From Planctomycetia bacterium (lineage in GTDB: Bacteria > Planctomycetota > Planctomycetia > Pirellulales > UBA1268): DNA of 64,000 nucleotides. The stretch is taken from assembly GCA_021414115.1 (NCBI GenBank), contig JAIOPD010000095.1, forward strand, positions 21,989 through 85,988. The letters run 5' to 3'. Position numbers and translations under genes: made by a program. Below are positions 1-64,000 of the stretch, one piece after another. Each line of letters starts with the position of its first letter. The first letter of the stretch is position 1. A model generated the notes under the pieces. It did no database searches, was not told the DNA's origin, and worked only from the letters and a program-made list of their open reading frames with translations.

Positions 1-425
1 ATGACCTTGGGATTCACGCTCGTCTGCACGGCGTCGAGCACGTCGCGGCCTGCGAGGTCGATCGCACACGCACGGTCGAAGTCGAGGTCGAGGTCGGCCC
101 GTTGGGCGGCGATCAGGGCGCGGATCACCCGGGGCACGTCGCCGCCCGCGAGGTAATGGGCCTCGAGCAGGCGGGGCGTGATGTCATTCCCTAGCCCGGC
201 CTGCACCGCCATGATCCGGGCCTGAACGATCGTCCGCGCGGTGACCTTCCGCAGGCTCATGCCGAGGAGTTCGAGAAACGTGACCCGCGCCTTCGACCAG
301 TAGGCCTGGAACCAGAGCTGCCCGTAGTTGAAGACGAGGAGGAGCATCGTCAGGGCGACGAGTCCCAAAATGATCGCGGCACCCGCGAGCAGTTCGGCAG
401 GCAGTCCGGCAGGCTGATCGTTCAC
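1..425 (-). CDS. floA: Flotillin-like protein FloA (YqfA/UPF0365), 3' part outside window
   Basis: Manual translation from GTG at 425 gives an N-terminal hydrophobic helix, then [56 protein letters not shown], the FloA signature. Absent from the ORF track because it runs off the window. Confidence 0.9.
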   Translation of the reverse strand, partial: [141 protein letters not shown]

Positions 426-533
426 AGGCGCGGTCTCCAGGCAGGCGTTCGCGGGGCAAACTCCCGCAGCCACAAGACTAGTTCGCCCGCTGGCGGGGGC
501 AAAGCAACCGTTTTGTCCGAGAAAACCCCAGCG

Positions 534-1646
534 CTATCCCACGATCCAGCCGCCACCCAGGAGTCGCTCGCCGGCGTAGCAGACCGCCGGCTGGCCGGGC
601 GAGATGGGTCCCGGCGAGCGGTCTGGGCCGCCGGTGAACCGGGCCGTGAACCGGTCTCCCGCGAGTGGTGTGACCACGGCCGCCGCCGCCCGCTGCGCGC
701 GGCACTGCACGAGGCACTCGAAGGGCTCCGGGGGCGGTTCGACGAGCCAAGACGCTGCCGCGGCCGTGAGCTCGTGTTCGGGCACGTCCGAGCGCGAGCC
801 GACGACGATCCGGCACGTATCGGATTCGATCCGGACCACGTGCAGCGGCACGCCCACCGCGATTCCAAGCCCCTGTCGCTGGCCGACGGTGAAGTGTTCG
901 ATGCCGGCATGGAGTCCCAGGACACGGCCGGAGGTGTCGACGATCTCGCCAGCCCGCGATCCGCCGAGGCGGTGGGCCACGAGGCGGGCATGCTCGCCCG
1001 GAGCGACGAAACAGATTTCCTGGCTGTCGGGCTTGTCCGCCGTGATCAGTCCGAGCGCCGTCGCCCGCTGCCGCACCTCTGTCTTGGGCAGATCGCCGAC
1101 GGGCAGGAGCATCTGCTCGAGCCGCTCGGGTCGGACGTCAAAGAGCACGTATGACTGGTCGCGGGCGGGATCACGGCCTCGGGAAAGCTCTGGGCCGTCC
1201 GGTCCCTGCCGGAGCCGGGCGTAGTGGCCTGTGGCCACGTGCGAAGCGCCGATCGCGGCGGCGTGCTCGAAGAGCCGGCCAAACTTCACCCACGAGTTGC
1301 ATCGCACGCAGGGATTCGGCGTGCGGCCGCGACCATACTCCGCCGCGAAGTCGTCGATGATCCGCTCGAAGTCGGGCGTGAGGTCGAGGGCATAGAGCGG
1401 GATGCCAAGGCGGTCGGCCACCCGCCGGGCATCAAGGGCGTCTGTCGGGCTGCAGCATCCCTGGTGCCCCGGCCGTTCGGGCAGAAGGGCGAGCGGATTC
1501 GCCGGCTCGACGGCGGGCAGAGCCGGAGTGGCATGCCGCATGAACACGCCGATGCAGTCGTGACCTGCCTCCACCAACAGCGCCGCCGCCACGCTCGAAT
1601 CGACGCCCCCCGACATGGCCACGACGACACGGGACACTGGCGGCAT
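534..1646 (-). CDS. mnmA: tRNA 2-thiouridine(34) synthase MnmA
   Basis: VVVAMSGGVDSSV PP-loop, GRTPNPCVRCN, ATGHYAR, RDQSYVL, DSQEICF and PGQPAV motifs. Confidence 0.97.
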   Translation of the reverse strand: MPPVSRVVVAMSGGVDSSVAAALLVEAGHDCIGVFMRHATPALPAVEPANPLALLPERPGHQGCCSPTDALDARRVADRLGIPLYALDLTPDFERIIDDFAAEYGRGRTPNPCVRCNSWVKFGRLFEHAAAIGASHVATGHYARLRQGPDGPELSRGRDPARDQSYVLFDVRPERLEQMLLPVGDLPKTEVRQRATALGLITADKPDSQEICFVAPGEHARLVAHRLGGSRAGEIVDTSGRVLGLHAGIEHFTVGQRQGLGIAVGVPLHVVRIESDTCRIVVGSRSDVPEHELTAAAASWLVEPPPEPFECLVQCRAQRAAAAVVTPLAGDRFTARFTGGPDRSPGPISPGQPAVCYAGERLLGGGWIVG

Positions 1647-2158
1647 CAGTAGATGATCACGCTCTCGACGCGGTGCGGACCGAGCCGCTCACGGCCGCCC
1701 AAAGCCGCAATCTCGATCAGGAACGACGAGCCGACGACGTGGCCGCCCCCCGCCTCGATGAGTTTCGTGCAGGCGATCGCCGTGCCTCCCGTCGCCAGCA
1801 CGTCGTCCACGATGAGCACCCGCGCGCCGCTCGGTAGCACGCCCCGGTGCATCTCCAGCCGGTCACGGCCGTACTCGAGATCGTAGTCATGCGAGATCGT
1901 ATCGGCGGGGAGCTTGCCGGGCTTTCGTACCGGGATCACTCCCACGCCGAGTTCCAGCGCCAGAGGGCCGGCGAACAGGAAGCCACGGGCCTCGACCGCG
2001 GCGATGGCCTCGACGCCTGCAGCCCGCCACGGCTCGGCCAGCGCCTGGATCGCCGCCGCGAATGCAGCGGCATCGGCCAGCAGCGGGGTGATGTCGCGGA
2101 ACAGGATGCCCGGCTTGGGGAAATCGGGAACCGGACGGATGTGACGGGAGAGGTCCAT
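1646..2158 (-). CDS. apt: Adenine phosphoribosyltransferase
   Basis: PDFPKPGILFRDIT, EARGF, RKPGKLP, LEYG and the VDDVLATGGT PRPP-binding motif. Confidence 0.97.
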   Translation of the reverse strand: MDLSRHIRPVPDFPKPGILFRDITPLLADAAAFAAAIQALAEPWRAAGVEAIAAVEARGFLFAGPLALELGVGVIPVRKPGKLPADTISHDYDLEYGRDRLEMHRGVLPSGARVLIVDDVLATGGTAIACTKLIEAGGGHVVGSSFLIEIAALGGRERLGPHRVESVIIY

Positions 2159-2178
2159 GATGATTTCAGTGTGCGGCG

Positions 2179-3048
2179 TCAGGCGCCTTGACGCAACCGG
2201 ATTTTGGCCCGGGGCACACCGTCGATCTCCATGGCCAGGCTGGCGAGCGTCTCCGACTCGATCTGGCGGACGCGTTCCCGCGTCAGCCCCAGCACCGCGC
2301 CGATCTCCTTGAGCGTCATCGGCTCGGACCCGGTGAGCCCGAACCGCAGCTTGATGATGGTCCCGGCCCGCTGGTCGAGCTCGTCGATCCGCTTGAGCAC
2401 GTGCCGCAGGGTGTCTTCATCGAGGAGGACGTCCGCTGGACAGCGGGCATTGTCATCTTCGATGAGTTCGCCCAGCGACCAGCCACCTTCCGCGGGCTCC
2501 GAATGCGGGGTCGACTGATGCACGTGGATCGCCTTCTTGATGATCGGCAGCTTCTTGCGGGCCAGCCCGAGGCTCCGCGCCACCTCTTCCGGCGTGGGCG
2601 GACGGCTGAGCGCTTCGCTGAGCCGGATCGTGGCCCGGCGCCACTTGGAGAGCAACTCGACCATGTAGGCAGGAATCCGGATTGTCTTGCCGGAGTTGAT
2701 CAGCGCCCGCTTGATCGACTGCTTGATCCAGTAGCTCGCGTAGGTGCTGAACCGCGTGCCCATCGTGGGGTCGAAGCCCTCGACTGCCCGCAGCAGGCCG
2801 AGGTTGCCTTCCTCGATGAGATCGGGCAGCAGAAGACCGCGGTTGGCGTAGCCCCGGGCGATGTTGACCACGAGGCGGAGGTTGGCCCGGACCATGTGGT
2901 CGCGGGCGAGGGCATCCCCCTGCGCGATCGCCCGCGCCAGTCGCTTCTCGTCGTCGGCGGTGAGCAGCGCCGTCTCGTTGATGTCCCGGAGGTACGTCTC
3001 GAGCGGGTTTTGCACGGCGGCGGATGGCTTGCGACGTGGCGAAGGCAT
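2179..3048 (-). CDS. RNA polymerase sigma-70 factor (RpoD/SigA-family paralog)
   Basis: ANLRLVVNIAR, DLIEEGNLGLLRAVEGFDP, RFSTYASYWIKQSI and region 4 TLKEIG..TRERVRQIE. Start moved to ATG 3048 (MPSPRRKP). Confidence 0.92.
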   Translation of the reverse strand: MPSPRRKPSAAVQNPLETYLRDINETALLTADDEKRLARAIAQGDALARDHMVRANLRLVVNIARGYANRGLLLPDLIEEGNLGLLRAVEGFDPTMGTRFSTYASYWIKQSIKRALINSGKTIRIPAYMVELLSKWRRATIRLSEALSRPPTPEEVARSLGLARKKLPIIKKAIHVHQSTPHSEPAEGGWSLGELIEDDNARCPADVLLDEDTLRHVLKRIDELDQRAGTIIKLRFGLTGSEPMTLKEIGAVLGLTRERVRQIESETLASLAMEIDGVPRAKIRLRQGA

Positions 3049-3257
3049 GGGGTGGTGCGGATCCGTGGTCTGATGATGTTGGTAAAGAAGAGGCGGCCAC
3101 GAGACGGCAGGAGTCGGCCGGCGGGCTGCCGCGCCGGAGGCGTCCGGCACAGGGGAAAGTATCGGCGGCAGGGCACGCCAACTGCACAAACTTGGCAGGC
3201 AGGGCGTACGGCACCGCCTGGAGCGCATCTGCCGTCGGCACGGGTCGTGCGGCGCGG

Positions 3258-4472
3258 CTACTTGCGGGTGGTCGGGGCCGTGCCCGGGCCGATCACCCGA
3301 TCGAGAAACTCGAGCAGCGCCGTCCCGGCGGGCGAGCCCTGATCGAGGGCCGGCCGCGGCGTCGCCGCGTCGAGGATCACGAGCGTGCTGTCGACGCCGG
3401 CGGCTCCGAGCGTCTTGTCGAGCAGGACGGCCTGATCGACGGGCACACCCGGATCGCGGCCGCCATGCACGATCAGCGTCGGCGGATCGTCGGCCGAGAC
3501 ATGCGCGAGCGGACTGGCACGCTGCGCCGCCTCACGGAGCTCCTGAAGCGGACCGCCGATCAGGCGGCTGGCGGGTGAACCGGAGCGATCGTGTTCGCTG
3601 CCCAGCGTGGTCAGGTGGACCGGTGCCCCGATGACCACCACGGCCGAGGGTCCGCCCGGAGCCGTGTTGCCAGCCTCCGCCGCGTCTTGCTCAGGACCTG
3701 GCGTGGAGGCCGCGAAGCCGACCAAGGCCGCAAGATGCCCGCCTGCGGCGTGCCCCGCCACGCAGATGCGCGCCGGATCGATGCCCCACGTGTCGGCGTC
3801 GGCGACGAGCGACGCGATGGCCGCACGGCAGTCGTCGAGTTGGGCCGGATGGATCGCCTCATCACTCGGGCGATAGCCCACGCTGGCCACGGCATAGCCT
3901 TCCCGCGCCAGCCAGGCGATGGGACAGTCGGCCTTCGTACCAGTTCGCCAGTCGGGACCATGAATCCAAATCACCAGCGGCAGTCCGCCGCCAATGCAGC
4001 CCTCGGGGAGATGGATGTCGAGTCGCTGTCGGGCGTGGCCCTCGTTGCCGTAAGAATGATCGCGGTGCACGACGACGCCACGAGTGGCATCGGCTGCTGG
4101 CAGGGGCATGCGGATCGTGCCTCCCGCATCGAGTCCGCCTGCGTCAGCAGGCGACTGGCTCGCTCGCGGGCCGATCTCCGGACCGAGTTGCTGCCCAAAC
4201 TCCTGCCCGAACGGCGACACGACGACGGGCTCCGGAAATCCGCGGCGGCTGCTCCGACGCTGGCCGCGTCGCGAGGGCCGCCGCGACGGCTGGGGCTCGA
4301 CCGGGAGCGACGCATCGGAAGCGGCGCGGGGATCATTCCGCCAGGCCAGCTCCACGCCCGACCAGTCACGCGGTGGCTCCGCGGCCGGTGACGGCATACC
4401 GGCGAACAGGATCACGATGACGGCCGTCAGGCCGCCCGATGAACCAGTGAGACCGACGCGAGACGCATGCAT
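3258..4472 (-). CDS. Secreted alpha/beta hydrolase (esterase-like), possibly catalytically degenerate
   Basis: PLVIWIHG, ICVAGHAAGGHLA (GxSxG with Ser replaced by Ala), PPTLIVHG..D; N-terminal hydrophobic signal. Confidence 0.75.
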   Translation of the reverse strand: MHASRVGLTGSSGGLTAVIVILFAGMPSPAAEPPRDWSGVELAWRNDPRAASDASLPVEPQPSRRPSRRGQRRSSRRGFPEPVVVSPFGQEFGQQLGPEIGPRASQSPADAGGLDAGGTIRMPLPAADATRGVVVHRDHSYGNEGHARQRLDIHLPEGCIGGGLPLVIWIHGPDWRTGTKADCPIAWLAREGYAVASVGYRPSDEAIHPAQLDDCRAAIASLVADADTWGIDPARICVAGHAAGGHLAALVGFAASTPGPEQDAAEAGNTAPGGPSAVVVIGAPVHLTTLGSEHDRSGSPASRLIGGPLQELREAAQRASPLAHVSADDPPTLIVHGGRDPGVPVDQAVLLDKTLGAAGVDSTLVILDAATPRPALDQGSPAGTALLEFLDRVIGPGTAPTTRK

Positions 4473-4611
4473 GAAGGGGCCCGGCGTCCTGCGGGGGAAC
4501 GAATCGATGGCCCAAGTATAAGCTCCCGGCCGATCGTCCGCCCGGGGCCAGCCCGCATCGCCCGCGATCCGAGGGATGCGGGCGATGCGGCCGCAGGCTT
4601 GGTCTTGAGGC

Positions 4612-5046
4612 TCAGCGTCGCGACGGCAGCTGGCCAGACGGGGTCAGCTCGTCGATGATCCTGGGGATGTACTTGGCGAGCACCTCGGCGAGTTGGTCGC
4701 GGTCGATACCCTTCGAACGGGCGATCTCTTCGAGCTCCCGCTGGCCGAAGGCATCCTCGACCTGCCGCCGATCGACCGGCTTGTTGGGGCCGGGACGGAC
4801 CCACGAGTCGACCTGGTGGCGCATCCCCGTCTCCTCGAACTGCTTGACGACGTCGGGCAGTTTCTGCGCGCCGCCACCGCCGAAGATCTGGGTCAGAATG
4901 TCGGAGAGGTCGTTGGGCGAAGGCATGCCCTGAGGGGGCTGTTGCGGACGCTGCTGGGGCTGGGGCTGTCGTGGCTGCGGCGTTTGCTGCTGCTGCTGGG
5001 CCGCACCTTCGAGCACCTGCTTCAAAATCTCACTGAGAATGTCCAT
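4612..5046 (-). CDS. YidB-family protein with Q/P-rich linker
   Basis: QVDSWV..GPNKPV, LAKYIPRIIDELTPSGQLP; start MDILSEIL at 5046. Confidence 0.75.
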   Translation of the reverse strand: MDILSEILKQVLEGAAQQQQQTPQPRQPQPQQRPQQPPQGMPSPNDLSDILTQIFGGGGAQKLPDVVKQFEETGMRHQVDSWVRPGPNKPVDRRQVEDAFGQRELEEIARSKGIDRDQLAEVLAKYIPRIIDELTPSGQLPSRR

Positions 5047-5349
5047 GAACCGCCCTTTTCGTGTTGGAGAATCGACCGCGTCGGCGGCGCCGAAGCACGT
5101 CCAGTAATCTACGGCTGGCCTGAGTCGGGGGAAAGCAGCCGGTGTCATACGGCTCCCACTGAAGCCTCGCGATCGGGGCTCGATGTCTTGCCGATGGTCG
5201 GGGCACGGACAGCCCCTCACGCGAGCGCGGGGAATCCGGACCGCCTCGAGACGGTGCTGGAGTGACCCTCGGCGCTGCCTCCGATCAGGAAGCCCCAAGC
5301 GCGAGCGCGGGGTATACGGGTCGCCTCTTGGCGGCGCCGGATTGGCTTA

Positions 5350-5491
5350 CCGAGGGTCGGGACTGTTCCTGCCGCCGTATTCCCCGGAACGGAATCCTGC
5401 CGAGCGGCTGTGGCTGTGGTTCCTTGACCACCACTGGAGCAACCGCGCCTCCCCCGACGAGCCGTCGCTCATCCGCAAGGCTCACGCGTGA
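5350..5491 (+). pseudogene. IS630-family transposase C-terminal remnant
   Basis: LFLPPYSPERNPAERLW..L..H.WSNR matches the IS630 LPPYSPELNPIERLW motif; the rest of the transposase is absent. Confidence 0.75.
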
Positions 5492-5500
5492 CCCGGATCA

Positions 5501-6571
5501 TCAGTCGAGCAAAACCGCCTCGCCGCCGGCCCGGGTGGCGAGTTGGCCGAGCAGTTGCACCGACGTGTCCTCCGCCACGAACCGCACCGCGCCGTCGGCC
5601 ATGGCGATGTTCGCCCCGCCGGTGTGGAAACTGTAGATGAGCCAGCCATTTTCGTTGGAGCCGTTGACCCGCATCAGTGCCGTCGGAATCGGGCCCGCTG
5701 TCGGACCCGGTGTGCACCAGCCACTGGCTTTTTCGCCGAAGCCGTAAGGATTGTCGTTGGTCGCCCAGGCACCCCCCTGCGCCCGCGCACAACTCGTGCC
5801 CGCGGCGTGGTCTGCGTTCGCAGGATACCGCGTGCGGTCGCGCCACACGTCCTCGCGACCCGCGCATTCCGCGAGCAGAATCGTCTTCGAGAGGCCGTCG
5901 GTGATCTTGGCCATGGTGGACCGAGGACGTGTGGCGGTGGGGCCGCAGTTCCTCCACTCTTCCGTCGTCCCTGGCCCCGCAGCCACGGTGCCGGCGGGCA
6001 ATCCGGCGACCGTGGTGAAGGTCGTCCCTGTCCCGGCAACCACGAAGTAATCGCCGCATGCGCCGGTCTTCCGGGGATTCTCGATCTTGTCCTGAATCCG
6101 ATTGGGAAACGGAGACGCCGGGCATTGGAGGACCGGCAGGAGGGTCCGCGCAAGAGCGCGATTGCCGGTCGGAGCGTTGTCCAGAACGCCTGCGGTGCCA
6201 CCGTTTGGGGCGGACCCGTCTTGATTCTCCCACCAGTTGCGCGACGGGTCATAGTTTGCCATCAGCGGTGCCTCCTCGACGTAGGGCAGCACGTCGGGCG
6301 CCCAGCTCCGATGCGACATTTTCGGCTCGCAGGCGCTGAGCGCGCCGCTGAAAAGCCGCTTCAGCGGCGGGAGCATCTTCCGAGCGGTTTCGTAGTTATG
6401 AAATGCGATCGGAAGTTGCCGCAGATTGTTGGCACACGACGTTCGCCGGGCCGATTCCCGCGCGCTCTGGACCGCCGGCAGGAGCAGGCCGATGAGCGTG
6501 GCGATGATCGCGATCACGACCAGCAACTCGACGAGCGAGAAGCCGCGGCGCAGGGATGTCGTTGCGGGCAT
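5501..6571 (-). CDS. DUF1559 prepilin-type N-terminal cleavage/methylation protein
   Basis: [50 protein letters not shown] and the H-X9-DG motif [12 protein letters not shown]. Confidence 0.93.
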
Positions 6572-6682
6572 ACCGAATGGGTTCCGAAGGCCGACCCTCA
6601 GGGTATCGACGGGCGGCGGTCGCCGGCGCGGCGAATCCGCCGCCAGGGCCGGTGAACTTTTCACCGCGCGGCGCCCGCTTGC

Positions 6683-8047
6683 TCAGTCGTCGATCCCGAG
6701 CAGCCGGAGTTTTGTCCGCAGGGTGGCCCGGTCGAGGCCGAGCAGCTTCGCGGCGGCCGTGCGATTTCCGCCCGTGTGGGCGAGTGCCTCGCGGAGGAGC
6801 GTTGCCTCCACGAGTTGCATCGTCCGATGGTGAAGGTCCGGCTCCGGCAGGGGGGCGAACGCGGCGCGGGCAGTGGCCGCCCACTCTTTGACCGCGGACC
6901 CCACGCCGCCGGCCGCCGCATCGAGGCTGCTCGTGGCCGCCGACGCCGGGATGTGCGATGTCTGCGGCGGCAGGTGTTGCGGTTGCAGGACGCCACCGTT
7001 CGCCACGACGGCGGCATGCTCGACGGCATGGCGCAGCTCGCGAACATTCCCCGGCCAGTCGCGGCGGGCCAGGGCCTCGACGAACTCGCGGGACATGACG
7101 ATGGCTGGCGCGTGCGGCTGGGCGGCGCCGAAGCGGGCCAGGAGGCAGCGGGCCAGGGGCTCGATGTCGTCGCAGCGGTCCGCCAGCGCGGGCATCGCGA
7201 TTTCAAGGACGCGGAGCCGGTCGAGCAGGTCGCGGCGAAACCCGGCTGCCGCGAAGCTGCCCGGGTCGCGTTCGGTCGTGGCGATGACCCGCACGTCGCC
7301 CGCATGGGATTCGAGGAGTTGGAGGAGACCGGTCTGCACTTCGGGTGGCGCCGCCTCGATGTCGGCGAGGGAGAGTGTGCCGCCCGCTGCCGCCGCGACG
7401 AGTCCTGATCGTCCATCGGCATGCCCGAAGAGTTCTGCAGCGACGGCCGCCGGCGCGAGAGCCGTGATCTTCGTGGTGACGAAGGGGCGGTCGTGGCGGC
7501 GGCCGTGCGCATGGATCTCGCGGGCGGCGAGCTCCTTGCCGCTGCCTGACGGGCCCGTGATCAATACCGGCAGGTCGTGGTCGGCGACCAGCGCGATCTT
7601 TTTGTAGACCTCCTGCATCGCGGCGGAGGAGCCGACGAGCAGCCCTGTCGTGGTGTCGGCTGCGGTCGGCCGCTCGTCGCGGAGCGACCGCTCAATCAGC
7701 GCCCGGGCCACCACGGTCGCCACGTGGTCGAGGTCGAAGGGTTTCACGAGATAGTCGAACGCCCCGGCCCTCACGGCCCGGACCGCCGTGTCGATGTCTC
7801 CGAACGCGGTCATCACGATCACGGGGGCGTCTGCCGCGACCAACCTCAGGTCGGGGATCGCCGAGATGCCGTCGCGGCCCGGCAGCCTGACGTCGAGCAG
7901 GATCACAGCCGGGATGACGCGGCCGCAGGCCGCCAGCGCCTCATCGATGCTCGCGGCGAGAACGACGTCGTGGCCGTCGTCCGAGAGCATCTCCCGCAGG
8001 CTCCAGCCGATGGCCGGCTCATCATCGACGACGAGGATCTGGCTCAT
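6683..8047 (-). CDS. NtrC-family response regulator (receiver-AAA+-Fis HTH)
   Basis: Receiver ILVVDDE..LLDVRLP, Walker A GPSGSGKE, WPGNVREL and C-terminal HTH GNRTAAAKLLG. The GAFTGA loop is absent (ELFGHADG). Confidence 0.9.
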   Translation of the reverse strand: MSQILVVDDEPAIGWSLREMLSDDGHDVVLAASIDEALAACGRVIPAVILLDVRLPGRDGISAIPDLRLVAADAPVIVMTAFGDIDTAVRAVRAGAFDYLVKPFDLDHVATVVARALIERSLRDERPTAADTTTGLLVGSSAAMQEVYKKIALVADHDLPVLITGPSGSGKELAAREIHAHGRRHDRPFVTTKITALAPAAVAAELFGHADGRSGLVAAAAGGTLSLADIEAAPPEVQTGLLQLLESHAGDVRVIATTERDPGSFAAAGFRRDLLDRLRVLEIAMPALADRCDDIEPLARCLLARFGAAQPHAPAIVMSREFVEALARRDWPGNVRELRHAVEHAAVVANGGVLQPQHLPPQTSHIPASAATSSLDAAAGGVGSAVKEWAATARAAFAPLPEPDLHHRTMQLVEATLLREALAHTGGNRTAAAKLLGLDRATLRTKLRLLGIDD

Positions 8048-8057
8048 GATCGGTTCC

Positions 8058-9464
8058 TCACGCAGAGCGTTCAGGCGGAATCGTCGCCGGGGGCAGCCCG
8101 ATCACGAATCGAGTGCGGCCGTCGGTCCGGCCCCATTCGAGCGTGCCACCATGTTGTTCGGCGACGGCCTTGGCCACCGTGAGCCCCAGACCCACGCCCT
8201 CCGGCTTGCCGGTCACGAACGGCTCGTGAAGTTGTGCGGCAAGGGCAGCGGGTGGCCCGGGGCCGTCGTCCTCGACCACGATCCGGATGCCCTTTTCGTC
8301 CGCCTCGCCGCGGAGGCTGACTCGGCCCCCGCGGCCCGCAGCGTCGATGGCGTTGAGGGCCAGATTGACGACCGCCGCGCGGAGGGCATCGTGCCGCCCA
8401 ATGACGGTGGCGGCGACGGCCGGCCCGCATTCGAGCCGCACGCCCGCATGCTCGCACCGCGGCGCGGTCAGGTCGCGGACCTCGCCGACGAGGGCGTCGA
8501 GATTGACCGTTGTCGCCGCCGTGTGGGAAGGCGTGCCGAGCGCGAGCAGCCCGCGGACCTCCTCCTCGACGATGTCGAGTTGGCGGCAGGCCACGGCAAG
8601 ACTCTCGTCGACGGTGTCGCCGGCCGTGCCGGAGTGGCAGCGACGGCGATGCAGGTCGATGGCGAGCCGGGCGCCGGTGATGGCGTTGCGGAGTTCGTGC
8701 GCGAAGCCGGCAGCCAGCTGGCCGAGAAGCCGCTGCCGTTCGCCGGCCACGACCGTGTTTCGCAGGCTGTCGAGTTCGCCGCTCATGCGGTTGACGCCGG
8801 CGACGAGCCGCCCGACCTCGTCTTCGGGGGAGCCCGCCGGGGTGGCGGCGGAGTCCTCCAGCACCGTGCCGAACTCGCCCCGGGAAATCCGCTCGACATG
8901 CCGCTCGACTGCGGAGATGCGGCGGGCGAGGCGGCCGGTGGTCGCGAGACCCAGGGGTACGAGCACCGCGAGGGTCATGGCGGCGACGGCGAGCACCGGC
9001 CAGGCCGCGGCCAAGGAGGCTTCGACGAGCCCCTGCATGGGCGAGAGCACGAACACCCGCTCGGGACGGACGCCTGCCGCCCACGCCTCGCCGATGGAAT
9101 GCCGCCGCCCGTCGATCGTGACGACGGCGCCCGTTCCTGAACTGCGCACGGCCGTCGCGACGTCGTCGAGCGCGGAGGGACTCAGGGTCGATGCCCCGGC
9201 AGCGGCAGCGTCTGTGTTCCAGACGACGAAGTGGCTGCCGGTCAGGCAGTGCAGGGCGTCGAGTACCTGCGGTGAGAGGGAAATCCGCGAGCCCTCCAGG
9301 GCCGCGACAACCCGTTCATGGCCCGCGCGGGCGGCGGCGAACGATCTCCGCACCGCCAGCCAGGCCGAGAAGGCGACGTTGCCGAGCACCGCCGCGAGCA
9401 CGAGCCCCACGACGGGCAGGACGAGCTGCCCAAACAGCGATCGGCCACGGGGGGAAAGTGACAT
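8058..9464 (-). CDS. HAMP-domain sensor histidine kinase
   Basis: Two TM segments, H-box AHELRN, N-box NLALNAIDA, DDGPG and GVGLGL. Confidence 0.92.
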   Translation of the reverse strand: MSLSPRGRSLFGQLVLPVVGLVLAAVLGNVAFSAWLAVRRSFAAARAGHERVVAALEGSRISLSPQVLDALHCLTGSHFVVWNTDAAAAGASTLSPSALDDVATAVRSSGTGAVVTIDGRRHSIGEAWAAGVRPERVFVLSPMQGLVEASLAAAWPVLAVAAMTLAVLVPLGLATTGRLARRISAVERHVERISRGEFGTVLEDSAATPAGSPEDEVGRLVAGVNRMSGELDSLRNTVVAGERQRLLGQLAAGFAHELRNAITGARLAIDLHRRRCHSGTAGDTVDESLAVACRQLDIVEEEVRGLLALGTPSHTAATTVNLDALVGEVRDLTAPRCEHAGVRLECGPAVAATVIGRHDALRAAVVNLALNAIDAAGRGGRVSLRGEADEKGIRIVVEDDGPGPPAALAAQLHEPFVTGKPEGVGLGLTVAKAVAEQHGGTLEWGRTDGRTRFVIGLPPATIPPERSA

Positions 9465-9550
9465 GCGACGTTCGGCGTGGGGTCGGAGGGCAGGCATCGA
9501 GGGCTGCTGCTAAATCCAATCGTACCTGCAGAGGATCGTATGATGCCGCC

Positions 9551-10501
9551 ATGACGACATTCGCCCGCCTCCTCGCCGGCCTCGCCCTCCTCACGCTGTT
9601 CACGCTGTTCACGCCCTCGGCGGCCGGAGAAGTGGCGTTCCCCTCGGAACTCGTCGACTTCGGTCCAGCGTCGGCGACGCCGCTCTTCGCCGGAGGCGGC
9701 CCCGACGCATGGGACCGCGACCTCCGCGAGCGGGGCTGGATCATGCGGCGCGGCGGCTCTTGGCACCTCTGGTACACAGGCTCGAACACCGACCGCGATC
9801 CCGTCCGCCGGCTCGGCCACGCCACGAGCCCCGACGGCCTCAACTGGACGCGGTCGTCACCAGGGCCGCTGCTGGCCGATCGCTGGGTCGAGGATGTGTG
9901 CGTCGTGAAGACCCGCTGCCGCTCGGCCGACGTGCTGCGGATGTTCGCCGAGGGGGAGCACGACGTCGCCCACTTGCTCGTGTCACATAACGGCATGGAC
10001 TGGCGGTCGTGCGGTGCCCTGGACATCCGCCTGGTCTCAGGATCGCCGATTCCGGCAGGCCCACGGGGCACACCCACGGCCTGGCTCGAGAAGGGCGTGT
10101 GGCATCTCTTCTACGAGCGTCATGACGACGGCGTCTGGCTGGCCACGTCCCGCGACCTGCGCACGTTCACCAACGTCAGCGACGACCCCGTGCTCGCCTG
10201 TGGTCCCGAACCCTACGACGCGCACGGGATCGCCGTCGATCAGATCGTGCGGTTCCGGGGCCGTTCCTACGCCTATTACCACGCGAGTCCCGATCCAGAC
10301 CGGCGCCGCTGGCAGACCTGCATCGCGGTCAGCGACGACCTCGTCCACTGGACGAAGTACGCGGGTAATCCGATCCTGCCGGCCGACCCAGCCGATCCGA
10401 AGCGGTCGAGCGGCACGCTCGTCTTCGATGGCGAGCGGCATCGGCTCTACACGACGCACCCCGACGTCCGCGTGCGGTTCGCGGTCAGTCGACCGCACTG
10501 A
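9551..10501 (+). CDS. Secreted five-bladed beta-propeller glycoside hydrolase-like protein
   Basis: Signal peptide; repeated HATSPDGLNW / ATSRDLRTF / AVSDDLVHWTKY.GNPIL blades. Confidence 0.75.
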   Translation: MTTFARLLAGLALLTLFTLFTPSAAGEVAFPSELVDFGPASATPLFAGGGPDAWDRDLRERGWIMRRGGSWHLWYTGSNTDRDPVRRLGHATSPDGLNWTRSSPGPLLADRWVEDVCVVKTRCRSADVLRMFAEGEHDVAHLLVSHNGMDWRSCGALDIRLVSGSPIPAGPRGTPTAWLEKGVWHLFYERHDDGVWLATSRDLRTFTNVSDDPVLACGPEPYDAHGIAVDQIVRFRGRSYAYYHASPDPDRRRWQTCIAVSDDLVHWTKYAGNPILPADPADPKRSSGTLVFDGERHRLYTTHPDVRVRFAVSRPH

Positions 10502-11147
10502 CCGCTGCCTTCCGCGGCGGCGTGTTGAGTGCGTACATCCGCAGCTTTTCCAAGTCTTTGTACACGTTGAGCGTGAACGGGGTCGTCGTCGCGTTGCGGT
10601 AAGCGGGAGGAATGAACGCCGTGCCGCCGTCGCCCGGCTCGACCGTGACCTTGTAAGCATCGGACGAAAGTCCGTCGATTCGGAAGGAGCCGTCGGGGGC
10701 CGTGGTGGTCCGCGCGGGTTCGCCGCCGGATCGAGTGGGATGGAAGACGACCGCGGCCCCGGCGATCGGTTTCCGGGTCAGCAGCAGCGTGCCGGAAACG
10801 CTGTGGACGCGACTCCCGATGATCGACAGGGCACAGTAGCCGCAGCAGCCTGCCACGAGAAGCCCGATGGCGATCGGCCAGCCCTTGGGCAACACGCCCC
10901 GCGTTTGTGCCACCGGGGCAGGGCCCCGCTTGGCGGCCTTCGAGCTGAGCGTTTGGCTCACCTTCTCGAGGTACGAGTCGTCGATGTCCTGCCCGCTCTG
11001 CTTGCGGAGTTCGATGTCCTTGATGTGGCCCATCGCCTTGCTGGCCGCTTGGGCACTCCCGCTAAGATCGCCTCCGTTGCGGCGGCGGCCGCTCTTCAGC
11101 TTGGGCGACCAGTTCAGTTCGCTCTGAGCACGGTTGGCGGAAGCCAT
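10485..11147 (-). CDS. Membrane-anchored protein with carboxypeptidase-regulatory-like domain (typical DUF1559 neighbour)
   Basis: TM helix followed by VSGT...PIAGAAVVFHP..ARTTTAPDGSF..YKVTV..IPPAY. Confidence 0.65.
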   Translation of the reverse strand: MASANRAQSELNWSPKLKSGRRRNGGDLSGSAQAASKAMGHIKDIELRKQSGQDIDDSYLEKVSQTLSSKAAKRGPAPVAQTRGVLPKGWPIAIGLLVAGCCGYCALSIIGSRVHSVSGTLLLTRKPIAGAAVVFHPTRSGGEPARTTTAPDGSFRIDGLSSDAYKVTVEPGDGGTAFIPPAYRNATTTPFTLNVYKDLEKLRMYALNTPPRKAAVSAVD

Positions 11148-11399
11148 GGTTCTTTCCTCAGGGACGGGTCGTGGGCGGAGTGCCGCAGGATCTTCATCGG
11201 CGAGCATACCGCTGGAATCCGTGTCGTCCGTGTGTGAAATCTGTGAGCCCGGGGGCCAAATGCGGGATTTGCAGCCGCTCACAAAATCCTCACACGATCC
11301 TTGCAAAATCCATATCGAGTCCTCGTGTTCCTCTCATCGTCTAGCCGTAGATTTCCCCGCGTGGTTTGTTATCCATCTCTGAACAAGGATCTTCATTTT

Positions 11400-12635
11400 A
11401 TGAATCGTTCGTCTTCGTCGCCGCGGGGGGGCTTCACCCTCGTCGAACTGCTCGTGGTGATCGCCATCATCGGCACACTCATCGGCCTCCTTCTGCCCGC
11501 GGTGCAGACGGCCCGCGAGGCCGCTCGCAAGTCGCAGTGTTCCAACAACGTCAAGCAGATGGCTCTTGGCGCGCTCAACTACGAGGCAGCCAATAAAAAG
11601 TTCCCGACCAGCGGCCAAGGCGTCGACTTCGCGGCCGGCAACCTCAAAGCCATGAACATCGAGTCGTTCTTCGTGCAGATTCTGCCGTTCATCGAACAGA
11701 ACGGCATCGCCTCGAAGTGGCAGACGAAGCGAGCCTACTGGGACACGACGGCGGGTGTCGGCGTGCCGGGCGGAAACTCCCAACTGGCCGCGACGAAGGT
11801 CAACACCTTCCTTTGCCCTTCCAACGGCATCACGAAGGACGAATACGGCGGTCTCTCGACGGGGGCCCAGACCTCCGGTTCCGCGTCTCCCAATCAGTAC
11901 CCGTATTACGGCCAGACGGACTACATGCCCGTCTCGTACACCGACCTCAGTCCGACGGACGGGACGCGTCAGAAGGAAACGTCCGCGACCAGCCGCGGAT
12001 CGTTCAAGGAAGGCCTGCTTCGAGTGCTGCAGACGTCGACGCCGAAGGACGCCGTCGATGGCATGAGCAACACCGCGATCTTCTTTGAGGATGCGGGGCG
12101 ATCGCTCCAGACCGTCGGCACGCGGGACACGACCTCGGCCGGAGGCGCCAGCGGCACGGCGTGGTATCGCTCGGGTGGCGCGGGCCCGGCGAAAGTGATT
12201 GCTGCCTCAGGCGATTCGCTCTTTGTGGCAGCGGGAGCCACGGACAATCCCTCGAGCAAGACGGTGCCGAACCGGTGGGCGGATTCGGATAATGCCAGCG
12301 GTGTGTCCGGTCCTCCGAACGAGGAAACATCGACGGCCCGCACGCAGCCCGTCATCAACAACAACAAGAACCCGCTGCCCGGCGGCAAGGCGACCGATGG
12401 GTCGATCAGCACCTACGGTGGTGGTACGAACGCGGCAAAAACCGGCGTCAACTGCAGTTGGGACCAAAACAACTGCGGCTCCAACGACGAGCCGTTCAGC
12501 ATGCACTCGGGCAACGGCTGCTTCGCCGGGTACGGCGACGGCAGCGTCCACTGGCTGAGCGAGAAGCTCGACGTGCAGGTGCTGCGGCAGCTCTCCGATC
12601 CGGCCGACGGCGACGCGCCGCTGGCCTACGAGTGA
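11400..12635 (+). CDS. DUF1559 prepilin-type protein
   Basis: [64 protein letters not shown]. Confidence 0.93.
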
Positions 12636-12702
12636 ATGTGACCGGAAATCGTCCTCCGGTTGGCCGGCCCTGCCGGCCGACCGGAGGACGCTCCGGACGG
12701 CA

Positions 12703-14130
12703 TCAGGCCGGCGCGCCATTCCGTGCCGGAGCAGCGGCCCTGAACATGCTGCGGGCGTTGCCATCGCAGACGCCGGCGACGAGCGAGTCGAGCCAGTCGC
12801 GGCGGTCTGGCAGTCGGCCGGTGGCGACATCCGTGCCGACGAGGTCGCAGAGAATCCGCCGGAAGTATTCGTGCCGCGGGTAGGAGAGGAATGACCGTGA
12901 GTCGGTCACCATGCCCACGAACCGAGACAAAAGCCCCAGATCGGAGAGCATGTTGATCTGGTCCCGCATGCCCCGCTCCTGGTCCATGAACCACCAGCCG
13001 CTGCCCCACTGGATCTTGCCGGGCACGATGCCGTCTTGAAACGAGCCGGGCAGCGCGGCGAAGAGGGCGTTGTCGGCGGGGTTGATGTTGTAGAGGATCG
13101 TGCGTCCGAGGCTGTTGTCAGCCGCCAGCGCGCCGAGGAAGCGAACGAGTCCCGGGCCCTGGCGGGCGTCGCCGATCGTGTCGCAGCCGGCGTCGGCGCC
13201 CAGCTGCTTGGCGAGCAATGGATTCGGGTCCCGAAAGGGACCGAGGTGCAGCTGCGTCACCCAGCCCTTCTGATGGTTGAGCCGGGCGACATGGAGCACG
13301 ATCGAGGTCGCGAAGCGGTCGGCCTCGTCTGCGGTGGCAGGCGTGCCGCCCATGGCCCGACGCCAGATCGCCGCCGCCTCGGTGTCGGTGCAGTCGGCCG
13401 CGGCGAGGGATTCGAGCCCATGGTCGGTCGCGCGGCAGCCGGCGGTGGCGAAGTCGTCGTGCCGCTTCGCGAGCGCGGCGAGCAGGCCGGCATGCGTGTC
13501 GGCGGCGATTCCCGCGGCGGTGGAGAGCCGCTTGGCCCAGGCCTGGAGCCGGTCGGGCTGCCGCACCTTGCCCGCCGCATCAGGGCGGAACGTGGGCACC
13601 ACCCGTACCTTGAGTCCCGAGCGAGCGATCTGATGATGGGCGTCGAGGCTGTCGGCGGGATCATCGGTGGTGCCGACGAGCTCCACGCGCATCGCGTCGA
13701 GGATGCCGCGGGCGGTGAGCGGCCCGGTGGCAAGCTGGCGGTTGGCCTCGGTCCAGATTTTCTCGGCTGACGTCCCTTCGAGAAGGTCCTCGATGCCAAA
13801 ATGCCGGCGGAGTTCGAGATGGGTCCAGTGGAAGAGCGGATTGCGCAGCGTGTGGGGCACCGTCTCGGCCCACGCCTGAAACTTCTCGCGGGGCGAGGCG
13901 GCGCCCGTGATCCGGTCCTCGTGGACGCCGTCGGCCCGCATCGCCCGCCACTTGTAGTGGTCTCCCTCGAGCCATGCGGCGTGGAGGTTTTCGAACCGCC
14001 GGTCGGCGGCGATGTCCTGCGGGCTCAGATGACAGTGGTAGTCGATGATCGGCCGCCGGGCGGCCACCCGGTGGAAGAGGTCCGCCGCGACGTCGGTTGA
14101 GAGCAGAAAAGAGTCGTCGCAGAAACCCAT
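12703..14130 (-). CDS. uxaC: Glucuronate isomerase
   Basis: IIDYHCHL, GDHYKWRAMR, NPLFHWTHLEL, GSGWWF, GMVTDSRSFLSYPRHEYFRR. Confidence 0.97.
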   Translation of the reverse strand: MGFCDDSFLLSTDVAADLFHRVAARRPIIDYHCHLSPQDIAADRRFENLHAAWLEGDHYKWRAMRADGVHEDRITGAASPREKFQAWAETVPHTLRNPLFHWTHLELRRHFGIEDLLEGTSAEKIWTEANRQLATGPLTARGILDAMRVELVGTTDDPADSLDAHHQIARSGLKVRVVPTFRPDAAGKVRQPDRLQAWAKRLSTAAGIAADTHAGLLAALAKRHDDFATAGCRATDHGLESLAAADCTDTEAAAIWRRAMGGTPATADEADRFATSIVLHVARLNHQKGWVTQLHLGPFRDPNPLLAKQLGADAGCDTIGDARQGPGLVRFLGALAADNSLGRTILYNINPADNALFAALPGSFQDGIVPGKIQWGSGWWFMDQERGMRDQINMLSDLGLLSRFVGMVTDSRSFLSYPRHEYFRRILCDLVGTDVATGRLPDRRDWLDSLVAGVCDGNARSMFRAAAPARNGAPA

Positions 14131-14137
14131 CGGTACC

Positions 14138-14602
14138 CTACCGTTTGACGAGGGCGTCGCGGATCTCGCGGAGGAGCACGACGTCCTCCGGCGGGGCGGC
14201 CGGTGTCTCGTCCTTCTTTTCCTCGAACTTCTCCTTGGCCGTGTTGATCAGTTTCACGACCAGGAAGATGGCGGCGGCGACGAGCAGGAAATCGACCACC
14301 GACTGGATGAATGGCCCGTAGTTCAGGATCGGGTAGTCCTGCAGCAGCATCACTGGCTTGCCGTCCTTCATCTCGGCCGTGCCGTCAGCGAGGAGTTTTG
14401 GCGACTCCATCCGCACCCGCCAGGCGAGATCGTTGAAGTTCACGCCGAACTTGCTCGTCAGCAGGTTGAGCGGAGGCATGATGATGTTGGCGACGAGCGA
14501 ACTGATGATCTTGCCGAAGGCGCTGCCGATCACGACGCCGACCGCGAGGTCGATGACGTTGCCGCGCATGGCGAAATCACGAAACTCTTTGACGATACCC
14601 AT
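14138..14602 (-). CDS. mscL: Large-conductance mechanosensitive channel
   Basis: [39 protein letters not shown]; start at ATG 14602. Confidence 0.96.
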
Positions 14603-14778
14603 GGACGTGGACTCCGAAACGGGAAGGAATGTGGTGGGCGACAGTATGCCGGCACACCGCTGAAAATCACAACAGTCGGCCGCCATCGCCGACGACCGAG
14701 GCCGGCGTTGCCCGTTCCTGCCGGGATCGGCGACAGTGATGTCTCCTCGATTCACTCCCACGAAGGATTCGGCGCCGC

Positions 14779-16875
14779 ATGTCCAGCATCGGGCTCGCAC
14801 TCTCCGGCGGCGGTTTTCGCGCCACGCTCTATCACCTGGGCGTGATCCGCTACCTCCGCGACAACGGCACCCTCCCCTTGGTCGCCGACATCGCGGCCGT
14901 CTCGGGGGGCAGCATCGTCGCCGCCCATCTCCTGCTCAACTGGGACCGCTACACGGGCAGCGATGCGGAGTTCGCGGAGGCGGCCTCCGAGGTGGTGCGG
15001 TTCGTGCAGCACGACGTCCGCAACCGGATCGTCCGCCGCCTGCCGCTGCTCTTTCCGGTGCGGCTGGCGGCCAAACTCGCCGGCTGGCATGCGCCCGGCC
15101 TCACCCCCAACGCGATCCTCGAGACCTATTACCGCCAGTTTCTCTACGGCGATCGCCGGCTCTTCGAACTGCCCGAGAAGCCCGCCCTCCACATCCTCGC
15201 CACCAATGTCGCCGATGGCGTGATGGCGGTGTTCAACCGCGACGGCCTCCACATCCAGAAGCGGGAGCAGGGGGAGACAGACCCGTTCCGCCACGTGGCC
15301 GGCCAGACGGCGCGGATCGCCAAGGTGGTCAGCGCGTCGTCGGCTTTTCCGGGCTTCTTTCCGCCGGTGGAGATTTCGGCACACGATCTGGGTGTTCATG
15401 AAGGGCAGTTTCCGACCGAGTCGTTCACCGACGGCGGCGTCTACGACAACCTCGGCACGCGGGCCTTCGCCTGGCTCACGCGGCACCGCGGCCATGCCTA
15501 CGACCGCGTGATCGTCAGCGACGCCGGCAAGCCGTTTCAGATCCTCGGCAACGCCCCCTTGGGCTTCATCGCCCAGTCGATCCGGGCCACCGACATCCTC
15601 TGGGATCGCGTCTGGCAGCTGGAGCGGGAAAACTTCGGCGACCGGAACGGCTTCTATTTCATGCCCGTCACGCATGTTGTCGATCCCCACGAGGATCCGC
15701 AGGCGGTGCATCCGGTCGTGCAGGCGGAGGTGTCGAGCATTCGCACCGACCTCGACCGGTTCAGCGACCTCGAGGCCAATGCGCTGGTCGCCCATGGCTA
15801 CGAGGTGGCCCGCAGCACGCACCGGCGGATCGCCGACAAGGCGCTCAAGCCGGTCCACGAGGGGCAGCCGTGGGAGCCGATACCGGGGCGTCACTCGGTC
15901 GTCGCGGCGGCGACGCAGGCCGCTCCCCTCGGCCAGGCGACGGGCACCGCGCGAACGGTGGCGACGAGTTCGCCCGCGCGGCTTGCGGAGCAGCTCCGGC
16001 GGTCGAGCAGCCGCAAGGTTTGGTCCACCCTCCTCGACTGGCAGGACTGGCCGACCTACGTCTACCTGGCGCTCGGCTTTCTGCTGCTGGTCTACCTGCC
16101 GATGCGGTTTTATCGGCTGCACCATCACGCGGCGATGCTCACGAGCGTGATCAACTCGATCGCCAAGGGCGATCCCGATATCCGTCTCGTGCTCGATCTC
16201 GTCGAGAGCGATCCGCTGGACGGCTGGCAGAAGCTCGAGATCACCGACACCCAGACGCCGACGATCGACGACTACGCGGGGCTCGAAATCCTCTCCTACA
16301 GCCGCATCAACGACCTGCGGACCGCCTTCGCCGGGAGCCTGCGGCCAGATCTCGGCGGTCGCGTGCACATGCGGGACCGGCTCATGCTGCGGGTGACCGA
16401 CGAGGCCCGCCGGAAAAAGGGCGTCGTGTTCCGCACGGCGCTTGCTGTCGCCGACGTCGAATACCGCCAGCCGAAAAACCGATACATGGCGAAGGCCAAG
16501 CGGGTGAGTGAGCGAGACGCCGAGGGCAAGGAGATCACGCACTACGAGTTTCACGTCGATCTCTCGCAGGCGCCGCTCGGCGAGCCGATCCCGCTCGAGA
16601 TCACGGGCGTGTTCCGATTCGCGGCGCTGCCGCCCGGTCGAATGCCGCTGGTGATGCAGTTCGACTCCGAGCTGCTCACCGTCTGGCTCCTCTTTCCCGA
16701 GGACCATCCCTACCGGCGGTACGAACTCGTCCGCTATCCCCGCGGCAGCCCCGACGCTGCGGAGCCGCTCACGGCGCGATACACGATCGACCATCCCTAC
16801 GGCCAGTTGATCGGCTGGTCGGTGATCCGGCCGCACGAGGGCACAGTCTACGAGTGTCGCTGGACGACCGACTGA
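14779..16875 (+). CDS. Patatin-like phospholipase with TM helix and extra C-terminal domain
   Basis: [15 protein letters not shown] nucleophile, DGGVYDN; TM segment [14 protein letters not shown]. Confidence 0.85.
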
Positions 16876-16915
16876 CCCATTTCGCCTCGACCGCAGCGCC
16901 GGAGGCGGATGCGTG

Positions 16916-17290
16916 TCAGCGGAAGGTGCGCAGGCCAGCCCAGACCGCGGCCACCCCCAGCGTGTTGGTCGCGACGACATACGCGATGGCCGAAGCGATG
17001 CGTCCCGAGGCGAGCATCTCCGTCGCCTGAAAGGCGAAACTGGCGTAGGTCGTGAAGCCGCCGAGCAGGCCCACGAGGAGCACGACCTCCTGCTCCGTCG
17101 AGAGGGCCCGGGCCTTGGCGAGGGCGACGATCGCCCCGAAGGCGAATGAGCCGACAAGGTTCACCGCCAGCGTGCCCCAGGGAAACGCAGCGCCGACGAG
17201 CCGGCCGGCGAGTGTGGTGCAGCCCGCCCGCACCAGCGTGCCGACCGCACCGGCGGCGGCGAGCAACAGGGCGTTGAGCAGGGGATTCAT
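16916..17290 (-). CDS. crcB: Fluoride efflux channel CrcB/FluC
   Basis: FPWGTLAVNLVGSF and GLLGGFTTYASF. Confidence 0.92.
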   Translation of the reverse strand: MNPLLNALLLAAAGAVGTLVRAGCTTLAGRLVGAAFPWGTLAVNLVGSFAFGAIVALAKARALSTEQEVVLLVGLLGGFTTYASFAFQATEMLASGRIASAIAYVVATNTLGVAAVWAGLRTFR

Positions 17291-17329
17291 GCAAGTCTTC
17301 TCCTCACGCCCGCAGATCCCGGGCGGCGA

Positions 17330-18550
17330 TCAGGCAGCGATGCGGTGTCCGGGGCCAATGGCCGGCTCATGCACGAGCCGCTCGCCCCGAGCCGCGGCTA
17401 CTTCGGCGTAGGCCGCCACGACCCCCCCAAATGCCCGCTCGGCGGAATGCGCACACGCAAGCGCGCGGCCGGCGCGAGCGAGTTGCCCGCGCTGCCACCG
17501 GTCGGCTGCCAGCCGGCCGAGCGCCGCGGCGAGCGGCCGCGCATCGCGGGCGTCGGCGAGCACGAGGCCGTCGACGCCGTGGGTGATCAGTTCTCCGGCG
17601 CCGTTGGCACGCGTCGTGATCACGGGCAGTCCGCTGGCGAGCGACTCGAGCGTGGTGAGGCTGCAGGCGTCGTAGAACGATGGCTGGGCTGCGATGTCGG
17701 CCGCTGCGTAGTGGGCCGCGGTGTCGGTGACATGTCCCGCGTAGATGACGCCCTCGTCCCGGTCCGGCCGACCGGCACGAGCCCTGCCACACACGAGCGC
17801 CTTGATCGGCACTCCTGCGCCACGCAGCTGCCGGATCGCGTGGGCGAGCACGTGGATCCCCTTGAGCCGATGATTGTTCGCGACGGCAATCACGAGCAGC
17901 TCGTCAGGGCCGATGCCGTGCCGCCTGCGAATCAGAGCCCCGGCGTCGCGATGCCGTTGCGGATGAAACCGCTCCGTATCGACTCCGTTGTGCACCACGC
18001 GAATCCGCTCGGCAGGCACGTCATGGAGATGCACCAGGTCGTGGGCGACCCGCTGCGAGACGGCGAGAAACACCGCCGACGGTGCGGCGAACTGCCGGGC
18101 AGCGCTGATGCGAATCCGGCGGCGCCGCGGAAACTCCTGCACGACCCGGCGGAGGAGGCGGAACGCCGGCGGATAGGCCATGTCAGCCGCCCGCTGACAG
18201 GCCGTCGGCGAGCCGACGTGTGACTGGACGATGTCGCAGGCGACGGCCGCGCCCATGTCGTGACTGATGTCGGGCCTCAGGGCGGTGAGCCGTTCGCGGG
18301 CGGACTGCGCGAAGGTCCCCGAACCCGTCGTCGGGCCGAGACAGTGCAGCGACAGCGGCAGGGCACATTCCGCGTCGCCGATGTGGCGGGCCAGCACGTG
18401 CACGTCGGCTCCCGCGGCCGCCAGCCAGGTGGCCAGATCGCGGGTGTACGACTCCGCGCCGCCCCGACGGGCATCGAAGCGTTCGATGACGAGCGCGATT
18501 CGCGGCGGCCGCTGGGCACCGGCGATGTCGCGGAACTGGAGTTGCTGCAT
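17330..18550 (-). CDS. Glycosyltransferase family 4
   Basis: GGAESY, VVHNGVD, PSFYDACSLTTLESLASGLPVI. Confidence 0.9.
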   Translation of the reverse strand: MQQLQFRDIAGAQRPPRIALVIERFDARRGGAESYTRDLATWLAAAGADVHVLARHIGDAECALPLSLHCLGPTTGSGTFAQSARERLTALRPDISHDMGAAVACDIVQSHVGSPTACQRAADMAYPPAFRLLRRVVQEFPRRRRIRISAARQFAAPSAVFLAVSQRVAHDLVHLHDVPAERIRVVHNGVDTERFHPQRHRDAGALIRRRHGIGPDELLVIAVANNHRLKGIHVLAHAIRQLRGAGVPIKALVCGRARAGRPDRDEGVIYAGHVTDTAAHYAAADIAAQPSFYDACSLTTLESLASGLPVITTRANGAGELITHGVDGLVLADARDARPLAAALGRLAADRWQRGQLARAGRALACAHSAERAFGGVVAAYAEVAAARGERLVHEPAIGPGHRIAA

Positions 18551-18808
18551 ACATCAGTCGTTCGGCTGTCCGTGAAGCAGCCCGATGGATGGTTCCGGCG
18601 ACGCGTTACCGCGAGCCCGGCCGTCCTCGCCTACCCTCAGGACGCAGAGTACGCAGGTTTCCCCGGCACCCACCGGATCGCAGGCGACTGCGGAAGTGCG
18701 GGCCTTGGGGAAACGGTGCGGGGTTTGAGTGATCGTGTCGAAGCGGCGTGGCCGATGCCACCCTCGTGAGGGCTGTTCGAGCCCGCGACCGTATCCCTGT
18801 CGAGGTTC

Positions 18809-19846
18809 GTGTCCGTGAAGCGTCTGCTCGCGTTCACCGAGGGGGCCGACTTCGTCTGCTACCGCTACCGGCTGGCAGCGTTTCGCGATTCACTCGCGGC
18901 GGTCGGCTGGCGGCTCGACCTGCTCCCCCGGCCGCACGGCCTCCGCGGCGTCTCCGCAGCCTTGGTCGAGATGGCCGCCGCCGACGCGGTGGTCGTGCAA
19001 CGGCGGCTGCTCAGCGGACCCAAGCGGTGGCTGGTCCGCCGGGCCGCGAAGGTGCTGGTGTACGACTTCGATGACGCGATTTATCTCAAGGACAGCAACC
19101 GCGGGCAATCGGCCGACGATTCGGTAAGGCGCGGCCGGTTTCGGGGCATGCTACGAACTGCTGATCTGTGCCTCGCGGGCTCGACCCATCTCCACGATCA
19201 GGCGACCCGCTCTGTCGACGCGGCAAAGGTGCACCGCATGCCGACATGCGTCGATCCCAACCGCTGTCCACTCGCCGATCACGACCGTGCGCCGGGGAGC
19301 GTGACCCTCGCCTGGATCGGTAGCCAGAGCACCTTGCCCGCGCTCGTCGAGGCCCACGACTGCCTGCGGGCGGCGGCCACGGCCGTGCCCAACCTGACGC
19401 TCGACGTGATCTGCGACACGTTTCCGCGGCTCGCGGGCGTTCGCCTCCGGGAGACCCGCTGGTCCGCCGCGACCGAGGCCGCCGCGCTCGCCCGCGCCGA
19501 CATCGGCGTTTCCTGGCTGCCGGATCATCCGTGGAGTCTGGGGAAGTGCGGCCTGAAGGTGCTGCAGTACATGGCTGCGGGCCTGCCCGTGGTCGCCAAT
19601 GCTGTCGGGATCCATCGTGAACTCGTCGCGGACGGCGAGACCGGGTTTCTGGCGAACGATCCGGCTGCGTGGCGGCGTGCCGTCGTGACGCTTGCCGGCG
19701 ATCCAGACCTCCGCCGCCGCATGGGCCGCGAGGGGCGGCGGCGGGTCGAGCGCGACTGGAGTGTCGCGACGTGGGGGCCACGCTTCGCCGCCATCCTCGA
19801 TGCCGCGGTGGTCCGTGGCTCCCGGCGGACAGGAGCAGCCGCATGA
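18809..19846 (+). CDS. Glycosyltransferase family 4
   Basis: YDFDDA, WIGS, GKCGLKVLQYMAAGLPVV. Confidence 0.88.
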   Translation: MSVKRLLAFTEGADFVCYRYRLAAFRDSLAAVGWRLDLLPRPHGLRGVSAALVEMAAADAVVVQRRLLSGPKRWLVRRAAKVLVYDFDDAIYLKDSNRGQSADDSVRRGRFRGMLRTADLCLAGSTHLHDQATRSVDAAKVHRMPTCVDPNRCPLADHDRAPGSVTLAWIGSQSTLPALVEAHDCLRAAATAVPNLTLDVICDTFPRLAGVRLRETRWSAATEAAALARADIGVSWLPDHPWSLGKCGLKVLQYMAAGLPVVANAVGIHRELVADGETGFLANDPAAWRRAVVTLAGDPDLRRRMGREGRRRVERDWSVATWGPRFAAILDAAVVRGSRRTGAAA

Positions 19847-20646
19847 ATGTGGAACGCGCGACGCCCGGCGCTCCTGAGTGGCCGGCGCTCGCGGCCCCGC
19901 ACATGGCCCGCTATCTCTGGGCGGCGGAGCGGGTGGCCGGACGTCGCGTGCTCGACGCCGGTTCCGGTGCCGGCTACGGGTCCGCTCTCCTCCGCGCTGG
20001 TGCCGCTGCCGAGGTGGTTGGCGTCGATGTCGATGCTACCGCCGTTGCTGCGGCACGGCAGCGGTTTGGCGGGCTCGGTATCTCGTTTGCCGTCGACGAC
20101 TGCGAACACTTGGAAGGTGTCGCGCCCGGGTGGGACGTCGTCTGCTGTTTCGAGGTGATCGAGCACTTGCGGCGGCCGGAGGACTTTCTCGCCACGGCCG
20201 GCCGGTTGCTCGGGGCCGATGGCATCCTCCTCGTCTCGACTCCGGAGCGGGCCAGCACGCCCCCCTTTGTCGCCGGCCGGCCGCGAAATCCATTTCACGA
20301 GCATGAATGGCATCGCGACGAGTTCGTCGCCCTGCTGCGGAGGCACTTCGCCGACGTCGAGATCCGGGTGCAGGTGGAGTCGCACTCCCTGCAGGCCCGT
20401 GCCGGCGCGGTGCAGGCTCTGCGGCAGGGACTGATGCTGGCCAATCCGCTGGCGGCCTTCGCCTGGCGGAAGTGGCCGCTGGCACCGAAGGCCGACCGCG
20501 GCTGGACGAGGCTCGAGGGTTTCGCCGCGGGGAGCATCGCCGACTATCCCGTCGTGTCGACCGGCTTGGCCGCCATCTACGGAAGGCCGCTGTTCAACGT
20601 TGGTCTCTGTCGTGCACCACTTACCCAAACGGGAGGCGGGCGATGA
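19843..20646 (+). CDS. Class I SAM-dependent methyltransferase
   Basis: HMARY, VLDAGSGAGYG, CFEVIEH, NPFHEHE; ATG 19843 overlaps the upstream stop. Confidence 0.88.
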   Translation: MNVERATPGAPEWPALAAPHMARYLWAAERVAGRRVLDAGSGAGYGSALLRAGAAAEVVGVDVDATAVAAARQRFGGLGISFAVDDCEHLEGVAPGWDVVCCFEVIEHLRRPEDFLATAGRLLGADGILLVSTPERASTPPFVAGRPRNPFHEHEWHRDEFVALLRRHFADVEIRVQVESHSLQARAGAVQALRQGLMLANPLAAFAWRKWPLAPKADRGWTRLEGFAAGSIADYPVVSTGLAAIYGRPLFNVGLCRAPLTQTGGGR

Positions 20647-21575
20647 GCTGGCTGAGTACGAGCGCCCTGGGCCGGGCGTGGGACGAGTGGCGACACCGGG
20701 ACCTGCAGGCGGGCGATGACGCCGAAGACTTCCTGCTCGTGACGTGGGACTCGTGCCGCTACGACGTGTTCTGCGACGCACACACGCCGACGCTCGACCG
20801 CTATGGCGCGGCCCAACGGGCGTGGGCCATGGCCACCTACACGCTGCCGGCCCACCAGGCGATGTTTGCGGGATTTCTCCCCCACGTCTTCGAGCCGTTG
20901 CCCTTCTACAATCGTTTCGTGCAGCAGCTCTGGCGGATTTCCCATCGCAATCTTGCCGTCAAACCGCTGGTGACGTTTCCCGAGGGCTGCGGCGGCATCG
21001 TCACGGGGTTTCGCCGTCGCGGCTACGCGACGCTCGGCGTGGCGGCGATGGACTGGTTTGCAAAACCGAGTCCGCTCCAGGAAGGTTTCGAGTGGTTTCG
21101 GGTCACGGGCACGCGGGCTCGCGATCAGGTCGACATGCTTTCGGAGCAGATCGATCGTCGCGGCCGGCGGCGGCCCTGCTTTGCGTTCGTGAACTTTGGC
21201 GAGACCCACAGCCCGTTTCGGCACGAGGGAATGCTGCACGAGCCGGACCCGAGCGGCGACCGCATGAGCCTCGGCCGTTTGTTCAACGCCTCGGGCGTGC
21301 ACGATCCGTCGCAGTCGCTCGACCACTACCTCTGGCAGCGGCAGCGGCGCTGCGCCGAATATCTCGACGGGCAGATGACGCGACTCCTCGAGTGTTTTCT
21401 CGCCCGCGGCCGACCGACGACCGTAGTCGTGACCGCCGACCATGGGGAGTGCCTGGGAGAAGAAGGGCTCTACGGCCACGCCTTTCATCACGAGAAGGTG
21501 ATGGAAGTGCCGCTGCTCATCTTCCGTCTCAACGCGGCTCCACACGCAATGCCACAGCTCCGGCAGGCGGGGTAG
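20643..21575 (+). CDS. Alkaline-phosphatase/sulfatase-superfamily metalloenzyme
   Basis: LLVTWDSCRYD, TYTLPAH, ETHSPF, TADHGECLGE..LYGH. Confidence 0.78.
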   Translation: MSWLSTSALGRAWDEWRHRDLQAGDDAEDFLLVTWDSCRYDVFCDAHTPTLDRYGAAQRAWAMATYTLPAHQAMFAGFLPHVFEPLPFYNRFVQQLWRISHRNLAVKPLVTFPEGCGGIVTGFRRRGYATLGVAAMDWFAKPSPLQEGFEWFRVTGTRARDQVDMLSEQIDRRGRRRPCFAFVNFGETHSPFRHEGMLHEPDPSGDRMSLGRLFNASGVHDPSQSLDHYLWQRQRRCAEYLDGQMTRLLECFLARGRPTTVVVTADHGECLGEEGLYGHAFHHEKVMEVPLLIFRLNAAPHAMPQLRQAG

Positions 21576-21723
21576 GCCCGGCAAGCTGGGTGGTGATGAA
21601 CCTCCTCGATGCTGGGTGCGTAGAGTTCGTAACCAAGGAGGGTTACGTCATGGACGCGCACTTCAACGAGTATCTGGCGGCGGTGGTCGGCATGCAGGAG
21701 TTGTACGGCCATCCGGCCGACGA

Positions 21724-22620
21724 TCAGGGCGCATGCCTGAAGCGGGCGGGCTCGATGTGGATGAAGGCGTCGGCAATCCTCAGCGGCGAGTTTTTCAGAA
21801 CGCTGCGGACCTTGCCGCCGATGTCGTGGCCCTCTTGGACGGTGGCCTGTCCATCCACCTCGACGTGCAGTTCCACGAAATACCTGGTGCCGCTCTTGCG
21901 GATCCGGCACTTGTCCAGGGACCGGACGCCATCGACTCCTGAGGCGAGATCTCGGACCTTTTGCTCGAACTCCTTCGCCGGGGCTGCGTCGAGAAGCTCC
22001 CGAACTGCCATCCGGAGCAGATTCACGCCGCTGAAGACGATCACCACGCAGGCCAGCAGGGCCGCCCAATCGTCGGCGGGTTCATAGCCAGGGCCGCCGA
22101 TCAAACCGATCGTGATGCCGATGAATGCCGCCACGGATGTCAGGGCGTCGGCCCAGTGATGCCACGCGTCGGCCTGGAGGGAGGTGCTCTCGGCTTCCTC
22201 GCCAATACCAGCCATCCACCGGGCGAGGACCATTTTCGTGGCCACCACCAGCACCAGCACGAGCAGCGTGGACCAGTGGGGAAGGTGATGAGGCGTGCGG
22301 ATCTCGCGAACGCTCTGATAGGCGATCATGCCCGCCGCGGCGAGCAGGGCGAGCGAAGCGACGATCCCCGACAGAGCTTCGGCCTTGCCGTAGCCGTAGG
22401 GATGCCGTTCGTCGGCCGGCGCCACGCTCACTCGCAAGCCGCCCCAGACGACGAGCGAGGTCACGATATCCGAGGTCGACTCGATGCCGTCGGCAATGAG
22501 GGCATAGGAGTTGCCGAAGAACCCGGCGAGAATCTTGATCGAAGCGAGGGCGGCGTTGACCGCCACGCCGACGAGCGGGACGGTCGAAAGCGACGGCGGG
22601 ACGTGTGCGGTGTCTGTCAT
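21724..22620 (-). CDS. Cation diffusion facilitator family transporter
   Basis: ALIADGIESTSD, HPYGYGKAE, ADAWHHWAD, ELHVEVD. Confidence 0.92.
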   Translation of the reverse strand: MTDTAHVPPSLSTVPLVGVAVNAALASIKILAGFFGNSYALIADGIESTSDIVTSLVVWGGLRVSVAPADERHPYGYGKAEALSGIVASLALLAAAGMIAYQSVREIRTPHHLPHWSTLLVLVLVVATKMVLARWMAGIGEEAESTSLQADAWHHWADALTSVAAFIGITIGLIGGPGYEPADDWAALLACVVIVFSGVNLLRMAVRELLDAAPAKEFEQKVRDLASGVDGVRSLDKCRIRKSGTRYFVELHVEVDGQATVQEGHDIGGKVRSVLKNSPLRIADAFIHIEPARFRHAP

Positions 22621-23006
22621 CGACTGCTCGCCGGAGACCGAGGTAAGAGTTTCTTATACCGTGTCGTCGCCGTCGGGATCGCGAAGAATTCTCGGTCGCG
22701 GCTGCGCCCCTCCCTCCGACACACCACGCGGACCGATCCCCTACTCGCTCATGAGCACTGGTACAAAAAATGGAAAGGGGTCGAACCCACCACCCACGGC
22801 ACCCCGCTCGAATGCCGGCCGGACGAATTTCCTGACGCGTGCAGGCATATATGCGCTCACTCCGTGATGGTGAGCGGGTTGGATTTGCTGGACCAAGCGA
22901 CCGCGGAGCGAGGTTCGTCTCGCACGACAACCCCGGTCGAGCCGTTGGCCGGAATCGGCCTGTCGCCGTACCAGCCCGATTCAGTAGCCTCCGCAGAGGT
23001 GTCTCC

Positions 23007-23561
23007 ATGCTGAAAAGGCTCATCGATCTCCTGCTTCGTCGACATCGCCACCGGTCGGCTGCGGCCGCGGGGTGGCAGGTCCGCAACGAGGCACTGATCG
23101 ATCGTCTGCGTGCCCGTGGCGTAACGATTGGAGAAGAGTGCGTCATCTTCACGGAGCAATTCTCGCTCGAGCCCTATCTCGTCGAGATCGGCGATCGCGT
23201 GGCCGTGGCCGGGGGCACGATTTTCCTGACACACGACGGCGCCGCATGGCTTCTCCGTCGCCGGCGTCCTGATGCCCAGCACTTCGGTCGGATCATCGTC
23301 GGCGACGATACCTTCATCGGCCACGGCTGCATCATCCTGCCCGGCGCACGGATCGGGACGAACTGCGTTGTCGGAGCCGGTTCGGTCGTGCGGGGAACGA
23401 TACCCGACAACGCAGTCGTGATGGGGAATCCGGCCTCGGTCGTGGGCAGAACAAGCCTGCTTCTGGAGTTCATGCATGCGAGCCCCGACACACTGGACAC
23501 CTTCTCTCTGTCGCCTAACGAGCGCGCGAAGCAAGTCCGGAGGCACTTCAGCCTCTCGTGA
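23007..23561 (+). CDS. Hexapeptide-repeat acyltransferase
   Basis: EPYLVEIGD, FLTHDG, IIVGDDTFIG..ILPGARIG..VGAGSVV, GNPA. Confidence 0.85.
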   Translation: MLKRLIDLLLRRHRHRSAAAAGWQVRNEALIDRLRARGVTIGEECVIFTEQFSLEPYLVEIGDRVAVAGGTIFLTHDGAAWLLRRRRPDAQHFGRIIVGDDTFIGHGCIILPGARIGTNCVVGAGSVVRGTIPDNAVVMGNPASVVGRTSLLLEFMHASPDTLDTFSLSPNERAKQVRRHFSLS

Positions 23562-23596
23562 GGCTGGCCAAGCCCTCAAACCGTGAGCCGACGAAC

Positions 23597-23863
23597 ATGA
23601 CACCTGACAGCACGAGCATGATGGATGCCGATCTCGACGCGGTGATCCGCGATGTCATTGCGAAGTCGCTACGCATGCCCCTTGACCAGGTGTTGCCGGC
23701 GGCATCGATCACCGACGACCTTGGTGCCGATTCCTTGCTTCACATGACCGTCATCATGGACCTCGAGCGGCGGTTTGCTATCACGATTCCCGACGTTGAG
23801 GCGGCGCGGTGCGTGACTGTTCGTGATGTGGTCGCCGTGGTCCGCCGGCGAATCACGCGCTGA
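23597..23863 (+). CDS. Acyl carrier protein
   Basis: DLGADSL phosphopantetheine motif, LERRFAITIPD, TVRD. Confidence 0.85.
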   Translation: MTPDSTSMMDADLDAVIRDVIAKSLRMPLDQVLPAASITDDLGADSLLHMTVIMDLERRFAITIPDVEAARCVTVRDVVAVVRRRITR

Positions 23864-23970
23864 AGCCGAGTTCGGCGTCCCGTGAGCCTCGCGGGGTGCC
23901 GTGGCCAGGCGGCCATGGCCGTTGATGGCCGCTCCCACCCGAAGATCCCGGAATTGTTTGCAGCATCGAG

Positions 23971-24110
23971 GCGACGCGGAATCCGACGCCGTCGGAACTT
24001 CCCAGGCGGTGTTCCGCCTCGCATCGACGCATGCCTGGCAATTGGTCGCGACACCCTGCGAACGACTCACTTTCCAATCCGCAGGAGGACGCATGAGGTC
24101 GCACAGGGCC
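23971..24110 (+). repeat. Two degenerate att right-arm remnants without the tRNA core, flanking a PIN-gene fragment
   Basis: GCGACGCGGAATCCGACGCC at 23971-23990, and ACGACTCACTTT..TCCGCAGGAGGACGCATGAGGTCGCA at about 24062-24103, similar to the right arm at 49718-49771. Confidence 0.7.
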
Positions 24111-24219
24111 CCCCAAGCGGTATTCGGCAAAGGGCCGCGGCAGACGAACCTCCGCCCCGGCACCTGCCCAGCGATCATGCCACGACGGAAACGGGCTCAG
24201 AGACGGCAGTCAGGTACAC

Positions 24220-24462
24220 TTGGATGGTGCCGAAGATTTTCGAAAACAAGATGGCTACTCGTTTTTCTTCTACAGCAATAACCATGCCCCCATCCACGTC
24301 CATGTTCGCCGGGGCGGTGGTGAAGCAGTGTTCGTTGTCGAGCCGGAAGTAGAACTGCGTGAATCAGTCGGATTCAATGTCAGAGAGCTCTCGCGAGCGG
24401 AGGACCTCATCGATGACAACCTCGAACTCATCAAACAAAAATGGGCCGAGCACCTTGGCTGA
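24220..24462 (+). CDS. DUF4160 protein (putative toxin), probably frameshifted near the N-terminus
   Basis: FFFYSN.HAPIHVHV..GGGEAVF. The natural start GTG 24227 (MPKIFE) is out of frame with QDGYSFFF. Confidence 0.7.
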   Translation: MDGAEDFRKQDGYSFFFYSNNHAPIHVHVRRGGGEAVFVVEPEVELRESVGFNVRELSRAEDLIDDNLELIKQKWAEHLG

Positions 24463-24682
24463 CCGTGCCCTGAAGGCATGGCATGAGCGAGGAAAGATCT
24501 TTGTCAGATTCGCCAGCGGCCATGAGGTGAGTTTCCCCACCAAGGGCAACCCGCGGTTGGAATCCGCTGCCGAGGAAGATGTGGGCCGTATCGAAATCTC
24601 TCCATTTGGTCTGCACTGGCCGACGCTCGATGAAGACCTGTCGTTTACGGGAATTCTGGAGGGGCGTTACGGTCAGCGGTGA
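24455..24682 (+). CDS. DUF2442 protein (putative antitoxin)
   Basis: SPFGLHWPTLDEDLS; overlaps the DUF4160 stop. Confidence 0.8.
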   Translation: MADRALKAWHERGKIFVRFASGHEVSFPTKGNPRLESAAEEDVGRIEISPFGLHWPTLDEDLSFTGILEGRYGQR

Positions 24683-24727
24683 CTGCACGCCCTGCGCATA
24701 ACCAGCCAGTGATCAGCGCCGGACAAC

Positions 24728-24913
24728 GCTGCCGGTAACGCTTGATCGACGATGCTGGGTGCGGCTCGATGCGAGCCCGAGAGGCATGCTTCGAAGAAAG
24801 CTCCCCGAGTAGGATCACGCACCCGTGCGTTTTCCGGAGGGAAAGCGAGGGTTGCCGAGGCACAGCGACGCAGAATCCGACGTAGCCGGAAGTTCGCAGG
24901 AAGTCGGAGAAGG
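24728..24913. repeat. att-like site 1 (tRNA-Asn 3' core 24797-24815, class B arm 24865-24884)
   Basis: Core AAAGCTCCCCGAGTAGGAT; GCGACGCAGAATCCGACGTA 68 bp after the core start; left flank similar to 30645-30715. Confidence 0.85.
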
Positions 24914-25000
24914 CGTAGGATTGTCCGGGGATGGTCCGGCGGTGTGCCGCGTTGGGCTGGTGTATGATGTCAGGAGAGCACGCGAAGAGACGGAGCGAGC

Positions 25001-25210
25001 ATGCGATCTTATACGGCCATCATTGAGCGGTGCCCCGATACGGGACTCTATGTCGGATATGTTCCTGGACTGCCGGGCGCGCATTCGCAGGGGGAGACGA
25101 TCGACGAACTCAATGTGAACCTCGCCGAAGTCATCGAAATGCTGCTTCAGGATGGAGAGCCCGCCCTGGAATCAGAGTTCATCGGAACACAGACGGTTCA
25201 GGTGGGCTGA
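25001..25210 (+). CDS. hicB: HicB-family antitoxin
   Basis: YTAIIE..YVGYVPGLPGAHSQGETIDEL..NLAEVI. Confidence 0.85.
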   Translation: MRSYTAIIERCPDTGLYVGYVPGLPGAHSQGETIDELNVNLAEVIEMLLQDGEPALESEFIGTQTVQVG

Positions 25211-25213
25211 GCG

Positions 25214-25285
25214 GTGGCCAAGCGCAAACTCCCGATCCTCAAGCCGGCGGAAGTCGTGACGAAACTCGTTGCGCTCGGCTTTGCG
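25214..25285 (+). pseudogene. hicA: Truncated HicA toxin (N-terminus only)
   Basis: MAKRKLPILKPAEVVTKLVALGF directly after hicB; similarity stops before the GSH motif. Confidence 0.7.
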
Positions 25286-25316
25286 GACTGCCTTCGATAC
25301 ATGTACGCTTGTGCGT

Positions 25317-25517
25317 ATGGTCACGCTCGCTGACATCGAAGCCGCAGCCGTTTCGCTCTCGCCCGCAGAGAAGCAAGAGTTAATGCTCTTCCTGGCTTCG
25401 CGGCTGCGAGCCGAAGGTGCGGCGCTGCCGGAGCCTCGCGTGTTTACAGCAGATGAGATGGCAGGTTGGATCGCTGAAGATGAGGCGGACATGCGCCGTC
25501 TGCGGGAGCAGCTGTGA
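25317..25517 (+). CDS. Small putative antitoxin
   Basis: MVTLADIEAAAVSLSPAEKQEL...; its stop overlaps the PIN start (GTGA). Confidence 0.65.
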   Translation: MVTLADIEAAAVSLSPAEKQELMLFLASRLRAEGAALPEPRVFTADEMAGWIAEDEADMRRLREQL

Positions 25518-25873
25518 GGCTGTTTCTGGATTCAAGTGTCATGATCGCCGGGGCTGCGTCTGCCGAAGGCGCGTCCCGCGCGGTGTTCCGCCTCGCAGCA
25601 GTGCATGATTGGGGGCTGGTGACGACGCCCTATGCCGTTGCGGAGACAGTCCGCAATCTCGCGACGTTCCCGCCACCGATCACCGCCATGTAGCTGAGGC
25701 TTCGGAGCCAACTCGTAGTCGTCGATGATGTCTTGACGATCGACAAGCCCGCTGTGTTTCCCGTAGAGAAGGACAGACCGATTCTTTTCAGCGCCTTGGC
25801 ATCGGCGGATGTTCTTCTGACGCTCGATCGCGCCGATTTCAGCCGCAGATACAGCGATCCCGCCAAAAGGTGA
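25514..25873 (+). pseudogene. PIN-domain toxin pseudogene
   Basis: MRLFLDSSV...KDRPILFSAL..ADVLLTLDRADF with an in-frame TAG at 25691-25693; the C-terminus runs into an arm-repeat remnant. Confidence 0.8.
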
Positions 25874-25918
25874 CGTAAAAAGCGACGTAGCGTAGATGTG
25901 GCAGGGGCTGACAGGACG
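25870..25918. repeat. Degenerate att right-arm remnant
   Basis: GTGACGTAAAAAGCGACGTA at 25870-25889 has the same 8-4-8 layout as the other arms. Confidence 0.6.
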
Positions 25919-26013
25919 TGGTGGGGACGTTGCCGAACCGTAATGGCGGTGACGTCACCACCCCGACCAGAACAGAACTTGCCTGCGTGTCCGAGCGGCA
26001 ATACCTTGAACGG

Positions 26014-26497
<484 letters not shown>

Positions 26498-26519
26498 TTC
26501 CTCGTGGTCCGGCAATCGC

Positions 26520-26612
26520 CAGACCTACGAAGTCGAGTTCGTCGCTGGCGATGGCAAGAGCGTGGACGTTGTTACGCTCAAGCCAGAGGACATTCGCCGC
26601 CTCTCGGCATGA
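26520..26612 (+). pseudogene. DUF4926-like C-terminal fragment
   Basis: TYEVEFVAGDGKSVDVVTLKPEDIR, lacking the N-terminal half. Confidence 0.6.
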
Positions 26613-26686
26613 CGGATGCGGCACCGCCGCCGTTGGGAGGAAGAGCGAGCTGGGTTGACGCCGTTCAATCCAATGCGGTGAACGGG

Positions 26687-26780
26687 AAAGCTCCCCGAGT
26701 AGGGTGAGCGCACACCACCGCCATAGGCCCCGCGGAGCGGACGGCGGCGGTTCGGGGCAAGTGACTGGGACAAACTGCCC
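26687..26780. repeat. att-like site 2 (17 bp core 26687-26703, divergent class C arm)
   Basis: Core AAAGCTCCCCGAGTAGG; GGGGCAA/GGGACAA repeat pair at 26754 and 26767. Confidence 0.7.
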
Positions 26781-26818
26781 TTTCAGTACGCCACCAGCCG
26801 CCCCCTGTCTCCGGCCCC

Positions 26819-27007
26819 CTACTTCTTCGGGATGTAGGCGTTGACGCCCACGATCACCTTCTTGCCGTCCACCACGCAGTCGGTTTCTTTGTTTCCGTAG
26901 GTCGAGGCGACCACTAGCGTTTTGCCGCTGGACGACCGTTCCGGCTTGGAATTTAGGGGAATCCTGAGAACCAACTCATCGCCAACGATTTTTGCTGAAA
27001 AAGCCAT
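26819..27007 (-). CDS. Small hypothetical protein (62 aa)
   Basis: MAFSAKIVGDELVLRIPL..SSSGKTLVVASTYGN..VIVGVNAY; AAGGA RBS upstream. Confidence 0.7.
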   Translation of the reverse strand: MAFSAKIVGDELVLRIPLNSKPERSSSGKTLVVASTYGNKETDCVVDGKKVIVGVNAYIPKK

Positions 27008-27099
27008 GGGGCCATTCCTTGGACGGTTGAGGGAGAGCGAATCGACCAGTCTACGAGACTCGATTAGAATTCGGTCCAGCGGCACGACGGAACGCTTGC

Positions 27100-27339
27100 A
27101 TGACACCAACAGTCTTTAGAGAAGGACCATTTCGGTTCTTTTTCTTCTCACGAGAAGAAACGAGGATGCACGTTCATGTAGCTCACCCAGACGGAGAGGC
27201 CAAGTTCTGGCTCGACCCAGAAGTAGAACTAGCCACCCAGACGGGCTTGGCGAAGCACGTTATTTGCGAGGCACAGCAACTGGTTGAAGACCATCTGCAG
27301 GAGATCATCGATGCCTGGAACAAGCACTTTCCCGGTTGA
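27100..27339 (+). CDS. DUF4160 protein (putative toxin)
   Basis: PTVFREGPFRFFFFSREE.RMHVHV...EAKFWL. Confidence 0.87.
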   Translation: MTPTVFREGPFRFFFFSREETRMHVHVAHPDGEAKFWLDPEVELATQTGLAKHVICEAQQLVEDHLQEIIDAWNKHFPG

Positions 27340-27568
27340 AGTCACGAACGTTTCCAGGCACGGCCTGTGGCTGCTAGTTGGGGATGAGGAGTTGTTCTTG
27401 CCCTTCGAACACTTCCCATGGTTTCGTGAAGCCAGTATTGAGAAGATTTCGGTCATTGAGCGTCAGACCGCCGACCATCTGTACTGGCCGCTGCTCGATA
27501 TCGATGTATCAGTCGAATCGATTCGCAACCCTGACGCCTTTCCCCTTGTTGCCAGGAGTCAGCAATGA
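27311..27568 (+). CDS. DUF2442 protein (putative antitoxin)
   Basis: EVTNVS.HGLWLL..EELFLPF..FPWF..HLYWP.LDID. Confidence 0.85.
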   Translation: MPGTSTFPVEVTNVSRHGLWLLVGDEELFLPFEHFPWFREASIEKISVIERQTADHLYWPLLDIDVSVESIRNPDAFPLVARSQQ

Positions 27569-27774
27569 GCGAACACACCTACAAGATGATCGAGTTGGTC
27601 GGCTCTTCGCATACGGGTATTGAGGCGGCAGTTCAGAACGCCATCGCCAAGGCGGAAATCAACGAGAGCAAGATGCGGTGGTTCGAGGTGATGGAAACCC
27701 GAGGCCACATAGAGAATGGCAAGATCGCCCACTGGCAGGTCCGAGTGAAGATCGGCGTGACGATGGACGAGTGA
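27565..27774 (+). CDS. Dodecin (flavin-binding)
   Basis: TYKMIELVGSS..IEAAVQNAI..WFEVMETRGHI..WQV.VKIG. Confidence 0.93.
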   Translation: MSEHTYKMIELVGSSHTGIEAAVQNAIAKAEINESKMRWFEVMETRGHIENGKIAHWQVRVKIGVTMDE

Positions 27775-27802
27775 CGCCGTCCTCACCCCAGCCTGCCTCT
27801 TC

Positions 27803-27956
27803 GTGCGGCTTCTTGCGGAGAAAGCTCCCCGAGTAGGATTCGTCACAGCCGTAGTTTGCGACGGGAATGGCGAGGGTTCTGCGAGGGAGCGACTCAAAAA
27901 GCGACTCACTCGGCAGGGTCGGGAAGTCCGCAGGAGGCCGCACGGAGTCGCACGGG
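27803..27956. repeat. att-like site 3 (22 bp core 27821-27842, class A arm 27889-27908)
   Basis: Core AAAGCTCCCCGAGTAGGATTCG; arm GCGACTCAAAAAGCGACTCA; then CGCAGGAGGCCGCA.GGAGTCGCA. Confidence 0.9.
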
Positions 27957-28023
27957 CTTTCGCCACGCTCCCACCAGACACCAAGGGAGACCCCGTCAGC
28001 GAATCGTTGGGAAAAGCAGGAGG

Positions 28024-28413
28024 TCAATCCCAGAGTCGGGTGACCCCGTACTGGTCAAACACCGTATCGGCACTGACGATTGGAATGGTCTCAACCAGGC
28101 ATTGAGCCACGAGGAGTCTGTCAAAAGGATCTCTGTGGTGGAATGGCAAAGCCGTCTGCCGTTCGGTGAACTCCAACGTGATTGGGGACACTGTGATGCC
28201 GAGGTCAGCCAACGCCCGCTCCACCCATTGGCGATACGGCAGAGACAGCGAAAGTTTCTTGAGGCTTGTCTTGATGGAGAGTTCCCAGATCGTCCCGACG
28301 CTTACCGTCAATTCAATGGCGGGGTTTTCAAGGATGGCTCTGGCACTGGCACCGAGCCTACTCGGGTCGTCCAACGCCCAGATCAAGGTGTGGGCATCCA
28401 GAAGATGCCTCAT
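28024..28413 (-). CDS. vapC: VapC PIN-domain toxin
   Basis: LLDAHTLIW, S...WEL, HHRDPFDRLLVAQ. Confidence 0.92.
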   Translation of the reverse strand: MRHLLDAHTLIWALDDPSRLGASARAILENPAIELTVSVGTIWELSIKTSLKKLSLSLPYRQWVERALADLGITVSPITLEFTERQTALPFHHRDPFDRLLVAQCLVETIPIVSADTVFDQYGVTRLWD

Positions 28414-28646
28414 TCCATGTACTCCGTGAAGTCCTCCATCCGAGCATCAAAGTCGGGAGCCATGTACAGGACGGTTCCCTTCATGGTTCCCAGTTGGCGG
28501 TGAGCCTTCTTGGGAATCGGCGGTGTCGGAACGAGCCGAGCCACTGGCTGGTCGTTTTCGGTGATCACGACCTCATCCCCAGGCGTTAGGCGATGGATGA
28601 TGTCGGCCAGGCCAGACTGGGCTTCTTTGAGCGTCACGGTGGTCAT
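28410..28646 (-). CDS. Phd/YefM-type antitoxin
   Basis: VTLKEAQ..L...GDEVVIT...PVARLVP...G.MKG...PDFDA..EDF; overlaps the vapC start. Confidence 0.88.
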   Translation of the reverse strand: MTTVTLKEAQSGLADIIHRLTPGDEVVITENDQPVARLVPTPPIPKKAHRQLGTMKGTVLYMAPDFDARMEDFTEYME

Positions 28647-28708
28647 GGCAAAGTCTCCTGCCATGATCCTACCAACCACCCGTCCCTTCTGGACTCACCG
28701 GTTCGCAA

Positions 28709-28843
28709 AAAGCTCCCCGAATAGGATTCGTCACAACCGCCGTTTGTGACGGGAAGGGCGAGGGTTCCGCGAGGGAGCGACTCAAAAAACGACTCACTCG
28801 GACGAGCCTGGACGTTCGCAGGAACCCGCATGAGTCCGCACGC
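28709..28843. repeat. att-like site 4 (core 28709-28730, class A arm 28777-28796)
   Basis: Core AAAGCTCCCCGAATAGGATTCG (one mismatch); arm GCGACTCAAAAAACGACTCA at +68. Confidence 0.9.
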
Positions 28844-28912
28844 TCGGAGCCGCGAGAGGTAGCGCCGGCCCGCGTCCTGGGTGGACAGGCACGGGGATAA
28901 CAGGCGAGCCCG

Positions 28913-28969
28913 CTGCCGTCGCGACCTCTTTGGTGGTCGCTGAGTGGCCGGCCAAGAGGGCGACGGCAG
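28913..28969. other. 57-nt bulged inverted repeat
   Basis: CTGCCGTCGC-GA-CCTCTT-T-GG pairs with CCAAGAGG-GCGACGGCAG; inner GGTCGC/GTGGCC stem around a TGA loop. Confidence 0.7.
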
Positions 28970-29072
28970 GGGACGGTGCCTCCGGATGCCCCATCAGTTC
29001 GCGGTGCTGCCTTTGGCGTGCCACCGTATACTTGAACGCGTTCGCGGTGTCCCATGATGAGGTGACCAACCC

Positions 29073-29303
29073 ATGAATCACCCAGAGAAGCATGTTCATG
29101 TTCAGGTGACAGTCGGAGCACATGGCTCTGTCACCCTCGACCAGCTGCCATACGAGCCTGGCCAACGGGTGGACGTCACGATCAGCCCGATCGCTGCTCC
29201 ACATGCAGACGGTGCGCCCCGGTATCCGCTCAGCGGAACGAAGGTGGAGTACAACGGCCCCTTCGAGAGCGTCGCGGAAGGTGACTGGGAAGCTGCAAGG
29301 TGA
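29073..29303 (+). CDS. Putative antitoxin
   Basis: G.VTLDQLPY.PG..V.V...YPL.G..V.Y..PFESVAE.DW; its stop overlaps the vapC start. Confidence 0.75.
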   Translation: MNHPEKHVHVQVTVGAHGSVTLDQLPYEPGQRVDVTISPIAAPHADGAPRYPLSGTKVEYNGPFESVAEGDWEAAR

Positions 29304-29698
29304 TCGTTCTCGACACGCACGTGTGGGTCTGGTGGGTGCACCAGGATGATCGGCTGTCGACGAAGGCCAAGTCGTTCATTTCCCAGCACGAAACGCGGCA
29401 CATCGGCGTCAGCGCGATCTCCTGCTGGGAAGTTGCGAAACTGGTGGAGCGTGGGCGCCTCCGGCTCCCCATGTCCACCGATCAATGGCTCCATGCGGCG
29501 CTCGCCTATCCCGGAGTCAGACTTCTTGAACTCACGCCGGACATCGCCGCCGACGCGTGCAGCCTGCCTGGGGCTTTTCACAGCGACCCGGCCGATCAGA
29601 TCATCGTTGCCACGGCGCGACATCACGGCAGCGGGCTTGTGACGATGGATCAGCGCATCCTTTCGTATCCGCATGTGCCCTTGGCGCGAGTCGCCTGA
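29300..29698 (+). CDS. vapC: VapC PIN-domain toxin
   Basis: IVLDTHVWVWW, SAISCWEVA, FHSDPADQIIVATA, VTMD. Confidence 0.92.
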   Translation: MIVLDTHVWVWWVHQDDRLSTKAKSFISQHETRHIGVSAISCWEVAKLVERGRLRLPMSTDQWLHAALAYPGVRLLELTPDIAADACSLPGAFHSDPADQIIVATARHHGSGLVTMDQRILSYPHVPLARVA

Positions 29699-29761
29699 GA
29701 CGTTCGTGGGTTGGCGCCCGGCGATCGCGAACTGCTCTGCGAGGCTTCATGGCCGGCCTGT

Positions 29762-29905
29762 TGCGGCCTCCTGCGAAAGAGGCCAAAGCTCCCCGAGTAG
29801 GATTCGTAACAACTGCCGTATTCTCCGTGAAAACACGGGGGTCGGCAGGAAAGTGACTCAAAAAGCGACTCACTTTTCAGTCCGCAGGAGGTCGCAGGAG
29901 GACGC
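29762..29905. repeat. att-like site 5 (core 29785-29806, class A arm 29853-29872)
   Basis: Left TGCGGCCTCCTGCG is inverted relative to right CGCAGGAGGTCGCA; arm GTGACTCAAAAAGCGACTCA at +68. Confidence 0.9.
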
Positions 29906-29955
29906 TCCGGCTCGCGGTAGAATGAGGACGTTACTCGGTAGCCAAGGAACCCGCC

Positions 29956-30273
29956 GTGATCGCGTCCCGCCTGCTCGACGAACTCAAGGAACGGCTGACA
30001 TCAGCCTACGGCCATCGGCTGCACGCCGTGGTGCTGTTCGGATCCGAGGCTCGAGGCGAGGCCAAGCCGGACAGTGACATCGACGTGTTGGCAGTACTTC
30101 AAACGCAGTCCGGCGACTATGGCGACGAGTTGGAGCGGGGTCTGGCCGCGGTGTATCCGGTTGCCCTGCGACTCGGTCGCCGCGTGAGTGTGAAGCCGCT
30201 GACACGCGAGGAGTATGAGCATGGCGACAGCCCGCTGCTTCGCGAGGTGCGACGTTCGGGCGTTGCGGCATGA
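29956..30273 (+). CDS. Minimal nucleotidyltransferase (MNT) antitoxin
   Basis: VLFGSEARGEAKPDSDIDVL (GS..DxD motif). Confidence 0.9.
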   Translation: MIASRLLDELKERLTSAYGHRLHAVVLFGSEARGEAKPDSDIDVLAVLQTQSGDYGDELERGLAAVYPVALRLGRRVSVKPLTREEYEHGDSPLLREVRRSGVAA

Positions 30274-30662
30274 AGGATTTCATTCGCAGCCAGTGGACGA
30301 AGGCGGCGCGGTCCCTTGCGGCAGCTCAGGCGATTCTCGCGACCGACCCTGATTCATCGGCGTCGAGGGCCTACTACGCCGCCTTCCACGGCGTGACCGC
30401 CGTGCTCGCGGGACGCGGCATGGAGTTCACGAAGCACACTGCCGTGAGGGCGGCTCTGCATCGGGACCTCATTCAGGCCGGGCTCCTGCCGGCAGATTTG
30501 GGGCGAGACTACGACTTCCTCCTCGATCTTCGCGAAACGGCTGACTACGGCGGCGTCGCCGAGGCGTCGCTGGCGAGTGCGACGAAGGCCATTGAGAAGG
30601 CACGAGCGATCCTGGCGGCGATCGAGCCTTTGTTGCCGGATGATGCTGCCGGTAACGCTTGA
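30270..30662 (+). CDS. HEPN-domain protein (MNT-HEPN pair)
   Basis: SRAYYAAFH, TKH..V, LRETADY. Confidence 0.88.
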   Translation: MKDFIRSQWTKAARSLAAAQAILATDPDSSASRAYYAAFHGVTAVLAGRGMEFTKHTAVRAALHRDLIQAGLLPADLGRDYDFLLDLRETADYGGVAEASLASATKAIEKARAILAAIEPLLPDDAAGNA

Positions 30663-30830
30663 TGAACGCTGCTTGGTGCGGCCCCATGCGAGCCGGGTGC
30701 GGCACGCTGCCAAGAAAAGCTCCCCGAGTAGGATCACGCACAATCGCGTGTTGCTGCGAGAATTTCGGTGATTCCACCCGAGAGCGACGCAGTATCCGAC
30801 GCAGTCGTTAGTCCGCAGGAGGCCGCAAAA
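30645..30830. repeat. att-like site 6 (core 30716-30734, class B arm 30784-30803)
   Basis: Core AAAGCTCCCCGAGTAGGAT; arm GCGACGCAGTATCCGACGCA at +68; left flank homologous to site 1. Confidence 0.9.
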
Positions 30831-30861
30831 GGCAGTGCAGGAATGCCGCGGTCGGCCCGCG

Positions 30862-32436
30862 TCATTCTCCAACACTCAGGCTGGAGCCCTTTTGTTTCGG
30901 CGGATACTTCTGCAACGTCGCCATGTGTTGTCCCAGTCGATCCATCACCTCGTTGTAGAGATAGGTTTTTTGTTGGGTGAGAGTCGCCCGAGGCCCCGGG
31001 GCCTGATCGTAGCTTTCGTAGGGGTCCTGCCGGACGTTGAACAGCCAGGCAAGGTCGGGCTTGGTTGTCGTGCCGTAATAGCCGTCCCGAGTCAAAAAGT
31101 GAGCCTTCCACTGGTTCATGCGGATGGCCTGGATCCGGGATTCCGCGTAATAGATGTACTCGTCCCGCGCTGATTCTTTCGCTGCGCCGGTCCAATAGCC
31201 AAGATTATTGACGCCGTCGATGTGGTTTTTGTGTTCCACGTCGGTGCCGAGCTTGTCACCTCGACCAATCCGCTCGCGGATATCGGGAACACCGGCGGCG
31301 GCCGACAACGTCGTGAATACGTCCTCATGGCTCTGGATGCCGTTGAGTTCTGATCCCGCGGGAATCCTGCCCGGCCAGCGGACCAGCATCGGAACCCGCA
31401 CCCCGCCTTCCCACGTCGTCATCTTTTCCGAGCGAAACGGTGTTGTGCCGCCGTGCGGATACGTGGAGTGCTCGACGCCATTGTCCGTCGAGTAGATCAC
31501 GATGGTGTTGTCAGCGATGCCCATTTCGTCAAGTTGTTTGAGAATCATGCCCACATGTTCGTCGTGCTGGATCACACCCGCACCGTAGGCATCGTGGTAG
31601 CTCGTGTGCTGCTTCACCTCGTCGCGATATCGCTCGGGCACGCGAGTGAAGGTGTGCATGCGTGTGGTCGCGAACCACACGAAGAACGGCTTGCGTGCCG
31701 CCTGAGCCTTCTTCATGAACAACGTGCCTTCGTTCACGAGTTCCTCGTCGACGGTCTCCATCCGCTTGCGGGTGAGCGGCCCCGTGTCCACGATCCGCTG
31801 CTTGCCGATCTTTCCGAATCGAGGATCGACAGTTTCGTCCGCCGTATCGGTTGCCCAGGTGTGGAGCACTCCCCGTGGCCCGTGCCGTTTCTTGAATTCC
31901 GGATCGGCGGGGTAATCCTCGTCTTCCGGCTCCTCCTCGGTGTTCAGGTGGTAGAGATTGCCGAAGAACTCGTCGAATCCGTGGATGGTCGGCAGATGCT
32001 CGTTCCGATCGCCCAGGTGGTTCTTGCCAAACTGTCCAGTGGCGTAGCCTCGCGTCTTGAGCACCTCGGCGAGCGTGGCGTCCTGAGGCTGCATGCCCAC
32101 CGGTCCTCCGACCATGCCCACCGCCGTTAAGCCCGTGCGGATCGGATACATCCCGGTGACGAACGCCGACCGACCAGCGGTACAGGAGGGATGTGCGTAG
32201 TGGTCGGTGAACAACACACCTTCTTTCGCAATGCGATCGATGTTTGGTGTGCGATATCCCATCACGCCGCGACTATAGATGCTGAGATTGGTGAAGCCGA
32301 CGTCGTCACCCCAAATGACAACGATGTTCGGTTTATTTCCGTCTGCCCCAGGTTGAGCAGCGACGTTGTGGTGACCTATCCAATGCAGGGCGGTGAATGC
32401 AAGAACCATCGAAGCAACATGCGATCGTTTCAACAT
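30862..32436 (-). CDS. Arylsulfatase (formylglycine-dependent, Cys type)
   Basis: Signal peptide, PNIVVIWGDDVG, SCTAGRS, GKNHLG, STDNG. Confidence 0.93.
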   Translation of the reverse strand: MLKRSHVASMVLAFTALHWIGHHNVAAQPGADGNKPNIVVIWGDDVGFTNLSIYSRGVMGYRTPNIDRIAKEGVLFTDHYAHPSCTAGRSAFVTGMYPIRTGLTAVGMVGGPVGMQPQDATLAEVLKTRGYATGQFGKNHLGDRNEHLPTIHGFDEFFGNLYHLNTEEEPEDEDYPADPEFKKRHGPRGVLHTWATDTADETVDPRFGKIGKQRIVDTGPLTRKRMETVDEELVNEGTLFMKKAQAARKPFFVWFATTRMHTFTRVPERYRDEVKQHTSYHDAYGAGVIQHDEHVGMILKQLDEMGIADNTIVIYSTDNGVEHSTYPHGGTTPFRSEKMTTWEGGVRVPMLVRWPGRIPAGSELNGIQSHEDVFTTLSAAAGVPDIRERIGRGDKLGTDVEHKNHIDGVNNLGYWTGAAKESARDEYIYYAESRIQAIRMNQWKAHFLTRDGYYGTTTKPDLAWLFNVRQDPYESYDQAPGPRATLTQQKTYLYNEVMDRLGQHMATLQKYPPKQKGSSLSVGE

Positions 32437-32734
32437 CGTGAAAACTCCTCGTCAGTTAGCGAATCAAAGAGCACAAAGTGTTGAAGTACGGATGTTCGAC
32501 CCGCCTCCGTCGCCAAACGGCTGCGACCAATGGCCCTGCGTCTCTCCCCCGAGGAACGTACCATGAAAGCGGAACAGCCCACGGTGCCGCGAACGGCACC
32601 GGACTGCACCTCATCGGCCGCTCGTCAACCGTCTGATGCTTGCGGAAGTACCGTTGACCGTCCTTTTCCTTGAAAACTGTGGTTGGCAGATCTAGCATTC
32701 GCTGCCCCCGCCTTTCCGAAAGGATCTTTTCACG

Positions 32735-34333
32735 ATGACTATCCAACGATCTTCCCTGCTGCTTCTGGCCGCCGTCGCGATTCTCGGCCTGCCAGCCTCC
32801 GGCGCCGCCGCGGCGCAGCCGAAGCAGCCCAACATTCTCGTTATCTGGGGCGACGACATCGGCCAGTCAAACATCAGCGCCTACACGCGGGGCATGATGG
32901 GGTACCAGACGCCGAACATCGATCGGATTGCCCGCGAAGGCATCATGTTCACCGACTACTACGGTGAACAGAGCTGCACGGCGGGTCGGTCGGCTTTCCT
33001 GCTTGGGCAGAGCGTGTTTCGCACCGGTCTTTCGAAGGTCGGCCTGCCCGGAGCCAAGGAAGGCATCAGCACGCTCGATCCCACCATCGCCGGTCTCCTC
33101 AAGGATCAGGGCTATGCCACCGGGCAGTTCGGCAAGAATCACTTCGGTGACCGCGACGAGCATCTACCGACGAATCACGGTTTCGATGAGTTCTATGGCA
33201 ACCTCTACCATCTCAATGCCGAGGAGGAGCCAGAGAACGAAGACTATCCCGGCGACCTGGTTTTGCCAGATGGATCGACTTTCCGGAAGCGGTTCGGCCC
33301 CCGCGGCGTGATCAAGTCGTTTGCCAACGGTGCGATCGAGGACACTGGCCCGCTCACCCGCAAGCGGATGGAATCGGTCGATGACGACACGAGCGATCGT
33401 GCAATTGACTTTATCCGTCGCCAGCATGCGGCCGGTAAGCCGTGGTTCGTCTGGTGGAACGGCACGCGGATGCACTTTCGCACGCACATCAGCGACGAGC
33501 GGACGGCCGAGATCAAGAAGCAGTATCCGCACGCCGACGCGTACACCGTCGGCATGATCGAGCACGACATGCACATCGGCAAGTTCCTGGCGCTGCTCGA
33601 TGAGCTCGGCCTCGCCGACAACACGATCGTCCATTACTCAACCGACAACGGCCCGCATTCCAACACCTGGCCAGATGCTGCTGCGACCCCGTTTCGCGGC
33701 GAGAAAAATACCAACTGGGAGGGCGGCTGGCGGGTCCCCTGCCTGGTGCGCTGGCCCGGCGTGGTCAAGCCAGGCTCCGTGTCCAACGGGGTCGTCCATC
33801 ACATGGACTGGCTGCCGACCTTTCTGGCGGCCGCCGGTAAGCCTGATATCAAGCAGGATCTGCTCGACGGCTACAGGTCACCCGCCCTTGGCCGCGAGTA
33901 CAAGGTGCACCTCGACGGCTACAGCCTGGTCGACCACCTCAAGGACCCCCAAGCCACGCCGAGTCCGCGGAAGGAAGTCTTCTACTTCTCTGACGACGGT
34001 GACCTGACCGCGCTGCGATATGACGACTGGAAGTTCATTTTCATGGAACAGAAGACGCAGGGCACGCTCCGCGTCTGGATGGAGCCCTTCACGCCGCTCC
34101 GCATCCCGCTGGTGTTCAATCTCAGGCGCGACCCCTACGAGCGAGCTTCCGTCACTTCCAACACCTATTACGATTGGATGATCGACCGCGCTTTCATGCT
34201 GGTGCCGGCCCAGGCTTATGTCGGGAAGTTCTTGGCGACCTTTCGGGACTACCCGCCGCGCATGAAGGCCGCCAGTTTTTCGCTCGACAAGGTCATGGAG
34301 ACGCTGAAGCAAGGGGCGTCGGGCGCCCAATGA
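32735..34333 (+). CDS. Arylsulfatase (formylglycine-dependent, Cys type)
   Basis: PNILVIWGDDIG, QSCTAGRS, GKNHFG, STDNG, WEGGWRVP. Confidence 0.94.
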   Translation: MTIQRSSLLLLAAVAILGLPASGAAAAQPKQPNILVIWGDDIGQSNISAYTRGMMGYQTPNIDRIAREGIMFTDYYGEQSCTAGRSAFLLGQSVFRTGLSKVGLPGAKEGISTLDPTIAGLLKDQGYATGQFGKNHFGDRDEHLPTNHGFDEFYGNLYHLNAEEEPENEDYPGDLVLPDGSTFRKRFGPRGVIKSFANGAIEDTGPLTRKRMESVDDDTSDRAIDFIRRQHAAGKPWFVWWNGTRMHFRTHISDERTAEIKKQYPHADAYTVGMIEHDMHIGKFLALLDELGLADNTIVHYSTDNGPHSNTWPDAAATPFRGEKNTNWEGGWRVPCLVRWPGVVKPGSVSNGVVHHMDWLPTFLAAAGKPDIKQDLLDGYRSPALGREYKVHLDGYSLVDHLKDPQATPSPRKEVFYFSDDGDLTALRYDDWKFIFMEQKTQGTLRVWMEPFTPLRIPLVFNLRRDPYERASVTSNTYYDWMIDRAFMLVPAQAYVGKFLATFRDYPPRMKAASFSLDKVMETLKQGASGAQ

Positions 34334-34351
34334 CGGTTCCTGTGGCCTTGG

Positions 34352-35809
34352 TTAAAATGTAGCGTTGGCACGGACGCCATACACGAAGGCGTTGTCCGTG
34401 GAGATGGCCCCGAGCCCTGGGCGGATCCACTGGAGATCAGGCGTGATGTTGAGCCAGGGTTTGGCCTGGATGTTGTAGAACCACTCGAGCCCCATGCCGT
34501 TCCGTGGGCCGAACAGGGCCGTGGGCACTGGGCCGAACTGGTCACTCGCCCCCACCAGAAACCAGCCCAGCCCGAACGTGTCGCCGCGGCGTGGCCCCAG
34601 CGGACTGAAGCCACCGATACCGGTGCTCAGGAAATATTGGACCGGGTTGGGGTTGCCGTCGCCGATCGAGGCCCGGCCGAACAGGCCCCAGCCGCGGTCC
34701 GGATCGTCGGTGTAGCGGACGAAGTACTGGTCGAAGCCGTAGTAGACGAGCCAGGAGTCCCAGCGCGTCCGCGGGCCGGCTGCAGGTGGCCCGTAGCCGG
34801 GCTCATAGCCGGGCTCCGGCGGCGTGAACGCATATCGAAGGTCGAGCTGCTGCTGGTGCTTCCAGACACCGCCCACGTGCTGCTGACCCGGCAGATCGAA
34901 GAACATCGTCTTCGCCTTGACCTCGCCGCCGATGATGATCCCCTCGTTGAAGAGGTCGCCGAACTGCATGAAGTCGGCGGTGCGGTTCTTGGGATCCATG
35001 ACGAACATCGCCATGCCGCCCCAGTCGCGGGGCGAGACGATTCCGGCGGTGAAGAAGGAGTAGGGCATCCCGAGCAGGAACTGCGGATTGGCGATGAGCG
35101 CCTGGTTGACGAACTGATCGGTGCCATCGCCGCCGGCGAAGACGTCTTGGTCAAAGGAGCCGAGCACGTCTTTCTTGCCGCCGAACACGACCCAGTTCGG
35201 TGACAGCGGCTGCGTGAAGAGAAAGTTCGTGATGTAGGGCACGCCGGGGTTGTCCGGCCGCGGCGGCAGGAGCGCGGGAAACACCGTCGGTGTGAAGGTG
35301 CCCGCCCGCAGTGAGACGTTGCCATAGTCGCCATACCACTGCTCGGCCCGCACGAGCAGGCGGCCGTGGGGCAGGCCACCGAATTTCTCGAGATCGAAGA
35401 CGGCGTCGTATTCGCTGCGGCCGGTGTACTTGAACACGTCGCCTTGCCCGAGCGGCGGCGGCACCGGCCGGTCGATGCCGCCGGCAAGCCCGAACCCGAA
35501 CTGCGTTACCCGGCCGCCGAACGTGATCCCCGATTCCTTGGTTGAGAGCCAGCGGTCGAAGAGCTCGCCCGTCACCGTCTTGGGGCCGAAGGTGTCGTCT
35601 CGCTCTGGCGGCGCCCCTGCGGGTAAGCCGGGCGCCGCCTCGAACGGCAGCGCCGCCGGATCGTCGGGGAGCAGATCGATGGAATACGGATACGCCTGCC
35701 GCTCGGTGACGACCTGCTCTTCGGCATCGGCAGCCTCCTGGGCAGAACAGCGCACCGCCGCTACCGCCAGAAGCAGGCAGACCACGACGGGAACGAAGGT
35801 GCGAGTCAC
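34352..35809 (-). CDS. Carbohydrate-selective porin (OprB family)
   Basis: Signal peptide, DLEK..G, WGLFGR, DTFGLG, EWFYN..ITPDLQWI, terminal Phe. Confidence 0.8.
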   Translation of the reverse strand: MTRTFVPVVVCLLLAVAAVRCSAQEAADAEEQVVTERQAYPYSIDLLPDDPAALPFEAAPGLPAGAPPERDDTFGPKTVTGELFDRWLSTKESGITFGGRVTQFGFGLAGGIDRPVPPPLGQGDVFKYTGRSEYDAVFDLEKFGGLPHGRLLVRAEQWYGDYGNVSLRAGTFTPTVFPALLPPRPDNPGVPYITNFLFTQPLSPNWVVFGGKKDVLGSFDQDVFAGGDGTDQFVNQALIANPQFLLGMPYSFFTAGIVSPRDWGGMAMFVMDPKNRTADFMQFGDLFNEGIIIGGEVKAKTMFFDLPGQQHVGGVWKHQQQLDLRYAFTPPEPGYEPGYGPPAAGPRTRWDSWLVYYGFDQYFVRYTDDPDRGWGLFGRASIGDGNPNPVQYFLSTGIGGFSPLGPRRGDTFGLGWFLVGASDQFGPVPTALFGPRNGMGLEWFYNIQAKPWLNITPDLQWIRPGLGAISTDNAFVYGVRANATF

Positions 35810-35821
35810 GGTTCAGTACCT

Positions 35822-37252
35822 TTAGAAAACAGCCACGATCTGCGTGCGCACGAGCAGGCCGGTCTGGCCAGCCACGAAGCCGGTGCGGTTCTGGCCTGCC
35901 GGAGAGCTTTCCAGCCAGGCTGCGTCGAAGGTGAAAAAAAGGTTGTCCTTCCCCGGCAGAAAAAACTGGTTGAATCCTCCGCCGAGTTCGTATCCCGCGC
36001 CATACGCGCCGGTGACGTACGACGTGCGGGCGTACAGTTCGGTCTCACGAGGAACGACGAAATAGCCCCCCTTCACGAAGCCGCCGAATGCCGAGGTGGA
36101 CGTGATTGGCAGCGGCCCGGTGCCGACGAAGTTGAGCAGGTCCTGAAAATAGATTTCCGACGACAGGCCGAAGCCGCGGTACTTCCAGGCCCAATCGATC
36201 GCCGCCAGCGAGATGTCGTACGACTGCAAGGTGACGCCGGGGGCAAGTGCACCCGGCGTCGTGATGATCGTGCCGTCCGAGAGGCGAACGGGGGAGTTTT
36301 CGACGGCATCGCTCGCGGCCTGACTGCCGCTGCCCAGCGCGAATGTGTAGGAGCCGCCGAGCCGGACCGCAGCCTGCTCGTGGTGCTGGAGATCAGAATA
36401 CCCACGGCCGAACTCGCCCCATGGCTCCCACCAGGCCGATCCCGACCAGGCAAAGCGGTTGTTGAGTTCCTCGGGCAGCAGGTTCAGCGTGTTGAATCCG
36501 TTTGCCATCATGGCGTGGTAATAGAAACCATCGAGCGGCTCGCCCATGAGCCAGACGCCCTGGCTCAAGCTGGGGCGGAAGAAGGTGGTGGCCATGGTGC
36601 GATCGGCACTCTGGAGTGGCACAAACGCGCTCTCGATCCACTCCCGGGAGCCCGGCACTTTTGACTGGCCGACGTACAGTTCGAGCGCCTTGCTGAACCG
36701 ATAGCTCAGCCAGAAGGCGCGGAAGCCGATCGGTTGGTTCGTGACCGAGTTGTAGTCGATGTTCAAGAGGTACGAGAGCCGGGGCATCAACGCGTTGCCC
36801 GAGAAGATCAAGCGTCCGCGGGGGATACCGAAGTAGTTCGAGTTGTTGATGGGAATCACATTGCCCGCGCTGTCGCTCCACGAGGGCTTGGCTCGGGAGA
36901 AGCCGTCGTAGCGGAACATGTTTTGGTTACGGATCCGGAGCGAATACGGCGTCTCCTCCGGGTCGTTCGGCAGAATGGCAAACCCGTTGTCGTAGTCGAC
37001 GTAGAACCGGCCCCCGCGCCAGGCGGAGTCGGCGCCAGTGCAGCCAGTGCACGACGCTCCCGCGCCAGCGAACTCGGCCTCCCACGCTTCGGGCACCGGC
37101 GGCGGAACCGCCTCGACGGCGACATCGGCCGGGGCAGGCCCGGTGGCCCGGGCAAGAGGCGGTGCTCCGGCGGTCAGGGCGAGACAGGCGGCGATCGCCA
37201 GGCAACCGCAGACGGGCCTGGAAACGGATCGCTCTCGCATGGCATTGGGCAT
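35822..37252 (-). CDS. Outer-membrane beta-barrel (porin-like) protein
   Basis: RGRLIFSG, GQSKVPGSRE, amphipathic beta strands, C-terminal LVRTQIVAVF; start uncertain. Confidence 0.65.
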   Translation of the reverse strand: MPNAMRERSVSRPVCGCLAIAACLALTAGAPPLARATGPAPADVAVEAVPPPVPEAWEAEFAGAGASCTGCTGADSAWRGGRFYVDYDNGFAILPNDPEETPYSLRIRNQNMFRYDGFSRAKPSWSDSAGNVIPINNSNYFGIPRGRLIFSGNALMPRLSYLLNIDYNSVTNQPIGFRAFWLSYRFSKALELYVGQSKVPGSREWIESAFVPLQSADRTMATTFFRPSLSQGVWLMGEPLDGFYYHAMMANGFNTLNLLPEELNNRFAWSGSAWWEPWGEFGRGYSDLQHHEQAAVRLGGSYTFALGSGSQAASDAVENSPVRLSDGTIITTPGALAPGVTLQSYDISLAAIDWAWKYRGFGLSSEIYFQDLLNFVGTGPLPITSTSAFGGFVKGGYFVVPRETELYARTSYVTGAYGAGYELGGGFNQFFLPGKDNLFFTFDAAWLESSPAGQNRTGFVAGQTGLLVRTQIVAVF

Positions 37253-37444
37253 GATGCAGTGTTTCTGCGATGGCGGCACGCGCTCGAGCCGGGCAGGCTC
37301 GTGGCAGCCTGGGCAGACCGCGGAATGTGGGAACTTGTGCGCACGCCTCCCCCGTGGATGGAGCAACTCCTCTGCCATTGCTCATCGGCCGATCGTGCCG
37401 ACTGCGTCAAGAAATCCGGTTAGGAGACGTATGCCGGCCGCCGA

Positions 37445-39535
37445 TCACTCGGGGATCGTCTTCCCCGGCACGGCCTCGTAGGCGTCGGCGTGAAGGACCT
37501 TCTCCTTGCCCCGCGTGCCGGGCAGGATCTCGAACCGCGGGTCGAAGTCCACCATCGTCGCGGCGAGCTTCGCCAGCATGGAGACATCGCCCTCGACCTT
37601 CGCCGTGCCGTCCTTGATATGGGACTCGAGCGTCTTGGCTCCGGTCATCGTCTGCTCGAGGTCCTTGCGGTTGATCGTGAGCGTCAGATCCGCCTTCTCG
37701 GCGAGGAAGCCCGGCAGGTTCGTAAGCGTGGCGTTCTCAAGCTCCACCACGAACTTCTCACCGTTGTCGGGCGTGATCAGGTTCATCGTGAACCTCATCC
37801 CTTCGGCCTTGCGGCTGTCCATCCGGATGCCGAGGAAGTCGAGGAACAGTTCCGTACTCATCGCCCGGATCACGTCGGGACCGCTCGACTTGGGCGAGGC
37901 ACCCTCGGGAACCCCCTCGCGAAGCTCGTAGGCGCCCGCCAGGAAACTGTTGCGCAGGCCGGGGTTCTCCTGCTGGTAGCCGATCTGCTCGAACACGTCG
38001 GCGAGCAGATCCTTGGCAACCTGGTTTGTGGGCTCGGCATGCACGAGCTTGTCGAGGATCTCCGAGGCCAGCAGATATTCGCCCTTGTCGTGCAGCTGCC
38101 TGGCCTTGGCCAGGATCTTGTCCGTGCCCCCCATCATCTCGACATACATGGGCGCCGAGTCCTCGGGCGAAAGCGGGATGAGGGTCGCCGGATTACAGTC
38201 CCAGTAGCCGAGATAACGATTGACGACCGCCCGAGCGTTGTGCGGCACCGAGCCGTGGTAGCCGCGGCAGTCCCACCGCTGTTCGAGGCTCTTGGGCAGC
38301 GCGTAGACGTTGTGAATTTGATTGACCGTGACGCCCTGATTGGCCAGATGGAGCACTTGGTTGTTGAAGTGCGCGTAGAGATCCCGCTGGCCGCGCAGGA
38401 TCTCCTGGACGCGGTCGTTTCCCCACCGAGGCCAGTGGTGCGCGCCGAACATCACCACCGCCTCTTGGCCGAAGCGGTAGAGCGCCTCGTTGATGTACTT
38501 CGACCAGTTGAGGGCATCCCGCACGAGCGCGCCGCGGAGCGTGTAGATGTTGTGGAGCGTCGCGCAGACGTTCTCGGCGATCCAGAGGGCCTTCATGTCG
38601 GGGATGTAGGTGTTCATCTCCGACGGGGCCTCGGTGTTGGGCGTGTTCTGAAAAATCATCCGCACGCCGTCGACCTCGATCTCCTCGAGGTCTTTTTCCA
38701 CGATGCGGGTCGGGGCGATCAGGCCGGACGTGCCCCGGGAGATGGCATGGCCGAGTCCCTGGGTGACGTAGCCGTAGGGGCCGACCGGCAGGAGAACGCC
38801 GTACTGGTAGAAGAGCCGCCGGTTCATGGCGTTGCCGGCGAAGACGTTCTCCGAGATCGAAAAGTCCATAAAGTCGCGGGGGGCAAGGATCTGAACCTTT
38901 CCGGCGCGGACGTCGGCCTCGTCGACCACGCCGCGAACGCCGCCCCAGTGGTCGCCGTGGGAGTGGGAGTAGACGACCGCCGTGACCGGCAGCCCTTCCC
39001 CCTTGTGTTCCTGGAAGAGCTTCCAGGCGGCCCGCATGGCGTCGGCCGTGACGAGACAGTCAAACACGATCCAGCCGGTCTTGCCGCGCACGAACGTCGT
39101 CTGGGCGAGATCGAGCCCGCGGACTTGGTAGATGCCAGGAATGACCTCGTACAGGCCGTAGTTGTTGTTGAGCTGGCCGATCCGATGCATCGAGGGATGC
39201 ACGGTGTCGAACTCGTCCTTCTGGTCGAGAAACTGAAACCGCGTCATGTCCCACACGACGTCCCCGGCATCGGTCTTGATCGTGAGGTCCTTCATCGGGG
39301 CGATCAGCCCCTTCCGCTGCTCGTCGAAGTCACGGGTGTCGTCGAACGGCAGAGCCTGCCGCGCCTTCCGCAGCACCGCCTTCGTGAACTCCGATGGCGG
39401 CTTGCCCTTGGGATGAAAGTGTCCCGTAGCCGGGGCGACCGGGGCCGGGGCCGCCGCGGCCGTGTCGTTGTCGAGCATGTTGGCCGCCACGGCGAAGGCC
39501 GGAAGGCTCTGCACGAACTGGCGTCTGGTGGTCAT
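37445..39535 (-). CDS. Alkyl/aryl sulfatase (SdsA-type MBL fold with dimerisation and SCP2 domains), Tat-exported
   Basis: MTTRRQF twin-Arg signal, YSHSHGDHWGG, TEAPSEM, HNIYTLRGA, HHWPRWG. Confidence 0.93.
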   Translation of the reverse strand: MTTRRQFVQSLPAFAVAANMLDNDTAAAAPAPVAPATGHFHPKGKPPSEFTKAVLRKARQALPFDDTRDFDEQRKGLIAPMKDLTIKTDAGDVVWDMTRFQFLDQKDEFDTVHPSMHRIGQLNNNYGLYEVIPGIYQVRGLDLAQTTFVRGKTGWIVFDCLVTADAMRAAWKLFQEHKGEGLPVTAVVYSHSHGDHWGGVRGVVDEADVRAGKVQILAPRDFMDFSISENVFAGNAMNRRLFYQYGVLLPVGPYGYVTQGLGHAISRGTSGLIAPTRIVEKDLEEIEVDGVRMIFQNTPNTEAPSEMNTYIPDMKALWIAENVCATLHNIYTLRGALVRDALNWSKYINEALYRFGQEAVVMFGAHHWPRWGNDRVQEILRGQRDLYAHFNNQVLHLANQGVTVNQIHNVYALPKSLEQRWDCRGYHGSVPHNARAVVNRYLGYWDCNPATLIPLSPEDSAPMYVEMMGGTDKILAKARQLHDKGEYLLASEILDKLVHAEPTNQVAKDLLADVFEQIGYQQENPGLRNSFLAGAYELREGVPEGASPKSSGPDVIRAMSTELFLDFLGIRMDSRKAEGMRFTMNLITPDNGEKFVVELENATLTNLPGFLAEKADLTLTINRKDLEQTMTGAKTLESHIKDGTAKVEGDVSMLAKLAATMVDFDPRFEILPGTRGKEKVLHADAYEAVPGKTIPE

Positions 39536-39614
39536 GGGGTCGGCTTTCGTTCCAGGGTGGACTGGGCGGCTCTCCCGACATGGGTAGCCGAGCAATCGAA
39601 GAATGTGAGAGTGT

Positions 39615-40157
39615 ATGGAGGCGAATGATCGTTTGCCACCAAGGGGAACGCAGCCTATGGTTCCGATAGCCATCCACTCCCGAAACTTCTCGGCATCTCG
39701 CATCGCCATCGGTGCACTGGTGCTCTGGCTCCTGATGCTCTGCGTGCTTCCCGACCCACGGCTGCTGGGCGCGCCGGGATGGGCGGTGCGACTGGCCAGC
39801 CGAGTGGGCGGGCTCAGCGATCCGCAGGCACGGTTCGTGGCCACGGCGCTGCTGCGAGGGGCCGGGGTCGGATTCGTGGGCGTGTTGCTCGCCATCGCGC
39901 TCTCGGGCTGGCGCTCGTGGTCTGCGACTGTCTGCGTGCTCGGCGGCGCGCCGCTCTTGGCCGTGGTGGCCAAGCGGATCAATTTCGGGGCGATGCCGAT
40001 TTGGAAGCAGCTCGTGTTCCGCGCTGATCTCTCGCAGCACTTCTGGGTCAGTGCCGCCCTCGCCGTACTCGCCGACGAGCAGCCGTCGTTGGCAGTAGGC
40101 CTGTCCAAGGAGGCCATGGATTCGACGCCTGGCGACTCGGTTGCGTTCTCATGCTGA
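39615..40157 (+). CDS. Hypothetical membrane protein, possibly truncated at the 3' end
   Basis: Several hydrophobic helices; ends just before an att-arm remnant. Confidence 0.5.
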   Translation: MEANDRLPPRGTQPMVPIAIHSRNFSASRIAIGALVLWLLMLCVLPDPRLLGAPGWAVRLASRVGGLSDPQARFVATALLRGAGVGFVGVLLAIALSGWRSWSATVCVLGGAPLLAVVAKRINFGAMPIWKQLVFRADLSQHFWVSAALAVLADEQPSLAVGLSKEAMDSTPGDSVAFSC

Positions 40158-40226
40158 AAAGTGAGGGTGTCTGGGGCGGGGTGACGCAGAATCCGACGCA
40201 GCGGGAAATCCGCGGGAGGCCGGACG
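40140..40226. repeat. att right-arm remnant (class B) without the tRNA core
   Basis: GTGACGCAGAATCCGACGCA at 40181-40200, followed by TCCGCGGGAGGCCG. Confidence 0.75.
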
Positions 40227-40381
40227 CTGGTGCCGGCCGGCATGCCGCACAGCGAACGCGATCTGCTCTTCTGTAAAGTGCTGCTTTTCCATGCAAAAAT
40301 CCACTCTTTCTGGTGATGCTAAGGTCAAAAAACCAAACCTCCCGGATGGATCAAAAAATGGGTAGAACGTCAGCCGTAGTG

Positions 40382-41914
40382 ATGAAGACCAAACTCATGC
40401 AGAGACTCATCTTGGTCGCTCTCGCCGCCGTGATCATGCACGCTGGGTCGGCCTCCGCGCAGTTCGCCCGCTTCGAGGCCTTGAGCAAAGTTCCGTTCGC
40501 GGAGAACCGGCCTACTGCGGAGAGCGCACAGACCCTGCGCGACGAGCTGCTGTTCCAGCGGGCGACGCAGACGTATCTCTGGGCCCTGCCGTTGATCAAC
40601 ACGCTCGGGATGAAGGTCGGCTCGGAAAAGGTCTTCGGCGCCGGCTACAACTTCCTGCCGATCTGGAAGAAGCGTCTCGACTCGAAGACCCTGATAACGA
40701 CCCCCAACTCCGATGTCATCTATGCCATGGGCTACGTCGACCTCGGCAAGGATGGCCCGCTGGTGTTCGAGGCTCCGCCCAACCTGCAGGGCATCCTGCT
40801 CGATGTCTGGCAGCGGCCGATCCCCGTCGATGGCGGCAGGTTCTATGGGGATGTCGGCCTGCCGGGCCCTGACGGCGGCAAGGGCGGTAAATTCCTGCTG
40901 CTGCCGCCCGGCCACGAAGGAGCGGTGCCGGACGATTGTTTCGTCTACCGTTCACCGACCAACACTGTTTTCGTTTTCCTGCGCGCGTTCTATCAGGATC
41001 CGAAAAATCTGACACCGGCCGTCGCGCTCATCGAACAGTCCAAAATCTATCCGCTCAACGGCAAGGAAGTCGCCAGACCGATGGAGTTTCCCGATGCCTC
41101 CGGTGTGCCGGTCAACATGCTGCCGATCAGCGACGGGAGCTGCTTCGATGAGCTTAAGAAACTGGTGGAGAGCGAAGGCACCACGCTTGCCGACTCCGAT
41201 TCGCTCGGCATGCTGGCATCGATCGGCATCGCCAAGGGCCGGCCCTTCGAGCCCGACGCCAAGACACGGGCGATCCTCGATCATGCCGCGCGGACGGCCT
41301 ACAAGATGAGCCGCGTCATCGGCTTCGAGGAGGTGATCGCCGGCCGGTCCCTGCGGATCTATCCCGATCGCCGGTGGATCAACCCCATGGCCGACGCGAC
41401 TCCGGAGAATCTCGGAGGGCCTTTCGATCTCGGCTGGCGGAGGGTGGCCGGCGGCTACCTCGATCTCGACGCCCGGATCTGGTTTTTCACCAACTACTAT
41501 TCCGTCAGTCCGGGCATGCTGTCGCAGACGCCCGGCCGGGGCGCCAAATACATGATCGCCTTCGTCGACGGCCAAGGGGCGAACCTGTCGGGCGGCAGCA
41601 GCTACCGCCTCCATCTGCCGCCTGACATCCCAGCCGCCAACTTCTGGTCGGTGACGCTCTACGATGCCGAAAACGGCTCGGGACTCGCCAACGGCCAGCC
41701 GTTCCCGTCGCTCGGTTCGCGCGACACGCCGACGCAGAACGCCGATGGCAGCACGAACATCTATCTGGGCCCCAAGACGCCCGCAGGCAAGGAGGGCAAC
41801 TGGCTCGCGACGGTGCCCGGGAAGGGATATTTCGCCGTTCTCAGGCTCTACGGCCCGACGGCAGCCGCCATCGACAAGAGTTGGAAACCCGGCGATATCG
41901 AGAAGGTGCCGTGA
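40382..41914 (+). CDS. DUF1254/DUF1214 secreted protein
   Basis: YLWALP, TPNSDVIY, D.WQRP, FWSVTLYD, NADGS, LRLYGP. Confidence 0.88.
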   Translation: MKTKLMQRLILVALAAVIMHAGSASAQFARFEALSKVPFAENRPTAESAQTLRDELLFQRATQTYLWALPLINTLGMKVGSEKVFGAGYNFLPIWKKRLDSKTLITTPNSDVIYAMGYVDLGKDGPLVFEAPPNLQGILLDVWQRPIPVDGGRFYGDVGLPGPDGGKGGKFLLLPPGHEGAVPDDCFVYRSPTNTVFVFLRAFYQDPKNLTPAVALIEQSKIYPLNGKEVARPMEFPDASGVPVNMLPISDGSCFDELKKLVESEGTTLADSDSLGMLASIGIAKGRPFEPDAKTRAILDHAARTAYKMSRVIGFEEVIAGRSLRIYPDRRWINPMADATPENLGGPFDLGWRRVAGGYLDLDARIWFFTNYYSVSPGMLSQTPGRGAKYMIAFVDGQGANLSGGSSYRLHLPPDIPAANFWSVTLYDAENGSGLANGQPFPSLGSRDTPTQNADGSTNIYLGPKTPAGKEGNWLATVPGKGYFAVLRLYGPTAAAIDKSWKPGDIEKVP

Positions 41915-41957
41915 CCATGACACGCCGGTTTTCAGACAATCCCGTCGGGAGACGTGT

Positions 41958-43442
41958 ATGACCACGCCGAGCATATTCACCCCCAGAGCGATCATCCTGG
42001 CCACGCTGATCGGCTCCTGCCTGACGATGCCCGCAGCCCACTCGCAACTTCTGCCCACTACAGGCAGCGTCGCATCCAGGCTCGGCCCGCTCGAACTGGA
42101 GAACGGCTATCCCACCGATGCCACCGTCGCGAAGATCTTCGATGACATCGATTACCAGAGGGCGTGCCAGGCCTACCTCTGGGCTCTGCCGCTCATGGCG
42201 ATGCAGCAATGGCAGAGCGAGCACCTCGCCAGGTTCGGTGCCGGGAAGCTCGACTACGTCGACTACCTCACCTTCCAGGACAAGCTCGGCCTCCTCACGG
42301 CCAATGCCACGACGCCATACATCATGGCGTTTCCCAACCTCACGGAAACCGGGCCGCTGGTGTTCGAGGTTCCCGCCGGCCCCACGGCAGGCGGCTTCAC
42401 CGATTTCTGGCAGCGGCCCATCACCGATTCGGGCCAAACCGGCCCCGACAAGGGCGCGGGTGGCCGGTATCTGATCCTCGGCCCCCACGACCAGGAGATG
42501 AAGCCGGAAGGGTATTACGTCTTCCGTTCGCCCACGGTGAACGTCTGGTCCGCCCACCGCGTGCTCGATTCCGATCCGGCGAGAGCTAAACGGCTCATCG
42601 ACGGATTGAAGATCTATCCCTACAGCCAGCGTGACAACCCAGCTCCGACCCGCCACGTCGCGCCGGCGGGTCGGCCCTGGAGCGGCGAACAACCGCGCGG
42701 CATCGCCTACTGGGAAGGCCTCGCGAAGATCATCCAGGAGGAGCCGGTCCACGAGCGCGACCGGATGATGATGGGAATGCTCCAGCCGCTGGGCATCGAA
42801 AAGGGCAGGCCGTTCAGCCCGACGGACCGGCAGCGGCAGCTTCTCATCGACGCCGCGCAGACGGGGGAGGTGATGGCCCGGGCCATCGCCTACCACAAGC
42901 GGTTCGAGGGCGCGAAAGTGTGGCCGGATAGAAACTGGGAGCAGTCGCTGTTTCTCAAGGAGACCAATCAGGAAGCCCCACACCATACGCAGTTGGACGA
43001 GCGCACGAGCTGGTTTTACGAAGCGGTTGGTGTCTCCGTGGGCATGATGGGCCGCGCCGTCGGCGTCGGGCAGGTCTACCTCGAGGCCGCGAAGGACAGC
43101 CATGGGCGCTGGCTCGATGGCGGCAGGACCTATCGCCTCACGGTTCCGAAGGATGTTCCCGTGGCACAGTTCTGGTCTGTCACCGTGTACGACAACGAGA
43201 CCCGCTGTTTCGTCAACTCAGGCGTGTCGCCTGATCGTTCGTCAAGAGACGCGATCGTCACGAACGCCGACGGCTCCGTGGACATCACGTTCGGCCCCAC
43301 GCATCCCGCCGGCCTGCCGGAGAGCAACTGGATCAAGACGCTCCCGGGCAAAGGCTGGTTCAGCTACTTCCGCCTGTATGGCCCCACCCAGGCCTACTTC
43401 GACCGCTCCTGGGTGCTTTCGGACATCGAGGTGATCGAGTAG
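41958..43442 (+). CDS. DUF1254/DUF1214 secreted protein
   Basis: YLWALP, TANATTPY, DFWQRP, FWSVTVYD, NADGS, FRLYGP. Confidence 0.88.
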   Translation: MTTPSIFTPRAIILATLIGSCLTMPAAHSQLLPTTGSVASRLGPLELENGYPTDATVAKIFDDIDYQRACQAYLWALPLMAMQQWQSEHLARFGAGKLDYVDYLTFQDKLGLLTANATTPYIMAFPNLTETGPLVFEVPAGPTAGGFTDFWQRPITDSGQTGPDKGAGGRYLILGPHDQEMKPEGYYVFRSPTVNVWSAHRVLDSDPARAKRLIDGLKIYPYSQRDNPAPTRHVAPAGRPWSGEQPRGIAYWEGLAKIIQEEPVHERDRMMMGMLQPLGIEKGRPFSPTDRQRQLLIDAAQTGEVMARAIAYHKRFEGAKVWPDRNWEQSLFLKETNQEAPHHTQLDERTSWFYEAVGVSVGMMGRAVGVGQVYLEAAKDSHGRWLDGGRTYRLTVPKDVPVAQFWSVTVYDNETRCFVNSGVSPDRSSRDAIVTNADGSVDITFGPTHPAGLPESNWIKTLPGKGWFSYFRLYGPTQAYFDRSWVLSDIEVIE

Positions 43443-43480
43443 TCCGGAATGGCCGCGGCGTGCTCGTACGGCCACTTTCA

Positions 43481-43590
43481 AAAAGGGCCAAAGCTCCCCG
43501 AGTAGGATCGCCCACAACCGCGTTTTGCTGCGGGATTGCCGCCTAGCTTTCTAGAGGGCGACGCAGTCCGAAGTCCGCAGGAAACCGCAG
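43481..43590. repeat. att-like site 7 (core 43490-43508, partly deleted class B arm from 43558)
   Basis: Core AAAGCTCCCCGAGTAGGAT; GCGACGCAG at +68, second repeat unit lost; then TCCGCAGGAAACCGCA. Confidence 0.85.
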
Positions 43591-43605
43591 TAGGTTGGGC
43601 GAGGG

Positions 43606-43755
43606 AAGAAGAAGCATATCGGTAGCAAATTCGACGATCTCCTTCAGTTCGACCGTCTCGTCGAAACAGTCACCGCAACGGCGACCAAGCGTGTCATCAC
43701 CCATCAGATCGCCATGGAGATGAAGCGTCGCTGGCTCCCGGTCGAACTCCGCTGA
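43606..43755 (+). pseudogene. Fragment of an XRE/HigA-like antitoxin
   Basis: KKKHIGSKFDDLL...V.ATA.KRVI..QI..EMK; no start codon and no HTH half. Confidence 0.65.
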
Positions 43756-43794
43756 AGGATGGGCATTCCCGTCTACCGGTTCTATGCTGTGGCG

Positions 43795-45819
43795 ATGAAG
43801 CGGCATGTCAAACGATCCCTCCTATGTTGCTGGCTGACGGTCGTGGTCTCGGTCGTCTCGGGCGCCGAGCCGCTGCCCTCCGAACGCCTCGTCGTGCGCG
43901 GACTCGACGGCACGGCCATGCCATTCGCCAACCTTCTCGGACCCGACGGCCGAGCCGTCTGCTTCGCGTTTCTCCATCCCGCCTGCCCGCTCGCACAGGA
44001 ATACGGCCCAGTGCTCGGCCAGTTGGCAGCGGACTTCGCCGACGCACGGATCCGCTTCGTGGGCGTCGTCTGCGAGAGTGACGACCCAACGGAGGTCGAG
44101 GCCTATCGCACGAAGTTCGGCCTCACGTTCCCCATCCATCTCGATACCGACTTCACGCTGGCGGAGGCCCTCGACGCGACCATCACGCCCGAGGCAGTGC
44201 TCGTGGATCGAGAGCGGCGGATCCGCTACGCGGGCCGGATCGACGACCGCTACAAGATCCGCGGCGTGATGACGCCCGGCGATGCCGAGCCGGAGCTCGC
44301 GAACGCGATTCGTGACCTGCTTGCCGGCCGTGAGATCCGCGAGCCGCGAACCAAGGCCGCCGGCTGCCCGCTCGATCGGCCGGAACGTCCCGTGGCGCCG
44401 CCGGCAGCCGCGGCCGCGCACACGCCGACGTTCTCCAGGGACGTCTTGCCGTTCCTTCACGCCCAGTGCCAGAAGTGCCACAGCCCGAACCAGGCCGGCC
44501 CGTTCGACCTGCTCACCTACGACGATGCGGTCGAGTGGATGGAACTCGCCATCGAGGAAATCGAAGCCCGGCGGATGCCGCCGGCCCAGATCGAGAGCGA
44601 TCTCGACTACACGTGGCCGAAGCCGCCGACGGCCGCGGACCTGGCGATGCTGCGGCAGTGGGTAGCCGCCGACAAGCCGGCGGGGAATCCCGCCGACACC
44701 CCGAAGCTTCCGCCGCTCCCGGATTACTCGGCCTTCCAGGAGGATCTCGGCCCCCCCGACATCGTCCTCGAGCAGGCGCAGCCGACGCAACTCGGCGCCC
44801 ACGGCAACGACGTCTACCGCCACATCGTGTTTCCGCTTGATCGCGACGAGGACTTGAGGCTCCGCGCGATCCAATTTTTGCCAGGCAATCGCAAGGTCGT
44901 GCACCACGCGCTGCTGGGCCACCTGCCGCGGGAGACGGCCGAAGAGGCCGTGCGGGACCATGGCGGCCGTGACGGCTTCAGCCATCCCGACGACCGGGCC
45001 GGTGGCTTTCAGGATTCCCACGGCATCGGGTTTCGGGTGCCGCCCATTCGCGACGACGGGCAGCCGCGGGCCGCGTTCGTGGGCGGCTTCGTGCCGGGCG
45101 TCCGGGCGACGGTCGCCCCGGCCGATGCGGCGTTGGTGATTCCGGCGGGCTGCGACATCGCGGTTCAGGTGCATTATGTCCGCACCGGGAAGCTGGAAAC
45201 TGATTCGAGCCGCGTCGGCATCTGGCTCGCCAGGCAGCCGCCACGCAAGGTGATGAACATGATTTATCTCAGTGGCGAGTTCGCGGTGGTGCCCCCGGGC
45301 GTCACCGACTTCCGCGTCCGCGGCAGCTACACGCTCCCCCGGGATGCGGATTTCGTGGGCGTCGTGCCACACGCGCACCAGCTCGCCCGGTGGGTCGAGA
45401 TCAAGGCCCACCTGCCGGGCGAGAAGCAGCCGCTGCTCGTCCTCCGGGTGCCGCAGTGGGACTACAACTGGCAGTCGCCGTACGACCTCGAGAAACCGCG
45501 CCGGTTTCCGGCCGGCACCCGGTTCGAGGCGGAGTGTGCCTACGACAACTCCACGGCCAATCCGCGAAACCCGTTCGATCCGCCGCAGAACGTGTGGCAC
45601 AACGAGACCATCCACGACGAGATGCTGCTGCCGATGTTTACGTTCGCCTCCGAGCAGCCGCTCGACGCCAAGGGCGAATCATTCAAGAAGTTCTACTTCT
45701 CGATCGTGCGGTCGCGGTTTCTCCGGCGGCTGGTGGACCACCGCTACAAGTTCGTGGCCGATCCGCAGGGCAACGTCGTGCTTTCGCCCGACTACGACCC
45801 CGACGACCACCGCTACTGA
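43795..45819 (+). CDS. Redoxin-cytochrome c-copper monooxygenase-like fusion protein
   Basis: CP..ITPEA..YAGRIDD redoxin, CQKCH heme motif, VVHH, PHAH, WDYNWQ, DEM. Confidence 0.8.
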   Translation: MKRHVKRSLLCCWLTVVVSVVSGAEPLPSERLVVRGLDGTAMPFANLLGPDGRAVCFAFLHPACPLAQEYGPVLGQLAADFADARIRFVGVVCESDDPTEVEAYRTKFGLTFPIHLDTDFTLAEALDATITPEAVLVDRERRIRYAGRIDDRYKIRGVMTPGDAEPELANAIRDLLAGREIREPRTKAAGCPLDRPERPVAPPAAAAAHTPTFSRDVLPFLHAQCQKCHSPNQAGPFDLLTYDDAVEWMELAIEEIEARRMPPAQIESDLDYTWPKPPTAADLAMLRQWVAADKPAGNPADTPKLPPLPDYSAFQEDLGPPDIVLEQAQPTQLGAHGNDVYRHIVFPLDRDEDLRLRAIQFLPGNRKVVHHALLGHLPRETAEEAVRDHGGRDGFSHPDDRAGGFQDSHGIGFRVPPIRDDGQPRAAFVGGFVPGVRATVAPADAALVIPAGCDIAVQVHYVRTGKLETDSSRVGIWLARQPPRKVMNMIYLSGEFAVVPPGVTDFRVRGSYTLPRDADFVGVVPHAHQLARWVEIKAHLPGEKQPLLVLRVPQWDYNWQSPYDLEKPRRFPAGTRFEAECAYDNSTANPRNPFDPPQNVWHNETIHDEMLLPMFTFASEQPLDAKGESFKKFYFSIVRSRFLRRLVDHRYKFVADPQGNVVLSPDYDPDDHRY

Positions 45820-47405
45820 CGGGCCCCGCTCGCCGGGTGGAACTCCCGCGGCCCGTTGAGGAGGCTGCCGATCGGGGTGTATCGCACGCACCAGCGGTAG
45901 CTCGCGAGCAGGAGCGGCGTCACCAGGCCGAGGATCAGGAGAAACTTCACGCCCGCGGGCAGCGGCCACTGCCGGATGAGCAGTTGTGCCACCATGACCA
46001 GCGGCACGTGCACGAGATACATCCAATACGACGCATCCGCCAGCCACGCCACCGCGGGGCGGGGATGCGGGAACAGGCGGCAGAACAGGCCGATGAGACC
46101 CAGCGACATCGTCCACGCGTAGGCGGGCTGGAGGAGGGTGGCGAGCAGCCGGTCGTTCATCGTCACGATGCCGGCCACGAGCAGCACCGCCGCCGCGGGC
46201 AGCAGGAGCTTCCAATGGCGGCCGAGTCGTGTGTCGAGCCCTTCCGCCGCGAACGTGGCGACGCCAAAGAAATAGAAGCAGGCGTAGAACCCGAGCACGT
46301 GCGGCTTGGGGAGGACGCCGAGCGACGTGTCCGGGCCGTAGCTCCCTGCCAGCGACATGCCCATCACCGCCTGCGGGAGGCACGAGACTGCCATGAGCCA
46401 CCACCGCTGCCGACCCGATGGCAGGAGGCTCGTCGCGGCGAGCAGCGCAAAGAAGGCGACGAGCCAGCAGAGAAACCACAGGAACCAGAGGTGGTCGAAG
46501 ACGTTCGTCTGGACGAGGTGGAGCGACCACGAACCGACTCGCAGCCGCAGCCGTTCCGACGACAGGATCCGTGACCAGGCGAGCGTCAGCTGGTCGAGCA
46601 AGCCGCCTTCCGTGCCCTCCGCGTTCGGGCCTGCGGAGAGAACCGTGCGGAGCCGCTCGCGGCCCTCGAGGATGTCGTCGACGCCCGGCGGGGCGAGGCC
46701 GACGAGCGGCGCGAACTCGGCGGCGACGTCGGCGGAAAGCGCCAGGACTTCCGCCGGCAGCCGACCGACGACGTTCTCGGAGAGCGGGTCCGCACCGCGC
46801 TCGAGGAGCACCCGGCCCGCGGCATCCCGGCCGAAGAAGGCGACCACGTGGAGGGGCGTGTTCCCGCTGCCGTCGCGCTCGTTGACGTCGCCGCCGGCAT
46901 CGAGCACCGCGGCCACGATCGCCGGGTCGCCGTGGAGCGTGGCCCAGGCGAGCGGCGTGCGGCCGTAGAAGGCGTCCTTGCGCTCGGCCGCCCCCGCCGT
47001 GGCGAGCCTGCGGCGCACGGCAGCCTCGTCGCCGGAGAGGATTTCCCAGATCGCGGGCTCCGGGCGGATCGTGCGCTGTGCAAACCTCTTCAGGGCTGTG
47101 TCGAGCGGCACGATCGTCGCGACTGCGATCACGAGCGGCAGGACAATCCGCGCGAACCGCTGCTCGAGCAGGCTCTTGAGCCCGCGGCGGCGGTAGACGA
47201 GCATCGTGAAATAGCCACTGAGCAAGAAAAAGAGCGGCATCCGGAAGCCATGCACCGCCACGAGGAAGAGCGGCAGCAGATCGCTGTGCCGGGTGTCGTG
47301 CACGGGCCAGGGAAACGCGAAGAAGCTCAACGAGGCGTGGAGCGCGACCCCCAGCAGCATGGCGAAGCTGCGCAGGGCGTCGAGATCGGTGCGTCGCTGC
47401 GTCAT
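45813..47405 (-). CDS. Acyltransferase-3 (OpgC/MdoC-like) with inserted ankyrin repeats
   Basis: DLDALRSFAMLLGVALH, FRMPLFF.LSG, HLWFLW, SYWMYLVH; ankyrin GRTPL and GNTPLH motifs. Confidence 0.85.
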   Translation of the reverse strand: MTQRRTDLDALRSFAMLLGVALHASLSFFAFPWPVHDTRHSDLLPLFLVAVHGFRMPLFFLLSGYFTMLVYRRRGLKSLLEQRFARIVLPLVIAVATIVPLDTALKRFAQRTIRPEPAIWEILSGDEAAVRRRLATAGAAERKDAFYGRTPLAWATLHGDPAIVAAVLDAGGDVNERDGSGNTPLHVVAFFGRDAAGRVLLERGADPLSENVVGRLPAEVLALSADVAAEFAPLVGLAPPGVDDILEGRERLRTVLSAGPNAEGTEGGLLDQLTLAWSRILSSERLRLRVGSWSLHLVQTNVFDHLWFLWFLCWLVAFFALLAATSLLPSGRQRWWLMAVSCLPQAVMGMSLAGSYGPDTSLGVLPKPHVLGFYACFYFFGVATFAAEGLDTRLGRHWKLLLPAAAVLLVAGIVTMNDRLLATLLQPAYAWTMSLGLIGLFCRLFPHPRPAVAWLADASYWMYLVHVPLVMVAQLLIRQWPLPAGVKFLLILGLVTPLLLASYRWCVRYTPIGSLLNGPREFHPASGARQ

Positions 47406-47545
47406 GCGGTAAGCCGTCTGGAGGCGTGGGGACGGTATCGGAGCAAGACCAAGATGGTATCTTGCCGCGGTCACAAGGGCCGAGTGTTCACGCGGCTGGA
47501 ACCACGAGACCCGCTCCCTTTGCTTCCCAGCGGAACCTGCTCTGC

Positions 47546-49528
47546 ATGACGCTCGCACCAAAGACAGGCCTTGCGGTGGTGGCCGAGGGCGTGACCGTGT
47601 CGGTGAGTGATGGCCGCGGCGGCGGAGAGCGGAAAACACTTCTCGAGGGTGTAACCTTCCGGATCGAACCGGGCGAGTTCGTCTGCGTGCTGGGCCCCAG
47701 CGGGGCGGGCAAGAGCACGCTGGTGCGGTCGATCCTGGGTGAACGGGAGATGGCTGCCGGCCGGCTGCTCGTGGGCGGGCACGACGTGTTCGGCGAGGCC
47801 GACGCCCTCCGTGGCGCGATCGGCTACGTGCCGCAGCGGGACGTCAATCCGCCGGCCCTGCCGGTCGAGCGGGCGCTTCACTACGCGTCGGAGGTCCGGC
47901 TTCCGGCACATACGTCCGCCGCGGAGCGACAGGCTGCGGTCGATCGGGTCGTCACCGAGGTCGGCCTCGATAGGGTGCGGCTCCAACCGATCGGCAACCT
48001 CTCGGGTGGCGAGACGAAGCGGGCGAGCCTGGCAGCCGAGATGCTTGCCGCCCCGGGCCTGCTCGTGATCGACGAGGCGACCTCGAGCCTCGATCCGGCC
48101 ACCGAGGCCCGGATCATGACGCTCCTGGCCGACCGGGCCCGCGCCGGCACGACCGTGGTCGCGGTCACGCATCACCTCGACAACGTTGACCAGGCCGACA
48201 AGCTCCTGATCCTGGGCCACGGCGAGGTGGTGTGGTTCGGCTCCCGCGTCGAGGCCCTCGGTCATTTCGGGGTGCATCGTCTCGCCGACGTCTATGTCGC
48301 CATCGAGGACAAGCCGCCCGGTTTCTGGTCCGCCCGCTGGCGGGAGCGGGTCGCCGAAGACGTTGCCATGGCGGAGGCCCGCCAGCCCGACGAGCCGCGT
48401 CATCACGCCGCCCCGGAGCGAGCGGCCACGCTCGCGGCAGTGTCGATACCCGGCTTCTTCCGCCAGTTCACGACGTTTTTCTGCCGGGAACTCGAGACGG
48501 CCGTCCGCGACCGCGTGGGCGTTGCGATGTCCCTGCTCCTGCCGCTCGCGCTCGCGGGTGTCGTGCTGGCCGGCTTCGCCGACACGCGATTCCAAAACCC
48601 GCTCATGCTGACGCGGTTCCTCGACCCCGGCGAGAAGGAGGTGCTGGCGGACGTGTGGGGGGAGGTGTCAGAGGCCATCGCCACCGACTCGGTCTCCGAG
48701 CAGGATGCCAGCATCCCCGGTCAGATCCGGGTGTTCCTCGACAGCCAGCCGAAGATGCTCGCCCACCTGCGGGAGGCGACCACCGAGCGGATCATCCGCG
48801 ATGCCCTCACCGACACGCTCCCCGTCGCCCCGGATCGCGAGATCATCGATCCCGGCGGCACGTTCAAGTGGCTCTCGCTGATGAGCATCTGCATGGTCAT
48901 CCTCGGGTTCGTGACGGGATTCCGGGAGATCGTCAAGGAGCGGCCGATGCTCGACCTCGAGCGGCGGCACGGCCTGCGGTTCGCCGCCTACGTGATCGCG
49001 AAGGTCGCGGCGCTGGCGGTGATCCTCGCGGTCCAGATCGCGATTTTCAGGACCACCGTCGAACTGGGATTCATGGTCCGCGAGGCGATCGGTGGCGAGA
49101 GCCCCGCCGCGATCTACCGGCGCAGCGCCATCATCTCCGCCACATGCAATTGGCTCGCGGCGGTGGCCTGCGCGGCAATCGGCCTCGTCGTCTCGGCGTG
49201 CGTCCGCTCGACCGACAAGGGCGTGCTCGCCGTGCCGCTCCTGATCACGCCCCAGATCCTGCTCGGCGCCACGATCCTGCCGATCAAAGGGGGCGTCCTC
49301 GCCGTGCTCGCGAAGCTCTTTTCGCCGCTCTATTGGGCGCATCGCGGCTGCCGCAGCGAGGGCAACGGGGTGCCCGAGTTCTGGCAGAACCTCGGCACCT
49401 ACGACCCGGCCATCTGGATCCCGCTCGCCGCGCTCGCCACGCAGATCACGGTGGCGACCATCGTCACGATCCTCGTGCTCCGCTGGCAGGAGCGGGCCGC
49501 GCTGGGCCGGAATCGCGCCGTGCGCTGA
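47546..49528 (+). CDS. ABC transporter ATPase-permease fusion (ABCG-like)
   Basis: GPSGAGKS, LSGGE, IDEATSSLD, EIVKER, C-terminal TM helices. Confidence 0.88.
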   Translation: MTLAPKTGLAVVAEGVTVSVSDGRGGGERKTLLEGVTFRIEPGEFVCVLGPSGAGKSTLVRSILGEREMAAGRLLVGGHDVFGEADALRGAIGYVPQRDVNPPALPVERALHYASEVRLPAHTSAAERQAAVDRVVTEVGLDRVRLQPIGNLSGGETKRASLAAEMLAAPGLLVIDEATSSLDPATEARIMTLLADRARAGTTVVAVTHHLDNVDQADKLLILGHGEVVWFGSRVEALGHFGVHRLADVYVAIEDKPPGFWSARWRERVAEDVAMAEARQPDEPRHHAAPERAATLAAVSIPGFFRQFTTFFCRELETAVRDRVGVAMSLLLPLALAGVVLAGFADTRFQNPLMLTRFLDPGEKEVLADVWGEVSEAIATDSVSEQDASIPGQIRVFLDSQPKMLAHLREATTERIIRDALTDTLPVAPDREIIDPGGTFKWLSLMSICMVILGFVTGFREIVKERPMLDLERRHGLRFAAYVIAKVAALAVILAVQIAIFRTTVELGFMVREAIGGESPAAIYRRSAIISATCNWLAAVACAAIGLVVSACVRSTDKGVLAVPLLITPQILLGATILPIKGGVLAVLAKLFSPLYWAHRGCRSEGNGVPEFWQNLGTYDPAIWIPLAALATQITVATIVTILVLRWQERAALGRNRAVR

Positions 49529-49626
49529 ACGAGCCCGTCAGGGAGCGGTGACGACCGCGGCCAGGCGTGAGGCGATGACGTCGAGCACGGCGGGGTGCCG
49601 TCCATCCAGCCGCGATGGGCGCCGGC

Positions 49627-49771
49627 TGCGGAATCCTGCGAAAAGAGCCAAAGCTCCCCGAGTAGGATTCGTCACAACCGCCGTTTTCTCCGAAAAAAGA
49701 CCTGAGTCAGGGAGAAGGCGACTCAAAAAGCGACTCACTTTTTCGTCCGCATGAGGACGCATGAGGTCGCA
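49627..49771. repeat. att-like site 8 (core 49650-49671, class A arm 49718-49737); left end of the lower-GC element
   Basis: Core AAAGCTCCCCGAGTAGGATTCG; arm GCGACTCAAAAAGCGACTCA at +68; then CGCATGAGGACGCATGAGGTCGCA. Confidence 0.9.
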
Positions 49772-49823
49772 GGGAACCGCATTGGCGAATTGCCCCCACT
49801 CCTCCGTCGGCCTTCCGACCCCA

Positions 49824-49970
49824 TTAGCCCGAGTCGGCGATCTCCTCCAGCATCCCGTCCACGGTCTCCCTGAAGCCCGAATAAATCAGGATCTCGCCAT
49901 CAGCCTCCTCGTCCAAAAGGAGGTTGGGCAGAAGCGGTGTGAGGCTGGCGAGCAATTCGTGCATCGTCAT
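49824..49970 (-). CDS. Small acidic protein (48 aa), below the ORF-track cutoff
   Basis: MTMHELLASLTPLLPNLLLDEEADGEILIYSGFRETVDGMLEEIADSG; AAGGAG RBS 8 nt upstream. Confidence 0.6.
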   Translation of the reverse strand: MTMHELLASLTPLLPNLLLDEEADGEILIYSGFRETVDGMLEEIADSG

Positions 49971-50062
49971 GGGCGTGGCTCCTTTTCATCTGAAAGAAAC
50001 CGCGTGGAACTACATGGAGGACGAGGGTTCAGTCGGGGAAAACCCCATAACCAGCCCTTTTA

Positions 50063-50091
50063 TTGACACCCCTCTGGCTGGGTGCTAACCT
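50063..50091 (+). promoter_or_regulatory. Putative sigma-70 promoter
   Basis: TTGACA-17 bp-TAACCT with an extended TGn, upstream of the PEP-CTERM gene. Confidence 0.55.
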
Positions 50092-50303
50092 CCCTTAAGT
50101 CGCCCGTGTCCGCCGATTCTTTTTCGGCTTTTTGGAGTTCGCTACTGCACGCACCCGTCATTGCTGTCTGACTGACACGGTGACCTTCTTTTGCGGGCAG
50201 TGTTTCAGTTTTCAAGCAAGCGTGCATGTCTTTTCGCACGCTTCTCCGCGGAAGTCGGCAGGTCTTTCAGCATGGTGGCGAGTGCCTTGCCGGAGACTTG
50301 TCT

Positions 50304-51440
50304 ATGGCTCTTTTCGCAAACCTGTTTGTTGTCTTCGCCTTAATCGTGGCGATGTCGTCAAAGGCTTGCTCTACTCCCATTGAGTTTTCGCAAGGCGGAA
50401 TGACTTTCGTGGAGGTGGGCGACCCTGGCAACGCCAACACCCAATACGGCAATTATTATGGTGCTGTCAACTACTCATTCGGCATAGGCAAATACGAGGT
50501 GACGATCGAGCAATACTGCGAGTTCTTGAATGCAGTAGCCAAGTCCGACCAATATGGCCTTTACGATGCTCGGATGGGGACAAATCTGAATGTCGCTGGC
50601 ATCAGTCGGTCAGGATCGTCGGGAGCGTACGCCTTTAGCGTGATGGACAACGGGGGCAACAGTGGTAACCGTCCGATCAGCTATATGTCGGCGTTGACGG
50701 CGATGCGTTACGCCAACTGGATGAGCAATGGCAAAGGCTCAGGTAGCACCGAGACGGGAGCCTATACCCTTAACGGCCAGACAAGCGGACTGTTGCCCGA
50801 CCGAAATCCCAACGCTGGCTTCTATGTCCCAACCGAGAATGAGTGGTACAAGTCTGCCTATTACGATCCGATGATTAACAATGGGGCGGGTGGATATCAC
50901 AACTTCGCAACCCAGGGTTTCCAGCTTGGAAATATCATTGGTAGCGAGCCGAATCAGGCAAATGTTGCAATCGCGTTCTTTCCGCCTTTGGAGGGAGGTG
51001 GCGGTTCTACTGGATATTTTGGCGTATTGTCCGTCACCCAGGTGGCGACATATGACGCCAACCAGAACTACCTGACCGATGTCGGGGCGTTTGGTGGGAG
51101 TCCGAGTTTCTACGGCACATTTGATCAGGATGGGAATGTTTCCGAGTTGTCGTTAGTGCCAGGAGCGGGGATAGTCGTCTTGCGTGGACTGTCTTGGAAC
51201 CAAGCCAACGACCATGGTGGACCGCGGTTGGCGATGTATTCCTACAGCCGTGAAAGTTGGTCTGGATTCGGTAGTAATGGGGGTTTTGATATCACGCCCG
51301 ATGCGTTTCCACCCCTAATCCCTTCTGGCTTCCGCCTCACCTACATCCAGCCCGTTCCCGAGCCGTCGTCTGTGGTGCTAGCGGGGGTAGGTGTGTGCTT
51401 CGGCATCGTGTGGCACCTTCGTCGTCGCGGAGTTGCGTGA
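50304..51440 (+). CDS. FGE-sulfatase-fold (SUMF1-like) protein with PEP-CTERM sorting signal
   Basis: VGDPGN, IGKYEVT..QY..FLN, PTENEWYKSAY, GTFDQDGNVSE, GFR, VPEPSS-TM-RRR. Confidence 0.88.
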   Translation: MALFANLFVVFALIVAMSSKACSTPIEFSQGGMTFVEVGDPGNANTQYGNYYGAVNYSFGIGKYEVTIEQYCEFLNAVAKSDQYGLYDARMGTNLNVAGISRSGSSGAYAFSVMDNGGNSGNRPISYMSALTAMRYANWMSNGKGSGSTETGAYTLNGQTSGLLPDRNPNAGFYVPTENEWYKSAYYDPMINNGAGGYHNFATQGFQLGNIIGSEPNQANVAIAFFPPLEGGGGSTGYFGVLSVTQVATYDANQNYLTDVGAFGGSPSFYGTFDQDGNVSELSLVPGAGIVVLRGLSWNQANDHGGPRLAMYSYSRESWSGFGSNGGFDITPDAFPPLIPSGFRLTYIQPVPEPSSVVLAGVGVCFGIVWHLRRRGVA

Positions 51441-51453
51441 CCTGTTTGGTTGC

Positions 51454-51588
51454 TCACCCCCCAATCGCCTTGAAGGTGACCCACCAGATGAAACAGAAAA
51501 TGGCTACGCCCATGCAGAATCCGAGAAGTGGCGGGTAGACAAGGCATCCAATCGTCACGACGCCGAAATAGATCGCCCATGGCTTCAT
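51454..51588 (-). CDS. Small hydrophobic membrane peptide (44 aa)
   Basis: MKPWAIYFGVVTIGCLVYPPLLGFCMGVAIFCFIWWVTFKAIGG; GAGGAG upstream. Confidence 0.55.
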   Translation of the reverse strand: MKPWAIYFGVVTIGCLVYPPLLGFCMGVAIFCFIWWVTFKAIGG

Positions 51589-51625
51589 TGTTTGCGACTC
51601 TCCTCAAGCCAGCCCAAGTCCTTCT

Positions 51626-51778
51626 TCATTGCATGTTCCCGCAGATCACGGTGGCGACAAGAAGAAGGAAAAGCATGAAGGGCATGCTGAACGGCACGGC
51701 ACCGAGCAAGGCGAGGAGAAGTGTCAGGACGACACCGAAGATCGCGATGCCCGCGAGATCCTGAAATTCAATGAACAT
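51626..51778 (-). CDS. Small hydrophobic membrane peptide (50 aa)
   Basis: MFIEFQDLAGIAIFGVVLTLLLALLGAVPFSMPFMLFLLLVATVICGNMQ; shares a leader with the 49824-49970 ORF. Confidence 0.55.
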   Translation of the reverse strand: MFIEFQDLAGIAIFGVVLTLLLALLGAVPFSMPFMLFLLLVATVICGNMQ

Positions 51779-51902
51779 GGCGGTGCCTACGGGATTTCCC
51801 AAAGGAACCAGCCATCGGGCGATGGAGGACGAAAAGCCTGTTGCGGGACGGGGGGAGTTGCTACCCTATTGGGTTAGTCCATGGCCCCTCAAAGGAGTCC
51901 CG

Positions 51903-52676
51903 ATGAAACGCCTCATTCTTGCTCTAGTTGCTGTGTGCCTTTGCCACCAGGCACCAGCCCAAGACCCCGCCCTGCAAGGGGTTCCCACCTCGTTGCTTCG
52001 GGTTTTTGAAAAAGCAGAGTCAGACATCCGTCGCAACCGCGAGGAGTACGAAAAGGCGAACGATAAAACCCTTGCCGAGTTCAACAAGACGGTGAAGAAA
52101 GAAGTGGATCGCCTCTCCAAGGCGGGAAAGCCCGAAGAGGCTTTGGCCCTCAAGGATTCTGCGGAAGCGTGGTTTCAGCAGGCTATGGGAGGATCCGCTC
52201 CAGATGCGGTTCCGCAGGTGCCCACAGATCAGGGCGATAAAAGGAAGAACCCGAATGGGCGAGTTTGCCTGGTGGACATTAAGCCACTGACAACAGAAGG
52301 CGTGTTTGTCGTAGAGGAACAGCACGAAGGGAAACGCCCACTAATTAACGGGCAACCGACTACGGAGCCTTTTATTTTCACCACTGCCCCATCCAAACTT
52401 GCTTGGGAAGTGCCAGATGGAAAGAAGGTGTTTCGTGCCTATGCGTACTACCTTGCGTGTCCACAGTGCGAAGAGGGACGCACGGCGGTGATGGAAGTGC
52501 ATGCTGACGGGAAACCCATTGCGAGATCAGCGGTTATTTCAATTAACAACAGACTTGCCCTCGTGGAAGCAAAAATTCCTCGTGGCACAAAAACTCTCTT
52601 GTTAGTGACCGATCCGAATGGAGATTCGGTTTATGATAATTGTTTGTGGGTGAACCCAAGTTTCTTTGACCGTTAG
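51903..52676 (+). CDS. Secreted protein, coiled coil plus NPCBM/NEW2-like domain
   Basis: AAGGAG RBS, signal peptide, APS...VHADGK...L.LVTDP.GD..YD..W.NP. Confidence 0.6.
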   Translation: MKRLILALVAVCLCHQAPAQDPALQGVPTSLLRVFEKAESDIRRNREEYEKANDKTLAEFNKTVKKEVDRLSKAGKPEEALALKDSAEAWFQQAMGGSAPDAVPQVPTDQGDKRKNPNGRVCLVDIKPLTTEGVFVVEEQHEGKRPLINGQPTTEPFIFTTAPSKLAWEVPDGKKVFRAYAYYLACPQCEEGRTAVMEVHADGKPIARSAVISINNRLALVEAKIPRGTKTLLLVTDPNGDSVYDNCLWVNPSFFDR

Positions 52677-52870
52677 CCCTTCGGCTCACACCGCCCCACG
52701 ATCTTCCAAAACTCTTTGTGGTGATCGGGATAGAGAGTGTCGCGATAGATTTCCGCACAGCACTCAAATCCACCTGGATCGTCCGATAGATCGTCCTTCA
52801 CGACGATCATGACGACGCTGAACTCATTGGCCTGCTTCTGAGCGAGTTCCGTGGCTTCTTTAAGGGTCAT
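52673..52870 (-). CDS. Small hypothetical protein (65 aa)
   Basis: AGGA RBS; leader resembles those of the other small minus-strand ORFs. Confidence 0.55.
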   Translation of the reverse strand: MTLKEATELAQKQANEFSVVMIVVKDDLSDDPGGFECCAEIYRDTLYPDHHKEFWKIVGRCEPKG

Positions 52871-53019
52871 GGCGGTTCCTGCGATAGCGACTCAAGAAAG
52901 ACGCCGTCGGCATGGTGTTAGGGCGAGGAAGATGCCGGAGTACCCTATGAAGGGAGCGAGTGGGTGCTACCAAATAGGGGCTGGCTCCGCATTACTCCCT
53001 CCGCAAAGGAGTCCGAACT

Positions 53020-54477
53020 GTGGTTCGTCTGATTGCCACATGCGTCTTGATCGCCGTCGTCTCGGCTTGCCAGGCTGATGAAGTAGCCAATCCAAAGAAC
53101 GCCCAGGATGTTCTTGCTGTTGAAATAGCAGGCTTTCTTGCACAGCGACCCACGGTCATCTATTGGGTTATTGACGAGTCCGTGAGCATGGTGCCCCAGA
53201 GGAAAGCGATTGCCAAACGGCTGGACAAGATTTGCAACCAACTCAACAACCAACAACTCCGAAGTGTGGTCGTGTCCTTTGGTCAGAGGGTGACTGTCGT
53301 TACTCACTCCCCGACGACGAATCTGACCACGGTAATCAATGCCATAGAGCAGATTCCTGTAGACGACAGTGGCGTTGAAGTGCCATTCAGTGCCATCAAG
53401 CAGGTTGTAGCCCTTGCCACGGGTGTCCAGCCCAAGGGAAATGCGATCATCGTTCTATTCACTGACGAAGTCGGCAACGATGACAGTCTTTCCGAACGCA
53501 CAACCGAGGACTGCCGAAAAGCGAGGATCCCTGTCTATGTCGTCGGAGTTCCCGCTCCATTCGGACGAGACGAGTTGATAGTTGCATGCGATCCGAGGGA
53601 TCAACAGGATGTCGCTTTGGGAGTGGTGAACCGCGGAGCAGAGTCGCGTTTTCCTGAAGCGGTGCATCTCGCAAACGACACTCCGGTTGATTCCGGCTTC
53701 GGTCCATTTCTACTTTCCAAGATCTGTGCGGACACTGGCGGTGCGTATTTCAGAGCAAACACCGCTAACGGAGATGTGTCTGAAGACGAAAATGCTCGGA
53801 AGGAGTACGGACTGAACAAGTTCTTCTCGCCGGAAACGATGAAGCCCTACCGACCGAGTTATGGGTCGCGTGAAGCGAGTGAACGCGAACTTGCGTTAAA
53901 CCGAGCCAAAAGCACGCTCGTAGAGACGTCCAGGTTAGCCATCGCTAGTCCCATCGCTTCACTCCAAATGGTATTTTCCGGCGAGGATTACAGAGTCCGC
54001 AATGAACTCCTCGGGGAAGCCCAGAAGCAGTGTGCAAGAAACCATGCCAAAATAGATGGTCTCTCCGCACGCCTCCATGCCGGGCTACCCGATAGAGCGA
54101 AGGTACAGGAGAAAAGGTGGCAGGCTGGTTATGACCTTGCACTCGGACGGGTGCTTGCCATGAAGGTCAGAGCAGATACTTACAACATGATGCTCGCGTG
54201 GGCGAAGAGCGGGATGCAGTTCAAGGACAAGAACAGCAACACTTGGGAACTTGTGCCAAGCGACAAAACACTACTCGTCGGGAAAACGGCGGAGATCGCA
54301 CGGCAGGCGAAGGCACTTCTAGAGAAGGTCGTGGCGGAGCATCCGGGAACGCCTTGGGCGTACTATGCGTCCGAAGAGCTGAAGACCCCTTTTGGGTACG
54401 AGTGGAATGAGAGGCATAGCGTTGAGGCTCCCAAAGAGACGCCTTCTCCTCCGAAGAGGCAACCGCGGAGGATCTAA
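53020..54477 (+). CDS. vWA-domain protein
   Basis: MIDAS-like DESVSM, FTDEVG.D, DSGFGPF.L, TGG.YF, HPGTPWA. Confidence 0.8.
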   Translation: MVRLIATCVLIAVVSACQADEVANPKNAQDVLAVEIAGFLAQRPTVIYWVIDESVSMVPQRKAIAKRLDKICNQLNNQQLRSVVVSFGQRVTVVTHSPTTNLTTVINAIEQIPVDDSGVEVPFSAIKQVVALATGVQPKGNAIIVLFTDEVGNDDSLSERTTEDCRKARIPVYVVGVPAPFGRDELIVACDPRDQQDVALGVVNRGAESRFPEAVHLANDTPVDSGFGPFLLSKICADTGGAYFRANTANGDVSEDENARKEYGLNKFFSPETMKPYRPSYGSREASERELALNRAKSTLVETSRLAIASPIASLQMVFSGEDYRVRNELLGEAQKQCARNHAKIDGLSARLHAGLPDRAKVQEKRWQAGYDLALGRVLAMKVRADTYNMMLAWAKSGMQFKDKNSNTWELVPSDKTLLVGKTAEIARQAKALLEKVVAEHPGTPWAYYASEELKTPFGYEWNERHSVEAPKETPSPPKRQPRRI

Positions 54478-54506
54478 ACGGTGCCTTCTTTCTCACGACA
54501 GCAGTT

Positions 54507-55442
54507 CTAGTAGTTGATCCTCTCCGACGACTCCGCCAGTTGCCCCGCTGATCGTTTCGTGTAGCGGGCGGTCGTATTCATTGATTCATGCCCCAATAAT
54601 TGAGCCAGCGAGACGAGGTCGTTCGCGTTGTCCGCTAAAAACTTTTTGGCAAAAGTGTGGCGAAGAAGGTGCGGATGGATCTTCACCCCGATCAGTGCGG
54701 AATACTTGTCGCAGAGTTTCCTCACGCCCGTCTCGGTCAATGCTCCACGGCACCCAAGGAAGACCCTGTTGGAGGATGATGGGGGACGGACATCCAGCCA
54801 CGCCTGCATCGCCCGTCGTGCTGGCAGTGGGAGCGGAACCGTTCTCTGCTTTCCGCCTTTTCCGACACGGAAGGTAGCGGAGCCAGATCGCTCGCCGAGA
54901 ACCAGGTCAGAGAGTTCCAACTGAACCAAGTCGCCACACCTGCACCCGCTGTAGAGGAGCAGATGGAAGATCGCATTCGCCCGCACATCGCTCCGTAGTT
55001 CAATCTCCCGAAGGAGCCGACGGACTTCGTGGGCATCAAGACCCTTGGGTGCCAACTCCACGCGACGCAGTTCTTTCACGGGCTTCGCGGGATCCGCTTT
55101 GAGGTCGCCTCTCTCCACGAGCCAGCCGAAGAACCGACGGAGGAGGGTCACGGCTCGGTTCACCGTCGCGACAGCCAAGCCCTTCTCATTCCTCATGTAG
55201 TTCCTAAAGGCGGTGACATCACGCACCGTCACCCGCTCCAGGACGAAGGCTTCACCGTTTCGCTGGTTGAACCAGAGCATGAACCTGCGGAGGTCGTTCG
55301 CAATGGCTTTACGGGTGTTCGGGCGAAAGTCATGCGACTCAAGAAATTGGAGAAACAAGGTTTGCTCCCTCTCTCCAGAGCGGACTCCCTTGAAAGCCTT
55401 ATCGCTCCAAAACCGACGCTCTTCGGGTGTCTTGTAGGACAT
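54507..55442 (-). CDS. Tyrosine recombinase (XerC-like, no obvious arm-binding domain)
   Basis: Catalytic set SGCR, GKGGK, HLLRH, LLGH, TARY; core-binding N-domain with LAVATVNR. Confidence 0.93.
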
Positions 55443-55484
55443 CTATAGGACGCCTTTCGTGGTGATCTGGACGGATAATGACAA

Positions 55485-55949
55485 TTACCGCTCCCCGCTA
55501 TCTGGCGAAAACCGACTCTTGATGGACAGGAAGACCTGGGTGATGAGGACTCCTTGATCGGTGGGCAGTTGCCCGTCGGGATAGAGCGTTGCAATGCACT
55601 GCTCTATGTCCTTTCGGTTTGCCTTCTGCAATCCAAGTCCTCTGACCGCATTGAGCAGTTCCGTGTGATCCTGCTTCGGAGCGGATGCGGGCTTTCCCCT
55701 GGGCTTGGCGGGAAGCGATGTCCGTGAGCCAGTTGCCCGAAACAGCATCGGCTTCCCGTTCATGCCCTTGTTGGTTCTGCGGATCTCCACGATCTGCATC
55801 TGTTGCTCACGGTCAAAGTACGGACGCCCATGCTCATCCCGTTTCGGCAACGGAAAAACCGTGCCGAGCAATTGATTGAAACGGCTTCGGCTCATGCGGA
55901 TCAGCCGAGCGGTCTCCGCGATGTTCATCGCTTCACGGTATTCACTCAT
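55485..55949 (-). CDS. HTH DNA-binding protein (AlpA/MerR-like, possible directionality factor)
   Basis: MNIAETARLIRMSRSRFNQL..VFP.P.RD..GRPYF; start overlaps the upstream stop. Confidence 0.75.
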   Translation of the reverse strand: MSEYREAMNIAETARLIRMSRSRFNQLLGTVFPLPKRDEHGRPYFDREQQMQIVEIRRTNKGMNGKPMLFRATGSRTSLPAKPRGKPASAPKQDHTELLNAVRGLGLQKANRKDIEQCIATLYPDGQLPTDQGVLITQVFLSIKSRFSPDSGER

Positions 55950-56889
55950 TCGTCAGCCCTCCCGTGAGATGTTCCTTCCCCTTGGGCGTCAGGTACCGCT
56001 TGCTCTGCTTGCCCTTCTCCATCAGTCCCGAGCGAATGAGGAAAGGCTCAATCACCGTTGTGAGGGTGCGAAGAGGTAGTGAAAGATGGCTCGCCAGCAC
56101 ATTGACAGGCTTCTCGCTCTCAAGGAGCAGGGATAGGTACTTCAGGTCAGTCGCGACATTCAGCCCCAGCGAATCTATTCCCGAAAGCGTGAACGCTTTT
56201 CGCATGTGGACGGGGCGGATCGTGTCCTCACCTTCCGACCTGCTGACCAATCGGCATGACTGCAAAAGGTTGAACGCGATGCGGGGAGTTCCTCTGCTCC
56301 GTCGTGCGATGGGGGCTACGCACCACGGGTCAATGTCCCAGCCAAGACTCTTCGCCCGCACGAAGAGCATTCGTTTCAAATCCTCTTCGCAATAGAACTG
56401 GAAGCGAAGGGTCAGCCGACAGCGGTCACGAAGTGGCTGGAGCATCCCGTACTCTTCCGTCGTCGCGAGCAGAAGCGTGAAGTCCGCCAGCGGAAGGCTC
56501 TGGACGGAGCCACCTGACGACAGGAAAAGCATCTTCTTGTCCAACGCGAGGTAGAGAGCGGTTTGGATCGGGATGGGCAGGGTGTCGCTCTCGTCCACGA
56601 ACACGATGCTCTTTTCCGTCGCACCCAATAGGAGAGCGTTGAGATCCGCAGGGGTGCGGAGGGTTTGACCGAGGACTTCCTTGAACGGGACGCACAGTTC
56701 CGACGCAATCACATTCGCCAATACGGACTTGCCCAAACCAGGGCTTCCGACGAGCGACGCATGCGGAAACCTCTGGCTGTCCTGAAAAGACACATCAAGT
56801 GCGACCTTCACCATTTCGTGCATGGATTTCTGGCTGGCTGACTCCAAGTGCTTGAGGCTGGTCGGCTGGACATCGTTGACTTCGTTCAT
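55942..56889 (-). CDS. RuvB-like AAA+ ATPase paralog
   Basis: GSPGLGKS, FVDE, FTLLLATT, PLRDR, RGTPRIA, D.LGL and EPFL follow RuvB motif order; no ruvA or ruvC nearby. Confidence 0.85.
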   Translation of the reverse strand: MNEVNDVQPTSLKHLESASQKSMHEMVKVALDVSFQDSQRFPHASLVGSPGLGKSVLANVIASELCVPFKEVLGQTLRTPADLNALLLGATEKSIVFVDESDTLPIPIQTALYLALDKKMLFLSSGGSVQSLPLADFTLLLATTEEYGMLQPLRDRCRLTLRFQFYCEEDLKRMLFVRAKSLGWDIDPWCVAPIARRSRGTPRIAFNLLQSCRLVSRSEGEDTIRPVHMRKAFTLSGIDSLGLNVATDLKYLSLLLESEKPVNVLASHLSLPLRTLTTVIEPFLIRSGLMEKGKQSKRYLTPKGKEHLTGGLTNE

Positions 56890-56913
56890 TTGGGGAACCT
56901 TTCAATGGCAAAT

Positions 56914-56971
56914 CGGACGCTTATCGGACGCCTTGCGGACGCTTGCGGGACACCCGCAGAAGTCACAACCG
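56914..56971. promoter_or_regulatory. Phased direct repeats upstream of the ruvB-like operon
   Basis: CGGACGC at 56914, 56925 and 56936 (11 bp period); GTCACAACCG at 56962. Confidence 0.6.
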
Positions 56972-57179
56972 TTTGCCAGGAGAATTTCCGATAAGAATTT
57001 TTCTGCCCTGAAAAACAGGGGTTTCGGCGTTCAATAGCCAAGGCACGGTTGGTCACGGGAGGGAGGGGCTGGGTCGGGTTCTGGGTCGGTTTCCCAAACA
57101 GACCCCCACCCCTGCATCCAAGGACGGAATCAGTTCTCCTTGATGCGAGAAAAATCACCCCCCAGCCCCTAGATAGGGC

Positions 57180-57917
57180 ATGGGTTCATTCACTGATTTC
57201 TTGGTGCCGAGAATGGCGTTGGCGAGGTTGCTTCGCGAGCATTCGGAATATCTTGATCCGAAGACGATAGACGACCTTTTCCACAAGGAAGCCGAAAAAC
57301 GGCTCCCGATGGTTGCGGATCCCGAGGTGCGTGAGGATCTGCTTGCCTTCTTGAAAATGCGACCCACCGCCTACATGGACAAGGCTTTGAGGCGGGCGAA
57401 TATCCCCGAGGCAGACTTGGATGAGGCGATCCAGACCCTCGTGGTGAAGTTCCTCTACTCGCCTGGCTCCCTATTTGGGCGATGGGATGTCCGCTATCCG
57501 TTCACGCCCCGTTTTAAGCTGAGTGTGAAAAATGGAGTCATCACGCTCGCCCAGAAGAGGCAAAGGCGGGCGAAGCGGTTTCAGCAACTACCCGCCGATC
57601 CCGTCGCCAAAAAGCCTGGACTCGCGGATGATCCGATTAGGGATTTCCGCAATTGGATTGAGATGGAATATGGCGAACCTGTCGCCCGTGTGCTGGATCA
57701 GAGGCTCGCGGATAAGGACACGAAGGAATTGATCGGTCAGCCAGGGCTGGAGACGGCCTATGCCGTGAAACAGGCGGTACTGAAGATCAAGGCGGGAGCG
57801 GTTCGCTGGAGCCATTCGCATCCAGATTTTCTCCTCCGCGTGGCTCGGCTCATGGAAAGGGAGGCCGAGACGATGCAGAGGCGATTCGGCGGGAAGGAGT
57901 TGATCGGGGCGGGCTGA
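57180..57917 (+). CDS. Hypothetical protein with weak ECF-sigma-like pattern
   Basis: DLDEAIQTLVVK..F..WD..F..RFKLSVKN resembles region 2; possible C-terminal HTH. Confidence 0.5.
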   Translation: MGSFTDFLVPRMALARLLREHSEYLDPKTIDDLFHKEAEKRLPMVADPEVREDLLAFLKMRPTAYMDKALRRANIPEADLDEAIQTLVVKFLYSPGSLFGRWDVRYPFTPRFKLSVKNGVITLAQKRQRRAKRFQQLPADPVAKKPGLADDPIRDFRNWIEMEYGEPVARVLDQRLADKDTKELIGQPGLETAYAVKQAVLKIKAGAVRWSHSHPDFLLRVARLMEREAETMQRRFGGKELIGAG

Positions 57918-58050
57918 TCGTCCCCCTATCTGGAAGGGTCGCAAACCCTTATTTTATTGGGGTTTGCAGGACACGGACCTCGTTTGGCCGTCCCCCGAGT
58001 AATGCTGTGGGGTTCGCCAACAGTATTCACCCGTCACGAAAGGATAGGCA

Positions 58051-58512
58051 ATGAACCGCGAAGAACTGGCGGAAGAGATTCGGGGAGCAGGTTTTGCGTT
58101 GCGTTACGCCGATGGCCCCGTGATCGGTGGCTCATTGAAGAGCAAGAAGAGTGCCGCCACGCAGTCCACACGACGCAAACTCAAGGAGTCTGATTGGGTA
58201 ATCGTTCGTCGGGCGTCCACTTGCCATACCTGTGGCAGGCGTGCATCCGATACCGACATTGAGTTTGCGGAGAGCATGGCTAGCAACTACCAGGATTTTG
58301 GAAGGCTGATCTGGCTGTGCATCAAGCACACCAGGGGATGCGATTCGGTATCAGGCATAACTGTCTCCGAGGAAGCCACGAAAGCGTTTGCCAAGGCTCG
58401 GAAGAAGTGGGAAAGAAAGACCGCGGAGAAAGCCAAGGAGACAGAGAACAAGGTACAGAAGACGAAGCCAACGAAGTCAGCCGACAAAAAGCGACCTCGT
58501 GACAAGAAATAG
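58051..58512 (+). CDS. Hypothetical protein (CxxC, basic tail)
   Basis: AAGGA RBS, CHTCG and LCIKH motifs, Lys-rich C-terminus. Confidence 0.6.
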   Translation: MNREELAEEIRGAGFALRYADGPVIGGSLKSKKSAATQSTRRKLKESDWVIVRRASTCHTCGRRASDTDIEFAESMASNYQDFGRLIWLCIKHTRGCDSVSGITVSEEATKAFAKARKKWERKTAEKAKETENKVQKTKPTKSADKKRPRDKK

Positions 58513-58554
58513 AAAAGACGGTCGGTCACTCAAGCAGGTTCAGGCCTCCACCAC

Positions 58555-61323
58555 ATGACCCCCGAAAAAGAAGCCCGCGTCCTGATTGACCAGCACCTTC
58601 GGGATGCTGGTTGGATCGTTCAGGATCCCGACGCCATTAACTTGAGCGAGGGGATGGGCATCGCTGTCCGTGAGTTCCCTCTGAACACGGGCTTTGCGGA
58701 CTACCTCCTGTACGCGGACGGGAGGGCGATCGGCGTCGTGGAGGCCAAGCCCGAGGGATTTCCTCTCAAGGGTGTGGAGACCCAGTCCAGCAAATACACC
58801 TTTGGGCTTCCGAAGGATCTCCCCCACTACCACCTCCCTCTCCCATTCGCCTATGAGACGACAGGGAAGGCGACCCAGTTCACGAACGCCCTGGAACCCG
58901 ACTTCCGAAGCCGTGAGGTTTTCTCGTTCCATCGTCCCGAGGAATTGATTCGGCTGGTCACCAAGGATGACCAGATGCGGGCGTCACTTCGGAAGATGCC
59001 TCCCTTGGATGTCGGGCAACTGTGGAGGGTTCAGGTTGGGAGCATCACCAATCTTGAAAAGAGCCTTGCCGAGAATCGCCCGCGTGCCTTGATTCAGATG
59101 GCGACGGGGTCAGGCAAGACCTTCACGGCGGTCAACTTCTGCTACCGACTCATCAAGTACGCGGGAGCGAAGCGGATCCTTTTCCTCGTTGACCACAACA
59201 ACCTAGGGAAGCAGACACTCAACGAGTTCCAGCAGTTCTCGAGCCCCAGTACGGGCTACAAGTTCACCGAGGAGTACGAGGTTCAGCACCTCAAGGGCAA
59301 GACCATCAGCCCGAGTAGCAAGGTCTGCATCACCACGATCCAACGCCTCTATGCCATGCTCGCCAACAACGAGTTGGACGAGGAGGCAGAGGAGGGTTCG
59401 CTGTTTGAGACCGACACTTCCCTCGTCAAAGAGCCGATGATGGTCGGCTACAACCCAGCCATCCCCATAGAGACCTTTGATTTCATTGTCGTGGATGAGT
59501 GCCACCGCTCCATCTACAACCTTTGGCGACAGGTCTTGGATTATTTTGATGGGTTCCTCATCGGTCTCACCGCCACTCCCACGAAACAGACCCTGGGCTT
59601 CTTCAATGAGAATCTCGTCCAGGACTACGGTCACGAGCAGGCCGTCCTGGACAAGGTCAATGTTGGCTTTGATGTCTTCACGATTGAGACCCAGGTCACC
59701 AAGGAGGGAGCGAAACTGGTCAAGGAACCAGGTGTCTTCGTTCCCCACCGCGACCGACGCACGAAGAGCACGAAATACAAGGAACTGGACGACGACCTGA
59801 CCTACACGGCAGGGCAGTTGGATCGGGATGTCGTCAACAAGAGCCAGATCAGGCTCGTAGTGGAGACCTTCAAGAACAGGCTCCCCGAGATCTTTCCTGG
59901 TCGTACCGAGGTGCCGAAAACCCTTTTCTTCGCAAAGACCGACCAGCACGCGGAGGACATTGTCCAGACGATCCGTGAGGTCTTCGGTCGGGGCAACGAC
60001 TTCTGTCAGAAAATCACGAGCAAGAGCACGGGAGCCAAGCCCGAGGATCTGCTCAACCAGTTCCGCAATTCCTATGACCCACGCATTGCGGTCACCGTGG
60101 ACATGATCGCCACGGGGACGGATGTGAAGGCGCTGGAATGCCTGGTCTTCATGCGGAATGTGAAGTCACTGGGCTACTTTGAGCAGATGAAGGGTCGGGG
60201 ATGCAGGGTGGTTAGTCCCGACGAACTGACGAAAGTCACTCCCGACGCCAAGGTGAAGACCCACTTCGTGATCGTGGATTGCGTGGGTGTCTGCCTTGAG
60301 GAGAAATCGGCCACAAAGCCACTGGATCGGGAGCCGTCTGTCCCCTTGGACAAGTTGCTTGATCTCGTGAGCAAAGGGGTGGCGAATGACGACCTCGCCT
60401 CAAGCATCGCCTCAAAACTTGTCAGGCTGGATCAGCGTTTGGACGACAGCCAGAGGGAGATGATCCAGGACGCCTCGGGAGGCAGGAATCTCCAGCAGAT
60501 CAGTGCGGAACTCCTCGCGAGCATTGACCCTGACAAGAACACGGAACTCGCAAAGAAAAAGTTTGGAGTTGAGGAGCCGTCAGAGGAGCAGGTCCGCAAG
60601 GTGGAGCGGGAACGGGTCGCCGAAGCCCTGAAGACCTTCCACCAGCCCAAACTGCGGGAAGCCATCCTCGGGGCAAGGCGATCGTTGGATCAGGTCATAG
60701 ACGAGCAGACGCCCGATGTCCTGCTCAAAGCGGGGTTTAGCGAGGAAGCCCTCCTCAAGGCCCGCACGATGCTCACATCGTTCAAGAAGTTCATTCTGGA
60801 CAACAAGGACGAGATTGAGGCTATCAAGATCCTCTACAGCCGTCCCTACCGTGCTGGGCTTCGGTTCAAGCACATCAAGGAACTGGCGACGAAACTGAAC
60901 CAGCCCCCGTTCTATGTGGATCCGTCCCGCCCCGAGTCACTCGTTCGCCTCTGGCAAGCCTATGAACTGACCGAGCCAGAGAAGGTGAAGGGAAAGGGCG
61001 GGAAGCAGTTGGTGGATGTGGTGGCGTTGGTCAAGCACGCCTTGGATCCTTCCACACCCTTGGCTCCCATGGGCATGACCGTTGAGGAGCGGTATCAGGA
61101 GTGGCTTGGGGAGAAAGAGAAGGCTGGGGTCACCTTCACCGCGGATCAGAAGAAATGGCTGGATGCGATCAAGGATCACATAGCCAGCAGTCTCGCCATT
61201 GAACAGGACGACCTTGAAGAGGTGCCGTTCAACACGATCGGTGGACTTGGTCGTGCCTATGAGTTGTTCGGCGACAGGCTCGCTCCCATCCTTGATGAAC
61301 TCAATATGAGGCTGGCGGTATGA
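58555..61323 (+). CDS. hsdR: Type I restriction endonuclease subunit R (EcoEI/EcoAI-like)
   Basis: ADY..VEAK nuclease motif, MATGSGKT, DECHRS, LTATP, QMKGRG.R. Confidence 0.93.
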   Translation: MTPEKEARVLIDQHLRDAGWIVQDPDAINLSEGMGIAVREFPLNTGFADYLLYADGRAIGVVEAKPEGFPLKGVETQSSKYTFGLPKDLPHYHLPLPFAYETTGKATQFTNALEPDFRSREVFSFHRPEELIRLVTKDDQMRASLRKMPPLDVGQLWRVQVGSITNLEKSLAENRPRALIQMATGSGKTFTAVNFCYRLIKYAGAKRILFLVDHNNLGKQTLNEFQQFSSPSTGYKFTEEYEVQHLKGKTISPSSKVCITTIQRLYAMLANNELDEEAEEGSLFETDTSLVKEPMMVGYNPAIPIETFDFIVVDECHRSIYNLWRQVLDYFDGFLIGLTATPTKQTLGFFNENLVQDYGHEQAVLDKVNVGFDVFTIETQVTKEGAKLVKEPGVFVPHRDRRTKSTKYKELDDDLTYTAGQLDRDVVNKSQIRLVVETFKNRLPEIFPGRTEVPKTLFFAKTDQHAEDIVQTIREVFGRGNDFCQKITSKSTGAKPEDLLNQFRNSYDPRIAVTVDMIATGTDVKALECLVFMRNVKSLGYFEQMKGRGCRVVSPDELTKVTPDAKVKTHFVIVDCVGVCLEEKSATKPLDREPSVPLDKLLDLVSKGVANDDLASSIASKLVRLDQRLDDSQREMIQDASGGRNLQQISAELLASIDPDKNTELAKKKFGVEEPSEEQVRKVERERVAEALKTFHQPKLREAILGARRSLDQVIDEQTPDVLLKAGFSEEALLKARTMLTSFKKFILDNKDEIEAIKILYSRPYRAGLRFKHIKELATKLNQPPFYVDPSRPESLVRLWQAYELTEPEKVKGKGGKQLVDVVALVKHALDPSTPLAPMGMTVEERYQEWLGEKEKAGVTFTADQKKWLDAIKDHIASSLAIEQDDLEEVPFNTIGGLGRAYELFGDRLAPILDELNMRLAV

Positions 61324-62876
61324 GCGAGGACAAGGGACTGCCGAAGGGGTGGGCGGAGACACCGCTACCACTCATTGCCGAGATTAACCCGTCCAGGGGA
61401 ACAATCACGAACCCGTTGGAGTCGCCCGTCCACTTCGTCCCGATGGCGAGCGTGTCAGAAGAGTTCGGTGGCATAGATGTTTCTACCTTTAGGCCGTTGA
61501 GCGAGGTACAGAAGGGCTACACCGCTTTTCGTGAGGACGATGTTCTGTTCGCCAAGATCACGCCCTGCATGGAGAACGGAAAACTTGCGGTCGTCCCAAG
61601 GCTGGATTACGGCGTTGGCTTCGGCTCAACGGAGTTCCATGTTCTTCGTCCAACACTTGCCGTAACTCCGCGGTGGATCGGTCATTTCCTGTCGCAATCG
61701 GGAGTGCGGAGAAATGCCAGGAGGAATATGACCGGCAGTGCTGGTCAGTTGCGTGTTCCGACCGTGTGGCTCAATGACCAAGTCCTTCCGCTACCTCCCC
61801 TCCCCGAACAACATCGCATCGTTGAAAAGATTGAGGAACTCTTCAGCGACCTTGATGCGGGCGTCGCCAGCCTCCAGCGAGCCAAGGCGAATCTGAAGCG
61901 ATACAGGGCATCGGTTCTGAAGTCGGCTGTTGAGGGCAGGCTGACGGAGGAATGGCGGAACGAGCATCCCCAGGCTGAAGACGGCCAGATGCTCCTTGAT
62001 CGCATCCTTCGTGAGCGACGGGAGAAGTGGGAGAAGGATCAACTCCTAAAGTTCAAGGAAAAGGGCAAGGAGCCACCCAAAAACTGGGAGAGCAAATACG
62101 AGGAGCCATCAGCACCAGACACGAGCGACTTGCCCGAACTACCCGAGGGATGGGTGTGGGCGAGCCTTGAAGCCGTGTCGGATGTCACTGGGGGTATCAC
62201 AAAAGACAAAAAGAAGGACTCATTGCCAGGACTGCGTGAGGTGCCGTATCTGCGTGTGGCGAATGTCCAGCGAGGATTCCTTGACCTGTCCGAAATGAAG
62301 ACGATCAAGGCATCTCCCGAGGATATTCAGGAACTCGCCCTATGCAGAGGTGATGTCCTGTTCACGGAGGGAGGAGACAGGGACAAGTTGGGGCGTGGGT
62401 GGGTCTGGTCAGAGGAGTTGCCCGAGTGCATTCACCAGAACCACATCTTCCGTGCGAGGCTCTCGTCGTCGGGCATTCAGCCGTCTTTGGTGTCCCACCA
62501 CGGAAACACATTCGGACGGCAGTGGTTCACGAAGGCAGGAAAGCAGACGACCAACCTCGCTTCTATAAATCTCGGAATCCTGAAAAGGTTTCCTGTCCCT
62601 CTTCCTCCGCCCGCCGAACAAGAACAGATCGTCAGTCTCGTTGAGGAACGCCTCTCCCAGATTGATTCCGCCGAGAAGACGATTGATGCGGAACTCATCA
62701 GAGCAAAGAGGCTCCGCCAATCCATTCTGAAAATAGCCTTTGAAGGGAAACTCGTTCCCCAGGATCCGAAGGACGAGCCTGCCAGCGTCCTTCTGGAGCG
62801 GATCAAGGCGACCAGGGAAGCCGAACAGCCAAAGAAGAAAGCCAGGAAGGCGACGAAGGGGAAGGCCAAGTCATGA
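61320..62876 (+). CDS. hsdS: Type I restriction specificity subunit S
   Basis: Two TRDs (LPKGW.., LPEGW..), PLPPLPEQHRIV and PLPPPAEQEQIV, AFEGKLVPQDP.DEPA. Confidence 0.93.
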   Translation: MSEDKGLPKGWAETPLPLIAEINPSRGTITNPLESPVHFVPMASVSEEFGGIDVSTFRPLSEVQKGYTAFREDDVLFAKITPCMENGKLAVVPRLDYGVGFGSTEFHVLRPTLAVTPRWIGHFLSQSGVRRNARRNMTGSAGQLRVPTVWLNDQVLPLPPLPEQHRIVEKIEELFSDLDAGVASLQRAKANLKRYRASVLKSAVEGRLTEEWRNEHPQAEDGQMLLDRILRERREKWEKDQLLKFKEKGKEPPKNWESKYEEPSAPDTSDLPELPEGWVWASLEAVSDVTGGITKDKKKDSLPGLREVPYLRVANVQRGFLDLSEMKTIKASPEDIQELALCRGDVLFTEGGDRDKLGRGWVWSEELPECIHQNHIFRARLSSSGIQPSLVSHHGNTFGRQWFTKAGKQTTNLASINLGILKRFPVPLPPPAEQEQIVSLVEERLSQIDSAEKTIDAELIRAKRLRQSILKIAFEGKLVPQDPKDEPASVLLERIKATREAEQPKKKARKATKGKAKS

Positions 62877-63868
62877 AGGTGTTCGTTAGTTCCACTGTCT
62901 ATGACTTGGTGGACGCCAGGGCAGAGGTGGAGGCCTTGCTGACGGAAATGCACCTCACGCCAGTCCTGTCGGATAGTTCCTCCGCTTATTTTCAGATCAC
63001 TCCCGACCGCAACTCCGTTGAATGCTGTCTCGTAAATCTTCGCCAGTGCGATGCAGTGATCCTCATGTTGTCGCAACGCTATGGTCCAGCGTTGCCATTC
63101 TGGGAAGATCCGACTTTGTCGGCGACCCATGCCGAGTATCGGGAGGCCCGCAAGTGCGGTAAGCCGATCTATGTCTATGTGCGGGATCGCTTGGAAGGCG
63201 AGTTCGCGATCTACAAACGGAACCAAGACGCCTCGTTAGAGTGGCGGTGGTCAGGAAAGGACGGCAGAAGTCTCTTTGGCCTGCTCAAGGAGCATTGCAC
63301 TCCCATCACCGAGGAGAATCACAGCAATTGGTTCAGCATCTTTCGCGACTCGGTGGAACTCAAGCAACTCGTTCGTAGGGATTTCCACGCCGTTGCGTCA
63401 CGCTCTCACTTGGAGAGCCTGTTAGAAGACAATCGCATTCCGCTTGTGGGCGTTGCCGTCAGCGTGCGAGATGGTACTTCGCCCCAGTCGGCGGTGTGGC
63501 CCGTGGATGTTGTTTTTCGCAACAACGGAACGATGCCCGCCCTACGCCTTTCCTACACGCTCGGCGGAGGGGTCACGCTGGAGGCAGAGGAAGTGCCAAT
63601 ACTCGCACCGAATGAAACCCACACCCGCACCATTGAACTCCGCAACACGATCAACGGCATTGTTCAGTGGCAGGTGCTAGCCACCTACTACACAGCACAG
63701 GGGCACCGAGTACAGGATCGCTATTCCGCAGGACTCATGCACATGCCGTTGCGACTGCCGTTCTGCCACGCCACCTTGCAGAACAAGACCTACTTCCCTT
63801 CAGACGGCAGCATTATTCCCTACGACATCGCTTCTGCCGATTCACCAACAGACGCTAACAACAAATGA
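62873..63868 (+). CDS. DUF4062-domain protein inside the RM operon
   Basis: KVFVSSTVYDL..R, C..V...RYG, SATHAEY.EA. Confidence 0.8.
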   Translation: MKVFVSSTVYDLVDARAEVEALLTEMHLTPVLSDSSSAYFQITPDRNSVECCLVNLRQCDAVILMLSQRYGPALPFWEDPTLSATHAEYREARKCGKPIYVYVRDRLEGEFAIYKRNQDASLEWRWSGKDGRSLFGLLKEHCTPITEENHSNWFSIFRDSVELKQLVRRDFHAVASRSHLESLLEDNRIPLVGVAVSVRDGTSPQSAVWPVDVVFRNNGTMPALRLSYTLGGGVTLEAEEVPILAPNETHTRTIELRNTINGIVQWQVLATYYTAQGHRVQDRYSAGLMHMPLRLPFCHATLQNKTYFPSDGSIIPYDIASADSPTDANNK

Positions 63869-64000
63869 CCAACAACCAATCCCAACAGATCGTCAACAAG
63901 GCATGGAACTTCGCCCATGTCCTCCGTGACGACGGCCTGTCCTACATGGGCTACACGGAACAGATCACCTTCCTTCTGTTCCTCAAGATGGCGGATGAAC
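63865..64000 (+). CDS. hsdM: Type I methyltransferase subunit M (5' part)
   Basis: MTNNQSQQIVNKAWNFAHVLRDDGLSY..Y.EQITFLLFLKMADE. Confidence 0.9.
   Translation, partial: MTNNQSQQIVNKAWNFAHVLRDDGLSYMGYTEQITFLLFLKMADE

Follow-up and report, generated by a model that had tools for sequence, protein, structure and literature searches.

Units that lack an integrase, are flanked by attachment (att) sites and lie stacked at a tRNA gene are a described class, the CIMEs. In the ICESt1/ICESt3 family of Streptococcus, as presented in the accessible parts of two reports (PMC5704250, PMC7563491), they are deletion-derived and, together with a neighbouring autonomous element, occupy the 3' end of a housekeeping or tRNA gene in composites of two to three elements; the CIMEs themselves measure 1.2-13 kb, or are gene-free and 130-220 bp long, are decayed, lie farthest from the target gene and are described as moving in cis only (PMC7563491). 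The many tandem islands at ssrA of Dehalococcoides are likewise set apart by a repeat, 20 bp long and taken from the end of an RNA gene, and 15 islands without an integration module were proposed to be CIMEs; these use a serine recombinase, a tmRNA target and multi-kb dehalogenase cargo, and the accessible part of that account describes no arm-type architecture (PMC3146451). Tycheposons and additive flexible islands are formed by serial tRNA insertion, in which each event leaves part of the tRNA behind as a repeat and older units come to lie farther out (bioRxiv 10.1101/2020.12.28.424599, PMC7771536, PMC5217437); in the accessible portions of these sources tycheposons encode their own integrase, and the cassettes of additive islands are described with tRNA repeats, but with neither a helper, an arm geometry nor a toxin-antitoxin bias. 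Superintegrons, in the available excerpt (PMC13108822), hold small shuffled cassettes, enriched in toxin-antitoxin modules that punish excision, with the newest by the insertion site. Finally, the lambda-type att sites of ICEMlSym (IntS/RdfS) combine a core with direct-repeat arms at a fixed distance and an oligomerising directionality factor, all five arm sites being needed for efficient integration according to the accessible text (PMC11963761).

In this work, we are presenting a planctomycete stack at tRNA-Asn which resembles the ICESt1/ICESt3 composites in its integrase-free, att-flanked units, and differs from them in reaching up to 7-8 units, in being shared across genera and in having a cassette-specific end. 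On balance, at slightly better than an even chance, we read it as an accumulation of integrase-free mini-islands, each with a copy of the tRNA-Asn 3' end and one arm pair, inserted serially by the tyrosine integrase of full-size islands and most likely travelling by hitch-hiking. A literature search, subscription journals and supplements aside, found no paper on such a planctomycete cassette system.

The window, that is the whole 64-kb stretch analysed, contains the following features.

23971..24796, plus strand: outermost decayed unit, with degenerate arms at 23971 and 24063 and phased boxes; core not found
24220-24682: DUF4160/DUF2442 (DhiT/DhiA-like) pair of the outermost decayed unit
24797..24813, plus strand: core 1, copy of the tRNA-Asn 3' end; arm pair 24865-24884
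24797..26686, plus strand: unit 1, 1890 bp, fusion of about three decayed cassettes (HicB-like gene 25001-25210; small ORF and truncated PIN gene 25317-25693; orphan arm 25870-25889; DUF4160/DUF2442 26014-26497)
26687..27820, plus strand: core 2, armless, and unit 2, 1134 bp (62-aa ORF on the minus strand; DUF4160 27100-27339; DUF2442 27311-27568; dodecin 27565-27774); cassette-type end with boxes at -7/-17/-27
27821..28708, plus strand: core 3 and unit 3, 888 bp, arm 27889-27908 (Phd antitoxin 28410-28664 and PIN toxin 28024-28413, both on the minus strand)
28709..29784, plus strand: core 4, one mismatch, and unit 4, 1076 bp, arm 28777-28796 (76-aa ORF 29073-29303; PIN 29300-29698)
29785..30715, plus strand: core 5 and unit 5, 931 bp, arm 29853-29872 (MntA-like nucleotidyltransferase 29956-30273; HEPN 30270-30662)
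30716..43489, plus strand: core 6 and unit 6, 12774 bp, arm 30784-30803 (genes for two sulfatases, an alkyl sulfatase and two porins; at 40181-40200 an orphan arm, with which a DUF1254/DUF1214 pair begins that is a unit of its own in relatives)
43490..49649, plus strand: core 7 and unit 7, 6160 bp, single arm 43558-43565 (redoxin/monooxygenase-like, acyltransferase-ankyrin and ABC transporter genes)
49650..49780, plus strand: core 8, arm 49718-49737, phased boxes
49650..64000: left part of the helper island, low GC (0.56), with presumed continuation on contig C102:1-8959
54507-55442, minus strand: XerC-like tyrosine recombinase, right of the last core and inside the helper island
58555..62876, plus strand: type I restriction-modification R and S genes, helper cargo; M follows beyond the window
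C102:1-8959: presumed second part of the helper island, which includes the tRNA-Asn gene, an arm triplet, the integrase gene and excisionase-like and primase-like ORFs

An earlier note, made from the sequence of this stretch, had claimed eight co-oriented cores, an arm 68 bp past the core start in seven of them, with the second repeat lost at 43558, and seven integrase-free units of the lengths listed above. All of this was recovered: the cores start at 24797, 26687, 27821, 28709, 29785, 30716, 43490 and 49650 on the plus strand, with none on the minus strand of the window, seven as exact 17-mers (chance expectation about 1e-5 exact copies per 64 kb) and 28709 with one mismatch; the arms begin at 24865, 27889, 28777, 29853, 30784, 43558 and 49718; unit lengths were the same on re-measurement; and the ORFs scanned from the seven units matched no recombinase family in Pfam. 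Arms with no core beside them occur at 23971, 24063, 25870 and 40181, and a second set of boxes, phased at 10 bp, sits left of the cores. Units 1 and 6 are read as fusions that lost an inner core, because their parts match whole units elsewhere.

The proposed origin of the core held as well. The genome has nine copies, eight in the array and one in its only tRNA-Asn gene, tRNA-Asn(GTT) on contig C102, and this distribution shows none of the two-orientation scatter of a MITE or REP. The note had expected this tRNA, with an integrase nearby, to the right of the window; both were found, 554 bp apart, albeit on another contig. The intact integrase (384 aa, phage-type) matches phrog_1 (E=2.6e-34) and no solved structure; its alignment contains conserved R, K, R and Y-containing motifs, which we take to be the catalytic residues. 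With an excisionase-like HTH_17 ORF beside the same tRNA, and the integrase next to arm repeats and the tRNA core, a lambda-type att layout is present, and from position and the 10-12 bp periodicity the integrase would bind the arms and the excisionase the phased boxes. As the ICEMlSym text indicates a fixed core-arm distance, the 68-bp spacing is an expected feature of such sites. The full-size helper island probably has its outer attachment site at core 8, the join of C48 and C102 being composition-based between contigs without overlap. The XerC-like recombinase is 24% identical to the tRNA-side integrase and is probably not the enzyme for the core and arm sites. The layout of integrase, arms, core and tRNA recurs in four relatives (G071, G078, G029, G082) and as a fragment in G010. 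The helper, with its integrase, excisionase-like ORF, primase-like ORF (a lead only) and defence cargo, resembles a tycheposon in layout, as far as the accessible accounts go, whereas the cassettes have no integrase.

Similar tRNA-Asn stacks were found across the planctomycete family; the loci surveyed were those with at least two cores in 20 kb, a choice that leaves large autonomous islands under-represented. The 68 bp called invariant in the note, true of the seven armed sites of the window, gave way family-wide to a narrow spread: among 120 sites the distance is 68 in 87, 67 in 15, 69 in 3 and 66 in 2 (107 at 66-69 bp), with one outlier at 48 and 12 sites armless by the score used. Three arm types are known, each with its helper, and helper, two-arm unit and one-arm cassette form a natural series. 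Screening of 165 units with a family HMM gave a single integrase match, a short C-terminal stump (the Pfam scan of relatives' units covered 83 ORFs from selected units, so the remaining large units may hold recombinases of other families). A new finding of this analysis is that the short cassettes all carry toxin-antitoxin-type genes: these are present in 62/62 units of 1.25 kb or less, versus 19/43 longer ones, and a stereotyped 0.8-1.0 kb toxin-antitoxin class often lies next to the tRNA with no helper.

Content and order of the cassettes are shuffled among relatives, as the note had supposed. Unit 3 belongs to cassette family c2 (8 members, 4 genera) and unit 5 to c0 (14 members, 3 genera); their order is c0-c2 in one array and c2-c0 in another. 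Unit 5 is 97% identical overall to a unit of another genus, and 99.4% in the cargo, while the tRNA-flanking gene of the same genera is 74% identical. Recurring cassettes in different genera have different neighbours and end at the core: among near-identical cassettes, 40/41 pairs that could be measured show a fall to 0.49-0.65 identity in the outer left flank, and blocks of neighbouring cassettes are common to 1/41 pairs. In such pairs core positions 0-1 go with the left unit and 17-24 with the right one. A Tn916/IntDOT-like non-homologous overlap, raised by the variable 7 bases after the core, was dropped: these bases stay with the unit on their right, and the crossover maps within the shared block.

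That assembly or binning joined inserts of different strains at a short repeat is hardly credible. The genome is indeed a metagenome assembly, and in other runs the assembly graph branches at the core repeat, but in the likely source run two unitigs, of 2576 and 10167 nt, cover 23500-33000 over six cores with no differences, and arrays recur in dozens of independent assemblies.

The mosaic nature of the units has to be weighed against a different account, in which they are immobile relics of decayed islands on which the integrase has ceased to act, spread and reordered by homologous or slippage recombination at core and arm repeats as lake planctomycetes exchange genes in the ordinary way. Fused units and orphan arms in the window, the integrase stump and the core-arm spacers swapped between unrelated cargoes fit it; swaps occur in 8-9/23 close pairs, and 21/4257 pairs of unrelated cargoes have spacers at least 85% alike. 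We regard it as quite unlikely all the same: the 66-69 bp distance is kept despite spacer replacement, phased boxes are retained at both ends across unrelated cargoes, and near-identical cassettes cross genera with their ends at the core. Repeats of 17-22 bp are short for homologous recombination. Within our favoured reading of serial insertion, the swaps appear to show arm-repeat exchange as a second exchange point, one that would not require the integrase.

The cassette end raises another account, in line with the note's proposal, that each cassette is excised and inserted singly as a small circle by an integrase acting in trans, the arm pair and phased end being a reduced att site. The box register -7/-17/-27/-37 is found at 133/330 left flanks and at 0/11 integrase-adjacent ends, and such a dedicated end suggests that cassettes may excise alone. 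The end shows periodic conservation and no consensus RNA fold, and at least two phased boxes occur in 64/105 units versus 0.35 in shuffles. The rarity of shared neighbours, single units present as separate unitigs in other runs (a 99% identical stretch of unit 4 is a single unitig in two), and arrays in four genomes 93-98% complete (G016, G137, G139, G146) with no match to the helper integrase point the same way. Against this, most units have one arm pair and not the integrase-side pair carried by helpers (about 10/105 retain an arm 143-182 bp ahead of the next core), while ICEMlSym, in the text seen, needs arms on both sides. Transfer or replication genes would not fit into the short units, which leaves a lone circle with no evident vehicle, and no circles were seen in the data searched. 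We therefore hold single circles possible but doubtful, and only tentatively entertain the idea that toxin-antitoxin cassettes of about 0.9 kb form a library shared by the whole family, each with a reduced att site made of one arm pair and a re-phased excisionase array. Such cassettes would excise and insert singly with borrowed integrases and no resident enzyme, as an analogue of the integron based on double-stranded phage-type sites.

Several other candidates were discarded. A tRNA terminator at the cassette end had no consensus fold and terminator scans at chance level, and eight apparent arms ahead of -7 ends were chance matches within cargo. A phage vehicle was not supported: no viral contig had core and arm, and the 22 with a core, nearly all other hosts' tRNA-Asn or att sites, had no integrase or cassette match within 3 kb. 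An order-wide search for the cassette end, with an overly strict pattern, matched 1/201 genomes.

No excised circle or clean core-to-core skip was seen among 15 of 27 metagenome joints, in Logan contigs that omit rare variants; terminal repeats were found at 0/143 metagenome loci, and neither an empty site nor a composite circle in the contigs examined. Since 35 bases are common to the tRNA site and the one at 49650, contigs at the former cannot tell integrated from excised. The helper unitig depth (22.8 versus 31-37) is unusable as a share of cells.

As most cassettes have one arm pair, hitch-hiking with a helper (CIME accretion) is somewhat likelier than independent circles, and a visiting full-size island is the likely source of the integrase that moves the cassettes. 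The process would start from full-size islands of the kind found at tRNA-Asn in this genome and a few relatives, which comprise a core, phased boxes, an arm triplet and an integrase. Cassettes may be internal-deletion products of these, as suggested by intermediates that have an integrase stump or retain both sets of arms. A resident helper would excise through the more distant core and arm site, carrying the nearest cassette along; the helper would give the integrase-side arms and the cassette its +68 arm, whose spacing would thereby be kept. In the new host the helper would exit by its own site and leave the cassette beside the tRNA. Toxin-antitoxin cargo would punish loss, so that the persisting short units would be toxin-antitoxin units, and arm-repeat exchange may cause the observed mosaic by swapping spacers and fusing units. 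What speaks against hitch-hiking is the 1/41 figure, lower than multi-unit hitch-hiking predicts, together with the dedicated -7 end, the integrase-free exchange point indicated by the spacer swaps, and the failure to find composite circles or empty sites in the contigs examined.

With respect to CIMEs, a class that the note did not name, the planctomycete units have flanking att sites and no integrase or transfer genes, and deletion intermediates were seen; the scanned helper ORFs contain no relaxase or conjugation gene, hence the units may derive from something other than an ICE or IME. The superintegron likeness drawn by the note stands as an analogy only. Small cassettes of variable order are shared, but here there is no attC, no linked IntI and no resident platform, the sites are tRNA-derived cores with arms, and all short cassettes are toxin-antitoxin units, which in the accessible superintegron text are a minority; that the newest unit lies by the insertion site is in our case inferred. 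A simple attC consensus pattern (not a covariance model) found 0 motifs in 23900-50000 versus 2.4 in shuffles, the tRNA-side integrase scored 17 bits against TIGR02249 (cut-off 265), and a separate contig, C106, holds an IntI-like gene (322 bits). As for the shared Pc promoter from which integrons express co-oriented cassettes lacking promoters of their own, unit 3 is inverted here, and promoter-like sites were not above chance. Judged from sequence, the stack works like an integron but is none.

The helper, two-arm and one-arm series makes it testable which att parts are dispensable for a lambda-type integrase, and whether islands that lack an integrase still live as passengers or have become dead relics. 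In freshwater planctomycetes the stacks would represent an integron-like gene store built on ordinary phage-type attachment sites, a second, independent route to such a store, in which toxin-antitoxin modules can turn into parasites of tRNA-targeting integrases, minimal mobile elements able to pass between genera of abundant lake bacteria.

All eight cores reported in the earlier note (17-nucleotide copies of a tRNA-Asn 3' end, between 24797 and 49650) were found on the plus strand, seven exact and one mismatched, against a chance expectation of about 1e-5 copies. As claimed, an arm repeat begins at +68 in seven of them; the core at 26687 has no arm repeat. The seven core-to-core units had been described as integrase-free, and Pfam detected no recombinase in their scanned ORFs. 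Pfam cargo of the short units comprises DUF4160/DUF2442 pairs, HicB, PIN, Phd, nucleotidyltransferase-HEPN and dodecin, while long units carry sulfatases, porins and transport genes. The tested toxin-antitoxin system DhiT/DhiA has this DUF4160/DUF2442 domain pair (excerpts of PMC8198452). The longest inverted repeats in this region are due to two divergent arylsulfatase paralogues at 30862-34333, which are 71% alike in part.

The window contains no tRNA gene. The core's one further copy in the whole assembly lies on another contig, C102, at the 3' end of the sole tRNA-Asn found by ARAGORN. Beside this gene lie an arm triplet and phased boxes, together with a tyrosine integrase of 384 aa and an excisionase-like HTH_17 ORF; a primase-like ORF deeper inside is a lead. 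No sequence overlap joins C102 to C48, the contig of the window. GC content is 0.559 both right of core 8 on C48 and in C102:1-8400 (host, 0.68), and their tetranucleotide correlation is 0.92, versus 0.51-0.55 with host DNA, which points to one full-size island probably spanning 49650 to the tRNA-Asn. The predicted intact tRNA-Asn with its integrase is thus present, though on a separate contig. Within this putative helper island, a cluster of XerC-like recombinase, small helix-turn-helix-like ORF and RuvB-like ATPase (54507-57917) adjoins a type I restriction-modification system. In the loci L001:8408-8800, L066 and L014:7182-7640 the approximately 400 bp that separate the arm triplet from the integrase are similar to a DUF167 (YggU) gene, with Pfam support in L014 only.

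Inserts also sit at other tRNA genes of the same genome. At tRNA-Met(CAT), C15:15917-16808 (L205) is an 891-bp integrase-free unit of the same core-to-arm geometry, with a small ORF, an interrupted, possibly PemK-like ORF, and a left flank duplicating the hairpin behind the tRNA. Further inserts of 0.8-3.3 kb are bounded by short duplicated ends of tRNA-Val, Arg, Ser, His and Met:

C113:30362-32395, tRNA-end-bounded insert
C113:70671-71851, tRNA-end-bounded insert
C92:42990-43765, tRNA-end-bounded insert
C29:2649-3701, tRNA-end-bounded insert
C70:12392-15686, tRNA-end-bounded insert

The tRNA-Val site has a repeat pair of 12-bp period at a comparable distance. Two copies of tRNA-His(GTG) lie on different contigs (C3:364-439 and C29:21228-21303), and C29 carries one downstream flank twice, at 3701 and 21244, either because an island end was duplicated or through a fault of assembly.

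The exact core occurs in 137 of 176 family genomes, often repeated at spacings near 0.9 kb, and scanning a single genome for each species yielded 92 core-plus-arm stretches. Among the 80 matches listed, all were titled planctomycete metagenome assemblies, except two rows from one bacterium. Fetched loci were mostly picked for at least two cores within 20 kb, a choice that under-represents large islands; 59 loci hold 164 sites (41 intact tRNAs, 120 attachment sites and 3 edge-cut), with the arm 66-69 bp from the core in 107 of the 120 attachment sites. Three arm types predominate, and full-size integrase-arm-core-tRNA elements with matching arms were found on C102 and in the relatives G071, G078 and, as a fragment, G010; those of a fourth type are in G029 and G082. 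Similar repeats of 11-12-bp period accompany most of the related integrases at tRNA-Glu, Arg, Ser and Met, hence the fixed geometry is what integrases of this group ordinarily show. In genus g35 (L060-L062), tRNA-Asn arrays with units of 2.7-6.5 kb, an AT-richer end and a different post-core repeat belong to another integrase type targeting the same tRNA-Asn.

Among 105 core-to-core units, 62 are at most 1.25 kb, and all 62 match toxin-antitoxin-type seeds, versus 19 of the 43 longer ones, some seeds having been drawn from these same units and named by Pfam. Such cargo may act by addiction; in chromosomal integrons toxin-antitoxin cassettes penalise excision (PMC13108822, in part). The only integrase match in 165 units (the 105 plus another 60 from metagenomes, which include duplicates) is a short C-terminal stump. 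One 2.1-kb unit adjoining tRNA-Asn carries a pentameric ligand-gated ion channel-like gene (L034:4446-5984).

The array works like that of an integron, as the superintegron comparison had proposed, but does not belong to that class: it shows no attC pattern, and the IntI-like gene of this genome lies on a different contig. This integron integrase-like frame, at a contig end (C106:11246-11935, L350), scores above the TIGR02249 cut-off over profile positions 91-314 only, with no attC pattern nearby. The tRNA-Asn units fit the structural definition of CIMEs (sections of PMC5704250, PMC7563491); tandem integrase-free islands are known in Dehalococcoides (PMC3146451, in excerpt), and cassettes with terminal tRNA repeats in additive islands and around tycheposons (parts of bioRxiv 10.1101/2020.12.28.424599, PMC7771536, PMC5217437). 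Our literature search, with subscription journals and supplements outside it, returned no account of the planctomycete tRNA-Asn system and no toxin-antitoxin-only CIME class.

As expected for shuffled cassettes, unit families span several genera in differing orders (c0-c2 and c2-c0; c0-c1 and c1...c0). Window unit 5 is 97% identical to a unit of another genus, with cargo at 99.4% against 74% for the tRNA-flanking gene. Single units form separate unitigs in independent lake runs, and one unitig places a different left neighbour before core 2. Of 46 cassette pairs of at least 85% identity, 41 allowed a measurement of the outer left flank, which drops to 0.49-0.65 identity in 40 of them; core positions 0-1 track the left unit and 17-24 the right, placing the exchange in the shared block.

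On either side of the sites lie boxes of 10-bp period, post-arm (+98/108/118) and pre-core, with at least two pre-core boxes in 64 of 105 units versus 0.35 in shuffles. Helpers and two-arm units have the -13 or -12 register. The -7 register occurs in 133 of 330 distinct left flanks and in none of 11 integrase-adjacent ends; the motif's conservation is inflated in one sequence set that had been chosen by this motif. The integrase-side arm survives in only some ten of the 105 units. A dedicated cassette end and unshared neighbours would suit cassettes moving singly as independent circles, which we consider possible but rather doubtful: a comparable integrase requires all its arms (PMC11963761, as excerpted), and no vehicle is apparent for a lone 0.9-kb circle. 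Neither an excised circle nor an empty site was detected by methods that overlook rare forms.

Window units 1 and 6 are fusions that have lost their inner cores; orphan arms remain at 25870 and 40181. Among 23 pairs with cargo at least 97% identical, 8-9 have core-arm spacers below 85% identity and of unchanged length, and spacers at least 85% identical occur in 21 of 4257 unrelated-cargo pairs, so exchange also takes place at the arm repeats. Passive relics would account for fusions and spacer swaps but leave the conserved core-arm spacing unexplained, and we regard this explanation as improbable.

We somewhat favour hitch-hiking with a helper, both on the two objections to lone circles and because excision at a distant core would need exactly the +68 arm that cassettes retain: the helper would excise at such a core, the cassette contributing this arm and the helper what cassettes lack. 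No helper integrase match was found in four array-bearing genomes (G016, G137, G139, G146; 93-98% complete), consistent with a transient helper or incomplete assembly. The earlier view of non-autonomous cassettes stacked by integrases in trans is supported in part. The tRNA-Asn origin, the anatomy of the sites, the helper elements, intermediates of deletion, the variable cassette order, sharing between genera and the bias to toxin-antitoxin cargo are established, while integrase action on the cassettes, their route of transfer and addiction are presumed. Should single cassettes excise by themselves, the finding would gain in interest.

Follow-up and report, generated by a model that had tools for sequence, protein, structure and literature searches.

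RuvB is known to act as a motor at junctions, relying on RuvA to find its substrate. In the 64,000-nucleotide stretch of planctomycete DNA analysed here (the window), a gene for a RuvB-like ATPase overlaps a small gene for a helix-turn-helix (HTH) protein, which is followed by a tyrosine recombinase gene, and neither RuvA nor RuvC is encoded in the locus. How might such a motor be brought to DNA, and what might it do there? An earlier reading of this DNA, made from its letters alone (the sequence-only reading), had proposed a self-contained recombination module in which the HTH protein loads RuvB to migrate the Holliday junction of the recombinase. The reading preferred here, to which slightly less than an even chance is given, is a site-loaded DNA pump that would be loaded by sequence-specific recognition and would keep the excised island monomeric and inherited.

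A RuvB-adaptor-recombinase locus in a genomic island

54507-55442, minus strand: tyrosine recombinase, 311 aa, intact, with SAM and catalytic domains; 42-bp gap after the adaptor gene; read as the resolvase for the adjacent site
55485-55949, minus strand: adaptor (HTH protein), 154 aa; 8-bp overlap with the RuvB-like gene
55942-56889, minus strand: RuvB-like ATPase (the paralog), 315 aa
56914-56955, minus strand: four short direct repeats with an 11-bp period, just 5' of the RuvB start; candidate adaptor site, read from sequence
57180-57917, plus strand: divergent gene of unknown function, 245 aa; relatives in 18 related loci
49600-64000, no strand: low-GC island, with type I restriction genes from 58555

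The three genes are present and intact on the minus strand inside a low-GC island, where the sequence-only reading had placed them. The GC content drops from 0.67-0.69 to 0.53-0.59 at ~49.6 kb and stays low up to the end of the window (genome GC, 0.67), and the flank match with genomes of the same genus stops at about 49,530-49,630. The island reaches the contig end, 2.1 kb beyond the window, and its right border lies outside the contig. No tRNA was found in the 64-kb window, and a simple scan found no sigma-70 promoter. The 57180-57917 gene is tied to a subset of the islands; its neighbours in the Atlas are hypothetical proteins, one cluster being 25% Sigma70_r2. Type I restriction genes occupy 58555-63868, with a DUF4062 gene between hsdS and a methylase-like ORF. 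In contigs from other runs, 62866-63863 and 58023-58551 are missing and the hsdS target domains differ; the gaps in the contigs of four runs are gene-sized, with no joint at the core recombination site among the joints listed.

The paralog is not the host's sole RuvB. A canonical ruvC-ruvA-ruvB operon lies on another contig (C39) and encodes a second RuvB that scores above the TIGR00635 cut-off and is 32-34% identical to the paralog. For comparison, 141 related loci from genomes and metagenomes were used, the metagenome part being the best 80 of 416; 138 of them contain a near-full paralog and 107 have at least 700 bp of sequence downstream. The lack of RuvA and RuvC extends to these loci, none of the 141 giving a match in tblastn with the host RuvA and RuvC.

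The RuvB paralog

55942-56889, minus strand, kept features: Walker A, Walker B, sensor 1, arginine finger R156, sensor 2 R203 and the wing basic residues K292/R298
55942-56889, minus strand, changed features: N-terminal Arg and ED signature altered; hairpin 2-4 residues shorter

The paralog has the three-domain RuvB architecture, with Walker A and B, arginine finger and sensor 2; Pfam RuvB_N, AAA_lid_4 and RuvB_C are all above their cut-offs. It misses both NCBIfam RuvB equivalog cut-offs (192 bits vs 282 and 178 vs 299). The best 120 homologues listed are 52-96% identical, and the record titles of the relatives are mostly from Planctomycetota. In a FastTree phylogeny of 151 de-duplicated sequences (from 252; midpoint root), 82 paralogs form one clade on a long stem (0.81, support 0.86) apart from 31 canonical proteins.

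Conservation across the 82 paralogs indicates which parts of the RuvB machine are kept. The Walker A G/G/K, Walker B DE, arginine finger and sensor 2 residues are 99-100% conserved and so are K292 and R298; the catalytic and wing residues overall are at 95-100%. Residue roles were taken from the accessible part of PMC9477746 and their numbering mapped onto the paralogs by alignment; K292 and R298 align with two DNA-gripping arginines named there. The nucleotide gate (Arg21, Glu128-Asp129) is not kept: Arg21 occurs in 16% of the paralogs and the ED signature is DK or DQ (D in 90%, then K in 46% or Q in 38%). Since the gate is altered relative to RuvB, pumping may be altered or lost. The sensor-1 TTR of plain RuvB is TTD/E in the paralogs.

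The hairpin, noted beforehand as shorter than in housekeeping RuvB, has 21-24 residues in 81 of 82 paralogs vs 25 in 31/31 canonical proteins. The Walker B sequence DESD, to which attention had also been drawn, is present here but is not a trait of the family: DExH occurs in 94% of the 82 paralogs and DExD in 5%, and DESD is a local variant of a family Walker B of the form DE[AC]H.

Two unusual kinds of locus were seen among the relatives. L075:67-993 and L077 combine a near-identical adaptor and recombinase with a RuvB that is only ~57% identical; the switch point is near window position 56052, and that RuvB has an IS-like insertion at its 5' end. Genome G025 has six extra RuvB copies (L298-L303); the four examined are long HNH-RuvB fusions, which the tree places beside the island paralogs.

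The adaptor and its predicted complex with the motor

55485-55949, minus strand: adaptor, 154 aa; winged HTH, basic flexible linker and three-helix RuvA-domain-III-like tail
55749-55934, minus strand: Xis/AlpA/MerR-type winged HTH, residues 6-67, from Pfam matches and fold search
55509-55664, minus strand: RuvA domain III-like tail, residues 96-147, from Pfam, profile-profile comparison and complex model

The fold predicted from an alignment of 87 members (mean pLDDT, 84) consists of a winged HTH (residues ~6-67), a low-confidence basic linker and three helices (96-147). Pfam matches among the 87 adaptors at E<=1 are to HTH_17 (55 members), Phage_AlpA (54), MerR_1 (16) and RuvA_C (9; best E, 6e-4). 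The nearest folds to the head, with middling scores (Z 5-6.8), are the MerR family, RacA, pSK1 Par and excisionases. No junction-binding domain of RuvA (OB, HhH) was found in the adaptor, whose head is the winged HTH.

That the C-terminus of the HTH protein resembles RuvA domain III, as had been suspected, is borne out by the RuvA_C matches and by profile-profile comparison: the tail aligns end to end with the domain III of 27 RuvA proteins from the planctomycete phylum (45 columns, E 8.6e-4, probability 24%) with a score of 18.8, whereas 39 column shuffles gave at most 14.6. The adaptor-tail profile gave no real match to the host RuvA (2.3 bits). A fold search with the tail returned small helical bundles (best Z, 5.5), including UBA-type domains, with RuvA not in the top 50. 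The sequence support for domain III in the tail is thus modest.

A model of RuvB residues 1-240 with adaptor residues 92-150 scored 0.74, the best of three controls 0.00; this mark was reached by 116 of 157 solved vs 2 of 215 mismatched pairs, counts that are rough, with own alignments. At least 97% of the contacts agree between runs and the partner pLDDT is at least 85. The modelled tail docks on helix 79-89 and hairpin 121-132 of RuvB, which correspond to the surface (alpha3, presensor-1 hairpin) named for RuvA domain III in the part of PMC9477746 that was accessible. In the family, interface residues L83, N84 and L88 are invariant and L105, G106 and F140 near-invariant. A like complex has already been solved, so passing this mark shows likeness rather than binding, and the score may reflect memory of solved RuvA-RuvB structures. 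Within that limit, the earlier suggestion of an adaptor whose domain-III-like tail meets the motor holds in the model, and the adaptor is likely to bind the paralog.

Six-mer enrichment 5' of RuvB gave no clear adaptor motif, the best relevant word occurring in 18 of 103 regions vs 6.5 expected.

Linkage and distribution of the gene pair

The adaptor gene lies 3' of the paralog in all 107 loci with room for it. The converse search, with the adaptor, gave 46 matches in 40 of the 401 genomes of the class, with RuvB upstream in 42; the others, counted by hand, are one at a contig edge and three partial. The window's recombinase family was matched 29 times, in 26 genomes; the adaptor lies upstream in 25 cases, three are at contig edges and one has a deletion. 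The neighbourhood is thus conserved from either side. The family of islands is represented by 235 clusters at 50% identity (E<=1e-30). On genome contigs, a single-protein query found nothing and an alignment query found matches. Neither paralog nor adaptor matched in 72,556 plasmid records, and the adaptor was found neither in phage records nor as a PHROG; single queries of viral contigs gave one adaptor locus and one paralog locus.

An exchangeable recombinase with its own site

55469-55494, no strand: predicted recombination core; two inverted 10-bp arms and a 6-bp spacer; overlaps the adaptor stop codon
55498-55513, minus strand: direct copy of the arm motif upstream of the core, degenerate here; part of the conserved array
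55399-55414, minus strand: second direct copy of the arm motif, in the 5' end of the recombinase gene; part of the conserved array

Among 48 aligned relatives of the recombinase, R168, K195, H258, R261 and H285 are invariant and Y294 is present in at least 90%. Its scores are far below the XerC and XerD equivalog cut-offs (169 vs 335 and 144 vs 330 bits). The R-K-H-R-H-Y set, together with its own inverted core with a 6-bp spacer beside the gene, is what characterizes a single-enzyme tyrosine resolvase.

Some recombinase follows the adaptor in 88 of 94 paralog-anchored loci (those with at least 600 bp after the adaptor) and in 44 of 46 adaptor-anchored ones, but it is not always the same one. 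The slot holds three tyrosine and two serine recombinase families: i) the window's family (76 of the 94 loci); ii) a short tyrosine recombinase (5); iii) a third tyrosine recombinase (1); and iv) serine recombinases (5 + 1); six loci have none. After clustering at 90% RuvB identity the numbers are, in the same order, 64, 4, 1, 4, 1 and 6 of 80, and among the 46 adaptor-anchored loci 25, 5, 13 and 0 + 1, with 2 unknown. Pfam Resolvase or Phage_integrase was confirmed in seven examples of the third gene. On the RuvB tree, from which three frameshifted rows were dropped and whose deep nodes are weak, the serine loci occupy three separate positions, one of them in the sister group of the window's protein (support 0.95).

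The array consensus, derived from 58 of 62 distinct sites, has inverted arms around a variable spacer, a direct copy before them and another ~70 bp after. The array resembles dif. The core at 55469-55494 has the best score in the window and the genome (21.9); no second strong copy was found in the window, where the next best scores 9.3, and some loci and other parts of the genome have weaker matches (13-19). As a rule a locus has a single strong site, which fits a resolution site, unlike an attachment site. A core scoring at least 12 was found at 19 of 24 adaptor-anchored places with the window's recombinase (four identical to training sites) vs 1 of 19 with others, so site and recombinase move as a unit and the adaptor probably does not target the array. 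Inverted pairs of their own were identified by eye in the other two tyrosine families.

Islands, boundary integrases and cargo

Seven of eight long regions contain a separate integrase-like gene of 487-601 aa at the boundary, and the idea of a self-contained module is therefore not borne out. Five of these integrases belong to one family (23-32% identity), in which they were placed by their motifs and position, none having a catalytic Pfam match; one has Pfam Phage_integrase and one lies beside an HTH_17 gene. Four adjoin a called tRNA or tmRNA. Members of the divergent family beside tRNA or tmRNA genes include L233:5343-6902, L317:384-2186 and L321:4504-6192. Islands of 19, 47 and 61 kb are bounded by direct repeats of 14 bp (at a tRNA-Ala end), 55 bp and 22 bp, respectively; a fourth case is weak and two regions gave none. 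The islands may be composite, so an integrase need not belong to the same unit as the motor-adaptor pair. The exchangeable third gene, the site that travels with it and the separate boundary integrase together leave motor and adaptor as the conserved core, with the recombinase best read as a resolvase.

The cargo is made up of genes for restriction-modification, BREX-like systems and other kinds of defence; 68 loci have ArdC homologues and 11 have DUF932. The 212 selected ORFs of the eight regions, in which Pfam could miss divergent planctomycete proteins, yielded no Tn3 transposase and no family of relaxase, secretion or virion proteins. One island has an AEP-D5 primase-helicase and another ParB; most annotated islands have no recognisable replication gene. 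L014:6122-7861 encodes a 579-aa protein with no Pfam match and relatives in three other loci, a candidate replication protein.

A 5-kb minimal element in genome G403 was considered and rejected, its 'att' repeat recurring at least 11 times 5' of small genes. Locus-specific repeats of 13-16 bp, in at least 11 copies on one strand 5' of RuvB and of small co-oriented genes, were seen in L052:1300-15120, L012, L014 and L015; they look like an early-promoter or operator array, and the small-gene order varies widely between loci.

Possible roles of the motor-adaptor pair

In the preferred reading, the adaptor would bind island DNA by its Xis/MerR-type head, while its tail, on a flexible linker, would tether and stimulate a ring of the RuvB paralog. 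The ring would pump duplex DNA past the fixed adaptor site, the junction recognition of RuvA being replaced by sequence recognition. The recombinase would be an ordinary resolvase of the single-enzyme kind, working on the site beside its gene. Together, motor, adaptor and resolvase would make up a cassette that maintains the excised, copied form of the island: island DNA would be moved or gathered by the motor, and multimers would be converted to monomers by the resolvase. The primase-helicase of one island and the ParB of another speak for this reading. That a recombinase of some kind is almost always present is the chief argument for a functional tie; the six loci of 94 without one, and the lack of a recognisable replication gene in most annotated islands, count against this cassette.

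The same tight linkage could equally mean that the motor helps recombination directly, reeling DNA together or setting direction for whichever resolvase follows, as FtsK does for Xer, and with no Holliday junction involved. The persistence of a recombinase despite changes of family and the overlap of the core site with the adaptor stop codon both favour such help, but five unrelated enzymes would need to accept one helper, and no motif common to the different intergenic regions was seen across the recombinase families. Furthermore, site selection by serine resolvases depends on topology and needs no motor. The same holds for TnpI-type resolvases, according to the portion of PMC2847244 that was available. 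Direct help is accordingly given an outside chance.

A role in establishment or counter-defence is somewhat less probable and is considered unlikely. Expressed early with ArdC and other small genes, the anchored motor would sweep host proteins off the incoming island DNA or open it for expression or replication. This would suit the ArdC and DUF932 cargo, the repeat shared in several loci (up to 11 copies) by RuvB and small co-oriented genes, and the phage fusions described below, which occur without a recombinase (36 of 75 loci). It leaves the constant recombinase neighbour unexplained, however, and most of the loci examined have no such repeat.

Migration of the recombinase's junction by an adaptor-loaded RuvB, as proposed in the sequence-only reading, is improbable. 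Tyrosine enzymes do fill 82 of 94 and 43 of 46 slots, and at ColE1 cer the junction made by XerC is finished by a cellular enzyme (PMC5357621, accessible part). But five families share the slot, two of them serine, and these occupy six of the 94 loci at three places of the RuvB tree, including the sister group of the window's protein. Serine recombinases form no Holliday junction, and their presence makes branch migration of the recombinase's junction unlikely. The adaptor has no junction-binding domain, the site goes with the recombinase rather than with the HTH protein, and in phages domain III fusions occur with no recombinase nearby.

Least probable, and very unlikely, is that the adaptor serves as directionality factor for the boundary integrase, with the motor remodelling the integrase complex for excision: the head is Xis/AlpA-like and boundary integrases are present, but the pair lies 2-35 kb from the integrase, and the integrases differ between islands, one having an HTH_17 gene of its own.

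Relation to known systems

Plasmid partition cassettes have an NTPase gene that overlaps a small DNA-binding adaptor gene, followed by a resolvase. The island cassette has this layout and an adaptor head close in fold to RacA and pSK1 Par; its NTPase, however, is a ring translocase, not ParA, ParM or TubZ, and the candidate pair is absent from the plasmid records searched. The likeness to RuvAB lies in the RuvB fold, the ATPase and DNA-gripping residues and the domain-III-like tether modelled on alpha3 and the presensor-1 hairpin. Unlike RuvAB, the island pair has a sequence-type HTH in place of the OB/HhH junction-binding domains, no RuvC, an altered nucleotide gate and a shorter hairpin, and it sits on mobile islands in a host that has its own ruvCAB.

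Like XerCD/dif with FtsK, XerS and XerH, the locus combines a Xer-like enzyme, dif-like arms with a 6-bp spacer, a gene beside its site and a DNA translocase. It differs in that the enzyme scores far below the XerC/XerD cut-offs and can give way to serine enzymes, and in that the site lies within an island, with an AAA+ RuvB as the translocase. The TnpI site of Tn4430 (IRS) has an inverted core and two direct motifs and is resolved without a motor, and serine resolvases fill the role of TnpI in related transposons, such exchange and such a site being hallmarks of resolution systems (PMC2847244, in the part available). The island shares with TnpI/IRS and Tn3-type resolvases the single recombinase, the adjacent inverted core (6-bp stagger), the two direct motifs, the extent of ~110-120 bp and the exchange of tyrosine and serine enzymes in one role, but here one direct motif lies on either side of the core, no Tn3 transposase was seen, and motor and adaptor precede.

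No description of such a system was known to the sequence-only reading, and none was found in the open-access literature (titles and abstract starts, with most subscription papers outside the scope). Every part is known; the system would be of a new kind if the junction-free role holds. A natural two-gene version loaded at a DNA sequence would show the RuvB motor at work away from junctions and would be the smallest system in which to test how domain III drives its cycle; it could also serve as a programmable DNA translocase. In addition, a maintenance mechanism could then be named for these planctomycete defence islands, a widespread family that has not been described.

Domain III fusions in phages

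A parallel arrangement occurs in viral contigs that carry a canonical-like RuvB. In 36 of 75 such loci with room, a gene of 130-145 aa lies directly upstream, encoding a Cys-rich head and a tail that matches RuvA domain III (probability 89%, E 2.7e-6, values inflated by the selection of these genes with a motif). Only 2 of 80 viral RuvB loci have a RuvA match, and one has a recombinase. Taken together with the planctomycete adaptor, this gene suggests that domain III was re-fused at least twice. It is possible, though rather short of an even chance, that mobile elements have repeatedly re-aimed RuvB by fusing domain III to a winged HTH in islands and, independently, to a zinc ribbon in large phages, yielding junction-free, sequence-addressed pumps of double-stranded DNA that extrude, gather or clear element DNA.

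Examples of the fusion on large phage contigs, with no RuvA, RuvC or recombinase match nearby, are L161:7565-8002, L162:7622-8026, L189:4190-4609 and L191:7571-7996. Proteins of 190-240 aa with a weak RuvA_C match are encoded 1-2 kb 5' of another viral RuvB type at L152:5861-6442, L154:6310-7029 and L156:6327-6902.
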